From Callorhinchus milii (Eukaryota): a stretch of DNA of 64,000 bases. The notes beneath the pieces were generated by a model. The model made no database searches, was not told the DNA's origin, and worked only from the letters and a program-made list of their open reading frames with translations. The translations under genes were made by a program, and so were the position numbers. The DNA is taken from assembly GCF_018977255.1 (NCBI RefSeq), contig NW_024704742.1, positions 30,692,001 through 30,756,000 on the forward strand, given 5' to 3'. Each line of letters opens with the position of its first letter. Position 1 is the first letter of the stretch. Positions 1 to 64,000 of the stretch are shown here, in pieces.

Positions 1-284
1 ACCAAATCATTTCAGTTCTGCTCATTAGGATCCAGAATGGCTTCAACCATATCCATGTCCCTGTTTCCCAACAGTAGACGACTAGGGAATGGCTGCACTG
101 TTGGTGTATTCAAGAACAACTCTCATTTCCCCTTGCTAGACCATTATGGATCCAAGCTTAAATAATAAACACATCAAGGTTATTTTCCCCCACTCCCTTT
201 CCCCAATGGGATCAGTAGGGATCAGTCCTGCTACAACTTCCAAAGAATATATAATAAATAATTATAAGAATAACAATCCTTGAG

Positions 285-556
285 CCAGGTATCTGACACA
301 TGTGGAAACGCATTACCAGGCTTAAGAGTATCCAAACACAGTCCACCTACACATGGAAATGCCAGAGATAGATTGTTGGAATGGAATGCGCACTCTCTCA
401 CTGGAGGAAAGCATCCTGCTTATCTAATTCCAGAAAGTATTAGGCGCAGGTTGGCAAGAGCCAAGGCTTGGAGACCCAGAGTGTGTGTTGGAGTACTGTC
501 AGAATCTAACCAGCTAAAACTGCATAGCTTGCTACTGATATTGCTTTCTGGCAAGC
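285..556 (-). mobile_element. Copy of the poly(A) retroposon
   Basis: Shares cttaagagtatccaaac, ttgttggaatggaatgcgc and ggttggcaagagccaaggcttgg with the other copies. Confidence 0.75.
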
Positions 557-1354
557 ATCAGGTATAGCGCCTTATCAGATCAAAATATGTCGAAGACATC
601 TGCCTGGCTCAGTTGGCAGCACACACACCTCCGAGTCAGAAGGTTGCAAGTTCAAACCTCACATTAGGATTTTGAACTCAATAGAGATGCAATTGTTTTT
701 CTACTCAGATTTACAGGAATCTGATGCCCCTCCTCAACAAATTTACATAAGTCATTCCTGAATAAAGAGATCCTTTCACCTGTAATGTTGCTGCTCCAGT
801 CATATTACTGATGATTGTCTGTTATGACATGGGAAAGTAACAGCAAGTGAATGAAAAGGAGGAGTTACTTTTTTTACTTTGTGAAGGGCCAAGGTCAAAA
901 AAGAACAACATAGTTCTGAGCAAATTGCCAGATATACCCTCCTACTAGTTGGTTCTGTTCCTTTACCAATATTATTCTTCCTTTTGCTCTAGAGGATGTA
1001 CGTGATGTTGTGACTGGAAGAGAATGTGCAGCTGAAGATAGAGACAGATGGAGTTAAGAATGCTAGATTTACAGCTGACAGAAGGCACAATGGCAGTATA
1101 ATCATCAAATGAAGTTCACACTACAGAAAAGGTGTTCTGATAAATCGTTCTGATGCTACCTCCTCCACTATAACGATCTGCATAGAGTTACAAAGGGCGA
1201 TGATAAAGCACAGAAACAGGCTATTCAACCCAACTGTGAAAAGGTGTTATATCAAATGCAAAGATTATTATAACTAATCCACGCGAGCCTCCACCCCTTC
1301 TGTTCCCCTCACCTCTATTTCCTTCTTCCTCACGTATGCGACAAGTTTATTCTT

Positions 1355-1667
1355 AATAATAATAATCCTTGCATTTGATATAGTGCTTTTCACGTCTTCT
1401 AGACATCCCAACGCGCTTCACAGAATATACTGTAAAGTGAATTGACTGTATATTTGTGGGCGAACGCGGCAGCCAATTGCGCACAGCAATGTCCCACAAA
1501 CAGTCGTAGATTGAAAATGACCAATTTATTATTGTTTTTGTTTTTTGGAGGGATTATTATTAGGCGTGTGGAGTAAGGAAACTTGCCCAAGGTTTCGCCC
1601 TGCCTGGAATTGAACTCAGGTCTCTCACTTGCAAAGCAAGTGCTCTAACCACTGAGCTACAGGACTC
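1355..1667 (-). mobile_element. Young tRNA(Ala-like)-headed DeuSINE, full length
   Basis: Pol III A/B-box head (TAGCTCAGTGG, GTTCAATTCC), Deu-like core (ctgtttgtgggacattgctgtgcgcaattggctgcc), L2-like 3' end and (TTA)n tail. Confidence 0.9.
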
Positions 1668-3554
1668 TTAAAAACATTAAGTACATTGATCTGCTTTGAT
1701 CTAATTCACTGATCTGATCTTTCCTTACACCCTATAATTTATTTTTTATTCATCCAATTCCCTTTTAAACATCTTTGTGGTATGGCCTTATCAAAGTTAT
1801 TAAAGTTTCAAAGGCACTCAACTGAAGAAACGCATAAGATGAAACATCCAATTATTCAGAACCAACCTAATGAGCCAGATATTGGAGGCACACAGATTTA
1901 TTGTGTCTTACAGTGAGTCTTAGCAGCTGATGTACCCATGCCCATCTAAAGAGCAATACTACTTCAAGGCCATTCACTGCAAGTCCCAGCTCACGCTAAT
2001 ACAGTAGCAGATGCGATGGCCCAAAGCACTTATATGCCACGCCTCAAACAGGCTGAGCTTAAGACATCTTCCTCCAGATCCTCTCAGTCTCAACCACAGT
2101 GTAGAAAACATTAGTCTCAGTTGGACTCCAGGGGCAGATGCATAACCAGCACTTTACATGCTGCAGGACAGGCAAAGACTGACATTCCACTTAATTACAA
2201 CACTACATCAGCTCTCAAACTTATCCAGATGGTCTACAACATCAATGATACTTGTCCTCTTCAAACTATGAGGAAATATTCTCTCTTCCAAGACACTGTT
2301 AACCCAAATAACCACATTAAGCTACATATTCACAAACTACTCTTCTGTGCAACCACACAGGTGCAGCTCTTTCCTGCTGCTTATTTGTACAGCACCACCC
2401 TACCATTCGGATCTGAGTTGGATGAATCCCTGCCCCCCGTAACTGGTCTGCCCCTCCATATCATGCCAATGAGCCAGGATAGCTGGTCTTCAGCAAGGCA
2501 CTGTGGACTCACCTGGCTCAGGAATTGGACTATCGAGACCATTGCAGAGGATTGACTCGATTCCGATATTCTGTATCAAAGCAAGTCACCTTGGAGGTAG
2601 TTCAGCTCCAAGGAGATTTTTTTACCTACCCCCAACAGGAGAATTCAAATGATTGCGATTTTCCCATAAGATGTTAACACTGCCAATGTCAAAAGGTCTG
2701 CAATACCACAACTCGTCTATCGTGGTTCAGTTGTTGTACTGCAGTGCCTTGATAGTCACAAGTTGGTCATTTGACATCCTCCTTGAAAGTGCAGTGTTTT
2801 CTTACATAATTCAACAATGTAAAAATGTTCACTCTTCTGTCAAGTACAATTCTTTAAAAATAAATACATTATAGTGAACTGTGCCGGATAATATTCAGAC
2901 TGTAACCTCCCCCGCAACACAGATTAGCTTCCCTATGCCAGCTCCAGGGATATTTCCTATCCAGGCTGTCGTCAACTGGTCCAGGAACACAACACCTGTC
3001 TGTAAAATTCCCAACCTGATCTCCATGATCCAGAACAGAAAAGGCATCACGCTGAATGCTCTGCTGCATATTTCTATTTACAATCATTCAGATTCTGTAA
3101 TTCTTCCAATTTCCCTCTCTCCCTCTCTCTTGTGGAGTCGTGGGAATAGTTCAGTTATGTGACCAGTGTAAAAGAGGTGTGATGAATTTTATTTCCAGCT
3201 TTTGGGTAATTTTTGTGATGCCAGGTGTTTTCCTCCCTTTCAGATTCAGAACGTGAAATGCATGATACACCACGTTTTGAACATGGGGAGTTTGTGGACT
3301 CTATACACTTGATGTAACAATTATACGCACAATTTATGTGTGTGTATAATAGTACTATTCACCTTGGGAGAACATCTCAAAGCGTTTTACAAAGACTGAG
3401 TGAAAACCCTGAGCTGGGAGGGAGTTCGGGAAATGGGGAGGTGAAAGCACAGTCAGAGGTAGCTCTACAGGTGAAATTTGAAAACGGAGGAGTGATGTAA
3501 TCTCATTAACCAATTTCTACAGTAACACAGGCATCATTATATATTGAAAACAAA

Positions 3555-3800
3555 GGTAGACGTTAAAAGATCCCATGGCATAATTCAAAATGAGAAGGGA
3601 GTTTCTACTGTTGCCTGTCTGACAATACCAAAGGTTAAAATTGATTATTTGCTTTATGTTTTTTGTGGGGCATTGTGTGCATAAAATACTGCCACATTAG
3701 CTTACAAATGAAATCACTACACATTACAGTAAAATACTGTGAAGTGGTTCGAGATGTCTTGACAACATCATGGACTATATCAAATGCAGGATTATTATTA
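3555..3800 (+). mobile_element. Older DeuSINE 3' half
   Basis: gttaaaagatcccatggca through to atcaaatgcaggattattatt. Confidence 0.7.
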
Positions 3801-3824
3801 ATGTTAAATCATTGAAACATCTTA

Positions 3825-4065
3825 AAGGGCTTCCTGGGGCTTAGTGTAAAGTTCAGTGACTGTGTATTTTGTAGGCAAACGCTGCAGCCAATTTGCGGAC
3901 ACCAATGCACCACAAACGGCCAGTGAAAGACCAATTGTATCTGGGGAATTGTTAGCCAGGACTACAGGCGAAATTCCCTTCCCTTTTCAAATAGTGCCAT
4001 GGAATCTTTAATGTCCACCTGAATATCACATTCAAAGTATGGCTCTTCCAATAAAGCAGCACATC
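3825..4065 (-). mobile_element. Older DeuSINE fragment
   Basis: atagtgccatggaatctttaa motif and Deu core. Confidence 0.7.
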
Positions 4066-5226
4066 AGCATGACACCTAACCTTATACCCCGAGTTGACGA
4101 AAAGACTCAAATTATTTCAATAGAGGAATGGAGAAGAGAAAATTGGCAAGACAAAAAGTCCACAAGTCCTCACTTGCAAACTCTGCATTTTAAGAGAACT
4201 AAAATTTTGTGAATGAAAGTTCTGATAGAAGTAACCACCCAAATGATGTACAGATGTCAGGCACAGCTCTTGAAGACTGAGCAATTACTGCTGCCTTCTT
4301 GATTTGGCTTCAAGACAAATACAGTTAGGTTCAGCAAGCTTTTCACCCTGGTCCAAATACAAAGGCTTATATTTATAGAATGCCTTTTAAATGCAATGAA
4401 AAGTCTCAAGAGAACTTCACAGAATGAGATTAATTATTAAGTAAATTTTTTTTGGCAGTTGAATTTACACCAAGATCATCCTACAAACATCAACCAGATG
4501 AGTGGTCAATTTTGGGTCCATTTTGGATTCAGAAAGATTAGAAACCAGGATAAATAGGAGAAAGATTCCACGTTTACTTGGATTTGTGGCATGGGGAGGG
4601 GAAAGGAGTTTGCAGTGAGGGTGTCACTTAAGGTCCAATTGAGTCATAAGAAACATGGAACATAAACTGATGACTCAGGTCAAAAAAAGTATGATGATCT
4701 GAAAATAAATCAATAATATACTTGTATTTAAATAGGGTGCTGTCATGCAGACAAATTGTCCCCATGGCTTCTCTGCATAAAGTTTATACAATGAACTCCA
4801 GCCATTTAGCGGAGTAGATGCCAGCCACATAGTGGCAAACTCTATATTCTAATCCTCCACATTCAACTGGGTTGGGTTGTGGAAAACCATCTTGTAGCTA
4901 TAAACAAGGTTTCACTTCTGAGCTTTCTGGGCTGCAACCCATTTGTGATCGTCAGACAATCTGCTACCAGGCCTGAGCCTGGTGTGAGCTGCCCCACAGA
5001 AACCTGACCTTGCAATGGTGAAACCAGATCTGCAGAATTGACCCTCTGCCTTTTTCTTAGTCATGTTTCTGGTTCCTCACTCAACACATACGGTCACCTC
5101 GCTGGCAGTGAGAGAGCAATTCAGTTCACTTCCCAGATGCTACTTAATGAATCAGGCAATTCGATTCATCATCGGGGAACAGACTGCTGTTCCATATGAT
5201 CAACATCAGAGCAGAAATATTGTAGG

Positions 5227-5485
5227 TTTTTTTTTGTTTTTTTGGTTAGCCGAGTGTCTGACACATGTGGAAATCCATCACCAGGCTTAAGAGTATCCAA
5301 ACCAAACTGAGATTTCCATGCATCCCACCTAAACATGGAAATCCCAGAGATAAATTGTTGGAATGGAATGCGCAGTTTCTCCCTGGAGCAACGCATCCTG
5401 CTTATCTAATTCCAGAAATTTTTAGGCGCATGTTCGCGAGAGGCAAGGTTTGGAGACCCCAAAGTGTGCGTTGGGGTACTGCTGG
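5227..5485 (-). mobile_element. Copy of the poly(A) retroposon
   Basis: T-run at 5227-5243 followed by the same body. Confidence 0.8.
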
Positions 5486-6534
5486 TGATGTTGCAGAACA
5501 TCACCAAAATGCCATGTGAATTAACAACAACAACAAAATTACATTTATAGAGTGCCTTTCATATCGGGAGGATGTCCCAAGGCGCTGGGATTGAATTAAG
5601 GCTAAATCATAAATAATTTGCTCGATTACAAGGGCTTCCCAGAAGAACCTCATTCCACATAAACTGTTCCTCTTTTCTTCGGCGAATCCCTTGCTCTGTT
5701 GACAAATCTTTCTTTCACCCTTTCTAATGGTGTAGAATGCATAAATCCACATCTATTTTGCTCACAGATTCATCTTTGTTTTTATTTTAATCACTTTTTA
5801 AACTTATGAAAATGTGATGGCTTCATTTTGTGATAGAAGCACAGAGAAATAACAGTTTTGGTATTTCGAACATCTGCAGAGTGAAAAACGATTTAGCACT
5901 GCAAAACGGCAACCATTACAGTGTTGTCAAAAGTGCTTCCTGTGGAGAGAAACACTGATTTGAAATCCATCAGGAAGTGGTGGTTGTGGAACACATTACT
6001 GAGGGGAGTGAGAGGGAAGGCAAGGGGAACAGAATGAATCAATACACAAAAGGTCTCATCACACAGGTTCAAAACACAAATTAACATTAGAATTCCAGTC
6101 ACAACAGTTCAAGTGAGGAGCAATTTGGTCCTTTGCCCAGATTTTTATTTTAGGCCTCCTATTTACCACAGCTGGTCACAATAAGAGAACTGGATGCCCT
6201 ACATTAGTTTCCACTTTGATGATAATGCTACCTGCTGCCCCTATGCCAGCTTGCTGTCCATAAAGATGACTGCGATATGAGGCACACAGGAGTACCAAGC
6301 CTGGGCAACTCTGGAACTCCACATACCATGTGAAGGTCAAGATGACGTAGGCACTACTGCAGTGTCATTTGATTTGTTGTGGTACCTGTTATTCATTGTT
6401 GTGGTTTGTTGCTGCTTGCTACCACTGTGGTTGGTGTCAATCTCTTACCCACCACTCACAGAGGAGTCCTATCATTTAAGGTGCTACATGGTATAGACAG
6501 ACAATACCCCCCGGAGAGTATGTGATTTCAGAAC

Positions 6535-6895
6535 TACTAATGCTTGCATTTGATATAGTGCCTTATCACATCGTTGCAATGTCTCAATGCTCTTCACAGG
6601 ATTTACTGTAAAGAGGGATGACTGTGTATTTTGTGGGCAAAACGCAGCCGCTGGTTGCACACAGCAATGTCCCACAAACAGTCATGGATTGGAAGACAAT
6701 TTTATTTGGAGGATTGTTGGCCAGGACACCGGGAGAAACTCCCTTGTCTTTTCGTATAGTGCCATGGGATCTTTAACGTCTACCTGAACAGGCAGACGGG
6801 ATCTTGGTTTAACATATCAACCAAAGGGCGTCACCTCTGCAATACCACCCCCCAGCATTCCATTGCGGTGTCAACTTTGCCTGTGTGATTCCAAG
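6535..6895 (-). mobile_element. Older DeuSINE
   Basis: Tail, Deu core and atagtgccatgggatctttaacgtc motif. Confidence 0.8.
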
Positions 6896-7627
6896 TCCCG
6901 TCTTCATTTGAAACCAAATGAAAACAAAATGAAGCCAAAACACCGTCACAATGTTGCACAAAAAAATTATCAAATCTTGCTCAGGGATTCTGAAAGATAG
7001 TCCCAACTGAAGGATGAGTGTGTAAGCCTTAAAATCACATTCAAAAAACAGCTGACTCCTCTGTGGCCCTCCTCGTCTCTCCCACACACACGTATCAACC
7101 AACTTCAAACAAGGATAATAATAATACGGCATTTGTTATGTGTAAATCATACAAAATCTGACTAAAACATAACTTTACATAAGTCATACATGATACAACT
7201 TATGCAAATTTCACATAACTCATATTTTTCAGAAGTCATATTAAATGTATGATCCCAACTAATATGACCTATGTGAGGTTTACTATAATAATCTTTATGT
7301 ACCATGCATGCCAGGAGGAGATCTGAAAGCACTTCATATGATTTACTACTAAGTGATTATCTGGATCCACTGCTAATTTTCTCCTCAAGTTGTTCAACTC
7401 CTTTTTCCTTCCCCTGGGGTCAGTGCAACAGGTGCCGTTCAGCACCTCCTCCATTAAATGCCGTATTGAATATATAATGTATGTCTTGTTCAACATGTAA
7501 AAGTCTGCAAAGAGTCTGTCAGGATGTTCCTGTATCCTCAAGACCTTTCCCTTGAAATGTGAAATAGTCCAAGAGGAGCAGAGGAAATAAAAGCAAGAGA
7601 AAATTGCAAAAAGGAAAGGAAAATAAG

Positions 7628-8241
7628 CAAACAACAACAACAACAACAAGATTCCATTTATAAAGCGCCTTTCACGTCAGGAGGACGTCCCAATGCGCTG
7701 CACAATTGGGTCATGACCCGAGCAGGGGGGAAATGGCCAGGGTGAGGGGAGGGAAGGGAGGGAGCGAGGAGGGGGTAGAGAGTCGAGAGGGGAGCTGAAG
7801 GCACGGTCAAAGAGAAAGGTTTTGAGACCGGCCTTGAAGGAGGAAAGGGAGGAAGCAAGGCGAAGGCACTGGGGGATGGAGTTCCAGAGCCTGGGGGCTG
7901 AGAGGCTGAAGGCCCGACCACCGATGGTAGGGCGGTTGGGGCGGGGGACGTGGAGCAGACCGGAGCCGGAGGAACGGAGGGTACGGGCAGGTAGGTAGGG
8001 GGATAGTAGGTTGGAGAGGTAGGAGGGAGCAAGGCCGTGAATGGCCTTGTAGGTGAGGATGAGGATCTTGAAATCAATCCTCTGGGGGATGGGGAGCCAG
8101 TGGAGGCGAGCGAGGGTGGGAGTGATGTGGTCCCGAAGCCTGGTGCGGGACAGTACACGAGCTGCAGAGTTCTGAATGACCTGCAGCTTGTGGAGGGAGG
8201 TGGCGGGAAGGCCGGCGAGGAGAGAGTTCCCGAAGTCGACT
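7628..8241 (-). mobile_element. Young L2 LINE 3' end
   Basis: The minus strand encodes the L2 ORF2 C-terminus (LASLHWLP...FKILILTYK type), followed by 3'UTR and a (TTG)n tail. Confidence 0.9.
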
Positions 8242-8899
8242 GTTGATTATGTTAAAGAGTTAGTACTCACAATTTTGCAATTTTCTCTTGCTTTTAATTT
8301 GGAAGCTATCATTGGGGCAACTCAAAACCTTTGAAGATCCCTTTAATATTCCAATTAATCAAAATTACTGCAGAATTCAGCCCAATTCTGGTGACTTTTG
8401 CGCTAAGAAAGTTATTACTGAAATTGCCAAAGTTATAACCATCTCACTTATTCCTGATGTTCCGATTAGAATTATATGTGACAATGAGACATAAGAATGA
8501 ATCATATGGTTTGAGACAATTACAGGAATTCAACACAATTACTGGGAATTTATACAACTAATGAACTGCAGTGAAACAGATTCAAAGCAAACACAAAATA
8601 AATTTGATTTTCATTTGCTAAGAGGATGATAAAAGGATTATGGTCATCACTTTCATAGCATTCAATAATTTAAAGCAATTCAGAGAAAAGAAAATGAATC
8701 AATTGGTGGAATATTTGGCTGTAAATTCTGCAAGGATTATTGTAATGCATTGCCTACAGGAAATATGTACATATCATCCTGGTTTCCAGAAGGCCTTCAG
8801 CAATAGCAAATTAATGCTTTTGCTTGATGAAGTCATTCAGATGCTAATGCCTAAGGGGACCTGAAAGCCATCACTTCTATTTAGACTTCCTCTTAATAA

Positions 8900-9212
8900 A
8901 TAATAAAATAATCCAGGCATATGATACAGCACCTTTCACCATGGGAGAGCATATCAAAGCACTTCACAGGATTTACTGTAAAGTGCAGTGACTGTGTATT
9001 CTATAGGTGAACCCGACAGCCAATTTTGCACACAGCAATGTCCCACAAACAGCCGTGACGTGAATGCCCAATTTGTTTTTATTTGAGGGATTATTGGCCC
9101 AGGACCCTGAGAGAACCTCCCTTCACTTTTCAAATTTGTGCCATGAGATCTTTAACATCCACCTGACATGCAGACGGGACCGTGGTTGACTGTCTGATCT
9201 GAATGGCACCAG
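8900..9212 (-). mobile_element. Older DeuSINE
   Basis: Same motifs as the 6535 copy. Confidence 0.75.
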
Positions 9213-10719
9213 TCTTAGAATGGAAGCTTTGAGATGCCTCACATGATACGATAAGGCGCTATATCAAATGCAAGGACTATTATTATTAAACAGGTTAGAA
9301 TCATAATGAGGCAGATAGGAAAGTGGTCTGAGGAAAGTCGAATCATTTGTATGTCTCTTATTTGTTTATGTAGGTCTTGGAAAGTTTTCTTTCTGACATC
9401 AGAAGGTCTATCTGACAGAGGATTTAGTCTCACTGACAATTCCTCACACTGTACATAGGTTGATACATGAAGCATCAGACTTGTCTTCTAAAGAGGGTCT
9501 GGGCTTCAATAGAAAATGTTGAAAATCTCCTGGGGACTCAGTGTAGGGCCTTCCTCCAAACCCATTTACAAAGTCCAGGATCAAGCTTACGTATGCATAA
9601 GCATGTAAAATTGTTCACATTTAACTATCAACACCTTGCGCATTTGCTGTATAATCAACGCAGCCGAAACCCTCGCCCACGCCTTCGTCGCTTCCCGGCT
9701 GGACTATTTCAATGGCTGGACTATTCCACTCCACCATCGGTGGCCGTGCCTTCAGCCACTACACCCCGAAACTCTGTAACTGTCAAGCACTCCGGGACAC
9801 TACTCCACGTGAAGGACTCCATATAAATGCAAGTAGTTATTATTGTTGCAAAATCCCTTATTGGCACTCAGAATTATAATAATAATTTTATATAGACCTT
9901 TCAAGTCAGGAGAATGTCCAAAAGCACTTCACAGTACACATCGTACTGTAAAGTGGAGTGTTTCGTGGAAAATTATGAAGTTTAGATTTAATTTACAACC
10001 TGCCTCTTGAACAGTGTAAAACCTGCGATGCTTCTGCTTTCAGCATCATGTCAGCTTAATGCTCACCTAATCTTCTAAGTAATTCATACCATGCCTTGGG
10101 AACAGTCCTCATGTGCAGTGGATGGACTGGACTTTCCTTGCATGCAACATTGACAAACGTTTACAAAGGAACACACTTGCTGTCAATATCCTGGACATCC
10201 AGTTATCAGTCCAACCAGACAATTGCCTATGAGCACGTCCAGGCTCAGTAATGCTGATTTGGAAATTTGCTATCTCCGCAACTATCCATTACCATCCTGA
10301 ATTGAAACACATTCCAAGTGAGAATATATAAATATCATGATGCATTTAATTTATTGCTAGCATAAAGTTAATAATTAATCTACTTTAAAATTTATTCTCT
10401 GCTGCATCCGTAATTAAAAAATACATACACCAAGAAAGAAAAAGCAGGCAGAGAACAATCATTTAATGGGGTTATGTGCCATGGCTATCAAGCCTACTGT
10501 GACACACTATCAGTGTTCTATTGATTTTGTTCACGTCTCTGTAATGCAATTACCAAACAATTTTTTTTTTGATGAGTTATTTTATTGACTTGCTTTCTTC
10601 AGCACAAAATATAATTCTGTAACTGAATCCACAGCAGATCAGGACTTTGGCTCAGCGAAGTGTACTGTGGATTAAGTAAAATCACCACAGTTTTGTCAGC
10701 CAAACTACACTATTGATCA

Positions 10720-11295
10720 CAAGACTGGTTTGGATGAAGAAGAGCCTTCGACCCATCTGATCTCATCCCTCCACAACCTCCACCCTAAAATCCTTCCACT
10801 AAAGCACCAAGCTGCTTTTTAAAAGACCTGGCATCAACCACCCTTCCTGGCAACTGTTCCTGTCATTAATTACCCTGGGTAAAGAAATATCTCCTGGTGT
10901 ATGTACTGAAATTGGTCCTTGCAACTCTAAATCTATGTCCTCTTGCTAGAAAGTTGTGGTGGCAAATCTTTTTGTACATCAATCTCTAAACCAGTGGTAG
11001 TCGAACCAAATCCATTTTTCTTGATTGAATATTTCTTGATTTGTGGCCACACCACAAATATCGCTACCCAGTAGCTACTGGTAACAAAATATTCATTTGA
11101 CATAGACTTACTGAGACCAGTGCGAATGTTCAGCTGGCCTTTTCGTGATGTTATGGGTTGGACACCACTGCTCTAGAGTCTTGTTATGTCCTAAAGTATT
11201 ATTCTACGTTTTATATTGTCAATCCCAAGTTTTAAAAAAAACATGTAGCTCTACAATGTCCCTTCCTCTTTGAGGCTTCTCCTTTCAAGACTGAG
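10720..11295 (-). mobile_element. Old CR1 3' end interrupted by a hAT MITE
   Basis: Antisense CR1 C-terminal motifs lie on both sides of 10992-11170. Confidence 0.55.
10992..11170. mobile_element. hAT (Charlie-like) MITE
   Basis: TIRs cagtggtagtcgaacc / ggttggacaccactg; 8-bp flanks ctctaaac (10984-10991) and ctctagag (11171-11178) resemble the NTCTAGAN Charlie target. Confidence 0.7.
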
Positions 11296-12099
11296 ATGGG
11301 TGCATATGACAGTCATAGAATATCTCTATTTAATCAGAAACAATGAAGGAGTTTTTTGGGTGCTTTTAGAAGGACAACCGGCTATTCAGCTTTGGGGGTA
11401 ATGACAATACACAAAGTTTTTTTTAAAATCACATTTGTGGCAATCTAGTAGTTTTAACAGATAAATAGTTTATGGATAGCTTTGACTAGATTACAATGTC
11501 ACATGCCAACTTTCATTTCAGAAACAAGCATTTACCCTATTCTTTTACAAAATCTTAATAATGTAGGAACCACAAGTTGCCGTGTATCAGTGATCTGATT
11601 TAAGATGGGAGGTTTTTAGATTTGCTTAGTAATGAACAGTAATAAAAGCAGGCTCAAAGCCATCTTACTGGAGAAGCTTTAATGCGACATATTTCAGGTG
11701 AAAATAGATTTTGTTTAGACTTTATAGATGCGTGGTAGGACCAGTGCTAGGTTGTCTCCTGTCCAAAGGAATATAGATTGTATGACACCCTTCCATAGTT
11801 CTGAAGGGCTATCCTGCATGAGGGGCGCTATATATATTTGTGTGTGTTTATATATATATATATATATGCAGTTGTTATTTATTGCTATTTGTTATATAAT
11901 GAAAATCTCTATTGTCAACTCAGCTCTCTGGCAAAAGTATCCCAAAGCTCATTCGATTGCCTTTCCTATACTACCAACTTGCTGGCTCAAATGCATTAAA
12001 TGCCAGCATTCGATATTGTAAATCTGCAAAAGCCTGATCACATTAAAATATCAAAGTGTTTCACAGGTTATTATAATAATCCTTACTTTTAAAGTGCAC

Positions 12100-12380
12100 T
12101 GAAGAACCTTTCTTAGAACAATATGTCAGGATGCTCAATGGAATAAATGCATTGCTTGATTTGATGTTGGCAATGAGCCAGAGCTGGTGAACGATTTGCA
12201 GGTAGGAGCACAATTAAGGAACAATGACTATAATATGATCAGGTTTCCTGTGAAAGCTGATAGAGTACAGGAGGAGCCCAGCATTATAAGTTACTGAACT
12301 GGAAAAGGGCAAATTTCATGGGAATAAAACATAGACTTTGTACAGATTAGATATGGGTCGAAATATTAACTGACAGGATG
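12100..12380 (+). mobile_element. CR1 endonuclease-region fragment
   Basis: LLDL...NEPELVNDLQVG...DYNMIRF and LNWKRANF remnants. Confidence 0.7.
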
Positions 12381-13244
12381 GCATGCTGACCTTCTCTTGC
12401 ACTACAAAGGCCCACTTCCAGTTTACCAGGTCACCACCCATGTCTCTTTAAAAACGTCCAACAGGGTTGATTAACATTCTAGACAGATAGCAAGACGTGT
12501 GACTACTGTCTCGCACACACCAGTTAAAACACACCTGCTGGTGGTTCTGTTTCAACCACAAATCATTCCTAAACTAACAGATTAACCAACCACTCACATG
12601 AAAGGAGAACAGCTGTAATAGAGAGTAAATAAACTCAGTAACACACGCTATTCTGTGAACAGTAATTTGAAAACTGCTTTATTGCACTTGCAGGAGAGCG
12701 ATGGTTCAAGAGTGTTTGAGCAGCCCTGTACGTGATAGGCATTCCCCCAACTTGTTTAAACACTCTGTTAACAATCCTATCATTGAAAATGTAATAGACA
12801 ACATTTTTCATAATAAATGTGTTTTATAATAGTGCAGTAAATTCTTCTACCCTGCTGGCAATTGTCCCACGAGTATTTATGCAGATCAGATGCTGAAAAA
12901 CTAAGTCCTTGCTTAACCACATGTTACATTTTCATCTTGAACTCCGTAGAAAGGCTTGTCCTCCCCCACAGCCTCCCTACCACCACCATCGCAGGACCAG
13001 CACTGCCTCTGCAACAACAACTTGCATTTACATAGCGCCCTTCTTGCGGGGCAGAATCTCGGATGACTTAACAGTTTCGGAGCCAAGTCTGGGGAAGGGA
13101 GAAGGTGACCGTAAGCACAGTCGAAGAGGAAGATCTTCAGTCATGATCTAAAGAAGGGAAGGAGGGGGAGCCATAGGGATTGAGGGAGAGAGCTCCAAAG
13201 CTTCAGGGCATAGTGGCTGAAAACACAGGAGTGAGTCTTAAAGC

Positions 13245-13602
13245 AGATCACAGGAATTATTGTAAAGTGTAACGACTGCGCAGTTTGTAGGCTAATCCAC
13301 CAGCCAATTTGCACACAGCAGTGTCCCACAAACAGCCATGAAGTGAATGACCAATTTTACCTTGGGGCTTGTTGGAAACCTCTTTTCTTTTTTCAGAATA
13401 GTACCATGAAATCTTTAACATCCACATGAACAGGCAGCTCAGTTTAACGTTTCATCCAAAGGACGGCAACTCAACGATTCTGGGGATCCCCAAAACTGCA
13501 TCAGAGTGGACCCTTGACTGTGGGTTTAAAGTCTTGATAAGGGGCTTGATCCCACAACTATCTAACTCAGAGACAAATGTGTGAGTGACCAACTGAGCCA
13601 CA
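13245..13602 (-). mobile_element. Older DeuSINE with head
   Basis: Deu core through to ccaactgagcc (head). Confidence 0.75.
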
Positions 13603-13949
13603 GTAGATCAAAGCAATGACCCACAATCAGGAAGTGAATGACCAATTTTACTTAGAGGATTGTTGGCCACCTCATGCATTTTGCCTTAAGAAACTCCTGC
13701 AGAATGAAGAGAAAGAACTTTTTTGAAAAAATAAATTGCCATCAGTAATATAGAAATATTACTCTTTCAAATCAATGGACTCATTTAGGTGATCGCTGTA
13801 AGAATAATTAAGCAGTTAGCATGTAATTAGGGGAGCTATTAAACTCCCCTCTTCTCTCTGTGGATATGAATCCATTAAAGAGAAAAATGAAGATCATGCT
13901 TCTGGTGTGTATTTTTTTCAGGGTATATTTCGGTTTGAATGGTGAGTAT

Positions 13950-14311
13950 TATAATAATAATCCTTCCATTTGATATAGCACATTTCACGTCTTCTAGACG
14001 TCTCAAAGCGCTTCACGGAATATACTGTAAAGTGAATTGACTGTATATTTTGTGGGTGAAACGCAGCAGCCAATTGCGCGCAGCAGTGCCCACAAACAGT
14101 TGTGGATTGAAAGCCCCAATTTTTTTTTGAGGGATTATTATCTTCGGAAATGCAATCCGCCAATCGACTAACAACTGGGTTCTTACTTATTTCTAGGTAA
14201 ACAGAGGCATGTGGAGTAAAGAAACTTGCCCAACATTCCCTCACCCCGGGAATAGAACCCAGGTCTCTCGCGTGTTAAGCGAGTGCTCTAACCACTGAGC
14301 TACAGGACTCC
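13950..14311 (-). mobile_element. DeuSINE, longer subfamily
   Basis: Same head, core and tail, plus an extra internal segment of about 65 nt (ccgccaatcgactaacaactgggttcttac on +). Confidence 0.9.
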
Positions 14312-14639
14312 ACAATATTGATACATGCATTCACACGTATGCATCAACTGGGGACACAGCTTTGAAGAGTTACGACGTCTTGCAGTGTGAGAGAGCTGAA
14401 TTAACGTCACTGGAGGCAAAAACCATTAACCCTTCCGATTAAAATGTGCCAGATCCCCCAATGCCTTCATAAGTCAGGCTTGGCAATGCCTCTCCCTGAC
14501 AATGCTACCCACTTGCATTCACTGTTTGAATAGCATTTATTTTTGTAAAATAACAACAAGACTTTTCTTTCGTGTTGCCATGTCCAATTACTTTTCTCCC
14601 CACTGACATATGCCTGTCTGACTGTTCTGGCCTTTTCTT

Positions 14640-14760
14640 GCTTGGTACAGTTCCAAGGATGCTGATTGCTCTCTGGTTCCCTGCCCAAGTGGCCATCGTT
14701 CATGTGTGAGCCTTGGCAGCGAGTGTCTGCAGGTCACTCAACTACCGGTAGAGGGCACTG
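14640..14760 (-). mobile_element. AmnSINE2-like 3' fragment
   Basis: The minus strand reads ggctcacacatgaacgatggccacttgggc. Confidence 0.55.
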
Positions 14761-16214
14761 AAGAGGGGCCAAGAGCAGGAGGTCAGCCTAACACTAATCC
14801 TGGGAAGGCTGGGTTCAATTTAGTTTCTATTAAAGAATGAGGTCAGCAAACTCAGCATAGACTGGTATACAGGGAGTAAGCAGCACAGACTGGTATACAT
14901 GTACTGGTATACATAAAAGACTCCCGTTCTGTAAACTGCAGTTCTACTAACTACGCCATCGTGGCTATCGCCCACAGATCTTTTTTTGGCATAAATGTCA
15001 AAACGATCGATGATTATTTCCTTTTTGAAAAGAGTTATTGATTGAAACACTTGTGTTTTGGATAACCTTCCGAAAAACTCCTACAACCTGTGATATTAAT
15101 ACCAAAACAATATTAAAGATCCCATGGGAGACTCTCCCGGTGCCCTGGCTAACAATCCCCAACGAGATAATTGGTCTTTCACATTTGATTTCGTGCCTTA
15201 TCACATTAAAATATCTCAAAGCGCTTCACAAAGTCTTTGTATGAAGTGTAATATATTTTATCGACAGAAGGCTGCAGCCAATTTGCACACAGCAATTTCC
15301 ATTGACAGGTCCTCATGTGGGGGACTTTGGCAAACAAACATGCATACCTTGAAGTTACCTCGACCCCCAGAGGTCTTTATTGCCTCGCTTACTCCCCTAC
15401 AGCCGCTTCCCTTTTTTAACCACATAGCTACCTCACTGCTTGGTCCTGGACTTCACAAATGGGCTGAAGAAAACAACACAACGTAATCTACGTGAATTTC
15501 CCCAGTGACTCATAACGTTTTACAAAGCCTCAACCTGCCCCACAAGTTCCTCATGAAGAATGGAACGGAATCCAGTCTGTTTCTTCCTGATCAAACCTGG
15601 AGCTTCCAAAGCAACCAATCTACCTGTTGTGACAACCCGAAGCTCCTGGAACTCCAACCAGTCACAACCTATAGCTCCAGCAATACTTAGCCAGCTCACT
15701 GCTCACTTCACGGTGAGCATACTTGTCTAAAGATACCAATGAGGAACTGAGAAGTTATCGTCTATTGAATGCAGATCTGTGGGAAACAAAAGAGTGTAAC
15801 TGGTTCACTGTGTTGCAAAGCACTGGATTTATATTAGGCTTCACCGCAGGTAGTTCAGTGCAATATTTTAATAAGAAGAATAATCCTTGTATTTGTTATA
15901 ATGCTCAAAATTTGTATGAATCTGTTCCTGTTGTTTATCTACATACTCTGTATATTGTCAAATGAGTTTGTATTCATTCTTGCCCATGACTGGGCACTTT
16001 TGATGTGTTGCCCTTGTGAAAATCATGAAAGCAAAGTTCCGACGGTAATAGCCCCTTAAAGAGAAGTGATCCTTCACATCGTGTCTTTTCAGCAAAGGAA
16101 AATTGTGTGTTGAGTATCCCATCCTCCCCTGGCTCCCCAAGGGGATGTGATTGAAGTCACGTTTTTATTTGCACTGAATATACCTTGGAATAAACCTTAA
16201 CTAAGTTACTTAGA

Positions 16215-16805
16215 GAAGGGAGTTTCTCCTAGTGTCCTGATCAACAAATCCCCCAAATAAAAAAATTGATCACTCACTGATTGTTTGAGGGTCATTGCTA
16301 TGCGCAAACTGGCTGCTACATTTCGCCCACAAAATGCACAGTAAATCCTTTTTACCGTATATCCTGTGAAGCATCTCGAGGACGTGATAAGGTCTATATC
16401 AAATGAAAGGATTAGTATTATTACTATTATAGCGCCTTTCATGTCGGGAGGACGTCCAAAAGTGCTTCACAGGATTTACTGTGAGGTGGAGTTACTATAT
16501 ATTTGTGGACAAACAGATGAGACATTAAACTGGGGTCCTTTCTGCCTGTTCAAGTGAACGTTAAAAATCCCATGGCGCTATTTGAAAAGAGAAGGAAATT
16601 TCTCCCGTTTCCTGGCCAACAATCCCCCAATTAAATTTGGTCACTCACTCCATGGCTGTTTGCGGGATATTGCTGTATGCAAATTGGCTGCCACATTTGG
16701 CTACAACTACACAGTCATTCTACTTTACAGGAAAATCCTGTGAATCGCTTTGGGACGTTCTCCCGGCTTGGCAGGCGCTATACCAAATGCAAGGATTATT
16801 ATTTC
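16215..16805. mobile_element. Cluster of DeuSINE fragments (+, short - stub, +)
   Basis: Two + strand Deu cores with tails (16215-16425, 16510-16805) separated by a - strand tail stub. Confidence 0.7.
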
Positions 16806-17714
16806 CACTTGGTCAAACTTGACAAGCTTAATCTGTTTTTTTAACCACGCTGATTTCATGAAACTAAAAATTTGTAACAGTTTCACAAAAGATGACTTTT
16901 CACTTCTAATTTAGGACACTGGCTAGTCTGCAATTCAGAATCTTGCTGGCAGTAAATTAACAGGTAATTGTATTCTAGAAGGCACCATACAAATGTAATT
17001 TGTTGTTGTTGTGCCAGGAATACCATGAACAGTCATCAAGGGTCCGAATGATTAATTCCACAACAAACTATTCTTACAGTGCAGCGAGGCATATCAATGA
17101 CTATAGCCCTTATATGAAAACAAAACATAACAGGTTGCGGTAAATCTAAAATCTTTGTCAAGTCAGAAACAGCACGGACCAATTCAAAAGGGTATTACAC
17201 AGAATGTACAGTTATTTGGCCCAAATAGTCCATGCCAGTGTTTGTACTCCACAGGAGCCTCCACCCTTCCCTAGCATTCAATCCATCCCCCACATCCTCA
17301 ATTCCCTTTTCCTCGTGTACATGAAGTGAAGTTACCTGACTTCTTTGTGGTAAACAGGCTTTCTGAGAGATTTATGTAATGGACAACATAGGTCATCATT
17401 ACATTGCCACTATACTACAAGAGTTTGGATTCCAGCGTGAAAGACTTGTTGCCCGAATATTTTTTCATCAGCTGCCTTCCATCATTAGCAGTCTACCACC
17501 ATCAATGTGGTTGGCGCGCTCCAGAAAGTACAGTACATACAATCTCTTTTGTTGTCAATGGCCGGACAGAATGAATAGGACCCACGCGTATAGGCAACCA
17601 GACTAAAAACATAAGAAATGCAAGATGAAAAAAGACCAAGGTCCATCTAGTTCGCATTCCACCTTCGTGGCTGTCGCATACACATATGTCCCGAATGACC
17701 TATGTACTATGTCC

Positions 17715-17941
17715 TTTAACAAAAACAGAAGTAGCTGGGAACACGCAGCAGGTCAGGCAGCATCTATGGAGAAAGGAAAGTGAGTCAACGTTTCAGGTCC
17801 ACGACCCTACATCAGAATGTGGACCCGAAATGTTGAATCACTTTCCTTTCTCCAGAGATGCTGCCTCACCTGCTGAGTGTTCCCAGTTACTTCTGTTTTT
17901 GTGTCAGATTTCCAGCATCTGCTGTATTTTGCGTTTTTTTT
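17715..17941. mobile_element. Palindromic Penelope-like-derived non-autonomous element
   Basis: 82-nt inverted arms (17721-17802 / 17819-17900, 7 mismatches) and a 10-bp flanking direct repeat tactatgtcc; resembles the common shark Penelope inverted pLTR repeat (from recall). Confidence 0.75.
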
Positions 17942-18474
17942 TACTATGTCCCATAATGTTATTTCTGAAAATAAAACTATCTAATTTGATTTAAGGGAAT
18001 CAACACTTCCTGCTTCAACCAATGCCCTAAAGAGCCTATTCCACAGGTTTACTATTCGCTTACTAAAATAGTAATTCCGTACATTTGTTCTGAATTTACC
18101 CCCCCCCCGCCACCCTTAAATCAGGGTGTGTTAAAAAAAGTGCAGCATTATCCTCGCAAGGCCAGAGTACAGCCGTTTTTTTTGTTCTTTGTTTTGCTTC
18201 TGGTTTCAAAATGACGTTACCTGAACATTAAAGAAATTCGAAAGTGAGTTGAGCCTGCAACAGCTTTTAGATTGCAGCATCACTGCACTCACTGCAAGTG
18301 CACAGAGACTAGCCCTGGAGGGGAATGCCTTCATGTTGGAAAATCTTACGAGTAAAATATGTAAATGTGCCTGAGCTGAACATCTGCAATTCTGCTGTTG
18401 TTTAATCATGCTGAACACATTGTTGGAAGTTTTGCTTTACAAGTCCTGCTTATTGATTAATTTGTCTGAAGAAG

Positions 18475-18862
18475 GACAGAAGACGATTAAAGGGGACCTG
18501 ATAGAGGTGTTTAAAATTACGAAAGGATTCAATAAGGTGGATGTAAATAGGCTGCTTCCACTTGTTGGCAAGCCCATAACTAGAGGGCACAATCATAAAA
18601 CAACCAGCAGTAGATCTAATAGGGAGGTTTGGGTGAGCTCCTTCACTCAGAGGGCAGTGAGAATGTGGAACTCACTGCTAGAGGCTGAGATTCAAGCAAA
18701 GAGCATCAATGTATTTAAGAGAAAACTTGATGGATACAGAAGGGAATAGATGGGTATAGGTGAGGAGGATAGGAGGAGTGGGGGCTTGAGTGGTGTATAA
18801 ACACCGGCATGGACTAGTTGGGCTGTATGGCCTGTTTTTATGCTGTATCATTCTATGTAACT
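18475..18862 (+). mobile_element. CR1 3' end
   Basis: KGDLIEVFKI...FTQRAVRMWNSL followed by the 3'UTR (gggctgtatggcctgttt). Confidence 0.85.
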
Positions 18863-19019
18863 CAAACAATTGGTCATATTACAACAGACAAAATGTGCAA
18901 CCTGGTAAATAATGCTGAAGGTAAACTAAAAAATGACATTGCAGCTTCTAATAAAAAAAACATGTCATTGAATTAAACAAAAGAAAAATATCCTTGAGTT
19001 AAAAACTCAAAAAATTAAT

Positions 19020-19388
19020 CCAGTATTCTGGCCTTTACCACACTGCCTGGCAACGAGTTCCAGTCGTTAATTCCCTCTGCGTAAAGAAAAAAGTTTTGGT
19101 ATCTGTCCTGAAATTGCCCTTTCCAATGCCAAACCTATGTTTTCTCAGCTCATACATCTAATTCTGGGGATTGTTGTTCTCTTCTGCACTGTCTCTCGAG
19201 ATCTAAATTCAACTGAGCAATATAGCCCAGCAACCTGTTTGGGCTGCTTCATACTGTTCTGACATAATGAGCGATGAGTCAACTAACACTCCTAGATTTC
19301 TGTTAGCTTCCCCATTGGCAAGTTCTACCTAATCCATAGTGTACATGCGTTTCCTTTTGTTACTTCCTATATGTAATATCTTGAATTT
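19020..19388 (-). mobile_element. Old CR1 fragments
   Basis: ILHIGSN...RNLGVLVDSSL remnant and an FFT..GINDWNSLP-type remnant. Confidence 0.6.
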
Positions 19389-19399
19389 AAGATATTAAA

Positions 19400-19765
19400 C
19401 CTCATCACTTTGAAGTTTAGTGTTATTTGGGCAAACACAACATCTGATCTGCAACAGTAACTTCCCACAAACAGCAATGAAAACAATGACAAACAAAGCT
19501 AATAGACTCCTAAAATTTAAGTAAATATTGATGAGAACACCAGAGAAACTCATTGCTCTTCTTCCAAATAATGGCACAGAATCTTTAACAACCACCTGAA
19601 TCACTAGGACAGACAGACAGGACCACATTTAACATCAAATCTGAAGGATGGGGATCCAGCAATCCCATAGTATTGCATCTGATTATAAGTTCAAAATCTG
19701 GTTGGGGCTCGAATTCACAACCTTCTGGTCCAGAGACAACACTGCTACCAACTGAGCCAGACTGA
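19400..19765 (-). mobile_element. Older DeuSINE, diverged
   Basis: Head (ctaccaactgagcca on +) and central motifs. Confidence 0.65.
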
Positions 19766-20467
19766 CTAACATAGTCTTCAAGCAACACTCTCACCTCTAC
19801 TTAGGCCTCCAGTGGTATGCTGTATTACTCATTTCAAACTGACTGCATAACAGTTGTTCACTTTCTCATATGTGAATGGTTGTGAGTTATTTTGACACGG
19901 TGACAGATCTTTTGGTAGAAAAGGCGAGTGATATCGTACATCATAATGCTTACATTTTATAATCCTTGCATTTGATATAGCGCCTTATCACATCTTTGAG
20001 ACGCCTCAAAGCACTTCACGGAATATAATGCAGACTGAATTGATTGTGTCCCACAAACAGTCATGGATTGAAGTGACCAATTCATTATTATTATTTTTTT
20101 TTGAAGGAATTATTATGCCCGGAAAAGTAATCTGCCAATCGACTAACGACCGGCATCAGCGACAAAGAACTAAACGAGTGTCTGAAAGTTAAAGCAAGGC
20201 GTTTCCAGTGGTGTCCTGGAAAGTTAACGCAAGGTACTCCGTTTTTTTCCCATGGTGCCCGAATACTGCAGCTCTGCCAATAATCATTTTCACTGTGAAG
20301 CATCCAGGGCCAGAGATGATGGTAAACTACTGTACACACAAGACAGCTCTGGAAGGGCAAGCTGCATCTAATCCCATCCTATCCCTGTCATCTATATTGG
20401 TAATCATTTAAATATAAAACAAACGTTTACATGATCCATTCATCATCACTAGTATAGACCCAAAATA

Positions 20468-20800
20468 TAATAATAATCCTTGCATTTGATTATAGCACCT
20501 TATCATGTCAGAACAACATCTCAAAGCGTTTCACAAGATTTTACTACGAAATGGAGTGACTGTCTATTTGTGGGCGAATGCAGCAGCCCAATTGTGCACA
20601 ATTTTATTTCTGGGATTGTTTGCCTGGGACACTGGGAGAAACTCCCTTCTCTTTTCGAATAGTGCCATGGGATCTTTAACGTCAACCTGAGCAGGCAGAC
20701 AGGACCTCGGTTTAAAATCTCATCCGAAGGATGGCACCTCTAACAATGCAGCACACCCCAAGCACTACATTGGAGTGTCAGCTTAGACTATGTGAGTTGA
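20468..20800 (-). mobile_element. Older DeuSINE
   Basis: Tail through to tggagtgtcagcttagac. Confidence 0.75.
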
Positions 20801-20842
20801 AGTTCAAAACATACTATTAGAACAGATCTAGAGACGCTCAGT

Positions 20843-21195
20843 GTGGTTCTCCTGATGGCTCAGGGAGTTTATGCAGCGAGCAGTTGAGTTGTAAAAGCCA
20901 GGAAAATCCCTCCCAGCTTCTACCCCTGAGCAGTGTTAAGTTGTCTCATCTCAATAGTGGCAGTGTCAAGCCACTCCAACTAGCCTCAGCCACCCCAGGA
21001 CAGAGTAAAATGCAGGCAGGAGACTCACTCCTCAGCATTAACTTGCAAACGCCTCCACACTCATGGCGGTGTGCCTTAACTCAGAACAGATTCACGTACA
21101 AAGCCAGCCACTCCTGCAATTGAATAGCCTGCCAACACTAACTGTTGGCTCACAATATTGGCCAATATTGGCAAGATAGCAGAGGGCATCTGTTA
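20843..21195 (+). mobile_element. AmnSINE2-like ancient SINE
   Basis: tgaatagcctgccaacact...ggctcaca and tagcctcagc motifs resemble the AmnSINE2 consensus as I recall it. Confidence 0.5.
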
Positions 21196-21229
21196 AACAG
21201 TACTCAAGTGAGGAATCAAAATCTACAGG

Positions 21230-22105
21230 AAAGTGAGGGAGGAAGGATAATTGGGGGTCGAACCTGACGCCTAGGTTGCGTATGGATTCGGAGAGTTTTA
21301 GGGGGAGGTCCGATAGGTGGAGGAGGTGAGAGCCGTGAGATTTTAGACATTGACGAGAGCCAAAGAGTATGGCTGCCATCTTATCAATGTTCAGCTGAAG
21401 GAAGTTTGCGCTCATCCAGCCCCTGAGATCTGGCAGGCCGGCTGACTGAACATTAGGGGACTGGGGGTTGCAAAGAGAGGTGGAAAAATAGAGTAGGGTG
21501 TCGTAACTCGGATATGTGGAAATGTACCCCATGTCTGCGGATGACATCCCCAAGAGGGAGCATGTAGATCAGAAAGAGGAAGGGCCCAAGAATAGATCCT
21601 TGGGGTACCCCGCAGGTAACCGGATGAGAGCGGGAGGAGAATCCATTTGTGCAGATGTACTGCTGGCGGTTTGTGAAGTAGGACTCGACCCAGACGAGTG
21701 CAGTCCCACTGAGGTGGATGACGGAGGAAAGACAGTGGAGGAGGATGGCGTGATCAACTGTGTCGAACGCCGTGGAGAGGTCCATGAGGACAAGGAGGCA
21801 GAGGGAGCCCTGGTCACAAATAGAGGATGTCATTTGTGACTTTCACAAGCGCAGTCTCTCCACTGTGGGCAGAGCGGAAACCGGACTGGAGGTATTCGAA
21901 GAGGGAGTGGGAGGAGAGGTGTGCGTGAAGTTGATTGGCAACAACGTGTTCTAAGACTTTTGCGAGGAAGGGCAGGTTAGAAATGGGGCAGTAGTGGCTG
22001 GGGTTTGAGGGATCTAGGGAACGTTTCTTGAAGAGGGGGGTGATGTAACCAGTTTTGAGGGGGGCAGGGACTGATCCTGAGGAGAGGAACTGGTTGATGA
22101 TGTCC
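21230..22105 (-). mobile_element. L2 ORF2 reverse-transcriptase fragment
   Basis: LMDLSTAFDTVDH, GVPQGSILGPFLFLIYMLPLG and NFLQLNIDK motifs; frameshifted. Confidence 0.9.
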
Positions 22106-22926
22106 CCATCCCCCTAGTGGAAGCCTCCTCTCCAGGCTACACCTTTCACCACACCCCCCCCCCCCACACCGTCCAGACCAATGTGGCGGCGGGGTGGCCT
22201 TCATTTCCAAAGCTTCCCTTGGTCTTACCCCCTACTCCTCTGGCTGCTTCCCCTCCTTCGAGCACCTCACCCTCTTCCACCCGCCGAGATCCTGAAGCAG
22301 CCGTCCAGCTGCTCCATGATCGCCTCTACTCCACCTTCAACTCCCTCGTCCTCCTGAAATCCAGGACCATCTTCACACCCACCCGATTCCCCTGATACAA
22401 CAACCATCTCCGCCGCCTAAAAACCCAAACCTGGCTGCTCGAGCGCAGATGGCGGAAAACTGGCCTGACAGTCCACCACCAACTGTGGCTCGAGCATGTC
22501 CACAGCTAACGCTGTTCCTTGACACGTGCAAAAATGGCCTTCTACTCCAACATCATCTTGGAGGCTAAACACAACTCTAAAATTCTTTTTCCCCACCATC
22601 TACTACCTCCCCCGTGTCCCCCCTCAGGCCTCCTCAATCTTCATATCAAATGCCAAGTGCGAGGAGGTCATGGACTTCTTTTCATCTAAAATTCACAACA
22701 TCCACCAGGCAGCCTCATCCACCTGCCTCTTGTCACCCACCACCGCGCCCTCTCTGTCCCCTTCACCCTCCCCATCATTTGCTTCAACCGCCAGCCCCAT
22801 CCTACATTCCTTCCTCCCCATCTTTCCCTCCTCCCTCTCACCCACCATCACCTCCATGAAACCCACCACCTGCTGCCTCGACCCTCTCCCCACCAACTTG
22901 CTGGTCACCCAGCTCCCCCTCCTCTG
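22106..22926 (+). mobile_element. L2 ORF2 endonuclease/linker fragment, inverted relative to its neighbour
   Basis: EASSPGYTFHH (endonuclease region) and MKPTTCCLDPLPTNLL motifs. Confidence 0.85.
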
Positions 22927-23895
22927 GCAGAGAGAGAGAGAAAATTCTAGTTAAGGAAGTACATTATTTACTGGGAATATTCATTTATACATAATTTTTC
23001 AGGGTAGCACGCTCGCCTCTGAGCCGGAAGGTAGTGAGTTCATGCCCCAGGACTTGAACTCACGTAGACTAGGACTAGGTTGACACTCCAATGCAGTGTT
23101 GAGCATGTTCTGTGTTTTTGGCGGTGCTGGCCTTCCTGTAGTGAAAGGTGCTATACCAAATGCAAGGATTATCACAATTATTATTATTATTCAGGGTACC
23201 AGAATACCATTGAGTGTAAATTCTATTAATGATGAAAACAGATGTCTTTGGGAAGAATACTTTGATGCTTAAAATGACAAGGAAAGCTCAGCAAAACCTT
23301 TTGAAATCTGCCATCATTCTGCGATTTTAATCTATAGATTTTGTTTTTTTGCAACAATGCACCAAAACAATTTACAGTATTTATTACAACATTTATTTAG
23401 CTGCTCCTCTGTCAGCTTACTTAATCACCTAATTAAATTTTAAAGCTGTTTACACTACACCTTGGGGACATGTCCTCAGTGCACACAGACTAAGATTCAA
23501 TTTACATTTAGCATTCAACAATGCTTCCTGAGGAATGTGTACACTGTTGAACTGACTGTCCTGACGTGCTCAGTTGCTCACTCAGCCAGCATGACAATTG
23601 ACAATTAGCAGTAATCTCGTTCACCCATAAGCAAAACAAAATCTCCCCCCCTCCTCTCCTCCACACACGCACAGCATCACGTTACAGATTTTCAGACCTC
23701 CACAGCTTAAAACATCCCAAGATACAAAACACAATCTGTACGCCAAATCACATCAGAAAGTTCAATTGAGCACAGAGCTGCAAGTTGTGCTGTTCATCAG
23801 CATCTAAAAATATCAGGGAACATTCTCATCAAACAACGAAAGAGCTCGCTGCGAAAAAAACAGGTAGGATGAAATAAATAAGATGAGTTACTTAC

Positions 23896-23960
23896 GCTGC
23901 TCCTGTTTTTCATTAAGAAGAGCAGGTTTCCTTGCAGTCGACACCATCTTTCTGTCAGTT
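23896..23960 (-). CDS. INPP4B: Second coding exon of the same gene, PH domain strands (ERWCRLQGNLLF)
   Basis: Acceptor cattttctcacgcag| and consensus donor AGC|gtaagt. The 65 nt exon starts in phase 1, matching the upstream exon (G|AA = Glu), and encodes ELTERWCRLQGNLLFLMKNRSS, a typical PH motif (RW..L.GN.LF). Confidence 0.85.
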
Positions 23961-25779
23961 CTGCGTGAGAAAATGAAACATTAATAAAATGGTACTTTGC
24001 TGGTGAACGCAAGATGATTCTGAAGGAAGATGCATTAGTAATAAAGGTCAGAGAAGAAAATCATTAGAAAATTCCTGCTCCAGCCAGCAGCTGCATACAT
24101 ATGACAGGCTGCTAAATGCCAGATATCTCCCCAGAAGGCTCTTCTTACCCTGCAGCTGAGAGATTTGGTGACTGCAGCAGAAACCATCTGCTTTTTCATT
24201 GGCTTGCCTTTTCACAGGGAAGAAAAAACAGGAACTTGTGCAATTTTATGTAAAACAAGACTTTTCATAATAATAAAAAGCTGACAATAATGCATTATGC
24301 CACGATAAGCTGTTTTCAGAGTTATATAAATTATTTCAAGTCAGCCAGCCATACAGGCTCAAATACTAATCAACTTTTTACATAGCCATCAGCGTGTTTA
24401 ATTACCATGAGACGCCATGCAAAATCTTCAATACTTTGCAAAAAAAACCCCCTCTGATTTGGAGTAATTCATGTGAAATAAAAAACAGGAAGGCCTCCTT
24501 CAGACATTTTGCACTTATATAGTGAAATTAAAAAGGTTTCAGTTGCTCAGCTGGTCGCACTCTTGCCTCTGAGTCAGAAGGCTAGTTGATATTGACTGTG
24601 GACAGAGATGAATCAATTGTGATCCAAGTAATAAGGAAGCTACAGAAAGAAAATGACAGTTGTCTATTTACACTCACGCATTCCTACAAACTATTGCATC
24701 TATTAGAATTCATACAGATCCTTTTATAACAACAAGAACTTGCATTGACATAGTGCCCTTCATCAGGGCAGCATCTCAAAGCACTTATCAGCGGCTTGAT
24801 GCTGAGCTAGGAAGAGAAAGCAGGTAACCATAAGCACAGGTCGAAGAAGAAGTTCTTCAGGTGTGGTCTGAAGACAGAGAAGGGGGGAAGATGGAGGGAC
24901 TGAGGCAGAGAGTTCCAAACTCTCGGGGTGCAGTGGATGAAAGCACGACTGCTGATGGTGGTAATTCCATTACCCGCTACCTCCACTCAGCTGGTTTGGT
25001 CTCAGACTCCACCACGGTCAAGCTCTCCGGGACTCTTTCCCGCGTGAAGGCCGCTATATAAATGCAAGTTGTTGTTATAGTACTTTGGGAGTTTCTCTCT
25101 GTAGTGATTGCATCATACTGTATTCTCTACTAAGAGCAAGCTCATACTTTATTAACAACAATCTCTCAGCAGTGCTCCTGCAGGTAACGTATGTCTTGCA
25201 CGGTGGTATATATAACCTCCTTGGATCAGTAACTCCCCACCTCCCATTACATTGCATTGGAAATTTAAAGTGTTTCACGGGCCTCAAGACAATGCCAGAA
25301 ATAAATTCCTTTGGCTACTGTGGTACCATTACAACACTGCCGAAATCTCATTTTACGTAGGCATTATTTTTGCAGCTAAATTTATGACCCATTTCCAATG
25401 GGACATAGTTTTCCAGTTACTGTTAGGTTTCCGTTCAATACTGCTTGAAAGAAATAAAATTATAATGTAGAGCCACACAGTTTAGAGCCTGGAAGTATAC
25501 GCGGGCAGTGTACCTGGCATTCTGACTAATATCAGTCCGGAACCTTCCAGCACACACACGTAAATATTTCCTTTGTAAAATAATTGTTATTTTAGATGGT
25601 ATTTTGCACATCAGTATGTTGATCAGCACCTTGGGACGTCCTTCTGACTTGACGGGAGCTATATAAGTTAATTTGTTGTTGTCATTTGATGTTGCCTGTA
25701 TCCCGCTCAGCCACCTTGCCGATCCTTTTCACTCTTCGTGAACTGGATGAATTCAGGGGAGAATTTTTTTTTTCCATTT

Positions 25780-26075
25780 TTATTGCACCGTTAGGACATT
25801 AAAATGTCTCCAATATTGCACTGGGAATTAATGTCAAGAGTCCTGTCTATTTTTGTAGGCAAACATGGCAGTTATTTACACCAGCAAAATCCCACATGAG
25901 GTGAATGACTAATCTATCCAGAGGATTGTGGGCCAACTCTGGGAGAAACTCCCATTGTGACAGAGGATCTTTAACAAACACCCGAACAAGCAGGTGGGGC
26001 CTCAGTTTAACATCTGAACTGAAACCGGCAACTCTGACAGTGCACGCTCCTCCTATATCCAGTGGAGTGTCAGTA
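25780..26075 (-). mobile_element. Older DeuSINE fragment, head-to-head with the 26090 copy
   Basis: ggatctttaac and tggagtgtcag motifs in reverse orientation. Confidence 0.6.
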
Positions 26076-26089
26076 GACAGTAAATTTGT

Positions 26090-26508
26090 CAGCCCTACTC
26101 AGTAAGCAGTACTCTCGTCTCCAAGACAGAAGGTTGTGAGTTCAAGCCCCACGTCAGGACTTTGAACTCACAGTCTAGGCTGACCTCCAATGCAGTAGCA
26201 GGGATGTACTGTATTATCGGACGAGCCGTCTTTCAGATGAGACTGAGGTCCTTCTGCCTGTTCAGTTGTATGTTAAAGATCCCATGGCACTATTGAAATA
26301 GAAAAGGGAGTTTCTTCTGGTGTCATGGCCAAGAATCCCTAAATAAATTTGGTCACGCACCGAATGACTGTTTGTGGGGCATTGCTTTGTGTAAAATGGC
26401 TGCCATATTCACCTACAACACACACAGCGACTGTATTTTACAAAGATTCCTGTGAAACTCTTTGAGCCATCTCGATAAGGGCTATAATCAACGCAAAGAT
26501 TATTATTA
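26090..26508 (+). mobile_element. Older SacSINE1/AmnSINE1-like DeuSINE, about full length
   Basis: Head (cagaaggttgtgagttcaagcccc), central gttaaagatcccatggcactatt motif, Deu core, L2-type tail. Confidence 0.8.
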
Positions 26509-26852
26509 AGTATAAATGTGGAGTACATATCCCATTCTTTGCAGCGTCTGCTCGGGAGGTTTAAAATTTATTTCCAGTTTCCAAGTTGACAAGAAGAAAA
26601 TAAAGTCCCATTAAGTATTAGGTGTCTGTCCTTCATCGAAAAAATGCAATCACTGCATATTTTTGAATATGGATTTTTAAAATATTTCTAGTTATTGTCC
26701 AAGGCTGACATGCTAAACGACAGATTGAGAACAGGTCCAATTATAATAAAATGAGAAAGACTGGTGAGACGCCAAACAGGAAGAAGAAAATGTGCGAGAT
26801 AGAAAGAGGATGTCAAAAAAGAATTGTTTGCCTTGTCACAGGAGTTATTCAT

Positions 26853-27188
26853 TATAATAATCCTCATATTTGATATAGCGCATTATGTCGTTGAGACGTC
26901 TCAAAGCGCTTCACAGAATATACTATAAAGTGAATTGACTATGTATTTTATGGGCGAAAAGCAGCAGAGGATTGAGTGATCAAATTGTTAATATTTAATC
27001 ATTTTGAATGCATTATTACCCCCGGAAAGTGATCCGCCAATAGACGAACAATAGGGTTCTTACTTACTGCTGGGTAAACCGAGGCATGTGGAGTAAGGAA
27101 ACTTGATAAGGTTCCGCCCACCACAGGAATCAAACCCAAGTCCTCTCGTCTGCGAATTGAGTGCTCTAACCAAAATGCTACAGGACTT
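26853..27188 (-). mobile_element. DeuSINE, longer subfamily, diverged
   Basis: Head, extra internal segment and tail are all recognisable. Confidence 0.8.
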
Positions 27189-27564
27189 CACGTTAATGGG
27201 TTTCATAAGATTTGAGACGGTTTCCCAAAAGATTCAAACCAAATAAAACCCAAAGTTTAAAATAAAACTTTAATTTTAAGAAATGTATTCTTGAATATTT
27301 CTAATTTTGTAACTCCCCAAATCACAAATAAATTATAAATAAATCCCTCCGCCACAAAAAAATAGGGGCCACGGGAAATATGTCATGGATACAAAAGCTT
27401 CAAACCCTACAGACCATATAAATTATGGCACCATAAAAGTTCACAGCACAACATCAAAGTGTGGTCGAGTAAAACGATGCATTGATCCACTTACACTTAG
27501 TGCCAGTCTGGTTCAGTTGGTAGCACTCTCACGGGATTTTAGTGTGAATAGAGCGTTTCAAAAA

Positions 27565-29517
27565 TCGCTGTCATCACTCCTATCCTTAAAAAATCCTCCC
27601 TGGACCCTTCTCTACTCCTTAACTACCACCTCTTCTCCAACCACCCTTTCCTCTCCAAGGTCCTGGAATGAGTTGTTGCTTCTCAGCTTCGCTCCTTCCT
27701 CTCCCGCCACTCCCTTCTCGACACCTTCCAATTGGGCTTCCTTGCCGCCCATAGTACAGAAACTGCCTTGGTCAAAGTGACAAATGACATTCTGTCCATC
27801 AGCAACCAGGGCTCCCTCTGCCTCCTCGACCTCTCTGCTGCTTTCGACACTGTCGACCACTCTATCCTCATCCATCGCCTCTCCTCTCACCTCAATCTCG
27901 ATGGCACTGTCCTTGATTGGTTCATATTGTACCTTTCACACCACCTGCACTTCATCTCCTCAAACAGCTTCTCCTCTAGCCTTCGCACTGTCTCATGCGC
28001 TGTTCCTCAGGGCTCTGCCCTTGGTCCCCTCCTCTTCAACATCTATATGCTCCCTCTTAGTGACATCATCCGCAGACATGGGGTCAACTTCCACATGTAT
28101 AATAATAATCCTTGCATTTGATATAGCGCTTTTCACGTCGGGAGGATGTCCCAAAGCGCTTCACAGAACACACTGTAAAGTGAATTGACTGTATATTTGT
28201 GGGCGAACGCGGCAGCCAATTGCGCACAGCAATGTCCCACAAACAGTCGTAGATTGAAAATGACCAATTTATTATTGTTTTTGTTATTTTGCAGGGATTA
28301 TTATTAGGCTCTGTGTGGAATAAGGAAACTTGCCCAAGGTTTCGCCCTGCCTGGATTGAACTCAGGTCTTTCGCTTGCAAAGCGAGTACTCTAACCACTG
28401 AGCTACAGGACTCCACCTCTTCTCCAACCACCCTTTCCACTCCAAGGTCCTGGAACGAGTTGTTGCTTCTCAGCTTCGCTCCTTCCTCTCCCGCCACTCC
28501 CTTCTCGACACCCTCCAATTGGGCTTCCTTGCTGCCCATAGTACAGAAACCGCCTTGGTCAAAGTGATGCGGATGACATCCAACTCTACCTCTCTGCCTC
28601 AACCCTTGACTCCAGGTCCACTGCTGTGCTGACAGAATGTCTGTCAGACATCAAGTCCTGGATGAGAGCTAACTTTCTTCAGTTACCTCGAGGCCTTCCT
28701 GATTAGCTCCCGTCAGCGCCTCCTCACCTCAGGCGCTGACAGCATCACCATCCATGGTTGCACACTCCACCTTGCTAAGCCAGTCCGGAACCTTGGGGTC
28801 TTGTTTGACCCTCAACTATCCTTTCTACCCCACATCTGCGCCATGATCCGCTCTGCCTCCCCCACCTCCGCAACATTGCCCGGCTCCAACACTGTCTCAC
28901 ACCGCAGGCTGCCAAAACCTTCATACATACCTGCATTACATCAAGGCTCGACTATGCATACTCACTGCTTGTCGGCCTCCCCAACTCCTCCCTCCACAGG
29001 CTGCAGATCATCCAGATTTCTACAGCCCGTATCCTCTCCCGCGACCCTATCACCCCCATCTTGCCCAACTCCATTGGCTTCTCATCACACAGAGGATACA
29101 GTTCAAGATCCTGGTCCTCACCTTCAAAGCCCTCCACGGTCTTGCTCCCCCTATCTCTCTGATCTCCTAACCCCTTACCACTCTGTTCACTCCCTCCCCT
29201 CAGCGGGCTCTGGCCTGCTTGACATCCCCCGCCTTGCTCGCTCCACTATCGCCGGGCAGACCTTCCGCCATTCTGCACCCACCCTCTGGAACTCCATCCC
29301 ACAGTCCCTCTGTCTCGCCCCCTCCCTCGCTACCTTCAAAACTCACCTCAAGACACTCCTCTTCGACAGTGCTTTTGATCTCCCTGTCTTCTGCCCCACC
29401 TTCCACCCTCCACCACTCCAACCCTCAGCTCAGGTCCATAACTCTGTCTGTCCAGCGCTTTGGGACGTCCTCCCGATGTGAAAGGCGCTATACAAATGTA
29501 TTTTTTTGTTGTTGTTC
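27565..29517 (+). mobile_element. L2 LINE (RT to 3' tail), interrupted by a SINE plus a duplicated segment
   Basis: HSTETALVKVTND, LDLSAAFDTVDH, VPQGSALGP, split FHMY|ADD, 3'UTR and ttgttgttg tail. Confidence 0.92.
28101..28414 (-). mobile_element. Young DeuSINE inserted in an L2 RT region
   Basis: Near-identical to the copies at 37069 and 59738. Confidence 0.9.
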
Positions 29518-29699
29518 CTGGAGCTGCACTGGTTTCAAGAAGATGTGCTTATCAAAGCCAGATGGATCCAAAGCAACCTATGTGATTATAGAGAGCGGAT
29601 AGAGTGGTTCTAGCAGGACAAGTATACAGGTTATTACTGTCAAGTGTAGTACAATAACAACTTGCATTTATATTGCACCTCACTACCTCTCCAACCTGC

Positions 29700-30012
29700 T
29701 TACACCTTAACCCACTACCTATTGCCTCTACTCGACTGGCACAGGCCTCCTGCTTGTCCCTCGGGCCCTATGTTCCACCATCAGTGGCTGCGCTTTCAGC
29801 CACTACACCCCGAAACTCTGGAACTCTCTCCCTCAATCCTTCCAAATTGCCCAGTCCTTACCCATCTTCAGGTCCCGCCTGAAGAACTTTCTCTTTGACA
29901 AGCTTACAGTCACCTCCCCCTCTCTCCGGCTCAGTGTCAAGCTCCACCAGTATCAAGCACTTTGAGACTCCACCCTGAGTGAGGGGCACTATATAAGTGC
30001 AAGTTGTTGTTA
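29700..30012 (+). mobile_element. Old L2 3' end
   Basis: ccaccatcagtggc...actctggaactc motifs and a gttgttgtt tail. Confidence 0.7.
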
Positions 30013-30646
30013 TACAGTATCTTCGATGTACAGTAACATCTTGAAATGCTTACATATATTGTTTCCTACAAATGCACAGTCACTACAGGTGACCTGAGAA
30101 GAGCTTCAAGACATGTTCAATATCAATATCAGCTCCAATATTAACTGCAAGGATTATTAAGTACTATGCTGTCTAGTAACCAATTGTTCCTCTTAAATTA
30201 AGGCCAAAGCCACATTTAGAGGCATTTAATCTACCAAATATTCCTATCTGTCTGAATTACATGCTGATATGTTTTAAGAAACTGTTTCTTCCATTCATGG
30301 CCGGCCACTGCTGTCTTTACCAATTAAGAACAGCAGTTGCCCCTCCAGCAGGTCATTAACAACACTTCAGTTTGATTATGTAAATTTGTTGATAGCAGAT
30401 ATCTTACAAGAAAGGGAATTCATAGATCTTCCCTTAAATACATGATTGTTTCAGTTAAGTGGAAATGGTTTATGCTGGACTGCAGGAGATGAGGATGCCT
30501 GAATTGGGCTATCTGGACAGATGAGTCAGTTACAATTCATTTTACATTATTGGTTGAATTATTTCAGAAAGCAATATATGATAAATCAAATAGCACTAGG
30601 TCTGCCAGGCTAAGTCAACCCTTAAAATTCACCACAATCAGTACTA

Positions 30647-30743
30647 GGGAGAACCCACTCGTGAGTCCCCTCTCCCCTCAGGAGAACCCATTCATGACTC
30701 TCACTCTCTCCAGGAGAATCTACTTGTGACCTCCCCACCCTTT
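30647..30743. repeat. Degenerate minisatellite, about 32 bp x3
   Basis: ggagaa(c/t)c(c/t)a...gtga/atga units start at about 30647, 30680 and 30712. Confidence 0.7.
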
Positions 30744-31494
30744 CCTTCCCATCAATGCATCAGCAACTGATACCACTCCCCTGGCTCCCTCCTTCCGTAT
30801 CTTCACAAATATCATTCAGATTCATCTACAAGATACACAGCCACATCATTTTACAGGAAATGCTGTGAAGCGCTTTGAGATTTCCTCCTCGTTGTGAAAG
30901 GTGCCATATGAAACATGATGTTTATTAGATCAGATAATAATCCTTGCATTTGATATAGCACCTTATGTCTTTGAGACGTCTAAAAGCGGTTCACAGAATA
31001 TACTGTAAAGTGAATTGACTGTATATTTTGTGGCCGAAAGGATCAAAGTGCACTAGGTGACGTAGTGGGGTTGGGGTACAAAGCCTTTGCCCACCTTTAG
31101 ATCCTTTAGGATAGGATGCATTTCACAGTTCTGCAGTAACTATAGGACGTTGGCTACAGAAAAGAGAGTGGTAAATATCTGCATTTCTGTGTTTCCCTTT
31201 TGTATTTTCTTTTACAACCCATTCATCAGGATGTTATCTTGTCAAAGTACTAAGTTGCTGGAGGAATAAAGCACTGCAGATGGCAACATAAACATGAGGG
31301 TAAAGATTACATGCTGCCTAATCCCCAGAGGCCAATATTATGCTGGATATTTTGCATTAGCCATGTGATGACTGAAATGAATGTAATATCATTTAATGTC
31401 AAAGGCCACAGGCATCCAATCAACAGATGCCAGGCTGATATTGTATTCCTTTAGCAAACACACCTGAATCATGTTGAATACGATTTTGTTTAAA

Positions 31495-31775
31495 ATCCTT
31501 TCATTTGATATAAGCTTTTCACATCAGGAGGATGTCTCAACATTCTTCACAGGATTTACTCTCATTTGTAGTGACTGTGTGTATCTTGTAGGCAAATGTG
31601 GCAGTCAATTTGCACACAGCAATGTCCCACAAACAGCCATGGAGTGTATGACCAATTTTTATTTGGGGGATTGTTGTCCAGGATATCAGCAGAAACTCCC
31701 TTCTCTTTTTGAATCTCCCATGGGATCTTTAACAACCATCTGAACATGAACAGACTTAACGTCTCATCCAATTGA
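31495..31775 (-). mobile_element. Older DeuSINE
   Basis: Tail, Deu core and catgggatctttaac. Confidence 0.75.
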
Positions 31776-32964
31776 TGGGGAGGAGAAGGGAGAGGGGATT
31801 TGAATGACACAATCTCACAGCAAATGCTGAGTTGGTAGTCGTGGATTCAAATCATTCCTGTGTTATTGTGGTAAGGTGTGAATCATTTCATGCTGTTGGT
31901 TCAACAGAAATTGACTCTAAAAACAAACTGAATTGTATAAACCCTGGTTTCAGGCTCATAATTGCCAAATGAATTGTGCTGTTGTCAGCCTGCCCATTCC
32001 ACCTGATGGTGGTCTGCAAGCTAACAATTCTGATTCCTCAACACTGAACGCTAATGGTCTTCGGAGCCAGTTAATGGAGGTGGCACATAAATCGCCTCAA
32101 ACCCTCCCTCCTCTGCAAATGAAATTTTTGAGCAGTAAATATAAATTTCCTTGATGCAATTTGCCTTTCTGCTTGAAGTAATTTCAAATTCAAATAAATA
32201 AAAGAATAATAATTTGGTCACTGAATCCACGTGGCACACTGCTGTTCCAATTGGCTGCCGTGTTTTGCCCACAACATATACAGTCAATTCACTTTACAGT
32301 ATATTAAGACGCTATATCAAATGCAAGGATTATTATATTATAATTTCAAATTGCTTCCAACAGTATAATTAATACAATCTGCCCCAACAACTGGCTGCAT
32401 TGATACTTTCAGTTCACCAGCAGTAATTCCAGTCATTGATGGAGAACACATGAAGTTGCATTTGTACCACTGAAAATATCATCCTAATTAATTATAATTA
32501 AGTGCTATGTTCCAATTCAAATGAGTGATAACATTTCTGGCCATCAGATTTTCTCCTTCAAGAGGTATAATTTAATAAGCTAATGTAATTATTAATCTTG
32601 ATTCTTGATATAGTTCCCTTTACATCAGGAGGACATCTCAAAACTCTTCCTAAGTTTCACTGCAAAGTGGGTACTATTTTTTTTGTAGGCGAATAGACCT
32701 GTTTGGCACACCAAGATGGTTGCATCACCTGAACCCATCTTTCTGTCGATCCATCAAAAATCACACTCTCGAATGGTCTGATGTCACACCAATCCTGTAA
32801 GAAATGTGCCCTACTGCAACCCATCATCCACTTCAAACCCATTTGTTACACAGCCTACAATACCTGCCTTGATAACTTTACTAACAGTCAATAGCCTGTC
32901 AATCTGAGACGTGCAGCTTGGCAATCCACCTCATTGCCCCCCCCCCCCCCCCCACAACCCCTGA

Positions 32965-33220
32965 TTAGGTTTAGCTGGTTAAACTCCAGCAATGGTTACT
33001 CAGGGATTCCCCAAGTATTGGTTCTTGCCAACCTGTGCTTAATACTCTACACTAAGAATTGGGTAGGTAGGTAAGCAAGGTGCATCCCTCCAGAGAGAGA
33101 GAGTGCAATGTGCAGGGGAATTTCCATGGCATACAAATGTGGAATTCTCAATCTGGTCTGGATTTAAGCATGGTGATGGGTTTCCACATGAGTCAGAATC
33201 CTGACTGACCAAAAGAAAAT
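32965..33220 (+). mobile_element. Diverged copy of the poly(A) retroposon
   Basis: tggtgatgggtttccacatg...ctgaccaaaagaaaa 3' end. Confidence 0.7.
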
Positions 33221-34879
33221 TAATTTTTAAAAAAACAATTTTGATTTAATATGTGCCAACGTAAAAACAGATCAGTCCATTGGCTCCACCACTTGGAACA
33301 ACACACAACAATGCTTTCCAAAACCTCCTGAAGTGTGGACCCCACAGACTAGAAATGTTATCACCCGTTTGAATGCCACAGGTTGAAACCCTGCAATTTC
33401 TTTTTTTTAAATATATAAACTGGTGCTGGCGCAAAATGTAATTTGCAAGACTTTGTTTTCTCCAGCTCAAACAGAATACAGCCCTTCACCCTTTTCCAAC
33501 CCTTATAAGCAGCATTGTATTCATTTATTCTATGTGGGTCATCACAATCTCATTACTATTCTTAAAGTCACGTAAAGGATACCACAAGTAGAACATAAAA
33601 CAGATGAACTATTGTTATGTACAATAGCGACCAGCACTAATACTATCATGTCACTGAAATAGAAAAGGGATGTTTTTACTGGACCATAATTTGACTTAAT
33701 TTCACCTTCTCTAATGATATCAATACATCATTGAAACAGAAAATGGGAAGTTTCTAACTGGAACAGCAGAAGCAGCATTCACTTAAACTATTAGACAAGA
33801 GCACACCACACAGCATACTGGTTGAAATACACACAATATGTTCATCTTTTAAAAACAATTCAGATTGCAGGAATTAAAGTTGCCCAAATGCAAATCAAAT
33901 CAAGCCCATTGCTATCTTAAATTCACTCCTCCCCTCCCCCACATTATTTATTTCAAGTCAAACCTGTGCTTCCCACATCAAGCACCATCATCAGGCGATC
34001 TCCTGGCACTCTATAATCGGTCACTAGATGACAAGCATGAGTGATTTCTTACTTTCCAGGAACACACAACTGATTCAAGCACAGCCCAAAGCACAAAGTG
34101 TATTGGAACAAATGCTTTCAGTTCAAGTTACGTTGACCTGAATGAAATGTAATCTTGTATGGTTGACGGTATAAAACAGTGTATTAAGACAAATAGAACT
34201 GATAATCTCTATCCTTCCACGTGTCACAAAGCTCAATACCCAATCACACAGGTATTTAGCAGACCCTTACCTTTAACCTTGTCCCACACTTATCCTGCTC
34301 CACTTAATGTGTCACAGCCTCCACTCTGTTTACCAATTGCATTCTCAGACTCTGCACACCAGCTTCTAACAGAATGCTCTGCAGACTGACTCAGACAAGA
34401 TCCTTGACTGTCAGTTTCAGCACAAAATAATATGTTTAATCCAAGAATATAATAATAATTCTTGCATCTCATACAGAGCCCACAAAATACAGTCAATTCA
34501 CATTACAATATATTCTGCGAAGCGCTTTGAAACATCTCAATGACGTGTTAAAACGTCCTCCCGACATGAAAGGCGCTATACAAATGTAACCTTGTTGTTG
34601 TTGTAAAGCATCTCAATGATGTGTTAAGATGTTATATCAAATTCAAGGATAATTACTATCATCATGCCATTAAGATGTCTCAAAGTGCTTATAAGATATA
34701 CTGTAAAGTGGATTGACTGTATTTTGTGATTGAATGAGGATAATGAAGTTTACAAGTTTACATGCTTTTTAAAAAAATTCTGAGTTTTTTTTATAGATTA
34801 CTCCACTGGTATTGGCAAAAAATGTTTTAGTAATAAGCTGGGCCAATAGAAAAGTGTGGTGGCACTTCTCTCTATATGG

Positions 34880-35085
34880 ATTTGTGAGTGTCTGTGTGTG
34901 TGTGTCTCTCTCTGTTTGTGAATGTCTGCATGAGTATGTTTGTGTCTCCCTCTCCTCTGTATGATTGTGGATGTACCTGTGTGTGTCTCTCTGTATGTTT
35001 GTGAATGTCTCTGTGTGAGTGTACGTCTCTTTCTGAGAATGTGTGTGTCTGTGAGTGTGTGCGTCCCCCTCTCTCTCTGTGTCAT
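34880..35085. repeat. Compound (TG)n/(TC)n low-complexity tract
   Basis: Seen directly. Confidence 0.85.
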
Positions 35086-35087
35086 GG

Positions 35088-37905
35088 AATCATTGAATTA
35101 TACAGCACAGATGGAGGCCATTCGGCCCATCATGTCTGTGCCAGCTCTTTCAAAAGAGCTATCCAAATCAATCCCACTCCCTCGCTTTCTCCCCATAGCC
35201 CTGTAAACTTGTCCTCCCCAAATAATTATCTACTTTCACACATTCAGGTAATGTCTCCTCACCTCTGTTTCTTTTAACAACTATCTTAAATCGGTGTTTC
35301 GGGTTACCAACCCACCCGTCGGTGGAAATTGGTTCTCCTTGTTAACTCTATTGAATTCTCTCATAATTTTGAAAACTTATATTAAGTCTCCTCTTAACCT
35401 TCTCTGCTCCAAGGAGAATAATCCTAGCTTCTCCAGCCTCTCCTGATAACTGAAGTCCTTCATTCCTGGTACCACCCTGGTAAATCTTCTTTTCACCCTC
35501 TCCAATGCCTTGACATCCTTCCTAAAGTGTGGTGCCCAGAACTGAACACAGTACTCTAGCTGAGGCCTAACCAGTGTTTTATAAAGGTTCATCATAACTT
35601 CCTGACTTTTGTATTCTATGCTCCCATTTATAAAGCCTAGCATCCCGCATGCTTTCTTAACAGCTTTATCTACCTGTCCTGCCACCTTCAAAGATTTACT
35701 TATATAAACCCCCAGGTCTCTCTGTTCCTTCACCCCTTTTAAGATTCTACCATCTAGCTTACATAGCTTCTCCCCATTCTTCCTCCCAAAAAGCATCACT
35801 TTGCATCTCCATATTAAACTTCACCTGCCACGTGTTTGCCCATTTTACCAGTCTGTCTATGTCCTCTTGCAGTCTGCTACTATCCTCCTCACTGTTTACT
35901 ACTTTTCCTAGCTTAGTATCATCTGCAAACTTGTACTCTCTATACCTAAGTCCAGGTCATTCATATAGATCAAAATCAGCAGTGGTCCCATTACCGACCC
36001 CTGGGGGACACCACTGCACACTTCCCTCCAGTCAGAAAAACAACCGTTCACCATCACTCTCTGCTTTCTGACTCCCAGCCAGTTCTGTAACCATGTTGCC
36101 ACTGTCCCTTTAATGCCGTGGCTTTCTATTTTGTTTACAAGCCTCTTAAGCTGCACTTTATCAAACGCCTTTTGAAAATCCATATAAACTACATCAACTG
36201 CATTACCTTCATCCACCTTCTCCATCCAAAAACTCGGTCAGTTTTGTTAGACATGATTTGTCTTTAACAACTCCGTGTTGGCTGTCCTTTATTAAACCAT
36301 ATTTTCTAAGTGAAAATTTATTTTGTCTGGATTATAAACTCTAGAAGTTTCCCCACTACTGACGTTAGGCTGACTGGCCTGTAGTTCCCAGGTTTATCCT
36401 TCTGGCCCTTTTTGTACAGGGGAGTAACATTTGCAACCCTCCAGTCCTCTGGGACTACCCCAATGTCCAAAGAGGATTGAAAGATTGTGGCCAGAGCCTC
36501 CGTTATTTCCACCCTTACTTCCCTCAGTAATCTAGGATGCATTCGGTCCAGCTCAGGTGACTTATCTACCTTGAGTACCGACAACCTTTTTAGTACCTCC
36601 TCTCGGTTTATTCTTGTCTTATCCAATTTCTCTACCCTCTCCTCCCATACTGTGGCATTAGCTGCATCCTCTTTTGTGAAGAGATGCAATGTACTCATTC
36701 AGTACGTCAGCCATGCCCTCTGCCTCCACAGGATTTCCTCTTTGGTCCCTAATTGGACACACCCTACTTTTGACTAACCTTTCATTTTTTATATGCTTAT
36801 AAAATACCTTAGGTAACCTTAGGGTTACTTTTTATGTTACCTGCTAATCTTTTCTCATCCAATCTCTTTGCCCCTCTTATTTCCTTTTTTGTTCTCCTCT
36901 GTACTTTCTAATATTCTATTTGATTATCTTCTGTATTTTGGACCAACATTTACCATAAGCCTCCTTTTTCTGTTTTATTTTAATCCCGATTTTCTTATTC
37001 ATCCAGCGAGGTTTGAATGTCATACCTTTCCCATTTGTGGGAATTTATTTATTCTATCACAGAACTATCGGAGTCCTGTAGCTCAGTGGTTAGAGCACTC
37101 GCTTTGCAAGCGAGAGACCTGAGTTCAATTCCAGGCAGAGGGCGAAACCTTGGGCAAGTTTTCTTACTCCACACGCCTAATAATAATCCCTCCAAAACCA
37201 AAAACAATAATAAATTGGTAATTTTCAATCTAGGACTGTTTGTGGGACATTGCTGTGCGCAATTGGCTGCCGCGTTCGCCCACAAATATACAGTCAATTC
37301 ACTTTACAGTGTGTTCTGTGAAGCGCTTTGGGACGTCCTCCCGACGTGAAAAGCGCTATATCAAATGCAAGGATTATTATTATTATTATTATTATCTCCT
37401 CCTTGAAATCCACTCCACTTGCCCCACTTAATATATATATAACATTGCTTGTTAGTTGTTTTACCTGCCAATCTTTCTTTCCAGTCCACCTTGGCTAGGT
37501 TCCTTTCTAACTGAAATTTTAAATTAGCCCTCTTCCAGTTGAGTATCTTCACCATTGATTGCTCCTTGTCCCTTTCCATAAGTACTATACTGATCCAGAA
37601 AGTTATCCTGTACATATTTCAGGAATCCTTCCCCCTCCTTACCCTTTACGCTGTTATTTTGCCAGTCTATGTTAGGATAATTGAAGTCCCCCATTATCAC
37701 TTCTCTATTGGTTTTGCATCTTTCTGAAATCTGCTTACAGATTTGTTCGTCTGTCTCCTTCCAACTGTTTGGTGGTCTATAGTATACAGCTAACAGAGTA
37801 ACAGCTCCCTTTCTGCTCCTTAACTCTAACCAAATAGATTCTGTTTTGGGACCCTCTAGCACTGTGTCCCTTTCCAGGGCCATAACCATGTCTTTATTCA
37901 ATATT
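35088..37905 (-). mobile_element. CR1 LINE, about 2.5 kb of degraded ORF2 (endonuclease + RT) with 3'UTR
   Basis: VYYRPPNS, MGDFNYPNIDW, VPEDWRVANVTPLYKKG, GNYRPVSLTSVVGKLLE, VVYMDFQKAFDKV, SGVPQGSVMGP and LVRPQLEYCVQFWAP motifs, with frameshifts and stops. Confidence 0.95.
37069..37394 (+). mobile_element. Young DeuSINE inserted in CR1
   Basis: ggagtcctgtagctcagtgg head through to a (TTA)n tail. Confidence 0.92.
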
Positions 37906-37944
37906 GTCAATTCCCTCCTTTTTTTCCTTCCCTATCCCTCCTGA

Positions 37945-38042
37945 ATGTGTGTGTGTGTCTCTCTCTCTCTGTGTCTCTGTCTGTGTGTGTGTGCGCATTT
38001 GTGTGTGTGTATCTATGTCTCTCTCTCTGGGTCTGTGTGTGG
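37945..38042. repeat. Compound (TG)n/(TC)n tract
   Basis: Seen directly. Confidence 0.85.
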
Positions 38043-39739
38043 TGCTGGGCCCTGAGAGCTCATATAGCCTCTATGGTGTGTACCCCCCAACTCCCCACCA
38101 AAAAAGGCCACCCAAAAAGCAATTAATAGTTAGGCATATGTATAAATACATAAATAAATATGACTAGGATATTGACAGCATGATGACCTAAGTTAAGGCA
38201 GGGTTGAGTTATCAGGAGTTTGCTGTGTTCCCTTTTGTGTACCTATCAAAATCTCTTTAAAAGAAATTTGAGGGACTTGGCTTCAAAGGGTAGAGATTCC
38301 ACATTCCAGTAAACCTTTTGTAGAATTTTTTTTTCGACCTTTAATTCTTTTGGGGATTATCATAAATTTGTGCCTCTTGTTACCGATTCAGTCAGCATTT
38401 CATTACTCTTTCACACTCTAACCCCACCCCCAGCGCCCAGGGAATTCAGGTTAGGCTCAGTCAATCACATGGATACATTTACCACTTTTCTGGTATAACG
38501 TTCACCATCACTCACTAGAAGGTGAAGTTACAATATATAACTATTAATATCAGATGAAGCTCATTCCCACTGATATGAATAGATGAAAAGCCCTTTCTAC
38601 AGGAGACTACAGGAGTGTGAAATGCGTTTGAAAACCAATCGATCTCCTATAGACCCAAAAGGTTTGAGGTTTGTCCTTCACACCCCGTTTTGAGGATCAT
38701 TTCCTGAATGTAGTAGGGGATACGAAAAAAAAAGGGACCACACGAGGACAAGGATGGACTTAATTGAAATAGGTAGCAATCAATTGGTCAATTGCTCTTT
38801 GGCACCTCCGTTTATCTAATTGTCACACATCATATAGCAGCACTGTACGGAGGCAATGGGAAAACAGAGATGAGTTCTGTGGAAGAGATGAGATCAAAGG
38901 GCCGAAAGCAGCCACATCAGTAGCTCGCTTGTGATCTTTTGACAAACCCGACAGGCAAATTAACTTCTCATCCAGGACTGTTCTAAAAATACCTGAATGT
39001 AGTTCATGTCAACACACACTGGGGGTTGTAGACTGAATGAATTTGATCTCTCATGAATTGTTTTCTCATGTATGTTGCAGCCAGCCTTTCAATCATATTG
39101 TACCACCAGGAGATGAGCAACTAATACAAGTTCCCTCAATTTCTAGTTAAGATCAGTCCCAAATTATCTCCTTGTCCAGTTCAGAAATACCAGTTTCCCT
39201 CACACAAGGCTCAATCAGATTAAAGTCTTATCCCTTTGATCTTCCAACGTTTAAAACATTTTTATTCAATTCATAAAATCCTTTTGGACAACTAGGATAG
39301 ACAGACAGCTGTTATCTTTCAGTGGCCTCCTAAAGCACTGATACCTGTGTGCTTTGAAAAGTGTATGGAAACAGCTTTGATTCACTGTGGCAAACTCTTG
39401 ATTTTAATGAATTGAACTGTGATTTCTTCCAATCGCTGCAATGCCAAGATAGTGAATTGACATATAATTTTACAATGCGACCCATTTAAAGTCTCAGTTG
39501 ATTTCCCCACCACCACCCCCTTCATGCTCTCTCCTAACCTAACTAGGTCAACTCCTCTTCGACCATGCCTTCAGTCACTCTCCTACCCTTACCCTCCCTG
39601 CCCTCCGCCACTCTTGATCCCAATGTTCTGCTTGGGTCTAAATCCTTAACTGTCCAGTGCCTTGGGACATGCTCCCGACATGAAAGGCGCTATACAAATG
39701 TAATTTATTGTTTGTTGTTGTTGCTACCAGACCTTCATC

Positions 39740-40065
39740 ATAGGAACATAGGGAAACAGGAACAGAAAGATGCTATTCAGCTCAGAAAGACTGTTTCACC
39801 AGTTTAGTAGATCTTGGCAGATCTTTTAATACCAATTCCTTGCCCTTTTGTTCTATCCCTTAACACTGCTACTTGCCAATGTCTGTCTCTCTTTTAAACA
39901 TCCCTATTAATTCCACTTGTACAGCTTTCTGGAGCAGAAATTTCCAGAATACCACAGCTTCACAGCCCTCAGTGTGAAGAAATATATCCTGACCTGAGTT
40001 CTAACCACCTTGGTTCTGATCTTAAACCTATGTCTCGCCATTCGATGGTGCAAAGTGCTTAAACT
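39740..40065 (-). mobile_element. Old CR1 3' end
   Basis: RHRFKIR...YFFTLRAVKLW remnant with a cataggaacatagg tail. Confidence 0.7.
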
Positions 40066-40154
40066 ATGACCCAAGGAAACATCCATCAAACTATAGATAT
40101 TCCTCCAATATGACTGAAAGCGATCGGGGGTGGGGATTGGGGAATAGCATTGCA

Positions 40155-40268
40155 TTTTTATTTGGCTAGGTGGGCGACTGGCACACACGGAAACCAATCA
40201 CCATGCTTAAGAGTATCCAAACCAAACAGAGTTCCATGCATCCCACCTACATCTGGCAATTCCCATGG
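40155..40268 (-). mobile_element. Short 3' copy of the poly(A) retroposon
   Basis: gcttaagagtatccaaaccaaac...catcccacctac. Confidence 0.7.
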
Positions 40269-42279
40269 TAATTGCATAAAATGTGAGGTATTTGCACGTT
40301 GGATTTATGATTCACTCAGGTTAGCTGATCTCACAGAAGTGAAGCTATTTTGTTAAGTGAAGCTATTGGCCTCCAAAACAGCAACTACAGTTTCAAGTTG
40401 TTAATGTAATCGGAGCTCCAGCTACTCTGTGTGGGCGGCTTAACTGCAAACCGTCAAATTCTGCAATGCAAAGGTTATGCTTACTGATGAGAAAAAGTTT
40501 CATACAAACAGAATTTGAGCAACAAAAGTGCATTTACTTTGAACCTTTAAATTAATATTCCCAGTTTATATTGCTTTTGTAATTACACCTACCAAATACA
40601 CAGTCACTAGACATGACAGTGAATCCTGTAATATAATAATTATATAATATAATCAAATGCAAGGATTATTACTATATTCTATTAAGCACTTGAGTTGTCC
40701 TCCCGACGTGAAAGGCACTATACCAAACATATGGATTATTATAACTATTAGAATAATTACAAATGTCATATTTCCCAGTTGTGATATTCCACCTGCATAA
40801 CATGGAGTAGATGATTATTTTAGATCTGGAAACAGTTCATTTAAGGAGAGGTTATTTCACCATGACCATTCTGCATTTAAACTGCAGTAGAATTTTACAC
40901 AGCAGTCTCCTCAGCTACTGTTGGGGATCTGAAACAATTCAGCACCATTGAAGAGCACAGTGTCCTACTGGAAGAGCTGACACATGTTGTTGCGTTCCAC
41001 AACATAGAACCACCCAGACAGCAGGGGAGTGAAGTGGTGCAAAGTGGGTTATAAATATACTGGATGTGTCTTGAATCAATTCCCATGAAAAGTAAATAAA
41101 GGTTTCGTGCTTTATTTTTTTAAAAATTAGATACACATAAATCAACACATTTAATGTTACATACAACACCATAGGATACAGAGCCCAAGAATATCAGATG
41201 GATCCTGCAGTTACAGCTGTGAAATTGAGGATACATCAAACTCACCCCAAATCAGTTGACTTGACTGCTGCAAGTAATTGAGGCCTCCTATAAATTATTT
41301 CACAGCTCAGAAAGCAATTTCTGCACAGCCAACGTCCTCCTCCTTCTTCTTGCATTAAATGTTTCCACAGCTTTTTCCCCTTTGTCTGTCACTTTGTTCA
41401 GTATACCCAGCACTAGACATTACTATTCTATTGTGATGACAATACTTTTCTAATGGAACTGACTTGAAATAAAAGCAAGCATCTCATTTCAAACAAATAA
41501 ATAAATGAATACAAATCTCGGCTCCTTCAATGACTCGATGAATTTCCTCAAGGACCTGCTGAGTTGCCGAGCCCTGGAAACACTCCATGTTTGATCTCCT
41601 ATCTGTGCCGAGTCAGCTAATTCAAGTTCTGGCAGCAGTAGGAGAGCTCAAATTGGTCTTTTTGCTCAGATTACTGAAAGTTAAAAGAAATTCCTTGAAG
41701 CAGGATTTACACTTCTATTGCATCTCGTGCTGCAAAGTACATGAATGTAGACACTGGGAAAGACACCCCCCACCCCCCCCCCCCACCCCCATGGTCAAAC
41801 ATCCTACTGACCGACACTCGGCATGAAGCTCACACAAAAGTAATGATCACTTGGATGAAATTGCAGAGGGCGTCCATGGTCCATGAAACTTTATCCCAGT
41901 TAAAGAAAAAATGAGTCAAACACCCATTTGGAGTAGAGAGGAGGAGGATGAGAGGGAAGACAATTGAGAAGCGATTAAAAGAATAGAAGCAATATCATGA
42001 ATACACACACACATTATCATAAATGACTTGAAGTGTAAAGGTGGCATTCTATGTTCAACAAAAGCTGTAAAAATTGATTTTGCAAAATCCTTTGACGAGA
42101 CTTGCAGTGTGTAGGATTAATTCCATTCCCCAGGTGAGCAATCACTTACATTCAATAAACCTATTCAAATTCAACCATTATATATAAAGTTTTGCCTCTC
42201 TAAGTGTCATTCACATTTGCTACCCGCACTCCTCCCCCCAATTCCAACCCTGTCAATCCATGCATTTTATTGAAAGGTA

Positions 42280-42482
42280 ACCTCTCGACTCTCTTCCCCC
42301 TCCTCGCTCCCTCCCTTCCCTCCCCTCACCCTGACCATTTCCCCCCTCCTCGCTCCCTCCCCTCCCCTGACCATTTCCCCCCTGCTCGGGTCATGACCCA
42401 ACTGTGCAGCGCCTTGGGACGTCCTCCTGACGTGAAAGGCGCTTTATAAATGGAATCTTGTTGTTGTTGTTGTTGTTGTTGT
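42280..42482 (+). mobile_element. Young L2 3' end with an internal tandem duplication
   Basis: Near-identical to the reverse complement of 7628-7790; a cctcctcgctccc...gaccatttccccc unit is present twice. Confidence 0.85.
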
Positions 42483-45400
42483 AACGTTCTTTGTCTATTT
42501 CTTTGATGAAAGAGTTTAGAATATTGTTGTTGATTTGTGAGTGTGCTAACGCACCAATGATGTTGGGGTGGTTAAATGCTCCTATTTATCTTACTATAGA
42601 AAATTATTACCATTATCCAAAATGAGTTATTCACAGCTGTTTGTGGGAGGAACACGGCAGCCAATTTGATCACGGTAATGTTCCACACACAGCCATGAAG
42701 TAAGTGACCAATTTTCGGAATGAGAAAAAACTCCCTTCTCTTTTCATATAGTGCCATGGGATCTTGTAACGGCCACCTGAACAGGTAGACGGGACCTCTA
42801 CCTGTTCACGTCTCATTTGAATGTCGTCGCCTCCATAATTTCCAAGTTGCAAGTCAGGAGTGTCTTACTGCAGACTTGGTGCAATGAGACCAACTGTAGC
42901 TCTCCTACAATTGCTCAGACTAAGGTGAGCTAACTCTGTTTACCTTGAAGATAGGAATGAAGACCCACGACCAGAGATGTTTATTCCCTGAATAAACAGG
43001 GAACAGTTTTATTGATGCAAAATAAACACAAACATGTTTGGACTACAAAGTATCATTAATTCTCCCCCACCTTCAGAGGACTTTGAGTGGTATGTTAACT
43101 GTAATCATGACTCATCCAATTCAGGATCCAGAGGCATGAATTGATGGATGCACCTTATCAGCAGAAACCAAACTCTTTTATTCACTCTTTAGGGATATCA
43201 AACGATCTTAGCAGATTTAAAACTTTGCAACACAGCTTTGTGGACTGACTATCTCCAAACCCCAAAACTGTCATCTTTGCAACATCCAACAATATGTCTA
43301 AACCAGTAACCAACACTTGTGACAGATGTGTGTCAGTTCACAAGCAACTCAAATGTTTTCTGCCCAGATCAAAGAAAGACTTTACTGTAAACACAATGCA
43401 CCTCTACAACACAAATTAAGGAGACCATCTATATTCTACATTACGTTTTATATGCATCTTACCAGGATATTACCAGCAATGCAATTTCAATGTTTTAAAA
43501 AAAGCAAATTGAGTTTTAAGTAGTGCCTAGAATTTACGCAGAAGCAGGACAGAAACAGGCCATTCGGCCCAACTAGTCCTTGTTGATGTTTATACTCCAC
43601 AAAAGCCTCCACCCTTTGTAATCCCCTCAAAAACATTTTACTTTAGAACAAACACACTCATACTTTCCAATTAAAAGCAGCTCTAAAAGTTTAATCTGTG
43701 GCTAATTTAAAGAACCCATTTGGCTTTCATTTACTTACAATAGTCACTTCCCGGAGTGGCAAAATATTTCCTTGTATATCATTGGTCAGACAACTGGCAG
43801 TAATGAAGATAACCCAAGATCTATATGATCAGGTAGCTCATTAAAATACTAACAAAGGCTTCTCTACAATGCAAGACAGATATTATCAGAAAACCAATAA
43901 TTGAACAATTAAAACGAGAGCACACAATGAGCCGCCCAGCGCAGACAGTGTCTCGATAAAGCTAAGCTTGACATTGAATGTGTCCTTATACAATCAAAAA
44001 CTAATAGGGTGACACAAGGCAGTACAGTAAGCATCTTGGGACATCCTCCGTGAAAGGAGCTATATAAATGTAAATCTGTATTACATTGTCGTATTTACCA
44101 TCATTAAAAATGCTGAAATTCAAAATAAAAACTAATCATATGAAGTTAGCAAATTCTGATAATACAATACAATTTACATTTATACAGTGCCTTTCAAATT
44201 GGGAGGATGCCTCAAAGCCCTTGACAACAACAACAACTTAAAATTTAGCTTAGCATTTATATAGCGCCCTTCATGCAAGGTAGCGTCCTGGAGCGCTTGA
44301 CATTATTGGCTGGGCATCTGAGATGGAGGTGGGAGCCAAAGAGGGTGGGGAGGGAAAAGATGCCTGAAAGCGCAATCAAAATGGGATGTCTTGAGACAGA
44401 TGTTGAACAGGGGAGGGAGGGAAGGAGTGGGGGAAGGAGGGAATCAGAGAGTGAGTCAGAGACCAGGGCATAATGGCTGAAAGCTCATCCTCGGAGTAAA
44501 ATGATGAGAGTTAAACTAGGGAACTGATGAAATAGAATCTGAGTACACAGACAAGGAATTTTCCAGGCTCTATTATAACAGATTTATTTTTAAAAATCTT
44601 GATTGTGAATATCCTGAGCCTCATGATAGATTAAATGTATAAAGTGAGTTTCCAGCGCAAATTGAAAACAAATCAAAACAAATTATCGACAGAAGCACAG
44701 TTAGAATAGATTACATAAAGTATCTGCAACAGAATTAAACCAATTCACAACCACACCATTCACCAATGCAAATCTGAGGCTGCTGCAGGCAACTGCTGTT
44801 ACATATCTGAGAGGTGAAACAGCTTTGTTTGCTAATGCTGAATAGTTTTATGTTAGTAACTTACATTTATCAGGGTCTGCAGGAAGTCCTGTGCTGCGCT
44901 AAAGTTGTCACTGAGTACACCACATGGGTATGAGCACAGCTTAGAATATTAGCGCACAACAGTTGTTCTGACTGTGGTACACCAAGGCTTTGCTTGTACT
45001 GCAGTATTGTTTCCCTCTGAATTCAGTCTCAGCTGATTCACCCCCTGCAATGCTTTCCATATACATTACGCCTACAACAATAATAATAGTTGCATTTGAT
45101 AGAGTGCCTTTCATGTCAGGATAACCTCTCAAAGCACTTCACAGGATTTACTGCAAAGTGCAGTGACCGTGGATTTTGTAGTTGAACTTACAAAAGTATA
45201 ACATTTATCAATACAACCTGGGAATATAGATTTGAAGGTTCAAAGTAATTGGTGTATTTTAAAAATAAAGCTCTGTTTGCGGTAAACATTTTCTCATCAA
45301 TAAACATTAGGGTGTAGGAAAAACAGTTCAATTCAAATTTTGGAGCAAAATTACAATGACCAAATCAGTTACTGTTGCAATTCCCCAAAGTCCTCATTTA

Positions 45401-45739
45401 CTTTCATAAATTATAAAAGAAGAAGGAGAAAGGATGAAAAGGCCAGTCACCCTGGGCTGCTCTCAAACACACCCCTCTCAGCCTCCATTCTTGCAAAACA
45501 GAACCTTCTTCCTTTTGCAAACATTCAAAGCTGATCAATTTGCAATATGCACAGAACAGCCAACTGCTCTTCACAAAACAAATTAAGAGGAAAGAAAAAG
45601 GCTGAAATATCACACGTTGAAGCCCGTACCAGCTCCAGGTGTCCAAAAATCATACATCACAAAAGGAAGCGATTCAACCCAGCTGAAAGAGCTATCCATT
45701 TTATCTCATTCTCCTGCCTTTTCCCTAAACCCTTTCATA

Positions 45740-46420
45740 TTCTGCACCCTGCTCTCTGGAACTCCATCCCAGAGTCCCTCCAACTCGCTCCCTCTCTCCA
45801 CTCTCTCAAGGCACGTCTCAAAACGTGTGTCTTTCGGTCATCTTTCCCCTTCCCCACTCCACTCAGCTCCCCAGCTCAGGAGCCTATCCAGCACTGTGAA
45901 TGCGCTTTGAGACATCCTCCCGATATCAATGTAAAAAAATGTAAATCCAATTACAGTAATTCAAAACTCCACTGACCGTATACTGACCCATATCAAACTC
46001 CGCTCCCCCCGTCACCTCAGTCCTTGCCAAGCTCCACTGGCTCCCTATAGCAGAATGCGTCAATTTCAAGATCCTCACTCTTACTTTCAAATCTCTTCAC
46101 GCCCTGGAAACTCTCAAGCTCTCCAACCCGCTTACGCCTCACTCTAATATCTGGTACCTTCGCTCAACCATCCCATGTCTCCTGCACGTCCCTCGTCCCT
46201 TCCCGTTGGTGGCCCCACTATGCCCCAAAACTCAAACTCGCTGGCTTAATTCCTTCCCTTGCCCTCTCCTTGCTGATCTTCAGATCGTACCTGAAGACCT
46301 TCCTCTTCGACCATGCCTATGGTCATTTCCCCTCTCCCCCAGCTCAGGGTCAGGCTCCACCACTGTTAATGTCTTCCGGACATGATAGGCGCTATGCAAA
46401 TGTAATTTGTTATTGTTGTT
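45740..46420 (+). mobile_element. Two tandem L2 3' fragments
   Basis: ctctggaactcc motif, LAKLHWLP-type coding remnant and tails. Confidence 0.7.
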
Positions 46421-47502
46421 AAACACTCCAATATGTTACTCTGGGTGAAGAGTGCTTTCTAAATGCAAGTTGTTGTTGTAAATTGTATATTACTCTTTTT
46501 CAGATCTTTATCTAATTCTCTCTTAAAAGCGAATAGGTCCTCTGTTAAATACTGAGGTTACGCAGTTGCTCCAGTTCTGGCATCAAAATGTTGCTACTGA
46601 TGACGTGTTACTTGCTCTGAGACACTGGGTTCCTCCAGGTGCCAGACTAGAGCTGACAGAATATAACTCCAGCTCTATTATCTTGGGTGAGCTTTGAAGA
46701 CTCAGCAGTGGAAGCAGCTGCTTCAAGCTTAAATCCAGCTGGGTAGTCGTAATACTATATAACAAAAAAAGATGTCTTTGAAATCCATAGAGTGGAATTT
46801 ATTTCCAATAAACTCAAGGGAAAGAGAAGTGAAAAAAAAGTTATAGCATCTGAAACCCATGAGCCCGGAGGCAATGGCAAAAACTCGGTCGATGGTGTAA
46901 TAAACTAACGATGGTGCACACACCATAAATGAGGTAGGCCTGGTGCATGTTAAAGCTACAAATGTATGCTGTGTGAATCTTACGAACAGTTCCACTGGCA
47001 ACAGTGCTACTGTGTGAGTTAAACAAGGCTCTGTGCACTATGGAGTCATGTCATCACGTATATCCTGCACGCTGGAATTGTACATGGAAAAGTCAGTACG
47101 GAAAGACAAGGTCGGTTTGAATTTGAAGACCGTTGGGCCATTTAATCTCATATATACCACAATATAAACCCCAACCTATTTGAAAGTCAACCAGTTTGAT
47201 ACTTGGGCATCTGCTACCCTTCCTGTTCCTGAAAATTGTGCAAGGTGTTAATTATCCTTTGTTATGGCACAAATATAAATCAAACATAACGACCACAGAA
47301 ACAACAGCAGCCAACTTTGCACCAACACGCACCTCCTAGCATTTGTTCCCACTTGGGTCAAAGTGTCACCATTATACTTTGTACAATTATTTGAGCAGCT
47401 CTTTCCAAAAAACCAGTGAAGTAAAACATTCTTCAGTGTAACCTTTCTGCTTACTCTGCTCAGTGATCCAAATTGTCTCAGTGAAACACTTTAAATGAAT
47501 GA

Positions 47503-47772
47503 TAATAATAATAATAATAATAATAATAATCCTTGCATTTGATATAGCGCTTTTCACGTCGGAAGGACGTCCCAAAGCGCTTCACAGAACACACTGTAAA
47601 GTGAATTGACTGTAAATTTGTGGGCGAACGCGGCAGCCAATTGCGCACAGCAATGTCCCACAAACAGTCGTAGATTGAAAATGCCAATTTTATTATTGTT
47701 TTTGGTTTTTGGAGGGATTATTATTAGGCGTGTGGAGTAAGGAAACTTGCCCAAGGTTTCGCCCTGCCTGGA
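47503..47772 (-). mobile_element. Young DeuSINE, 5'-truncated within the tRNA head
   Basis: Tail and core match the young copies; similarity stops at gccctgcctgga. Confidence 0.9.
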
Positions 47773-48186
47773 TGATACTGCACACGTGTAAGAAGTTGCC
47801 TTCTTATCTGCCATGGTTACAGAACAAGGGTGCCATGGTCTTAATTTGGAAGATTAGTGAGAAGGTGTGAACTGCCTCTGCATCACCTGCCTGGGAAACA
47901 AAATGTAGGCAGTAAGAGGCAGTGGGCCATTCATTTTATTTTACCATCCACCTCCCAACCTCAAAACTCATCCTCAGAGAAGGGGCACTATAAATCAAAA
48001 GAACATTCCAGCTTATTAATTTTTTTTTAGTTCAGTTATGGTCTGGGATTTTCTTCAGTGGCTCTTCACTCACCAGAAGTCTCATTAGTCAGCCTTTTGA
48101 AGCAAGAAATAATAATCCTTGCGTTTGACACAGCGCATTATCAGGCCATTGAGACCTCTCAAAGTGCTTCACAGAATTTTACTGTA

Positions 48187-49370
48187 TTCCAAATCTACCC
48201 ACTCTCCCTGGTATAATAGTCACCTCCGCTCCCTCAAAACAAAAATGCAGATACTCAAGCGCAGATGACATAAATCCAGTCTCTCAATACACCACCTGCT
48301 GTGGATCGAGGATCTCCGTAACTATCTCCTCTCCGCCTCGCAGGCCTTTTACTCCAAAACCAAAAACAACCCAAAGGCACTATTCTGCACCGTCCATCAC
48401 CTCCTCCGCCCAGGCCCCCAAGCTGCCTCCATCTTCAATTCCAATGCCAAGTACAAAGAGGTCACAGACTTCTTTGTGTCAAAGATTGAAAATATTTGCT
48501 TGGCTGCATCCTCCTCCCCTACATCCCCTATCATTCCCTCCTCCCTAAACTTTGCCCCAATTATTCCCCCCCTCCCTCTCAACTACCATCTCCCAGATGA
48601 AGCCCACTACTTGCTGCCTTGATCCCTACTCACCCAGTTGCTGGTCATCCAACTTCCCTTCCTCTACTCACTGCTGGCCGAAAGTCAACCAGTTGCTCTC
48701 CTCAGCTTCTGTTCCTCTCCCGCTTAAAACCGTTGCCATCACTCCCTCCTCAAAAAACCCACCCTTGACCCCTCCAACCTTACAAATTACTATCCCATTT
48801 TCAACCTGCCCTTCCTTGCCAAAGCTCTGGAACATGTTGCCACTAATCACCTTTGCTCACACTTCTCCCTCCACTCCTTTCTCGAGCCCCTCCGGTTTGG
48901 TTTCCGTCCTACCAATAGCACAGAGACGGCAGTTGTCCAGGTCACAAATAATACCTTCTCTCTCTGTGACCAGGGCTCCCCCTGCCTCTTTATCCTCCTG
49001 GATATCTCTGCCGTGTTCGACACAGTCGACCACGCATTGTTACCCATTGCCTCTCCTCCCTCATCCACCTCAGTGGGACCTCACTAGCCTGGTTCGAGTC
49101 CTACCTAACAAACCGCCTTCACTTTATCTCCCGGAAAGCAATCCACCAATCGGCTAACAATCGGGTTCCTATTTACTACTAGGTAAACAGAGACCCCTTG
49201 CCCCCCTCACTCCCCACCTTCAAATCCCGCCTAAAGACCTTGATCACCTAAGGAGATGATCGTGCTTACAGTCACCTCCCTCTTCCTTCTCCCCTCCCTC
49301 TCCCCCTGCCTCAGGGTCAGACTTCACCATTGTCAAGCACTCCGGGTCACTGCCCCGCATGAAGATTCAC
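48187..49370 (+). mobile_element. L2 internal fragment and 3' fragment, interleaved with SINE pieces
   Basis: MKPTTCCLDP and LLDISAVFDTVDH-type remnants; 3'UTR at 49193-49370. Confidence 0.8.
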
Positions 49371-50857
49371 TAAGAGAAAAGTGGGATTTGTTCACATACA
49401 GCACTGTGTGCTTATTATCAATGGATAAGTTTTGCAAGGAAAGTCTTCATTTTGTGCAACTGAAGTTCCAACCAGCGGAATAAATAAGATGGCTGGTTAA
49501 TACGTAAGAGAACAGGATAAGTTTTTTTTCCCCCCGTCAGAAATAGAATCACACAGGACTGTAAGCTAAAAAGCAATTTTTGAAAAAAACCTATTGAAAG
49601 ATTTGATGGAAGGATAGGGAAACCTGCCTATCTTTTGTAATGCAGTTATTAAAGTGTACAGGAACATTTGCCTGCGTCTCTTTGATAAGATTTTTTGCAG
49701 CATTCAGCACAATTTAGCTCCAGCTGTCACAGTTGGATCAAAAGAGGGTTTATAGTCATGGATTCAATCTTTACATTTGTTACTTCAATGAAAATTCCTA
49801 AAGTACATTTGCAACCAATTTCTATGAATCCAAGTTTGCAGTTATTTAAATGTAATGTACATGGGATTGTGTACAGTATATGTCTCTATATATATACACA
49901 CACACTGAAGCTGGTTACTGTAGCTTGCTCATCTCTGAAAAAAGTGTATTAGTTGCAGATAAAGCAATAGCACAGTGAATGATGGCAAACTCTAACTTCT
50001 GTCGTGCAACAATATAGACAGATTAGTGCAATTGAGAGTTATCTTTATCACTAAATCATAATCATCATTCCTCAGATAGGATGTACACAAATGGCCCGAT
50101 GTGGAGAATAACAAATATCTCTGAGGGGGGAAGAGGGGGCTACTCATTAGTGTAAACAAAAAGAGGGGAGGGTAAGAGAGCGGGAGGGAGGAAGAGATAG
50201 AAGGGAAAAGAAAAGGAAAACAAAATGTAACCAGAGACACTAAAATGGGATACAGTTTGCTTTTTAAGAAAATACACACCAAGGGTTTACCTCGAAAAAT
50301 AAAATAAAAGTTGTCTAGAATTTGTTTTCTTGTCAAATACTGAACCACCTCCGCCTCGCCCCCTCCCTTGCTGCTTCAAGTCCTGTCTCAAGATCCTCCT
50401 CTTCGACCAATCACCCTCCCGAATATTAAAATCTGCCTCAAGCACGTCAGATGACACCAAGTTGCAAGTACAAGGGATTAGTCATTTGCAAGTCACCTGG
50501 ATTGCAAAATTGCATTACAATGTTAAAACTGGTCCTTTTACTTTAATATAAAGACTGAAGCTCCTGGCTATGGTTAAATTTTTCAGGCTTTGTTGCTGGC
50601 GGCAGATATCAATGGCCTGTGCCCTCAGTGCAGTAAATGATTAAACTAATATAATTTGATCACCACACCGTCCAAATGATAATCCAGTGGGGGAAAAACA
50701 CAACATAGTCCTGCACCTCTTTATTTGCGGTAATACCTAAGAGGTGTATATGTTCAAATGATCGTGGGTTAGTATAGATAACAGTTTGAATTGTATCAAA
50801 GTTGATGACAACTGAAGAAAGGATATGAAGGCATGAGCAGATAAGTCTCAGTGCCCG

Positions 50858-50900
<43 letters not shown>
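50858..50900. repeat. (TC)n(AC)n microsatellite
   Basis: Seen directly. Confidence 0.9.
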
Positions 50901-50905
<5 letters not shown>

Positions 50906-52489
50906 AGACACAGCAAAAACACTTCTAGAATGAAAAATGCAGGGCTAATTATATAATCAAATTAAACTCATTAAAAGTTAATGTGATTCATGCTGCTATT
51001 AATATGAATATTAATATTTTGAGGAGTGAACCATTCATTTTCGTCCACAAAATACAGTCAATTCACTTCATGGTATATTCTGTGACACACTATATCAATG
51101 CAAGGATTATTATTATTATTCAGCACCATATATAAGCAAAATGTATTCTTCACACAGATATGCCCTGAAACAGATATGTTCTCATTGTGTCTTTAATACT
51201 CAACATTTTTTGGTTTGGATTTCACTTTAGAATCTCCAAAAGTCCCTCTAGGGTGAAATGTCATTAACATAATGATTTAAGAATTCAGATTACACGTCCA
51301 ATTAACCAACTCAGAAAGATGGAATCATCCTTGATTCAATGCAAAGTGTGAAAAGATCGAGAAGATTTTTAGAAAAGCAAGGAATGGGTAAATCACATTC
51401 AGCCCATCAAGCTCACTTCATGCCCAGACCATATTGATAACTACTTTAATGTGCAGCAGAAATACAACCTTAATCTTGATGTATTTCAAGTTTCTTAGCA
51501 CTACAGGGCGTCTATAATTTGGCAAATTCTTTAATACAGTCTCAATTTTGTTTTCTGTAAATCCTGTAAATAATGAATTATTCATTATTTTTAGTATTAG
51601 TATTAATATTATTCAACGAGTTGCCAAGTTCCTCACATACTGAAACACTAAGAAAATAGAGAATCTAGACCCAGGTGAAACTTCTCTCCTCATGTGTTTT
51701 ATTATACACATTCCAATCTCCCAGGGAAGGGGCCATACTCCTTGATCTCCAAAAGGTAACTAAACACTACTACACAATGAGGTTTAAATGTGCTATTCCT
51801 GCTTTGCTTTTTGCTTGGGTGCAAACCCCTCATTTTCCAGCGCCTTGGAGCATCCTCCCAATCTGACAGGCTTTTATAAACGCAATTTGTTGGTGTTGTG
51901 CCTGGCCAAGAAGCAAAACTCCAGCTCCAAGGCAGCCTTTTGCAACTGCAAACACCTCCCCCTCCATCTCAACCTGCTGAGCTACAAAATCACGGAAACT
52001 CCAGAAATAAACAAGTCCCACTCAACTCGGCTCAACAGATTCGCTGTGGCAAAGCTGTACTGTGTGAGCAAAATGTATAATCCCACAAACATGAAAAATG
52101 ATGCTTTTTGAAAGACAGGTATCACAGAGTGAGGTAATAACTGGTAATATACATCTCAAGCCTCTGTGAATTGTCACAAACTTCAGACATCAGAATACTT
52201 AAGTTAAATAGCAAGTTTATAAATCTTTCCTGAGTATCCATTAATCTTTATGTTCAAGAGCTTTTTTTTAAAAAAAACAATACCTAAAGATAAGCAATGA
52301 TGCCCAATGTAAAACCTTCCTTTCCAGCATGTTAATATAATTGTAAATATAAAAAAGATAAATCCACCCTCTCTGGGGGGAGTGAGGGGAGGAGGAGATT
52401 AAAGTTTCCACTGATTAATACTGCCCGATAATCTTAAACATACACACACAGACATACACAGATACAAAAACAAATGCATTGAATTTAAC

Positions 52490-52607
52490 CTTGTGGTCTT
52501 CTCCAGTTAGCAGTGGATTTCCTGCACATCTTCAACGCACCCTCCTTCTCAAAGCAGAAAGGAGGCCTCCGGGCCAGAGCCCGCAAAGCAGATGAGTTGA
52601 ATCTCAT
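52490..52607 (-). CDS. INPP4B: First coding exon of an INPP4-family (inositol polyphosphate 4-phosphatase) long isoform, start of an N-terminal PH domain; INPP4B more likely than INPP4A (tentative)
   Basis: The 118 nt from ATG (52607-52605) encode MRFNSSALRALARRPPFCFEKEGALKMCRKSTANWRRPQ plus G, ending at donor CAAG|gttaaa (phase 1). The MRFN...LA..P...FEKEG.L pattern matches my recollection of the arthropod INPP4 N-terminus (MRFNKQEL...FEKEGLL) and PLEKHJ1 (MRYNEKELQALSRQP). The paralog choice rests only on the very large introns. Confidence 0.75.
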
Positions 52608-52683
52608 ATCATAACCAGTGTGATGAAATGGAAGACGAAGCCGGAACACAATGTGGCAGTCAACACAGCGACGACAGATCCAA
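52608..52683 (-). other. Probable 5'UTR part of the same exon
   Basis: Acceptor-like ggttctgtgtttgcag| with AG at 52685-52684, 76 nt upstream of the ATG. This implies an upstream non-coding exon that I could not locate. Confidence 0.45.
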
Positions 52684-53167
52684 CTGCAAACACAGAACCC
52701 AATGAATGTAACAAAGTTAATCTTGGAACAGAAAGAATCCAATTCCACAAGAAGAAGAAAAAAAACCTATTTCTTTCCTTTCAAGTCTGTTCTATTCAAT
52801 CCCCTTGGCTTGGGCTGCAATCTGGGTCATTGGCGCATTGCTACAATCGCACAGCGTCTCAAGATAAATCTGTGCACGGAACATCAACTAACAAGCAGAG
52901 TTACCAGAACACTATCGGAGTCTTTCCTATCGTTGTTTTGTTGCTCTTAATTTTATCCTTTACTCTTTTCTCATTTAATGCATCGACTTGCACTGGGTTC
53001 CACAGGCAACAGTCTCCCTAGTGACCCAGCCCCAAGCGGGTATTCTTCATGGGCAGACAAGGTTAGAATTATATTTGAGGCTATCAGGTCTTATCCTGAC
53101 TGTGCCCTCGCTCAGGCTTCCAACACGAGAATCATGTAAACTATTCTGGTCAGGCCCCAGCGGGGGT

Positions 53168-53560
53168 ACAATACAATTTATATAGTGCCTTTCACATCAG
53201 GGCAATGTCTCAAACGGCTTCACATTTTGCCTTAGCACGCAAGCTGACAGGGAGCTGAAGACGGTGGGGAGGAAGACGATGATCGAAAGAGCAGTGAAAA
53301 AGGTAAGGCGTACTTTGTACGTGTGGAGGCAGGGAGCGAGTCAGATGGACTCCGAGATGGAGTTTCAGAGAGGGGCCAGAATGGCTGAGAGCCTGCCCAC
53401 CAATGATGGGGAGGACAGGGCGGGGGATATGAACAGGCCACAGTTTGCTGTTTGAGGGAGCATCCAGGATGGTGTGGCTGTAAGGGAGTCTAGAGACAGG
53501 TCAAGGTATGCTGGAGGGATTTAAACTTGAGAAGACTATGGGCACGGGAACAAAGAGTGC
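53168..53560 (-). mobile_element. Old L2 3' end
   Basis: Tail stub and purine-rich antisense L2 3' region. Confidence 0.65.
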
Positions 53561-54854
53561 AGAATTAGCACTCCAGATTGGAGATAAAGGACGTGGAGAG
53601 AGAGAGAGAGTTAAGTAGAAGAGGATTCGAGATGAAGGACAGCAATGACTGTACATAAGGAAGGCCTTTCTCCAACCAGAAGCAATCCCAGGCTAGAGTC
53701 ACGGGTAATACGGTTTTGGTTGTTGTGTTTGCTAAAGCTGCATGCTGGTGTGATAATATAATATCAATGTTAATGCAGGGAATGTAGCTTTGTGTGTTTG
53801 AATAAATCTTACAAAACTTTAATGATCTTGTGTGTTTAAACTCTTATTGAGTAAACTGGGGCAGTCCTGAATTCTTACACTAGCGGATAGGAAGCCAGTG
53901 GAGCCGAGAGAGGGGCAAGGAACCAGATATTGTGTACAGAACTGATCACTACGACATGAGAGGATATTACACCACCAATGATGCAATGTTTTGCCAAGAA
54001 CTAATATACTGATGGAACAGACTCGATGGGCTGAATGGCCTTCTCCTGTTTTTTATATACTCACATGTTCTACCCAGATTGATTCCATCTAAATAATAAA
54101 AACAATAATAATCCTTGAATTTAATATAGTGCCTGATCACATCGTTAAGACGTGTCAAAGCGCTTCATAGAATATACTGTAAAGTGAATTGATTGTATAT
54201 TTTGTGGACGAAATGCGGCAGCCAATTGCGCACAGCAGTGTCCGACAAACTGTCATGGATTGAGTGAAATGCCACCCTCTAATATCTCTTTTCTTTCTGT
54301 GGCCTTATTGACCTCTAATTAAAACTGCTACCCCACCCCATCACCATCTCTGTGGGATTTTTTTGAGGGGGAAGGGTTACTCACAACATCTTTGATTTTA
54401 TGTTCAGGACTTGCTCATGCCTTGATTTGCAGTTTGCATAGATTAAAAATTAAACGCACATTTAAATTGAGCTGCCGAATAACACAGAAGGAAAAAGATC
54501 CATCTGATCAATTCATACCTACATGTACTTAACTGATGACAACAGACAAGGCTACCACTTGCACCTCCCCATACTCCCACCCCCATGCGCACGCACACGC
54601 GTGAAGCACACACACACACACCTTGCCAAACAATACATTGCATCTTTAACTACAGACGATGACTGTGGATTTCTGTACATCACCTGTTCATCCCCCTGCA
54701 GAGTGAAATGGCACTAAATGGGCAAATTCATGACTGCATCAATTCACAGACAGTTTTGAGCCATGGTCTTGTAGACATTGGGGATGGATTTAACACTACC
54801 TTAGTCTATACAAAGAAATAATTTTACTCAGGTCTTTTATCAGAGAGAGGCACA

Positions 54855-55070
54855 GAGACTCTGGGCAGCATACTTGCTGGATGTAGGTAAGCAGGATGCA
54901 TCCATCGAGGGAGAGAGCGCCCATTCCATTCCAATAAACATCTATGGACTCTCCATGTTTAGGTGGGATACATGGAATTCTCACTTTGGGTTGGATACTC
55001 TTAAGCATGATGATGGGTTTCCTCATGTGTCAGACCAATAAAATGTGGCTGACCAAAAAAAAAGGAAAAA
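54855..55070 (+). mobile_element. Copy of the poly(A) retroposon
   Basis: ttggatactcttaagc...gctgacc followed by an A-run. Confidence 0.75.
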
Positions 55071-57407
55071 TCTCAACAACAACAACCAAATTACATTTGA
55101 ATGGAGCCTTTCACGTCAGGAGGACGTCCCAAGGAGCTGGATAGACAGAGTTTCAAAGAGTGCCTGCAGAAAAAGGGGAGGGAATTGACAAAAAAATCTT
55201 CAGAAAGCAAATCCAGTATATATAAGCTGGCTAGGATTCATCTAAGTTTAGCTCCCCAGCTAACAGGGTCTCTATTTAATTAGTTGTGGAGAGATCTGTA
55301 TACATACTGAAAGCTCTTCCATGGCTTGCCTCCAGCTCCACAATTACAGTAACCTACACAGCCAGTCTTAATCTAAATCAAATCTGATTGATGTTTCCCA
55401 CTGTGATCCTCTGATAGATTATAACCTCAGCCGTTGTAATGAACGCAAACTGCAACACACAGGTCGAAATAAGGAGCAAATGTCTTGCATTTACTGCCCT
55501 ACTTACATTGCAATCGAACTGTAGAACAATTCACTTAAAAAACAAGATAGCCTTCAACTATAGCCAAACCATGATAGTGGAAGAATATTCTCTTGCAACT
55601 TCACATTAGCTTTAGTCTCAAATGTGTTAAAAAAAAGCACCCAGTGGCAAAAATATCACATTACAAAACAAAGGCTATCACGCTGGAGGCGATTAAATAA
55701 CAGGCAGCAGGCCCAGTGACTGCTGAGTTTCAGTCTTCCGATAACTCTTTCCCAATAGCTTCTTGTCAAATTTGGGTATCAAGTTGGAAGATATCCGTGT
55801 GTTCAAATCCTGTGACCGTATCAAACACTTTAAGCCGTTTCTTAGCAACGAGCAAATGTTTCACTGGTATCAGTCAGCGCCTCACTACTGTGTCTATGCT
55901 TGGGCAGAACGGAGAGCACAAAATTCAATGGGTTTATGATAACACATAAGCGAACAGGTTGTTATGAATTATAAGATTCTTTAGGGATTTTCTGGTTAGT
56001 CAACTTGCACTGTTTAAAAAAAAAGTATGAAAATAATACAGGAAAGCACTCAATGGTGAAAAATTCCTGGGAATTCTTTTTCAAGTGAAAGTTTGTCTTT
56101 TTAAAAAAAGGTGTAAATCAAGTATCTGTGCAGAACAATAATTAAATAATACTCTCATATGTCTTCAGGTTTCAGCCTGGCTCAGTTGGAAGCAATTTTG
56201 AAATGGAGTCAGAAGGTTGCAGGTTCAAGCTTCACATTGGGACTTTGATCTCAGTCTAAGTCGACACTCCAATGCAGTGTTGGAGGAGGTGCTGCAAAAG
56301 TGCCATCTGCTGTAGTGCCAGAAAGCCAGCCCAGCAGATGGAGTTTTAGGAACAGGTTAATCCAAGAACAAAACCCTTCACAAAAACCCCTAATGAAGTA
56401 ATAACATGGAGACACTGCTGACATTCTGGTCACTTTCACTGCACAACAGTGATGTTCAATTGACAGTGTCCTCATGTTTCCGAATAAACATTAGTGACTC
56501 ATGGCATTGCTCCATTTACAGAGATTGGACAACCTGAGCACACATCTACAATGCTTAAGAGTATGAAGTCTGATGTAAACAGCATCATCATCCTTTATCA
56601 TCAGAAATATGGCTTTTTTTGTCAGTTTCTGAAATATTTTGCAGGAAAATTGTACCAACCAACAGCTTTCCTGATGGTTATACAGCCACTAAGAGACTGA
56701 CTGAGGTCATCGCCATATCTGAATCAAAAGAGTTGCAAGCATGACCTTTCAATTAACAGTGTGCTGTGAAAAGCTTTCTTACCACATCAAGCTATAGAGT
56801 TCAAGAGTCTCTATACTGTCAAAGTATCGTAACACCAATATACTACAGTTACACTCAACCCATTGACAGTAATCCAATTTTACCGTAGCAACGCACTAAA
56901 TTCTTTTAGCCGGAACAAGATTGATAAAGGGGCATCTGACCCTATAACTTCAAAGAGAAAGCCTGTGATCAAAGGGTTGTACGTCTTAAAAAGGGGGCAC
57001 TGGAAAATAAATCTTTAGCCTTACATGTTTTGACACAAAAGCTAAAGGGCAGGCTTCTGAGGGTTAAAGCTCACATTTTAATATAGAGCCACAAGTCATT
57101 CTTTGTGTGAGGTAAAGGACTGAGGCATCAGGGTTGTTTGGGGGTCAGCTGGGGGTCTGATGCATGCAGAAACCCATCTCCATGCTTACCCAAACCCAAA
57201 CCAGTAATGACAACAATAACCACAACAAGATTATATTTCTATAAGTCCTTTCACGTCGGGAGGACGTCCCAAGGCACTGGACAATGTACAGCATTTCAGA
57301 CCCAAGCTTGGGTCAGGGGGGAGAAGGGACAGGAGGAGAAGGGGGTGGGTGGCTGATGGCATGGTTGAAGAGGAGGGGCTTGAGGTGGGACTTGAAGGAG
57401 GCTAAGG

Positions 57408-57600
57408 ACATCCCATCTATGCATAGAAGTTCCAGAGATGTTTAATGGAATCGAATATGCACTCTCTCCCCAGAGAGATGCATCCTTCTTTCCAGACACC
57501 AGAGTGTATGATGGAGTATTGCTGGAATCTAACCAGCTAAAACCACACAGCTTGCCATTGAAAGCACTGTCTGGGAAGCTTTCCCACTACTTGTCCAGCA
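57408..57600 (-). mobile_element. Internal copy of the poly(A) retroposon
   Basis: gaatctaaccagctaaaac is shared with the 285-556 copy. Confidence 0.65.
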
Positions 57601-59737
57601 AGGACCACCCTACCCATTAGGGCTTTGGCTTGCAGGGTTAACAGGAGCTGAGTGGGATGATTCTCTGCCCCAGACTGTTCTGACTTTTCAAGTCCCACCG
57701 ATGAGCCAAACTGGCTGCGCTGTCATCAGCACTGCCCTGGAATACTGCGGACACGCCTGGCTCAGGAACTGAATCACGGAGGGCTGGCTCGATTTTGTTA
57801 CCAAACATGTCACTTTGGAGCCAGCTCAGCTCCAAGGAGATCCTGCTTATCTCCCCACCCCACCGCCCCCCAAGGAGAATAGTCTGATGAGGCATTAGTT
57901 ACCAAGTGGTAATACACAGGTTTAATGAGCAAATCTGCTTGCCTGGATTCACTTCCTCAGCTGAGTTTTTGCATCCAAAGAGCTGGGATCATTACCTCCT
58001 ACATCTGAAGACTGAATGGTACATCAACATCTTGAAAAACTTGTCTCTTCAATTACTGATAAATATGGCCTTTTGTGCCTTTTTAATATTCATGTTATGC
58101 TTGTTTAGTATTAATGCTATGCTTGTTTAGCATTAATGTTGCATTTGTTTCACAATCCTATTTAATATGCCAATAAAATTAAATGGTTGAAGGTGCAATA
58201 CCTCTTGCAATGTTTGCCAGTTTGTAGTATACATTGGGGAGACAGCTGCTTAATCCAATACCATCTATCACTGCAACAGGTTAACCGTTAGACCCCGAGC
58301 CTCCTACTGCAACAGCCGGGAGGAAAACTCTTGAGTTTCCACACTCGAGGGGCAGGGTCTGCTTATGATGGTTGAATGGATTCCCAGATAGGAATCAGGG
58401 CTGCAAGCCCCAAATTGCGACAGACATCTATCTATAAGCTTGACTGTGACGAGTAACGATGAGCTTTCTTGAGAATTTCACCCATTAAGCTGCTTTCAGT
58501 CGTCCGGTACTAAGAGGCACTCGCAAACGATTGATCACTGCTCTGATAATACTATAACCACAAATTACATTTATATAACGACAGTCAGGATGTGCAACCG
58601 AGCTGAGGATTGGAATCAGGAGGGGTGGACAGCTGGAAGGGTGGGGATAGGAGGGTGACCGAAGGCGTGGTCGAATAAGAAGGTCTTGAGCCGGGCCTTG
58701 AAGGAGGCAAAGGAGGGGAAGATTAATTATAATCCTTGCATTTGATACAGCTTCTTTCATTTCAGGACAAAGTCTTAAAGCACTTGATAGGATTCACTGT
58801 AAATTGTAGTAATTGTATTTTGTAGGCGAACACCTTCACAAATCGTGTGGTGAGCAGCATGTAAAATATAAATGGAAACCTATTGGTGCCCTTGTGGCTC
58901 TTTGATTATGAAAGGCTCTGTTTCATTGTATGCAGAAGTTTTCTACGTTGTATCATCACTTAGCCTGTGGCAGTATCCTATGAACTACACAAGACCTATT
59001 GAGACAATTACTTCTAGATGAGAAGCGTCTCTTAATGAACCCACAGTAAAAAAAATGTTTAAAAAGAAGACAACATATAATATTATCATACAATAAACTC
59101 ATCTTATTTTAAAAAGACAAAGAAATGGTTGTCATCCGGATGACAAGGTATGAAAAAGTATTAAAACATCCTGATTTTTAAACCCTCTAAAATGTCACTT
59201 CTGATACACTGGTGGTACATGGTGCCCAATGTACTGAGTGGTTAGTAGTAGATATTGCCAATTCACGGGAAACATGTCACACAAGGGATGAACTTTCCTG
59301 TGTTAAGGCACATCAAAATGGCTGACAGTACTTTCAAATATTTATCCCAAAAAAATTCACAAGTTGGAAGAACTTTGCTTTAACATCTTCTCCAAAGACC
59401 AGAACCACTGACAATACTTCACTTTCTCATTACTGTAAAGCACTATATTTTAATCTTACACTACCAGCCCAAATCCAGTTGTAAGGTTGAATTCGCAAAC
59501 ATCTGGCCAAGAGGTGTGAATGCTAACGGTGCCGAGCTGGGAATTTTAGAGCCCACAGCAGAACATCATGTGGCATAAATCGTCACAATTGCCTTATAAG
59601 CTACCAAGCACATAATCCTTGCATTTGATATAGCGCTTTTCATCAACGATCAACAGGCAAAGAAAGTTTTCCAAGAACAGATTTTTTTGTCATAAATGGT
59701 TTATCCTGAAACTTCTACTGATAGCTGTACTGATAGT

Positions 59738-60068
59738 GGAGTCCTGTAGCTCAGTGGTTAGAGCACTCGCTTTGCAAGCGAGAGACCTGAGTTCAATTCC
59801 AGGCAGAGGGCGAAACCTTGGGCAAGTTTCCTTACTCCACACAGAGCCTAATAATAATCCCTCCAAAACAAAAAACAATAATAAATTGGTCATTTTCAAT
59901 CTACGACTGTTTGTGGGACATTGCTGTGCGCAATTGGCTGCCGCGTTCGCCCACAAAAATACAGTCAATTCACTTTACAGTGTGTTCTGTGAAGCGCTTT
60001 GGGATGTCCTCCCGACGTGAAAAGCGCTATATCAAATGCAAGGATTATTATTATTATTATTATTATTA
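59738..60068 (+). mobile_element. Young DeuSINE, full length
   Basis: As for 37069. Confidence 0.92.
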
Positions 60069-62119
60069 CCGTGTTAAAATAGGTGATTTCAAGCTGATCA
60101 AAGTTTGCTCAATGGGATAATCAGCTTTCAGTCATCTAGTTCTGCGTAGTTCAGTGGAACTAACTCGATTGTGTACTCTGTAAACTCATTAGCAACACTG
60201 GTGGGCGCAGACAGGTTTGGACAGCTCGATAGATTTAAGAATTCCAGATAAAAGGAATGAATGAAAGACAGGAGGAGATACTGTATCATAGAAAATCTCC
60301 CAACCTGTTCTCTGGGAAGGATGAGATACTGTGTGATCAAGAATTCGCAGATACCTTAATAAGAGAAAGCACAATAGAAGCTCGAGTCTAAATGGCAGAA
60401 GATGAAAATGTAATAAGCCTTTCAATGGAAATAAACCTTTCAGTCTCACACTGAAAAATCATAAATAAAAATGAAATGCAGAAACATCATTTGTAGAGCA
60501 ATATTCTACTTTTGCATTCAGATAGTTGGCTGAGGAGGTCAGTAGTAATATAACAATACTTCCATTTGATGTTATAATAATAAATAATAATTGTTGCATT
60601 GATAGAGCTCCTTTCACGTCGAGGGGACATCTTACAGGAACCAGTGTAAAGTGAGGTAACTATTTTCTACACAAAATTTGGTGACTTACTAGATCGAAAA
60701 AGCGCTTCACACAATGTGAACGGATGAAGGGGGTTTCAGGGTGTTTGTGTCTTTCTTGGAGGAGCTGTGTAGGAAATAAAGAGGCTTACAGATTCTGCAT
60801 AATAAAGAGAATTTCTGATCAAGGTGCAGAGCAGATTGACTGACAAATGAGAGCAAAAATTACAAATCATTTGCGTCTCACACAAATAGATAAAAAGCTG
60901 CATTATACAGTGATACCAAAACCAGGTCAATAGTCAAGTCATGTTGAGTCTGAGGAGAAAATCCCACATTTTAATATTTCTGGGTAAAAGTAAAGAAATT
61001 GTTACTTGATTATGCACTATTCAACAGCACATAAAATAAATTATGTAAATATACTTGTGCTTGGTTTGCTGTTCACTTTGTGAAATAATACAAGTTACCA
61101 ATGCATCTGTAGCTATGGCAACAATGATGAAGTTCACTTAAAAGGATACAATAATTGTGTTTAGAAGATCCACTCCAGTTGGAAAGAGGACACTCTTTTA
61201 ATTTAGTCAGCGTTTTCTTGCTAACCAGACAGAAACCTGCACAGAAAGGGGCAGTTTTGGCGGAGGGAAGGGGGCAGGAGCCAAATAATAGCAACGGTTT
61301 GTAAATCTACCTCAATAATTCCATCTGTCCTCCTTAAGACCTTTCTTTCCTCAGCTGGGAATCCCAGTCGACTCTATAAAACGCTTTGAGACATCCTCCC
61401 AACATGAAAGGAGCTATATAAAATCTAAAGTTGTTGTTGTAAAACAGTGTCTAAACCACAAGAATATACGATACAAGATACTTATGTGAATGCACTGAAG
61501 TCAATTTGCTCTTACTTATAAATCCATTCACACCCTAGCACCACTCCATTTCTATGGTCTTCTTGTACACCATCTTCACCACTCGTGACCTCCGCTCGGC
61601 TAACTCAGGCTTGATACTTGTCCCCTGCCCGCTCTGTGTCATCATCCATGGCCGAGTCTAACCTCTGGAACTCCCTTCCTCTACCCCTCCACCTCAATCC
61701 GCCCTCTCCATCTTTAAATCCCACCATCAAACAAACATACCTCTGTGACCATAACAATAGTCACTTCCCCTTCTCCCTTGCTCGGTTTCCAATCCCATCA
61801 TGCGTGAAGCACGCTGAGGTGTTATCCTGCAGAAAGGTTGCTGTATAAATGAGAGCTGTTGTTGTTGCTTCTATGGATAAAGAATAATCCTCAATCCAGA
61901 ATGAACATCTACCGGCCTCACGTTAAATCCATGCACCTTTCAAACCTGAAATGAAAGTTACTTCAGTTTTGTCCATTCTCAATACCGGAACTTCTGGCTT
62001 AGAGTCACAGTTTCAGGGCAGTAACAGTCCTTACAATTGCATGAGGTGCTCTGATCTCTTCATGAGTTTTAAACACTCGGATTGTCATTCAGTGGAATTA
62101 TTCTGCAGTGAAATTGAAC

Positions 62120-62469
62120 TGGCAACAGGGATTCTTCCCACTTTGTTTGTCCCAGCTGGACAAACAGCAAAACATTTGCCAGACAATGCTACCAATTGCA
62201 ATCTATGTGGTTTTAATTGTTGGACGCCAGCAGTACCCGAACATACTCTCTGGGGTCCCCAAGCCTTGGCTCTTGCCAACCTGCACCTAATAATTTCCAG
62301 AACTAGGGAAGCAGCATGCATCCCTCCAGGGGGAGAGTGCGCATTCCATTCCAACAGTCTATCTCTGGGATTTCGATGTGTAGGTGGGATGTATGGAATC
62401 CTCAGGTTGGTTTGGATACTCTTAAACCCGGTGATGGGCATGTGTCAGACATCCGGGTAATCAAAAAAA
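62120..62469 (+). mobile_element. Unclassified poly(A)-tailed retroposon (best-preserved copy)
   Basis: Ends in tgtgtcagacatccgggtaatc followed by an A-run; 13-bp TSD agtgaaattgaac at 62107-62119 and 62470-62482. Confidence 0.8.
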
Positions 62470-63299
62470 AGTGAAATTGAACAGAAGGTTTTCATTGGAA
62501 CAGGTTCCACCATCACTCACCAATACGTTGATGAAACCGAGAAAACAGCAACTTCTAAGTTGAGTCAGAGCTTAGTATCAGGATCATAAATTTTTGATGG
62601 CAAGAGGCTGCAATGAAATATGCCCTTCGGCCCATTTGATCTCATCTTTCCAGAAGATCAACCCTCGTGTCTTTCCATTTTAGCATCAAGGTATTTGATA
62701 AGGGACTCCAATGTCCTGTCTCCAAACAACCCTCGTGGTAACCCATTCTTGTTACTTATTCTCTTTTTAAAGAAATACTTCACAATATCTGTCCTAAATC
62801 TGCTACGCACAACCCGCAATCTGCTCTCTCTTCTGCTACTCCAAGGCAGCAGGACAAAACAGTGTCTGGGTTTACTTTCTCTTTGTAATAATAATGATCC
62901 TTACATTTGATATAGCACCTTTCAAGTGGAGATGACAACTCAAAGTGCTTTACAGCAGGGGATCCATGGACCCCAGGATAGGGGGGGGGGAGCATGTGAG
63001 ATATTTTCGAGGGGGCAGGTGTGGTGCGGAGACAGGAGACAGACCAGAAGTAAGTGCAAAGGCAACAGAAGCCTAGTTGGACGATTACCAAGCCCAACCA
63101 GTCCGAGGAGTGGATGTGAAAGCGTGTTCCTATGGTTCCAGTGCAAGGTATTTTAGCGCAGCCATTTGTGAGGAAGCTCATGCAGCCCTTGAGGGTGGGG
63201 GGGTCCTCAGTCAGGATACCTTTTGTCCTGGGGGGCCTTCAGCCCAGAAAGTTTGGGATATACAGGATATAAGCTCTAGCTTATCCAGTCATTTCTGAT

Positions 63300-63575
63300 A
63301 GTATCTGTGTGTAAGTGCACACATAGAAAGGCTACAGCACAGGTTCATGAGGATAATACTGGATATGAAAGGTTATAGCTGTGAGCAGAGGCTTGAGCAG
63401 AGAAGGTTGTGGGCTGATAATGATAGAAGTGTTTTAGATAATGAAAGAGTTTGAGAGAATTAATTGGGAAAAACTTTCTCCACTAGAAGGAGAGTCTAGG
63501 AAAAGGGGCATGAAATCAAGATTGTGATCAGGGGAATAAAAAAATTCAGGAGAACTTCTTCAGGTTGTGGAATGA
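63300..63575 (+). mobile_element. CR1 C-terminal fragment
   Basis: Remnant resembling RFMRIILDMKGYS...MIEVF. Confidence 0.65.
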
Positions 63576-63578
63576 TTT

Positions 63579-63920
63579 GGGGTCCTGTGGAGTATGGGTT
63601 AGACACTCGCCTCGCAAGCGAGAGGACCCGGGTTCAATGCCCGGTCAGGGCGGAACCTTAAGTAAGTTTCTTACTCCCACACTCCTGTGCTTACCTAACA
63701 GTAAGTAGGAAACCGATTGTTAGTTGATTAAATAACAAATAATAACATTTTAGTCACTGAATCCACGATTGTACGTGGGACACTGCTGTGCGCAATAGGC
63801 TGCCATGTTTTACCCACACAATATACAGTCCATTCACTTTACAGTATAATCTGTGAAATGCTTTGAGACGTCTCAACGGAATGATAAGGTGCTATATCAA
63901 ATGCAAGTATTATTATCATT
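63579..63920 (+). mobile_element. Older DeuSINE subfamily, full length
   Basis: tRNA head with GGTTCAATGCC B box, extra internal segment, Deu core and tail. Confidence 0.85.
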
Positions 63921-64000
63921 AATAATAATAAGCCAGGGGTGACTGTCAGAACAGAGCCGAATGCGGCATTTAAAAATGAATTTGACAAGCAAATGCAGTG

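Follow-up and report, generated by a model that had tools for sequence, protein, structure and literature searches.

The start of the INPP4B coding sequence

The window, a 64,000-nucleotide stretch of the Callorhinchus milii genome, holds on its minus strand two short exons with which the coding sequence of INPP4B, the type II orthologue of INPP4, begins. Exon 1 (52490..52683), the start-codon exon of the long isoform proposed here, comprises a 5' untranslated part (52683-52608) and a coding part (52607-52490), with the main ATG read from the sequence at 52607-52605. The coding part is 118 nt long, or 39 codons plus 1 nt, and ends at a phase-1 donor. The acceptor tgtttgcag lies immediately before the exon start at 52683 (TTGG), and the donor that follows 52490, GTTAAA, is weak. 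Exon 2 (23896..23960) is 65 nt long, is entered in phase 1 and left in phase 0, has the acceptor tctcacgcag and the donor GTAAGT, and codes for the PH-domain strands ERWCRL and GNLLFLMK. When 52607-52490 and 23960-23896 were joined, an in-frame, stop-free peptide of 61 residues was obtained across an intron of 28,529 nt, and the coordinates, frame and splice signals that an earlier note on this DNA had proposed for both exons were thereby confirmed. That note had also described the small-exon pair as encoding a PH N-terminus, which holds for an N-terminal helix and roughly the first half of this domain, whose remainder is encoded in two exons outside the window.

A minimal upstream open reading frame, ATG-ATA-TGA, was also read from the sequence at 52604..52612 on the minus strand. 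Its stop codon overlaps the main ATG, and any effect of this arrangement is putative.

The intron between the two coding exons (23961..52489, minus strand) was filled with fragments of LINE reverse transcriptases and with SINE copies of tRNA origin, including open reading frames with reverse-transcriptase-like translations and Rfam tRNA matches at 28342-28412 and 37076-37138. The intron that follows exon 2 is 107,201 nt long as a whole, and its first 23.9 kb take up 1..23895 of the window. No CpG-rich stretch was found upstream of exon 1 within the window, the best observed/expected ratio being 0.79, at a SINE.

Long INPP4B isoforms of sharks and rays were compared to the window by tblastn and matched at exactly these two exons. 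Exon 1 was matched at E 1.6e-9 with 62% identity and exon 2 at E 2.4e-11 to the basking shark Cetorhinus (P0013) and with 27 residues aligned at 85% identity to Chiloscyllium (P0031); no other long-isoform match in the window fell below E 0.04. A genome-wide search with the basking-shark protein recovered exon 1 at E 8.1e-5 and exon 2 at E 3.4e-6, and both were collinear with the gene's other exon matches. When the exon 1 peptide with two extra upstream codons was instead used as a database query, it gave 2 word-sharing candidates, none at E <= 10. Both exons are short and neither has a Pfam match of its own, as might be said of chance open frames with splice-like borders. The E-values at the two exons nevertheless place the match far beyond chance, and together with 21 more collinear exon matches and spliced contigs with exactly these borders they refute an origin by chance, the probability of which is negligible.

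The rest of the gene and contigs spliced at exon 1

Two further coding exons were located on the minus strand of the same contig (C1), both outside the window: exon 3 (C1:30608694-30608610; 85 nt), 107 kb downstream of exon 2, where the 107,201-nt intron ends, and exon 4 (C1:30588619-30588407; 213 nt), 127 kb downstream. All four exons have AG/GT borders and compatible phases, and their join gives 160 residues with 0 stops. Exon 4 contains the Met that starts the annotated short protein P0005 (MEIG...), and the human protein has the same start. This Met is residue 135 of the four-exon join, so that about 134 extra residues precede it, and upstream of it exon 4 has an open frame with 77% identity to the shark protein. 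The proposal that the PH exons continue in frame into INPP4 was thus upheld as far as the annotated start.

The basking-shark long isoform gave 39 matches in the genome, 23 of them on C1. Each of these 23 was on the minus strand and collinear over residues 1-1037, ending at the exon with the catalytic CX5R motif CKSAKDRT. A pattern search for this motif found one site on C1 (30399206-30399228, minus strand), on the same contig and strand as the PH exons, and the translation of its exon was 100% identical to C. milii INPP4B proteins. The Pfam C2 domain was detected in C. milii P0005 at residues 42-143 (23.3 bits; cut-off 22) and in the basking-shark protein (25.7 bits). The coding sequence spans approximately 357 kb of the minus strand. 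The earlier assignment of the two exons to an INPP4 gene agrees with their position on the same contig and strand as the 21 further collinear matches and the catalytic exon. Of the INPP4B proteins on record for C. milii, 12 in number, not one carries the PH domain; their starts coincide with the internal Met or lie downstream of it, and the current record is a 743-residue protein without either a PH or a C2 domain. With a shark or a mussel query, no PH-exon match was detected near the INPP4A gene on C4, short exons being easily missed by such searches.

Exon 1 is the second or a later exon of its transcript and not the first, since it begins at an acceptor and RNA-like contigs extend upstream of it. 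These contigs came from two runs of one study, X1 (4329 nt) and X2 (510 nt), whose RNA status is a guess (label 'RNA?'). Both matched 52490-52686 with 0 differences and extended past both ends, the matches ending exactly at the 52490 donor and at about 52683, with 53 to 163 further letters upstream. The letters 52684-52686 (CAG) would suit the end of an intron as well as that of a typical upstream exon. No joint leading from 52686 to a leader exon, which would measure at least 163 nt, was seen among the 15 joints listed, 1,648 more of which exist. A contig from the DNA-like run X3 passed 52144-53208 without a break, and an older 'RNA?' run, X8, had a depth of 0 in the bin containing the exon, which is uninformative either way.

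Beyond the 52490 donor, the X2 contig continued for 150 nt, the combined length of exon 2 (65 nt) and exon 3 (85 nt), and the X1 contig continued for 4,079 nt, sufficient to hold the remaining coding sequence, roughly 3,008 nt as calculated from the exon lengths and the 907-aa protein P0005, together with a 3' UTR; both extensions are known by length only. With respect to the spliced transcript expected from the earlier note, both contigs were spliced exactly at 52490, and the joining partner at 23960 is a prediction from the sequence. That the two exons instead make up a separate upstream PH-only gene, or belong to a transcript joining a gene other than INPP4B, would fit with the 107 kb between exon 2 and the next matching exon and with transcript junctions downstream of 52490 that are known from sequence prediction alone. 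We consider this highly improbable, given that the frame and phases suit exons 3 and 4, that exon 4 contains the annotated INPP4B start, that the same N-terminus is part of INPP4B in 57 database proteins and that the X1 extension has room for the remaining coding sequence and 3' UTR.

Conservation and predicted fold of the PH domain

Over its first 120 residues, the four-exon C. milii peptide was 71-79% identical to the long isoforms of cartilaginous fishes (79% to Cetorhinus and 71-72% to rays), 59-62% to those of gar, bowfin and sturgeon, and 52-59% to those of birds and lizards. Residues 1-160 aligned to the basking-shark protein with 253 bits, compared to 7.1 bits for the best of 200 shuffles. 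The start Met aligned with the start in 11 of 13 aligned orthologues, and two lizard proteins have four extra residues before it. Strand 2 begins with TERW in C. milii and sharks and with RERW in gar, birds and lizards in the alignment, and the conserved PH Trp (GDWIAAL) is encoded in exon 4. In the RLKGN column, K was present in 14 of 14 aligned long isoforms, whereas C. milii has Q.

Pfam PH (PF00169) was detected at residues 20-118 of the orthologues P0013, P0009 and P0042, at 44.9, 40.9 and 38.2 bits, respectively (cut-off 25.1). The C. milii exons were compared to Pfam as single peptide pieces, not joined; exons 1 and 2 matched no family and exon 4 gave only 12.3 bits for PH. A fold predicted for P0013 had seven strands (20-29, 42-49, 52-55, 67-70, 74-78, 86-91 and 98-101) and a helix (105-118), with a pLDDT of 49-81 in the PH block in a model that was poor as a whole (mean pLDDT 43). 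The C. milii long form is predicted to have a PH domain at about residues 20-118, a seven-strand sandwich with a C-terminal helix as in the P0013 model. No significant relative of the INPP4 PH domain was found in a PDB sequence search, the best match being 2cof at E 0.049.

These comparisons also bear on whether the exons, although transcribed, could form only the non-coding 5' leader of the short isoform, the PH frame being an untranslated, decaying relic. Three observations speak for a relic: the 12 C. milii INPP4B proteins on record begin no earlier than the internal Met, the two-codon upstream frame overlaps the main ATG, and the otherwise invariant K is Q. However, the four exons hold an open frame of 160 codons, the start Met is aligned with the orthologue start in the 11 of 13 cases given above, and the proteins of sharks, rays, bony fishes and birds show 52-79% identity, far above what unconstrained DNA would keep at such distances, making a relic very unlikely.

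Taken together, the above-described results lead us to assign a probability of about 90% to the window exons being the start of a C. milii INPP4B long isoform with the layout PH-C2-phosphatase. A distal promoter beyond the window would give rise to a transcript in which exon 52683-52490 supplies the start codon, and this exon would be spliced to 23960-23896 and then to the 85-nt exon 3 and the 213-nt exon 4. The four exons would encode the N-terminal helix, the PH domain and a linker helix carrying the Met of the short protein, and the C2 domain, a helical middle part and the CX5R phosphatase domain would follow, which together make up the long-isoform layout. The PH domain may serve as a second membrane- or partner-targeting module, and the use of the distal promoter versus an internal start would then set whether the enzyme carries it.

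Domain layout of INPP4 across animals

A PH-bearing INPP4B is predicted in 57 database proteins, from sharks, rays, gar, bowfin, sturgeon, eel, birds and lizards. The cartilaginous-fish long isoforms (Cetorhinus maximus X1, P0013; Amblyraja radiata X2, P0009; Chiloscyllium plagiosum X2, P0031) have the same M-x-F-N start and the same order of domains as the C. milii long form, differing from it in that they are computer-predicted records of other species and have K in RLKGN. The earlier note had called the PH domain ancestral to INPP4, and this was supported by an N-terminal Pfam PH match in 19 of the 22 INPP4 representatives scanned, among them those of mussel, snails, spider, tick, sea urchins and lamprey. 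In these invertebrate and lamprey proteins (Potamilus, Nucella, Oedothorax, Hyalomma, Lytechinus/Strongylocentrotus and Lampetra), the PH domain is followed by C2 and phosphatase domains as in C. milii, the motifs MRFN, (D/E)KEG, ERWCRL-GNLLF and W..AL..AS are held in common, and the joined C. milii peptide scores 44-83 bits, although they come from a single pre-duplication gene and are more distant in sequence from C. milii INPP4B. PH-C2-phosphatase is therefore supported, from sequence comparison, as the ancestral animal layout of INPP4.

Canonical mammalian INPP4B and INPP4A have been described in a review as having an N-terminal C2 domain, a PEST region and a C-terminal phosphatase domain, with no PH domain mentioned in that description (PMC5301276). 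They belong to the same family and share the C2 and CX5R parts with the C. milii protein, which adds about 134 residues before the Met. No mammals were among the 57 PH-bearing INPP4B database matches, which is consistent with a loss of the PH domain in mammals. As judged from search listings, no paper describing an N-terminal PH domain of INPP4 was found among those listed; a conserved-domain database model named PH_INPP4A_INPP4B presumably exists.

The likeness to Sesquipedalian anticipated in the earlier note was also recovered, in that the PH part had a single match outside INPP4 in the genome, the sesquipedalian-1 gene on C8. Its protein, Ses1/PHETA1 (XP_007900453.2), was 29.5% identical to the joined peptide at 30.4 bits (200 shuffles: at most 7.1), and the PH part of mussel INPP4 matched the C. 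milii Ses1 gene with 36% identity at E 5e-15. Ses1 shares the MKFN start with the INPP4B long form; unlike INPP4B, it is an adaptor of 286 residues, encoded by a single exon, and has neither a C2 nor a phosphatase domain. Ses1 binds the 5-phosphatases OCRL and INPP5B via a C-terminal motif that has no counterpart in INPP4B. For the phosphatase part of INPP4B, the sole solved structures with sequence similarity were those of the C-terminal IP4P domain of P-Rex1/P-Rex2 (PDB 7syf, 6pcv, 8tua and 9zq7; E 5.7e-27 to 9e-22). P-Rex1 and P-Rex2 differ from INPP4B in being Rac exchange factors with a PH domain of another type elsewhere in the protein. A speculative and rather improbable extension would be that the N-terminal module of INPP4 has its sister in the PH domain of Sesquipedalian/PHETA, that the PH-bearing INPP4B is steered to the endosomal membranes or partners of the Ses-OCRL 5-phosphatase system, and that the PH-less mammalian enzyme is a truncated derivative whose start is a Met inside the PH-C2 linker. 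Under this reading, remnants of the PH exons or a rare coding long isoform might persist in the extended 5' part of mammalian INPP4B.

The layout is already present in databases as predictions and hence is not new, which limits the value of the finding; the C. milii case is a gene-model gap together with ordinary biology. It does correct the INPP4B gene model of a cartilaginous fish that serves as a reference. For INPP4B, a tumour-suppressor lipid phosphatase, the C2-first layout of textbooks would be derived and shortened, and the older PH-first layout would survive, according to predicted proteins, in cartilaginous fishes, several ray-finned fishes, birds and lizards. Long and short forms within one species would offer a simple route to the role of the lost domain.

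INPP4B exons in and beyond the window

The earlier note had described two small exons on the minus strand that join in frame, and both were present in the sequence with the borders, intron length, and 61-aa join that it claimed. The coding part of exon 1 (52607-52490, 118 nt; translation P0001, 39 aa) starts with the ATG at 52607 and is followed by GTTAAA, and exon 2 (23960-23896, 65 nt; translation P0002, 21 aa) lies between the acceptor tctcacgcag and the donor GTAAGT. When the two were joined by script across the 28,529-nt intron 1 (52489-23961, minus strand), the product was 61 residues without a stop. In tblastn searches of the window, exon 1 was matched by the long INPP4B isoforms of the basking shark Cetorhinus (P0013; 62% identity, E 1.6e-9), Amblyraja (56%), and Chiloscyllium (49%), and exon 2 by those of Cetorhinus (E 2.4e-11) and Chiloscyllium (85% identity over 27 residues).

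The 991.5-Mb assembly, in which the window occupies G000:C1:30692001-30756000, was searched for CKSAKDRT, the INPP4 catalytic motif. The pattern matched twice in the whole genome, at C1:30399206 (minus strand, approximately 317 kb downstream of exon 2) and on contig C4, and the reversed-pattern control gave 0 matches. Three protein clusters of Callorhinchus milii INPP4B match the translated C1 catalytic exon at 100% identity, which identifies the C1 gene as INPP4B. P0013 matched the whole genome 39 times: 23 on C1, 14 on C4 (INPP4A), 1 on C8, and 1 on C2. On C1 every match is on the minus strand and in collinear order, from residues 1-42 at C1:30744482-30744607 (window exon 1) through residues 989-1037 at C1:30387808-30387954, and the coding part spans approximately 357 kb. 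Exon 3 (C1:30608694-30608610, minus strand, 85 nt; cccacag before AAG, gtgagt after a final A) follows an intron of 107,201 nt, and exon 4 (C1:30588619-30588407, minus strand, 213 nt; gtgcag before CT, gtaag after a final A) one of 19,990 nt. Phases are compatible (1, 0, and 1 after exons 1, 2, and 3), and the four exons joined by script give 160 residues and no stops. The recorded short protein P0005 (MEIG...) starts with the Met that is residue 135 of this join; the 44 codons ahead of that Met in exon 4 are open and lie inside a match 77% identical to the shark protein. The collinear matches and the in-frame link to P0005 bear out the assignment of exons 1 and 2 to an INPP4 gene.

The second INPP4 gene (G000:C4:76632110-76682111, plus strand; catalytic exon CKSAKDRTAMSITLEQC) looks like INPP4A, and neither shark nor mussel queries revealed a PH-type exon upstream of it. 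In exon 2 of INPP4B (window 23896-23960, minus strand), RLQGN carries a Gln at a position that is Lys in all 14 aligned long isoforms and Lys or Arg in most invertebrate INPP4 proteins of the alignment; the strand is strongly conserved, and the change is lineage-specific. Overlapping the main start codon is a two-codon upstream frame, ATG ATA TGA (52604-52612, minus strand), which could lower the translation of the long isoform.

Splicing of the start-codon exon

Runs X1 and X2, which come from one study and whose RNA status was guessed, contain 0.67 of the words sampled from 52470-52760; in four genome-sized runs every sampled word is present. Contigs of the runs were aligned to window 52001-64000. 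Letters 54-250 of a 4,329-nt X1 contig and letters 151-347 of a 510-nt X2 contig match 52490-52686 with 0 differences, and both contigs extend at both ends. Because they leave the genome at 52490 and at approximately 52683, while the DNA-like run X3 has a contig unbroken across 52144-53208, exon 1 has a splice site at each end, the donor at exactly 52490 and the acceptor at 52684/52683, the three extra matching letters being CAG. The exon carrying the start codon is preceded in the transcript by at least 163 nt of leader encoded elsewhere, and so is not the first. The X1 transcript continues for 4,079 nt beyond the donor, which is enough for the remaining approximately 3,008 nt of coding sequence plus a 3' UTR. 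The X2 contig continues for exactly 150 nt, equal in length to exon 2 plus exon 3 (65 + 85), which is no more than suggestive of those two exons.

Summed contig depth was very high in all four of the runs aligned to the window, at 59600-60400 and also at 54001-54400 and 57201-58000; the maxima were 4.3e5 in X1 and 1.9e6 in X3. Such depth marks a high-copy interspersed repeat, and an Rfam tRNA match at 59744-59806 suggests a tRNA-derived SINE. Other tRNA-like Rfam matches lie at 1595-1666, 14246-14302, and 28342-28412 (minus strand) and 37076-37138 (plus strand). Intronic open frames whose translations resemble LINE reverse transcriptase/endonuclease, at 27672-28121 (plus strand) and at 35377-35820, 37524-37931, and 21092-21568 (minus strand), are ordinary retroelement debris.

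The N-terminal PH domain

A conserved-domain model named PH_INPP4A_INPP4B exists. Many INPP4B proteins of 966-1070 aa with a precomputed PH domain occur in sharks, rays, gar, bowfin, and eels, and their N termini align with both window exons. Identity over the first 120 residues of the four-exon join was 79% for Cetorhinus, 71-72% for two rays and a carpet shark, 59-62% for gar, bowfin, and sturgeon, 52% for conger, 52-59% for birds and lizards, and 29.5% for C. milii sesquipedalian-1 (Ses1). Pfam PH scored 44.9, 40.9, and 38.2 bits in P0013, P0009 (Amblyraja radiata), and P0042 (cut-off 25.1); in P0013 it covers residues 20-118 and C2 follows at approximately 176-277. P0005 has C2 and lacks PH. 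Scanned singly, the C. milii exons gave no Pfam PH match or, for exon 4, a score of 12.3 bits. With phmmer, the joined peptide scored 253 bits against Cetorhinus, 166 against Corvus, 83 against Lampetra, 65 against sea urchin, 64 against tick, 44 against mussel, and 30.4 against Ses1, compared to a maximum of 7.1 bits against Ses1 among 200 shuffles. The AlphaFold model of P0013 (14-row alignment) was poor overall (mean pLDDT 43) and best in the PH region (block pLDDT 49-81), with a short N-terminal helix, seven strands, and a helix at 105-118, then a linker helix at 120-139 containing the internal Met. The N-terminal part of long INPP4B is a PH domain in these orthologues, and their Pfam hits and the phmmer scores support the PH-like N terminus proposed for exons 1 and 2.

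That domain had also been labeled Sesquipedalian-like, and the label is supported: outside the INPP4 genes, the PH part matches only the Ses1 gene on C8 (29% identical to the shark query), and mussel INPP4 matches this gene with 36% identity at E 5e-15. Within the C. milii genome, the INPP4 N terminus has its nearest PH relative in Ses1, whose protein scores 78.8 bits against Pfam PH. The gene (L029 1417-2277, G000:C8, plus strand) is a single exon encoding 286 aa, an exact match to XP_007900453.2.

Gene models and age of the layout

The 12 sequences in the three C. milii INPP4B clusters are 641-919 aa long and share no 6-residue word with exons 1-3, so the long isoform is absent from that protein collection for C. 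milii. The current RefSeq protein XP_007895837.2 (P0342; 743 aa, MGETENEE) starts after the C2 region and therefore lacks both C2 and PH; older models reach 907-919 aa. Full-text literature searches, judged from their result entries, returned no published description of an INPP4 PH domain, and a review gives mammalian INPP4A and INPP4B as C2, PEST, and phosphatase (PMC5301276). The observation and main interpretation of the earlier note hold, and what is new is small, a 5' part that the gene model of a single species lacks.

Residues 1-135 of P0013 matched 57 database proteins among 126 candidates at E <= 0.001: 9 from cartilaginous fishes, 4 from ray-finned fishes (Amia, Lepisosteus, Acipenser, and Conger), 6 from lizards, and 38 from birds. 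Mammals, amphibians, and C. milii each contributed 0 of the 57; for mammals, this count of database proteins is consistent with a loss of the domain. Searching with a profile built from 14 long isoforms (A1) gave 2,945 representatives at E <= 0.001. From the 150 matches listed, 22 were chosen (those that begin at profile position 1-5, some others of approximately 1,000-1,230 aa, and two top matches), and an N-terminal Pfam PH was found in 19 at E <= 0.01 and above the cut-off in 17. Among the 10 of these 22 looked up by name were the mussel Potamilus, the snails Nucella and Candidula (Bradybaena in the Candidula cluster), the spider Oedothorax, the tick Hyalomma, the sea urchins Lytechinus and Strongylocentrotus, the lamprey Lampetra planeri, and the teleost Collichthys. 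Across the alignment, INPP4 proteins share an MRFN start, (D/E)KEG, ERWCRL-GNLLF, and a W..AL..AS helix. Because the N-terminal PH domain is found in 19 of 22 INPP4 representatives, including molluscs, arachnids, sea urchins, and lamprey, PH-C2-phosphatase is the old animal layout, ancestral as had been proposed.
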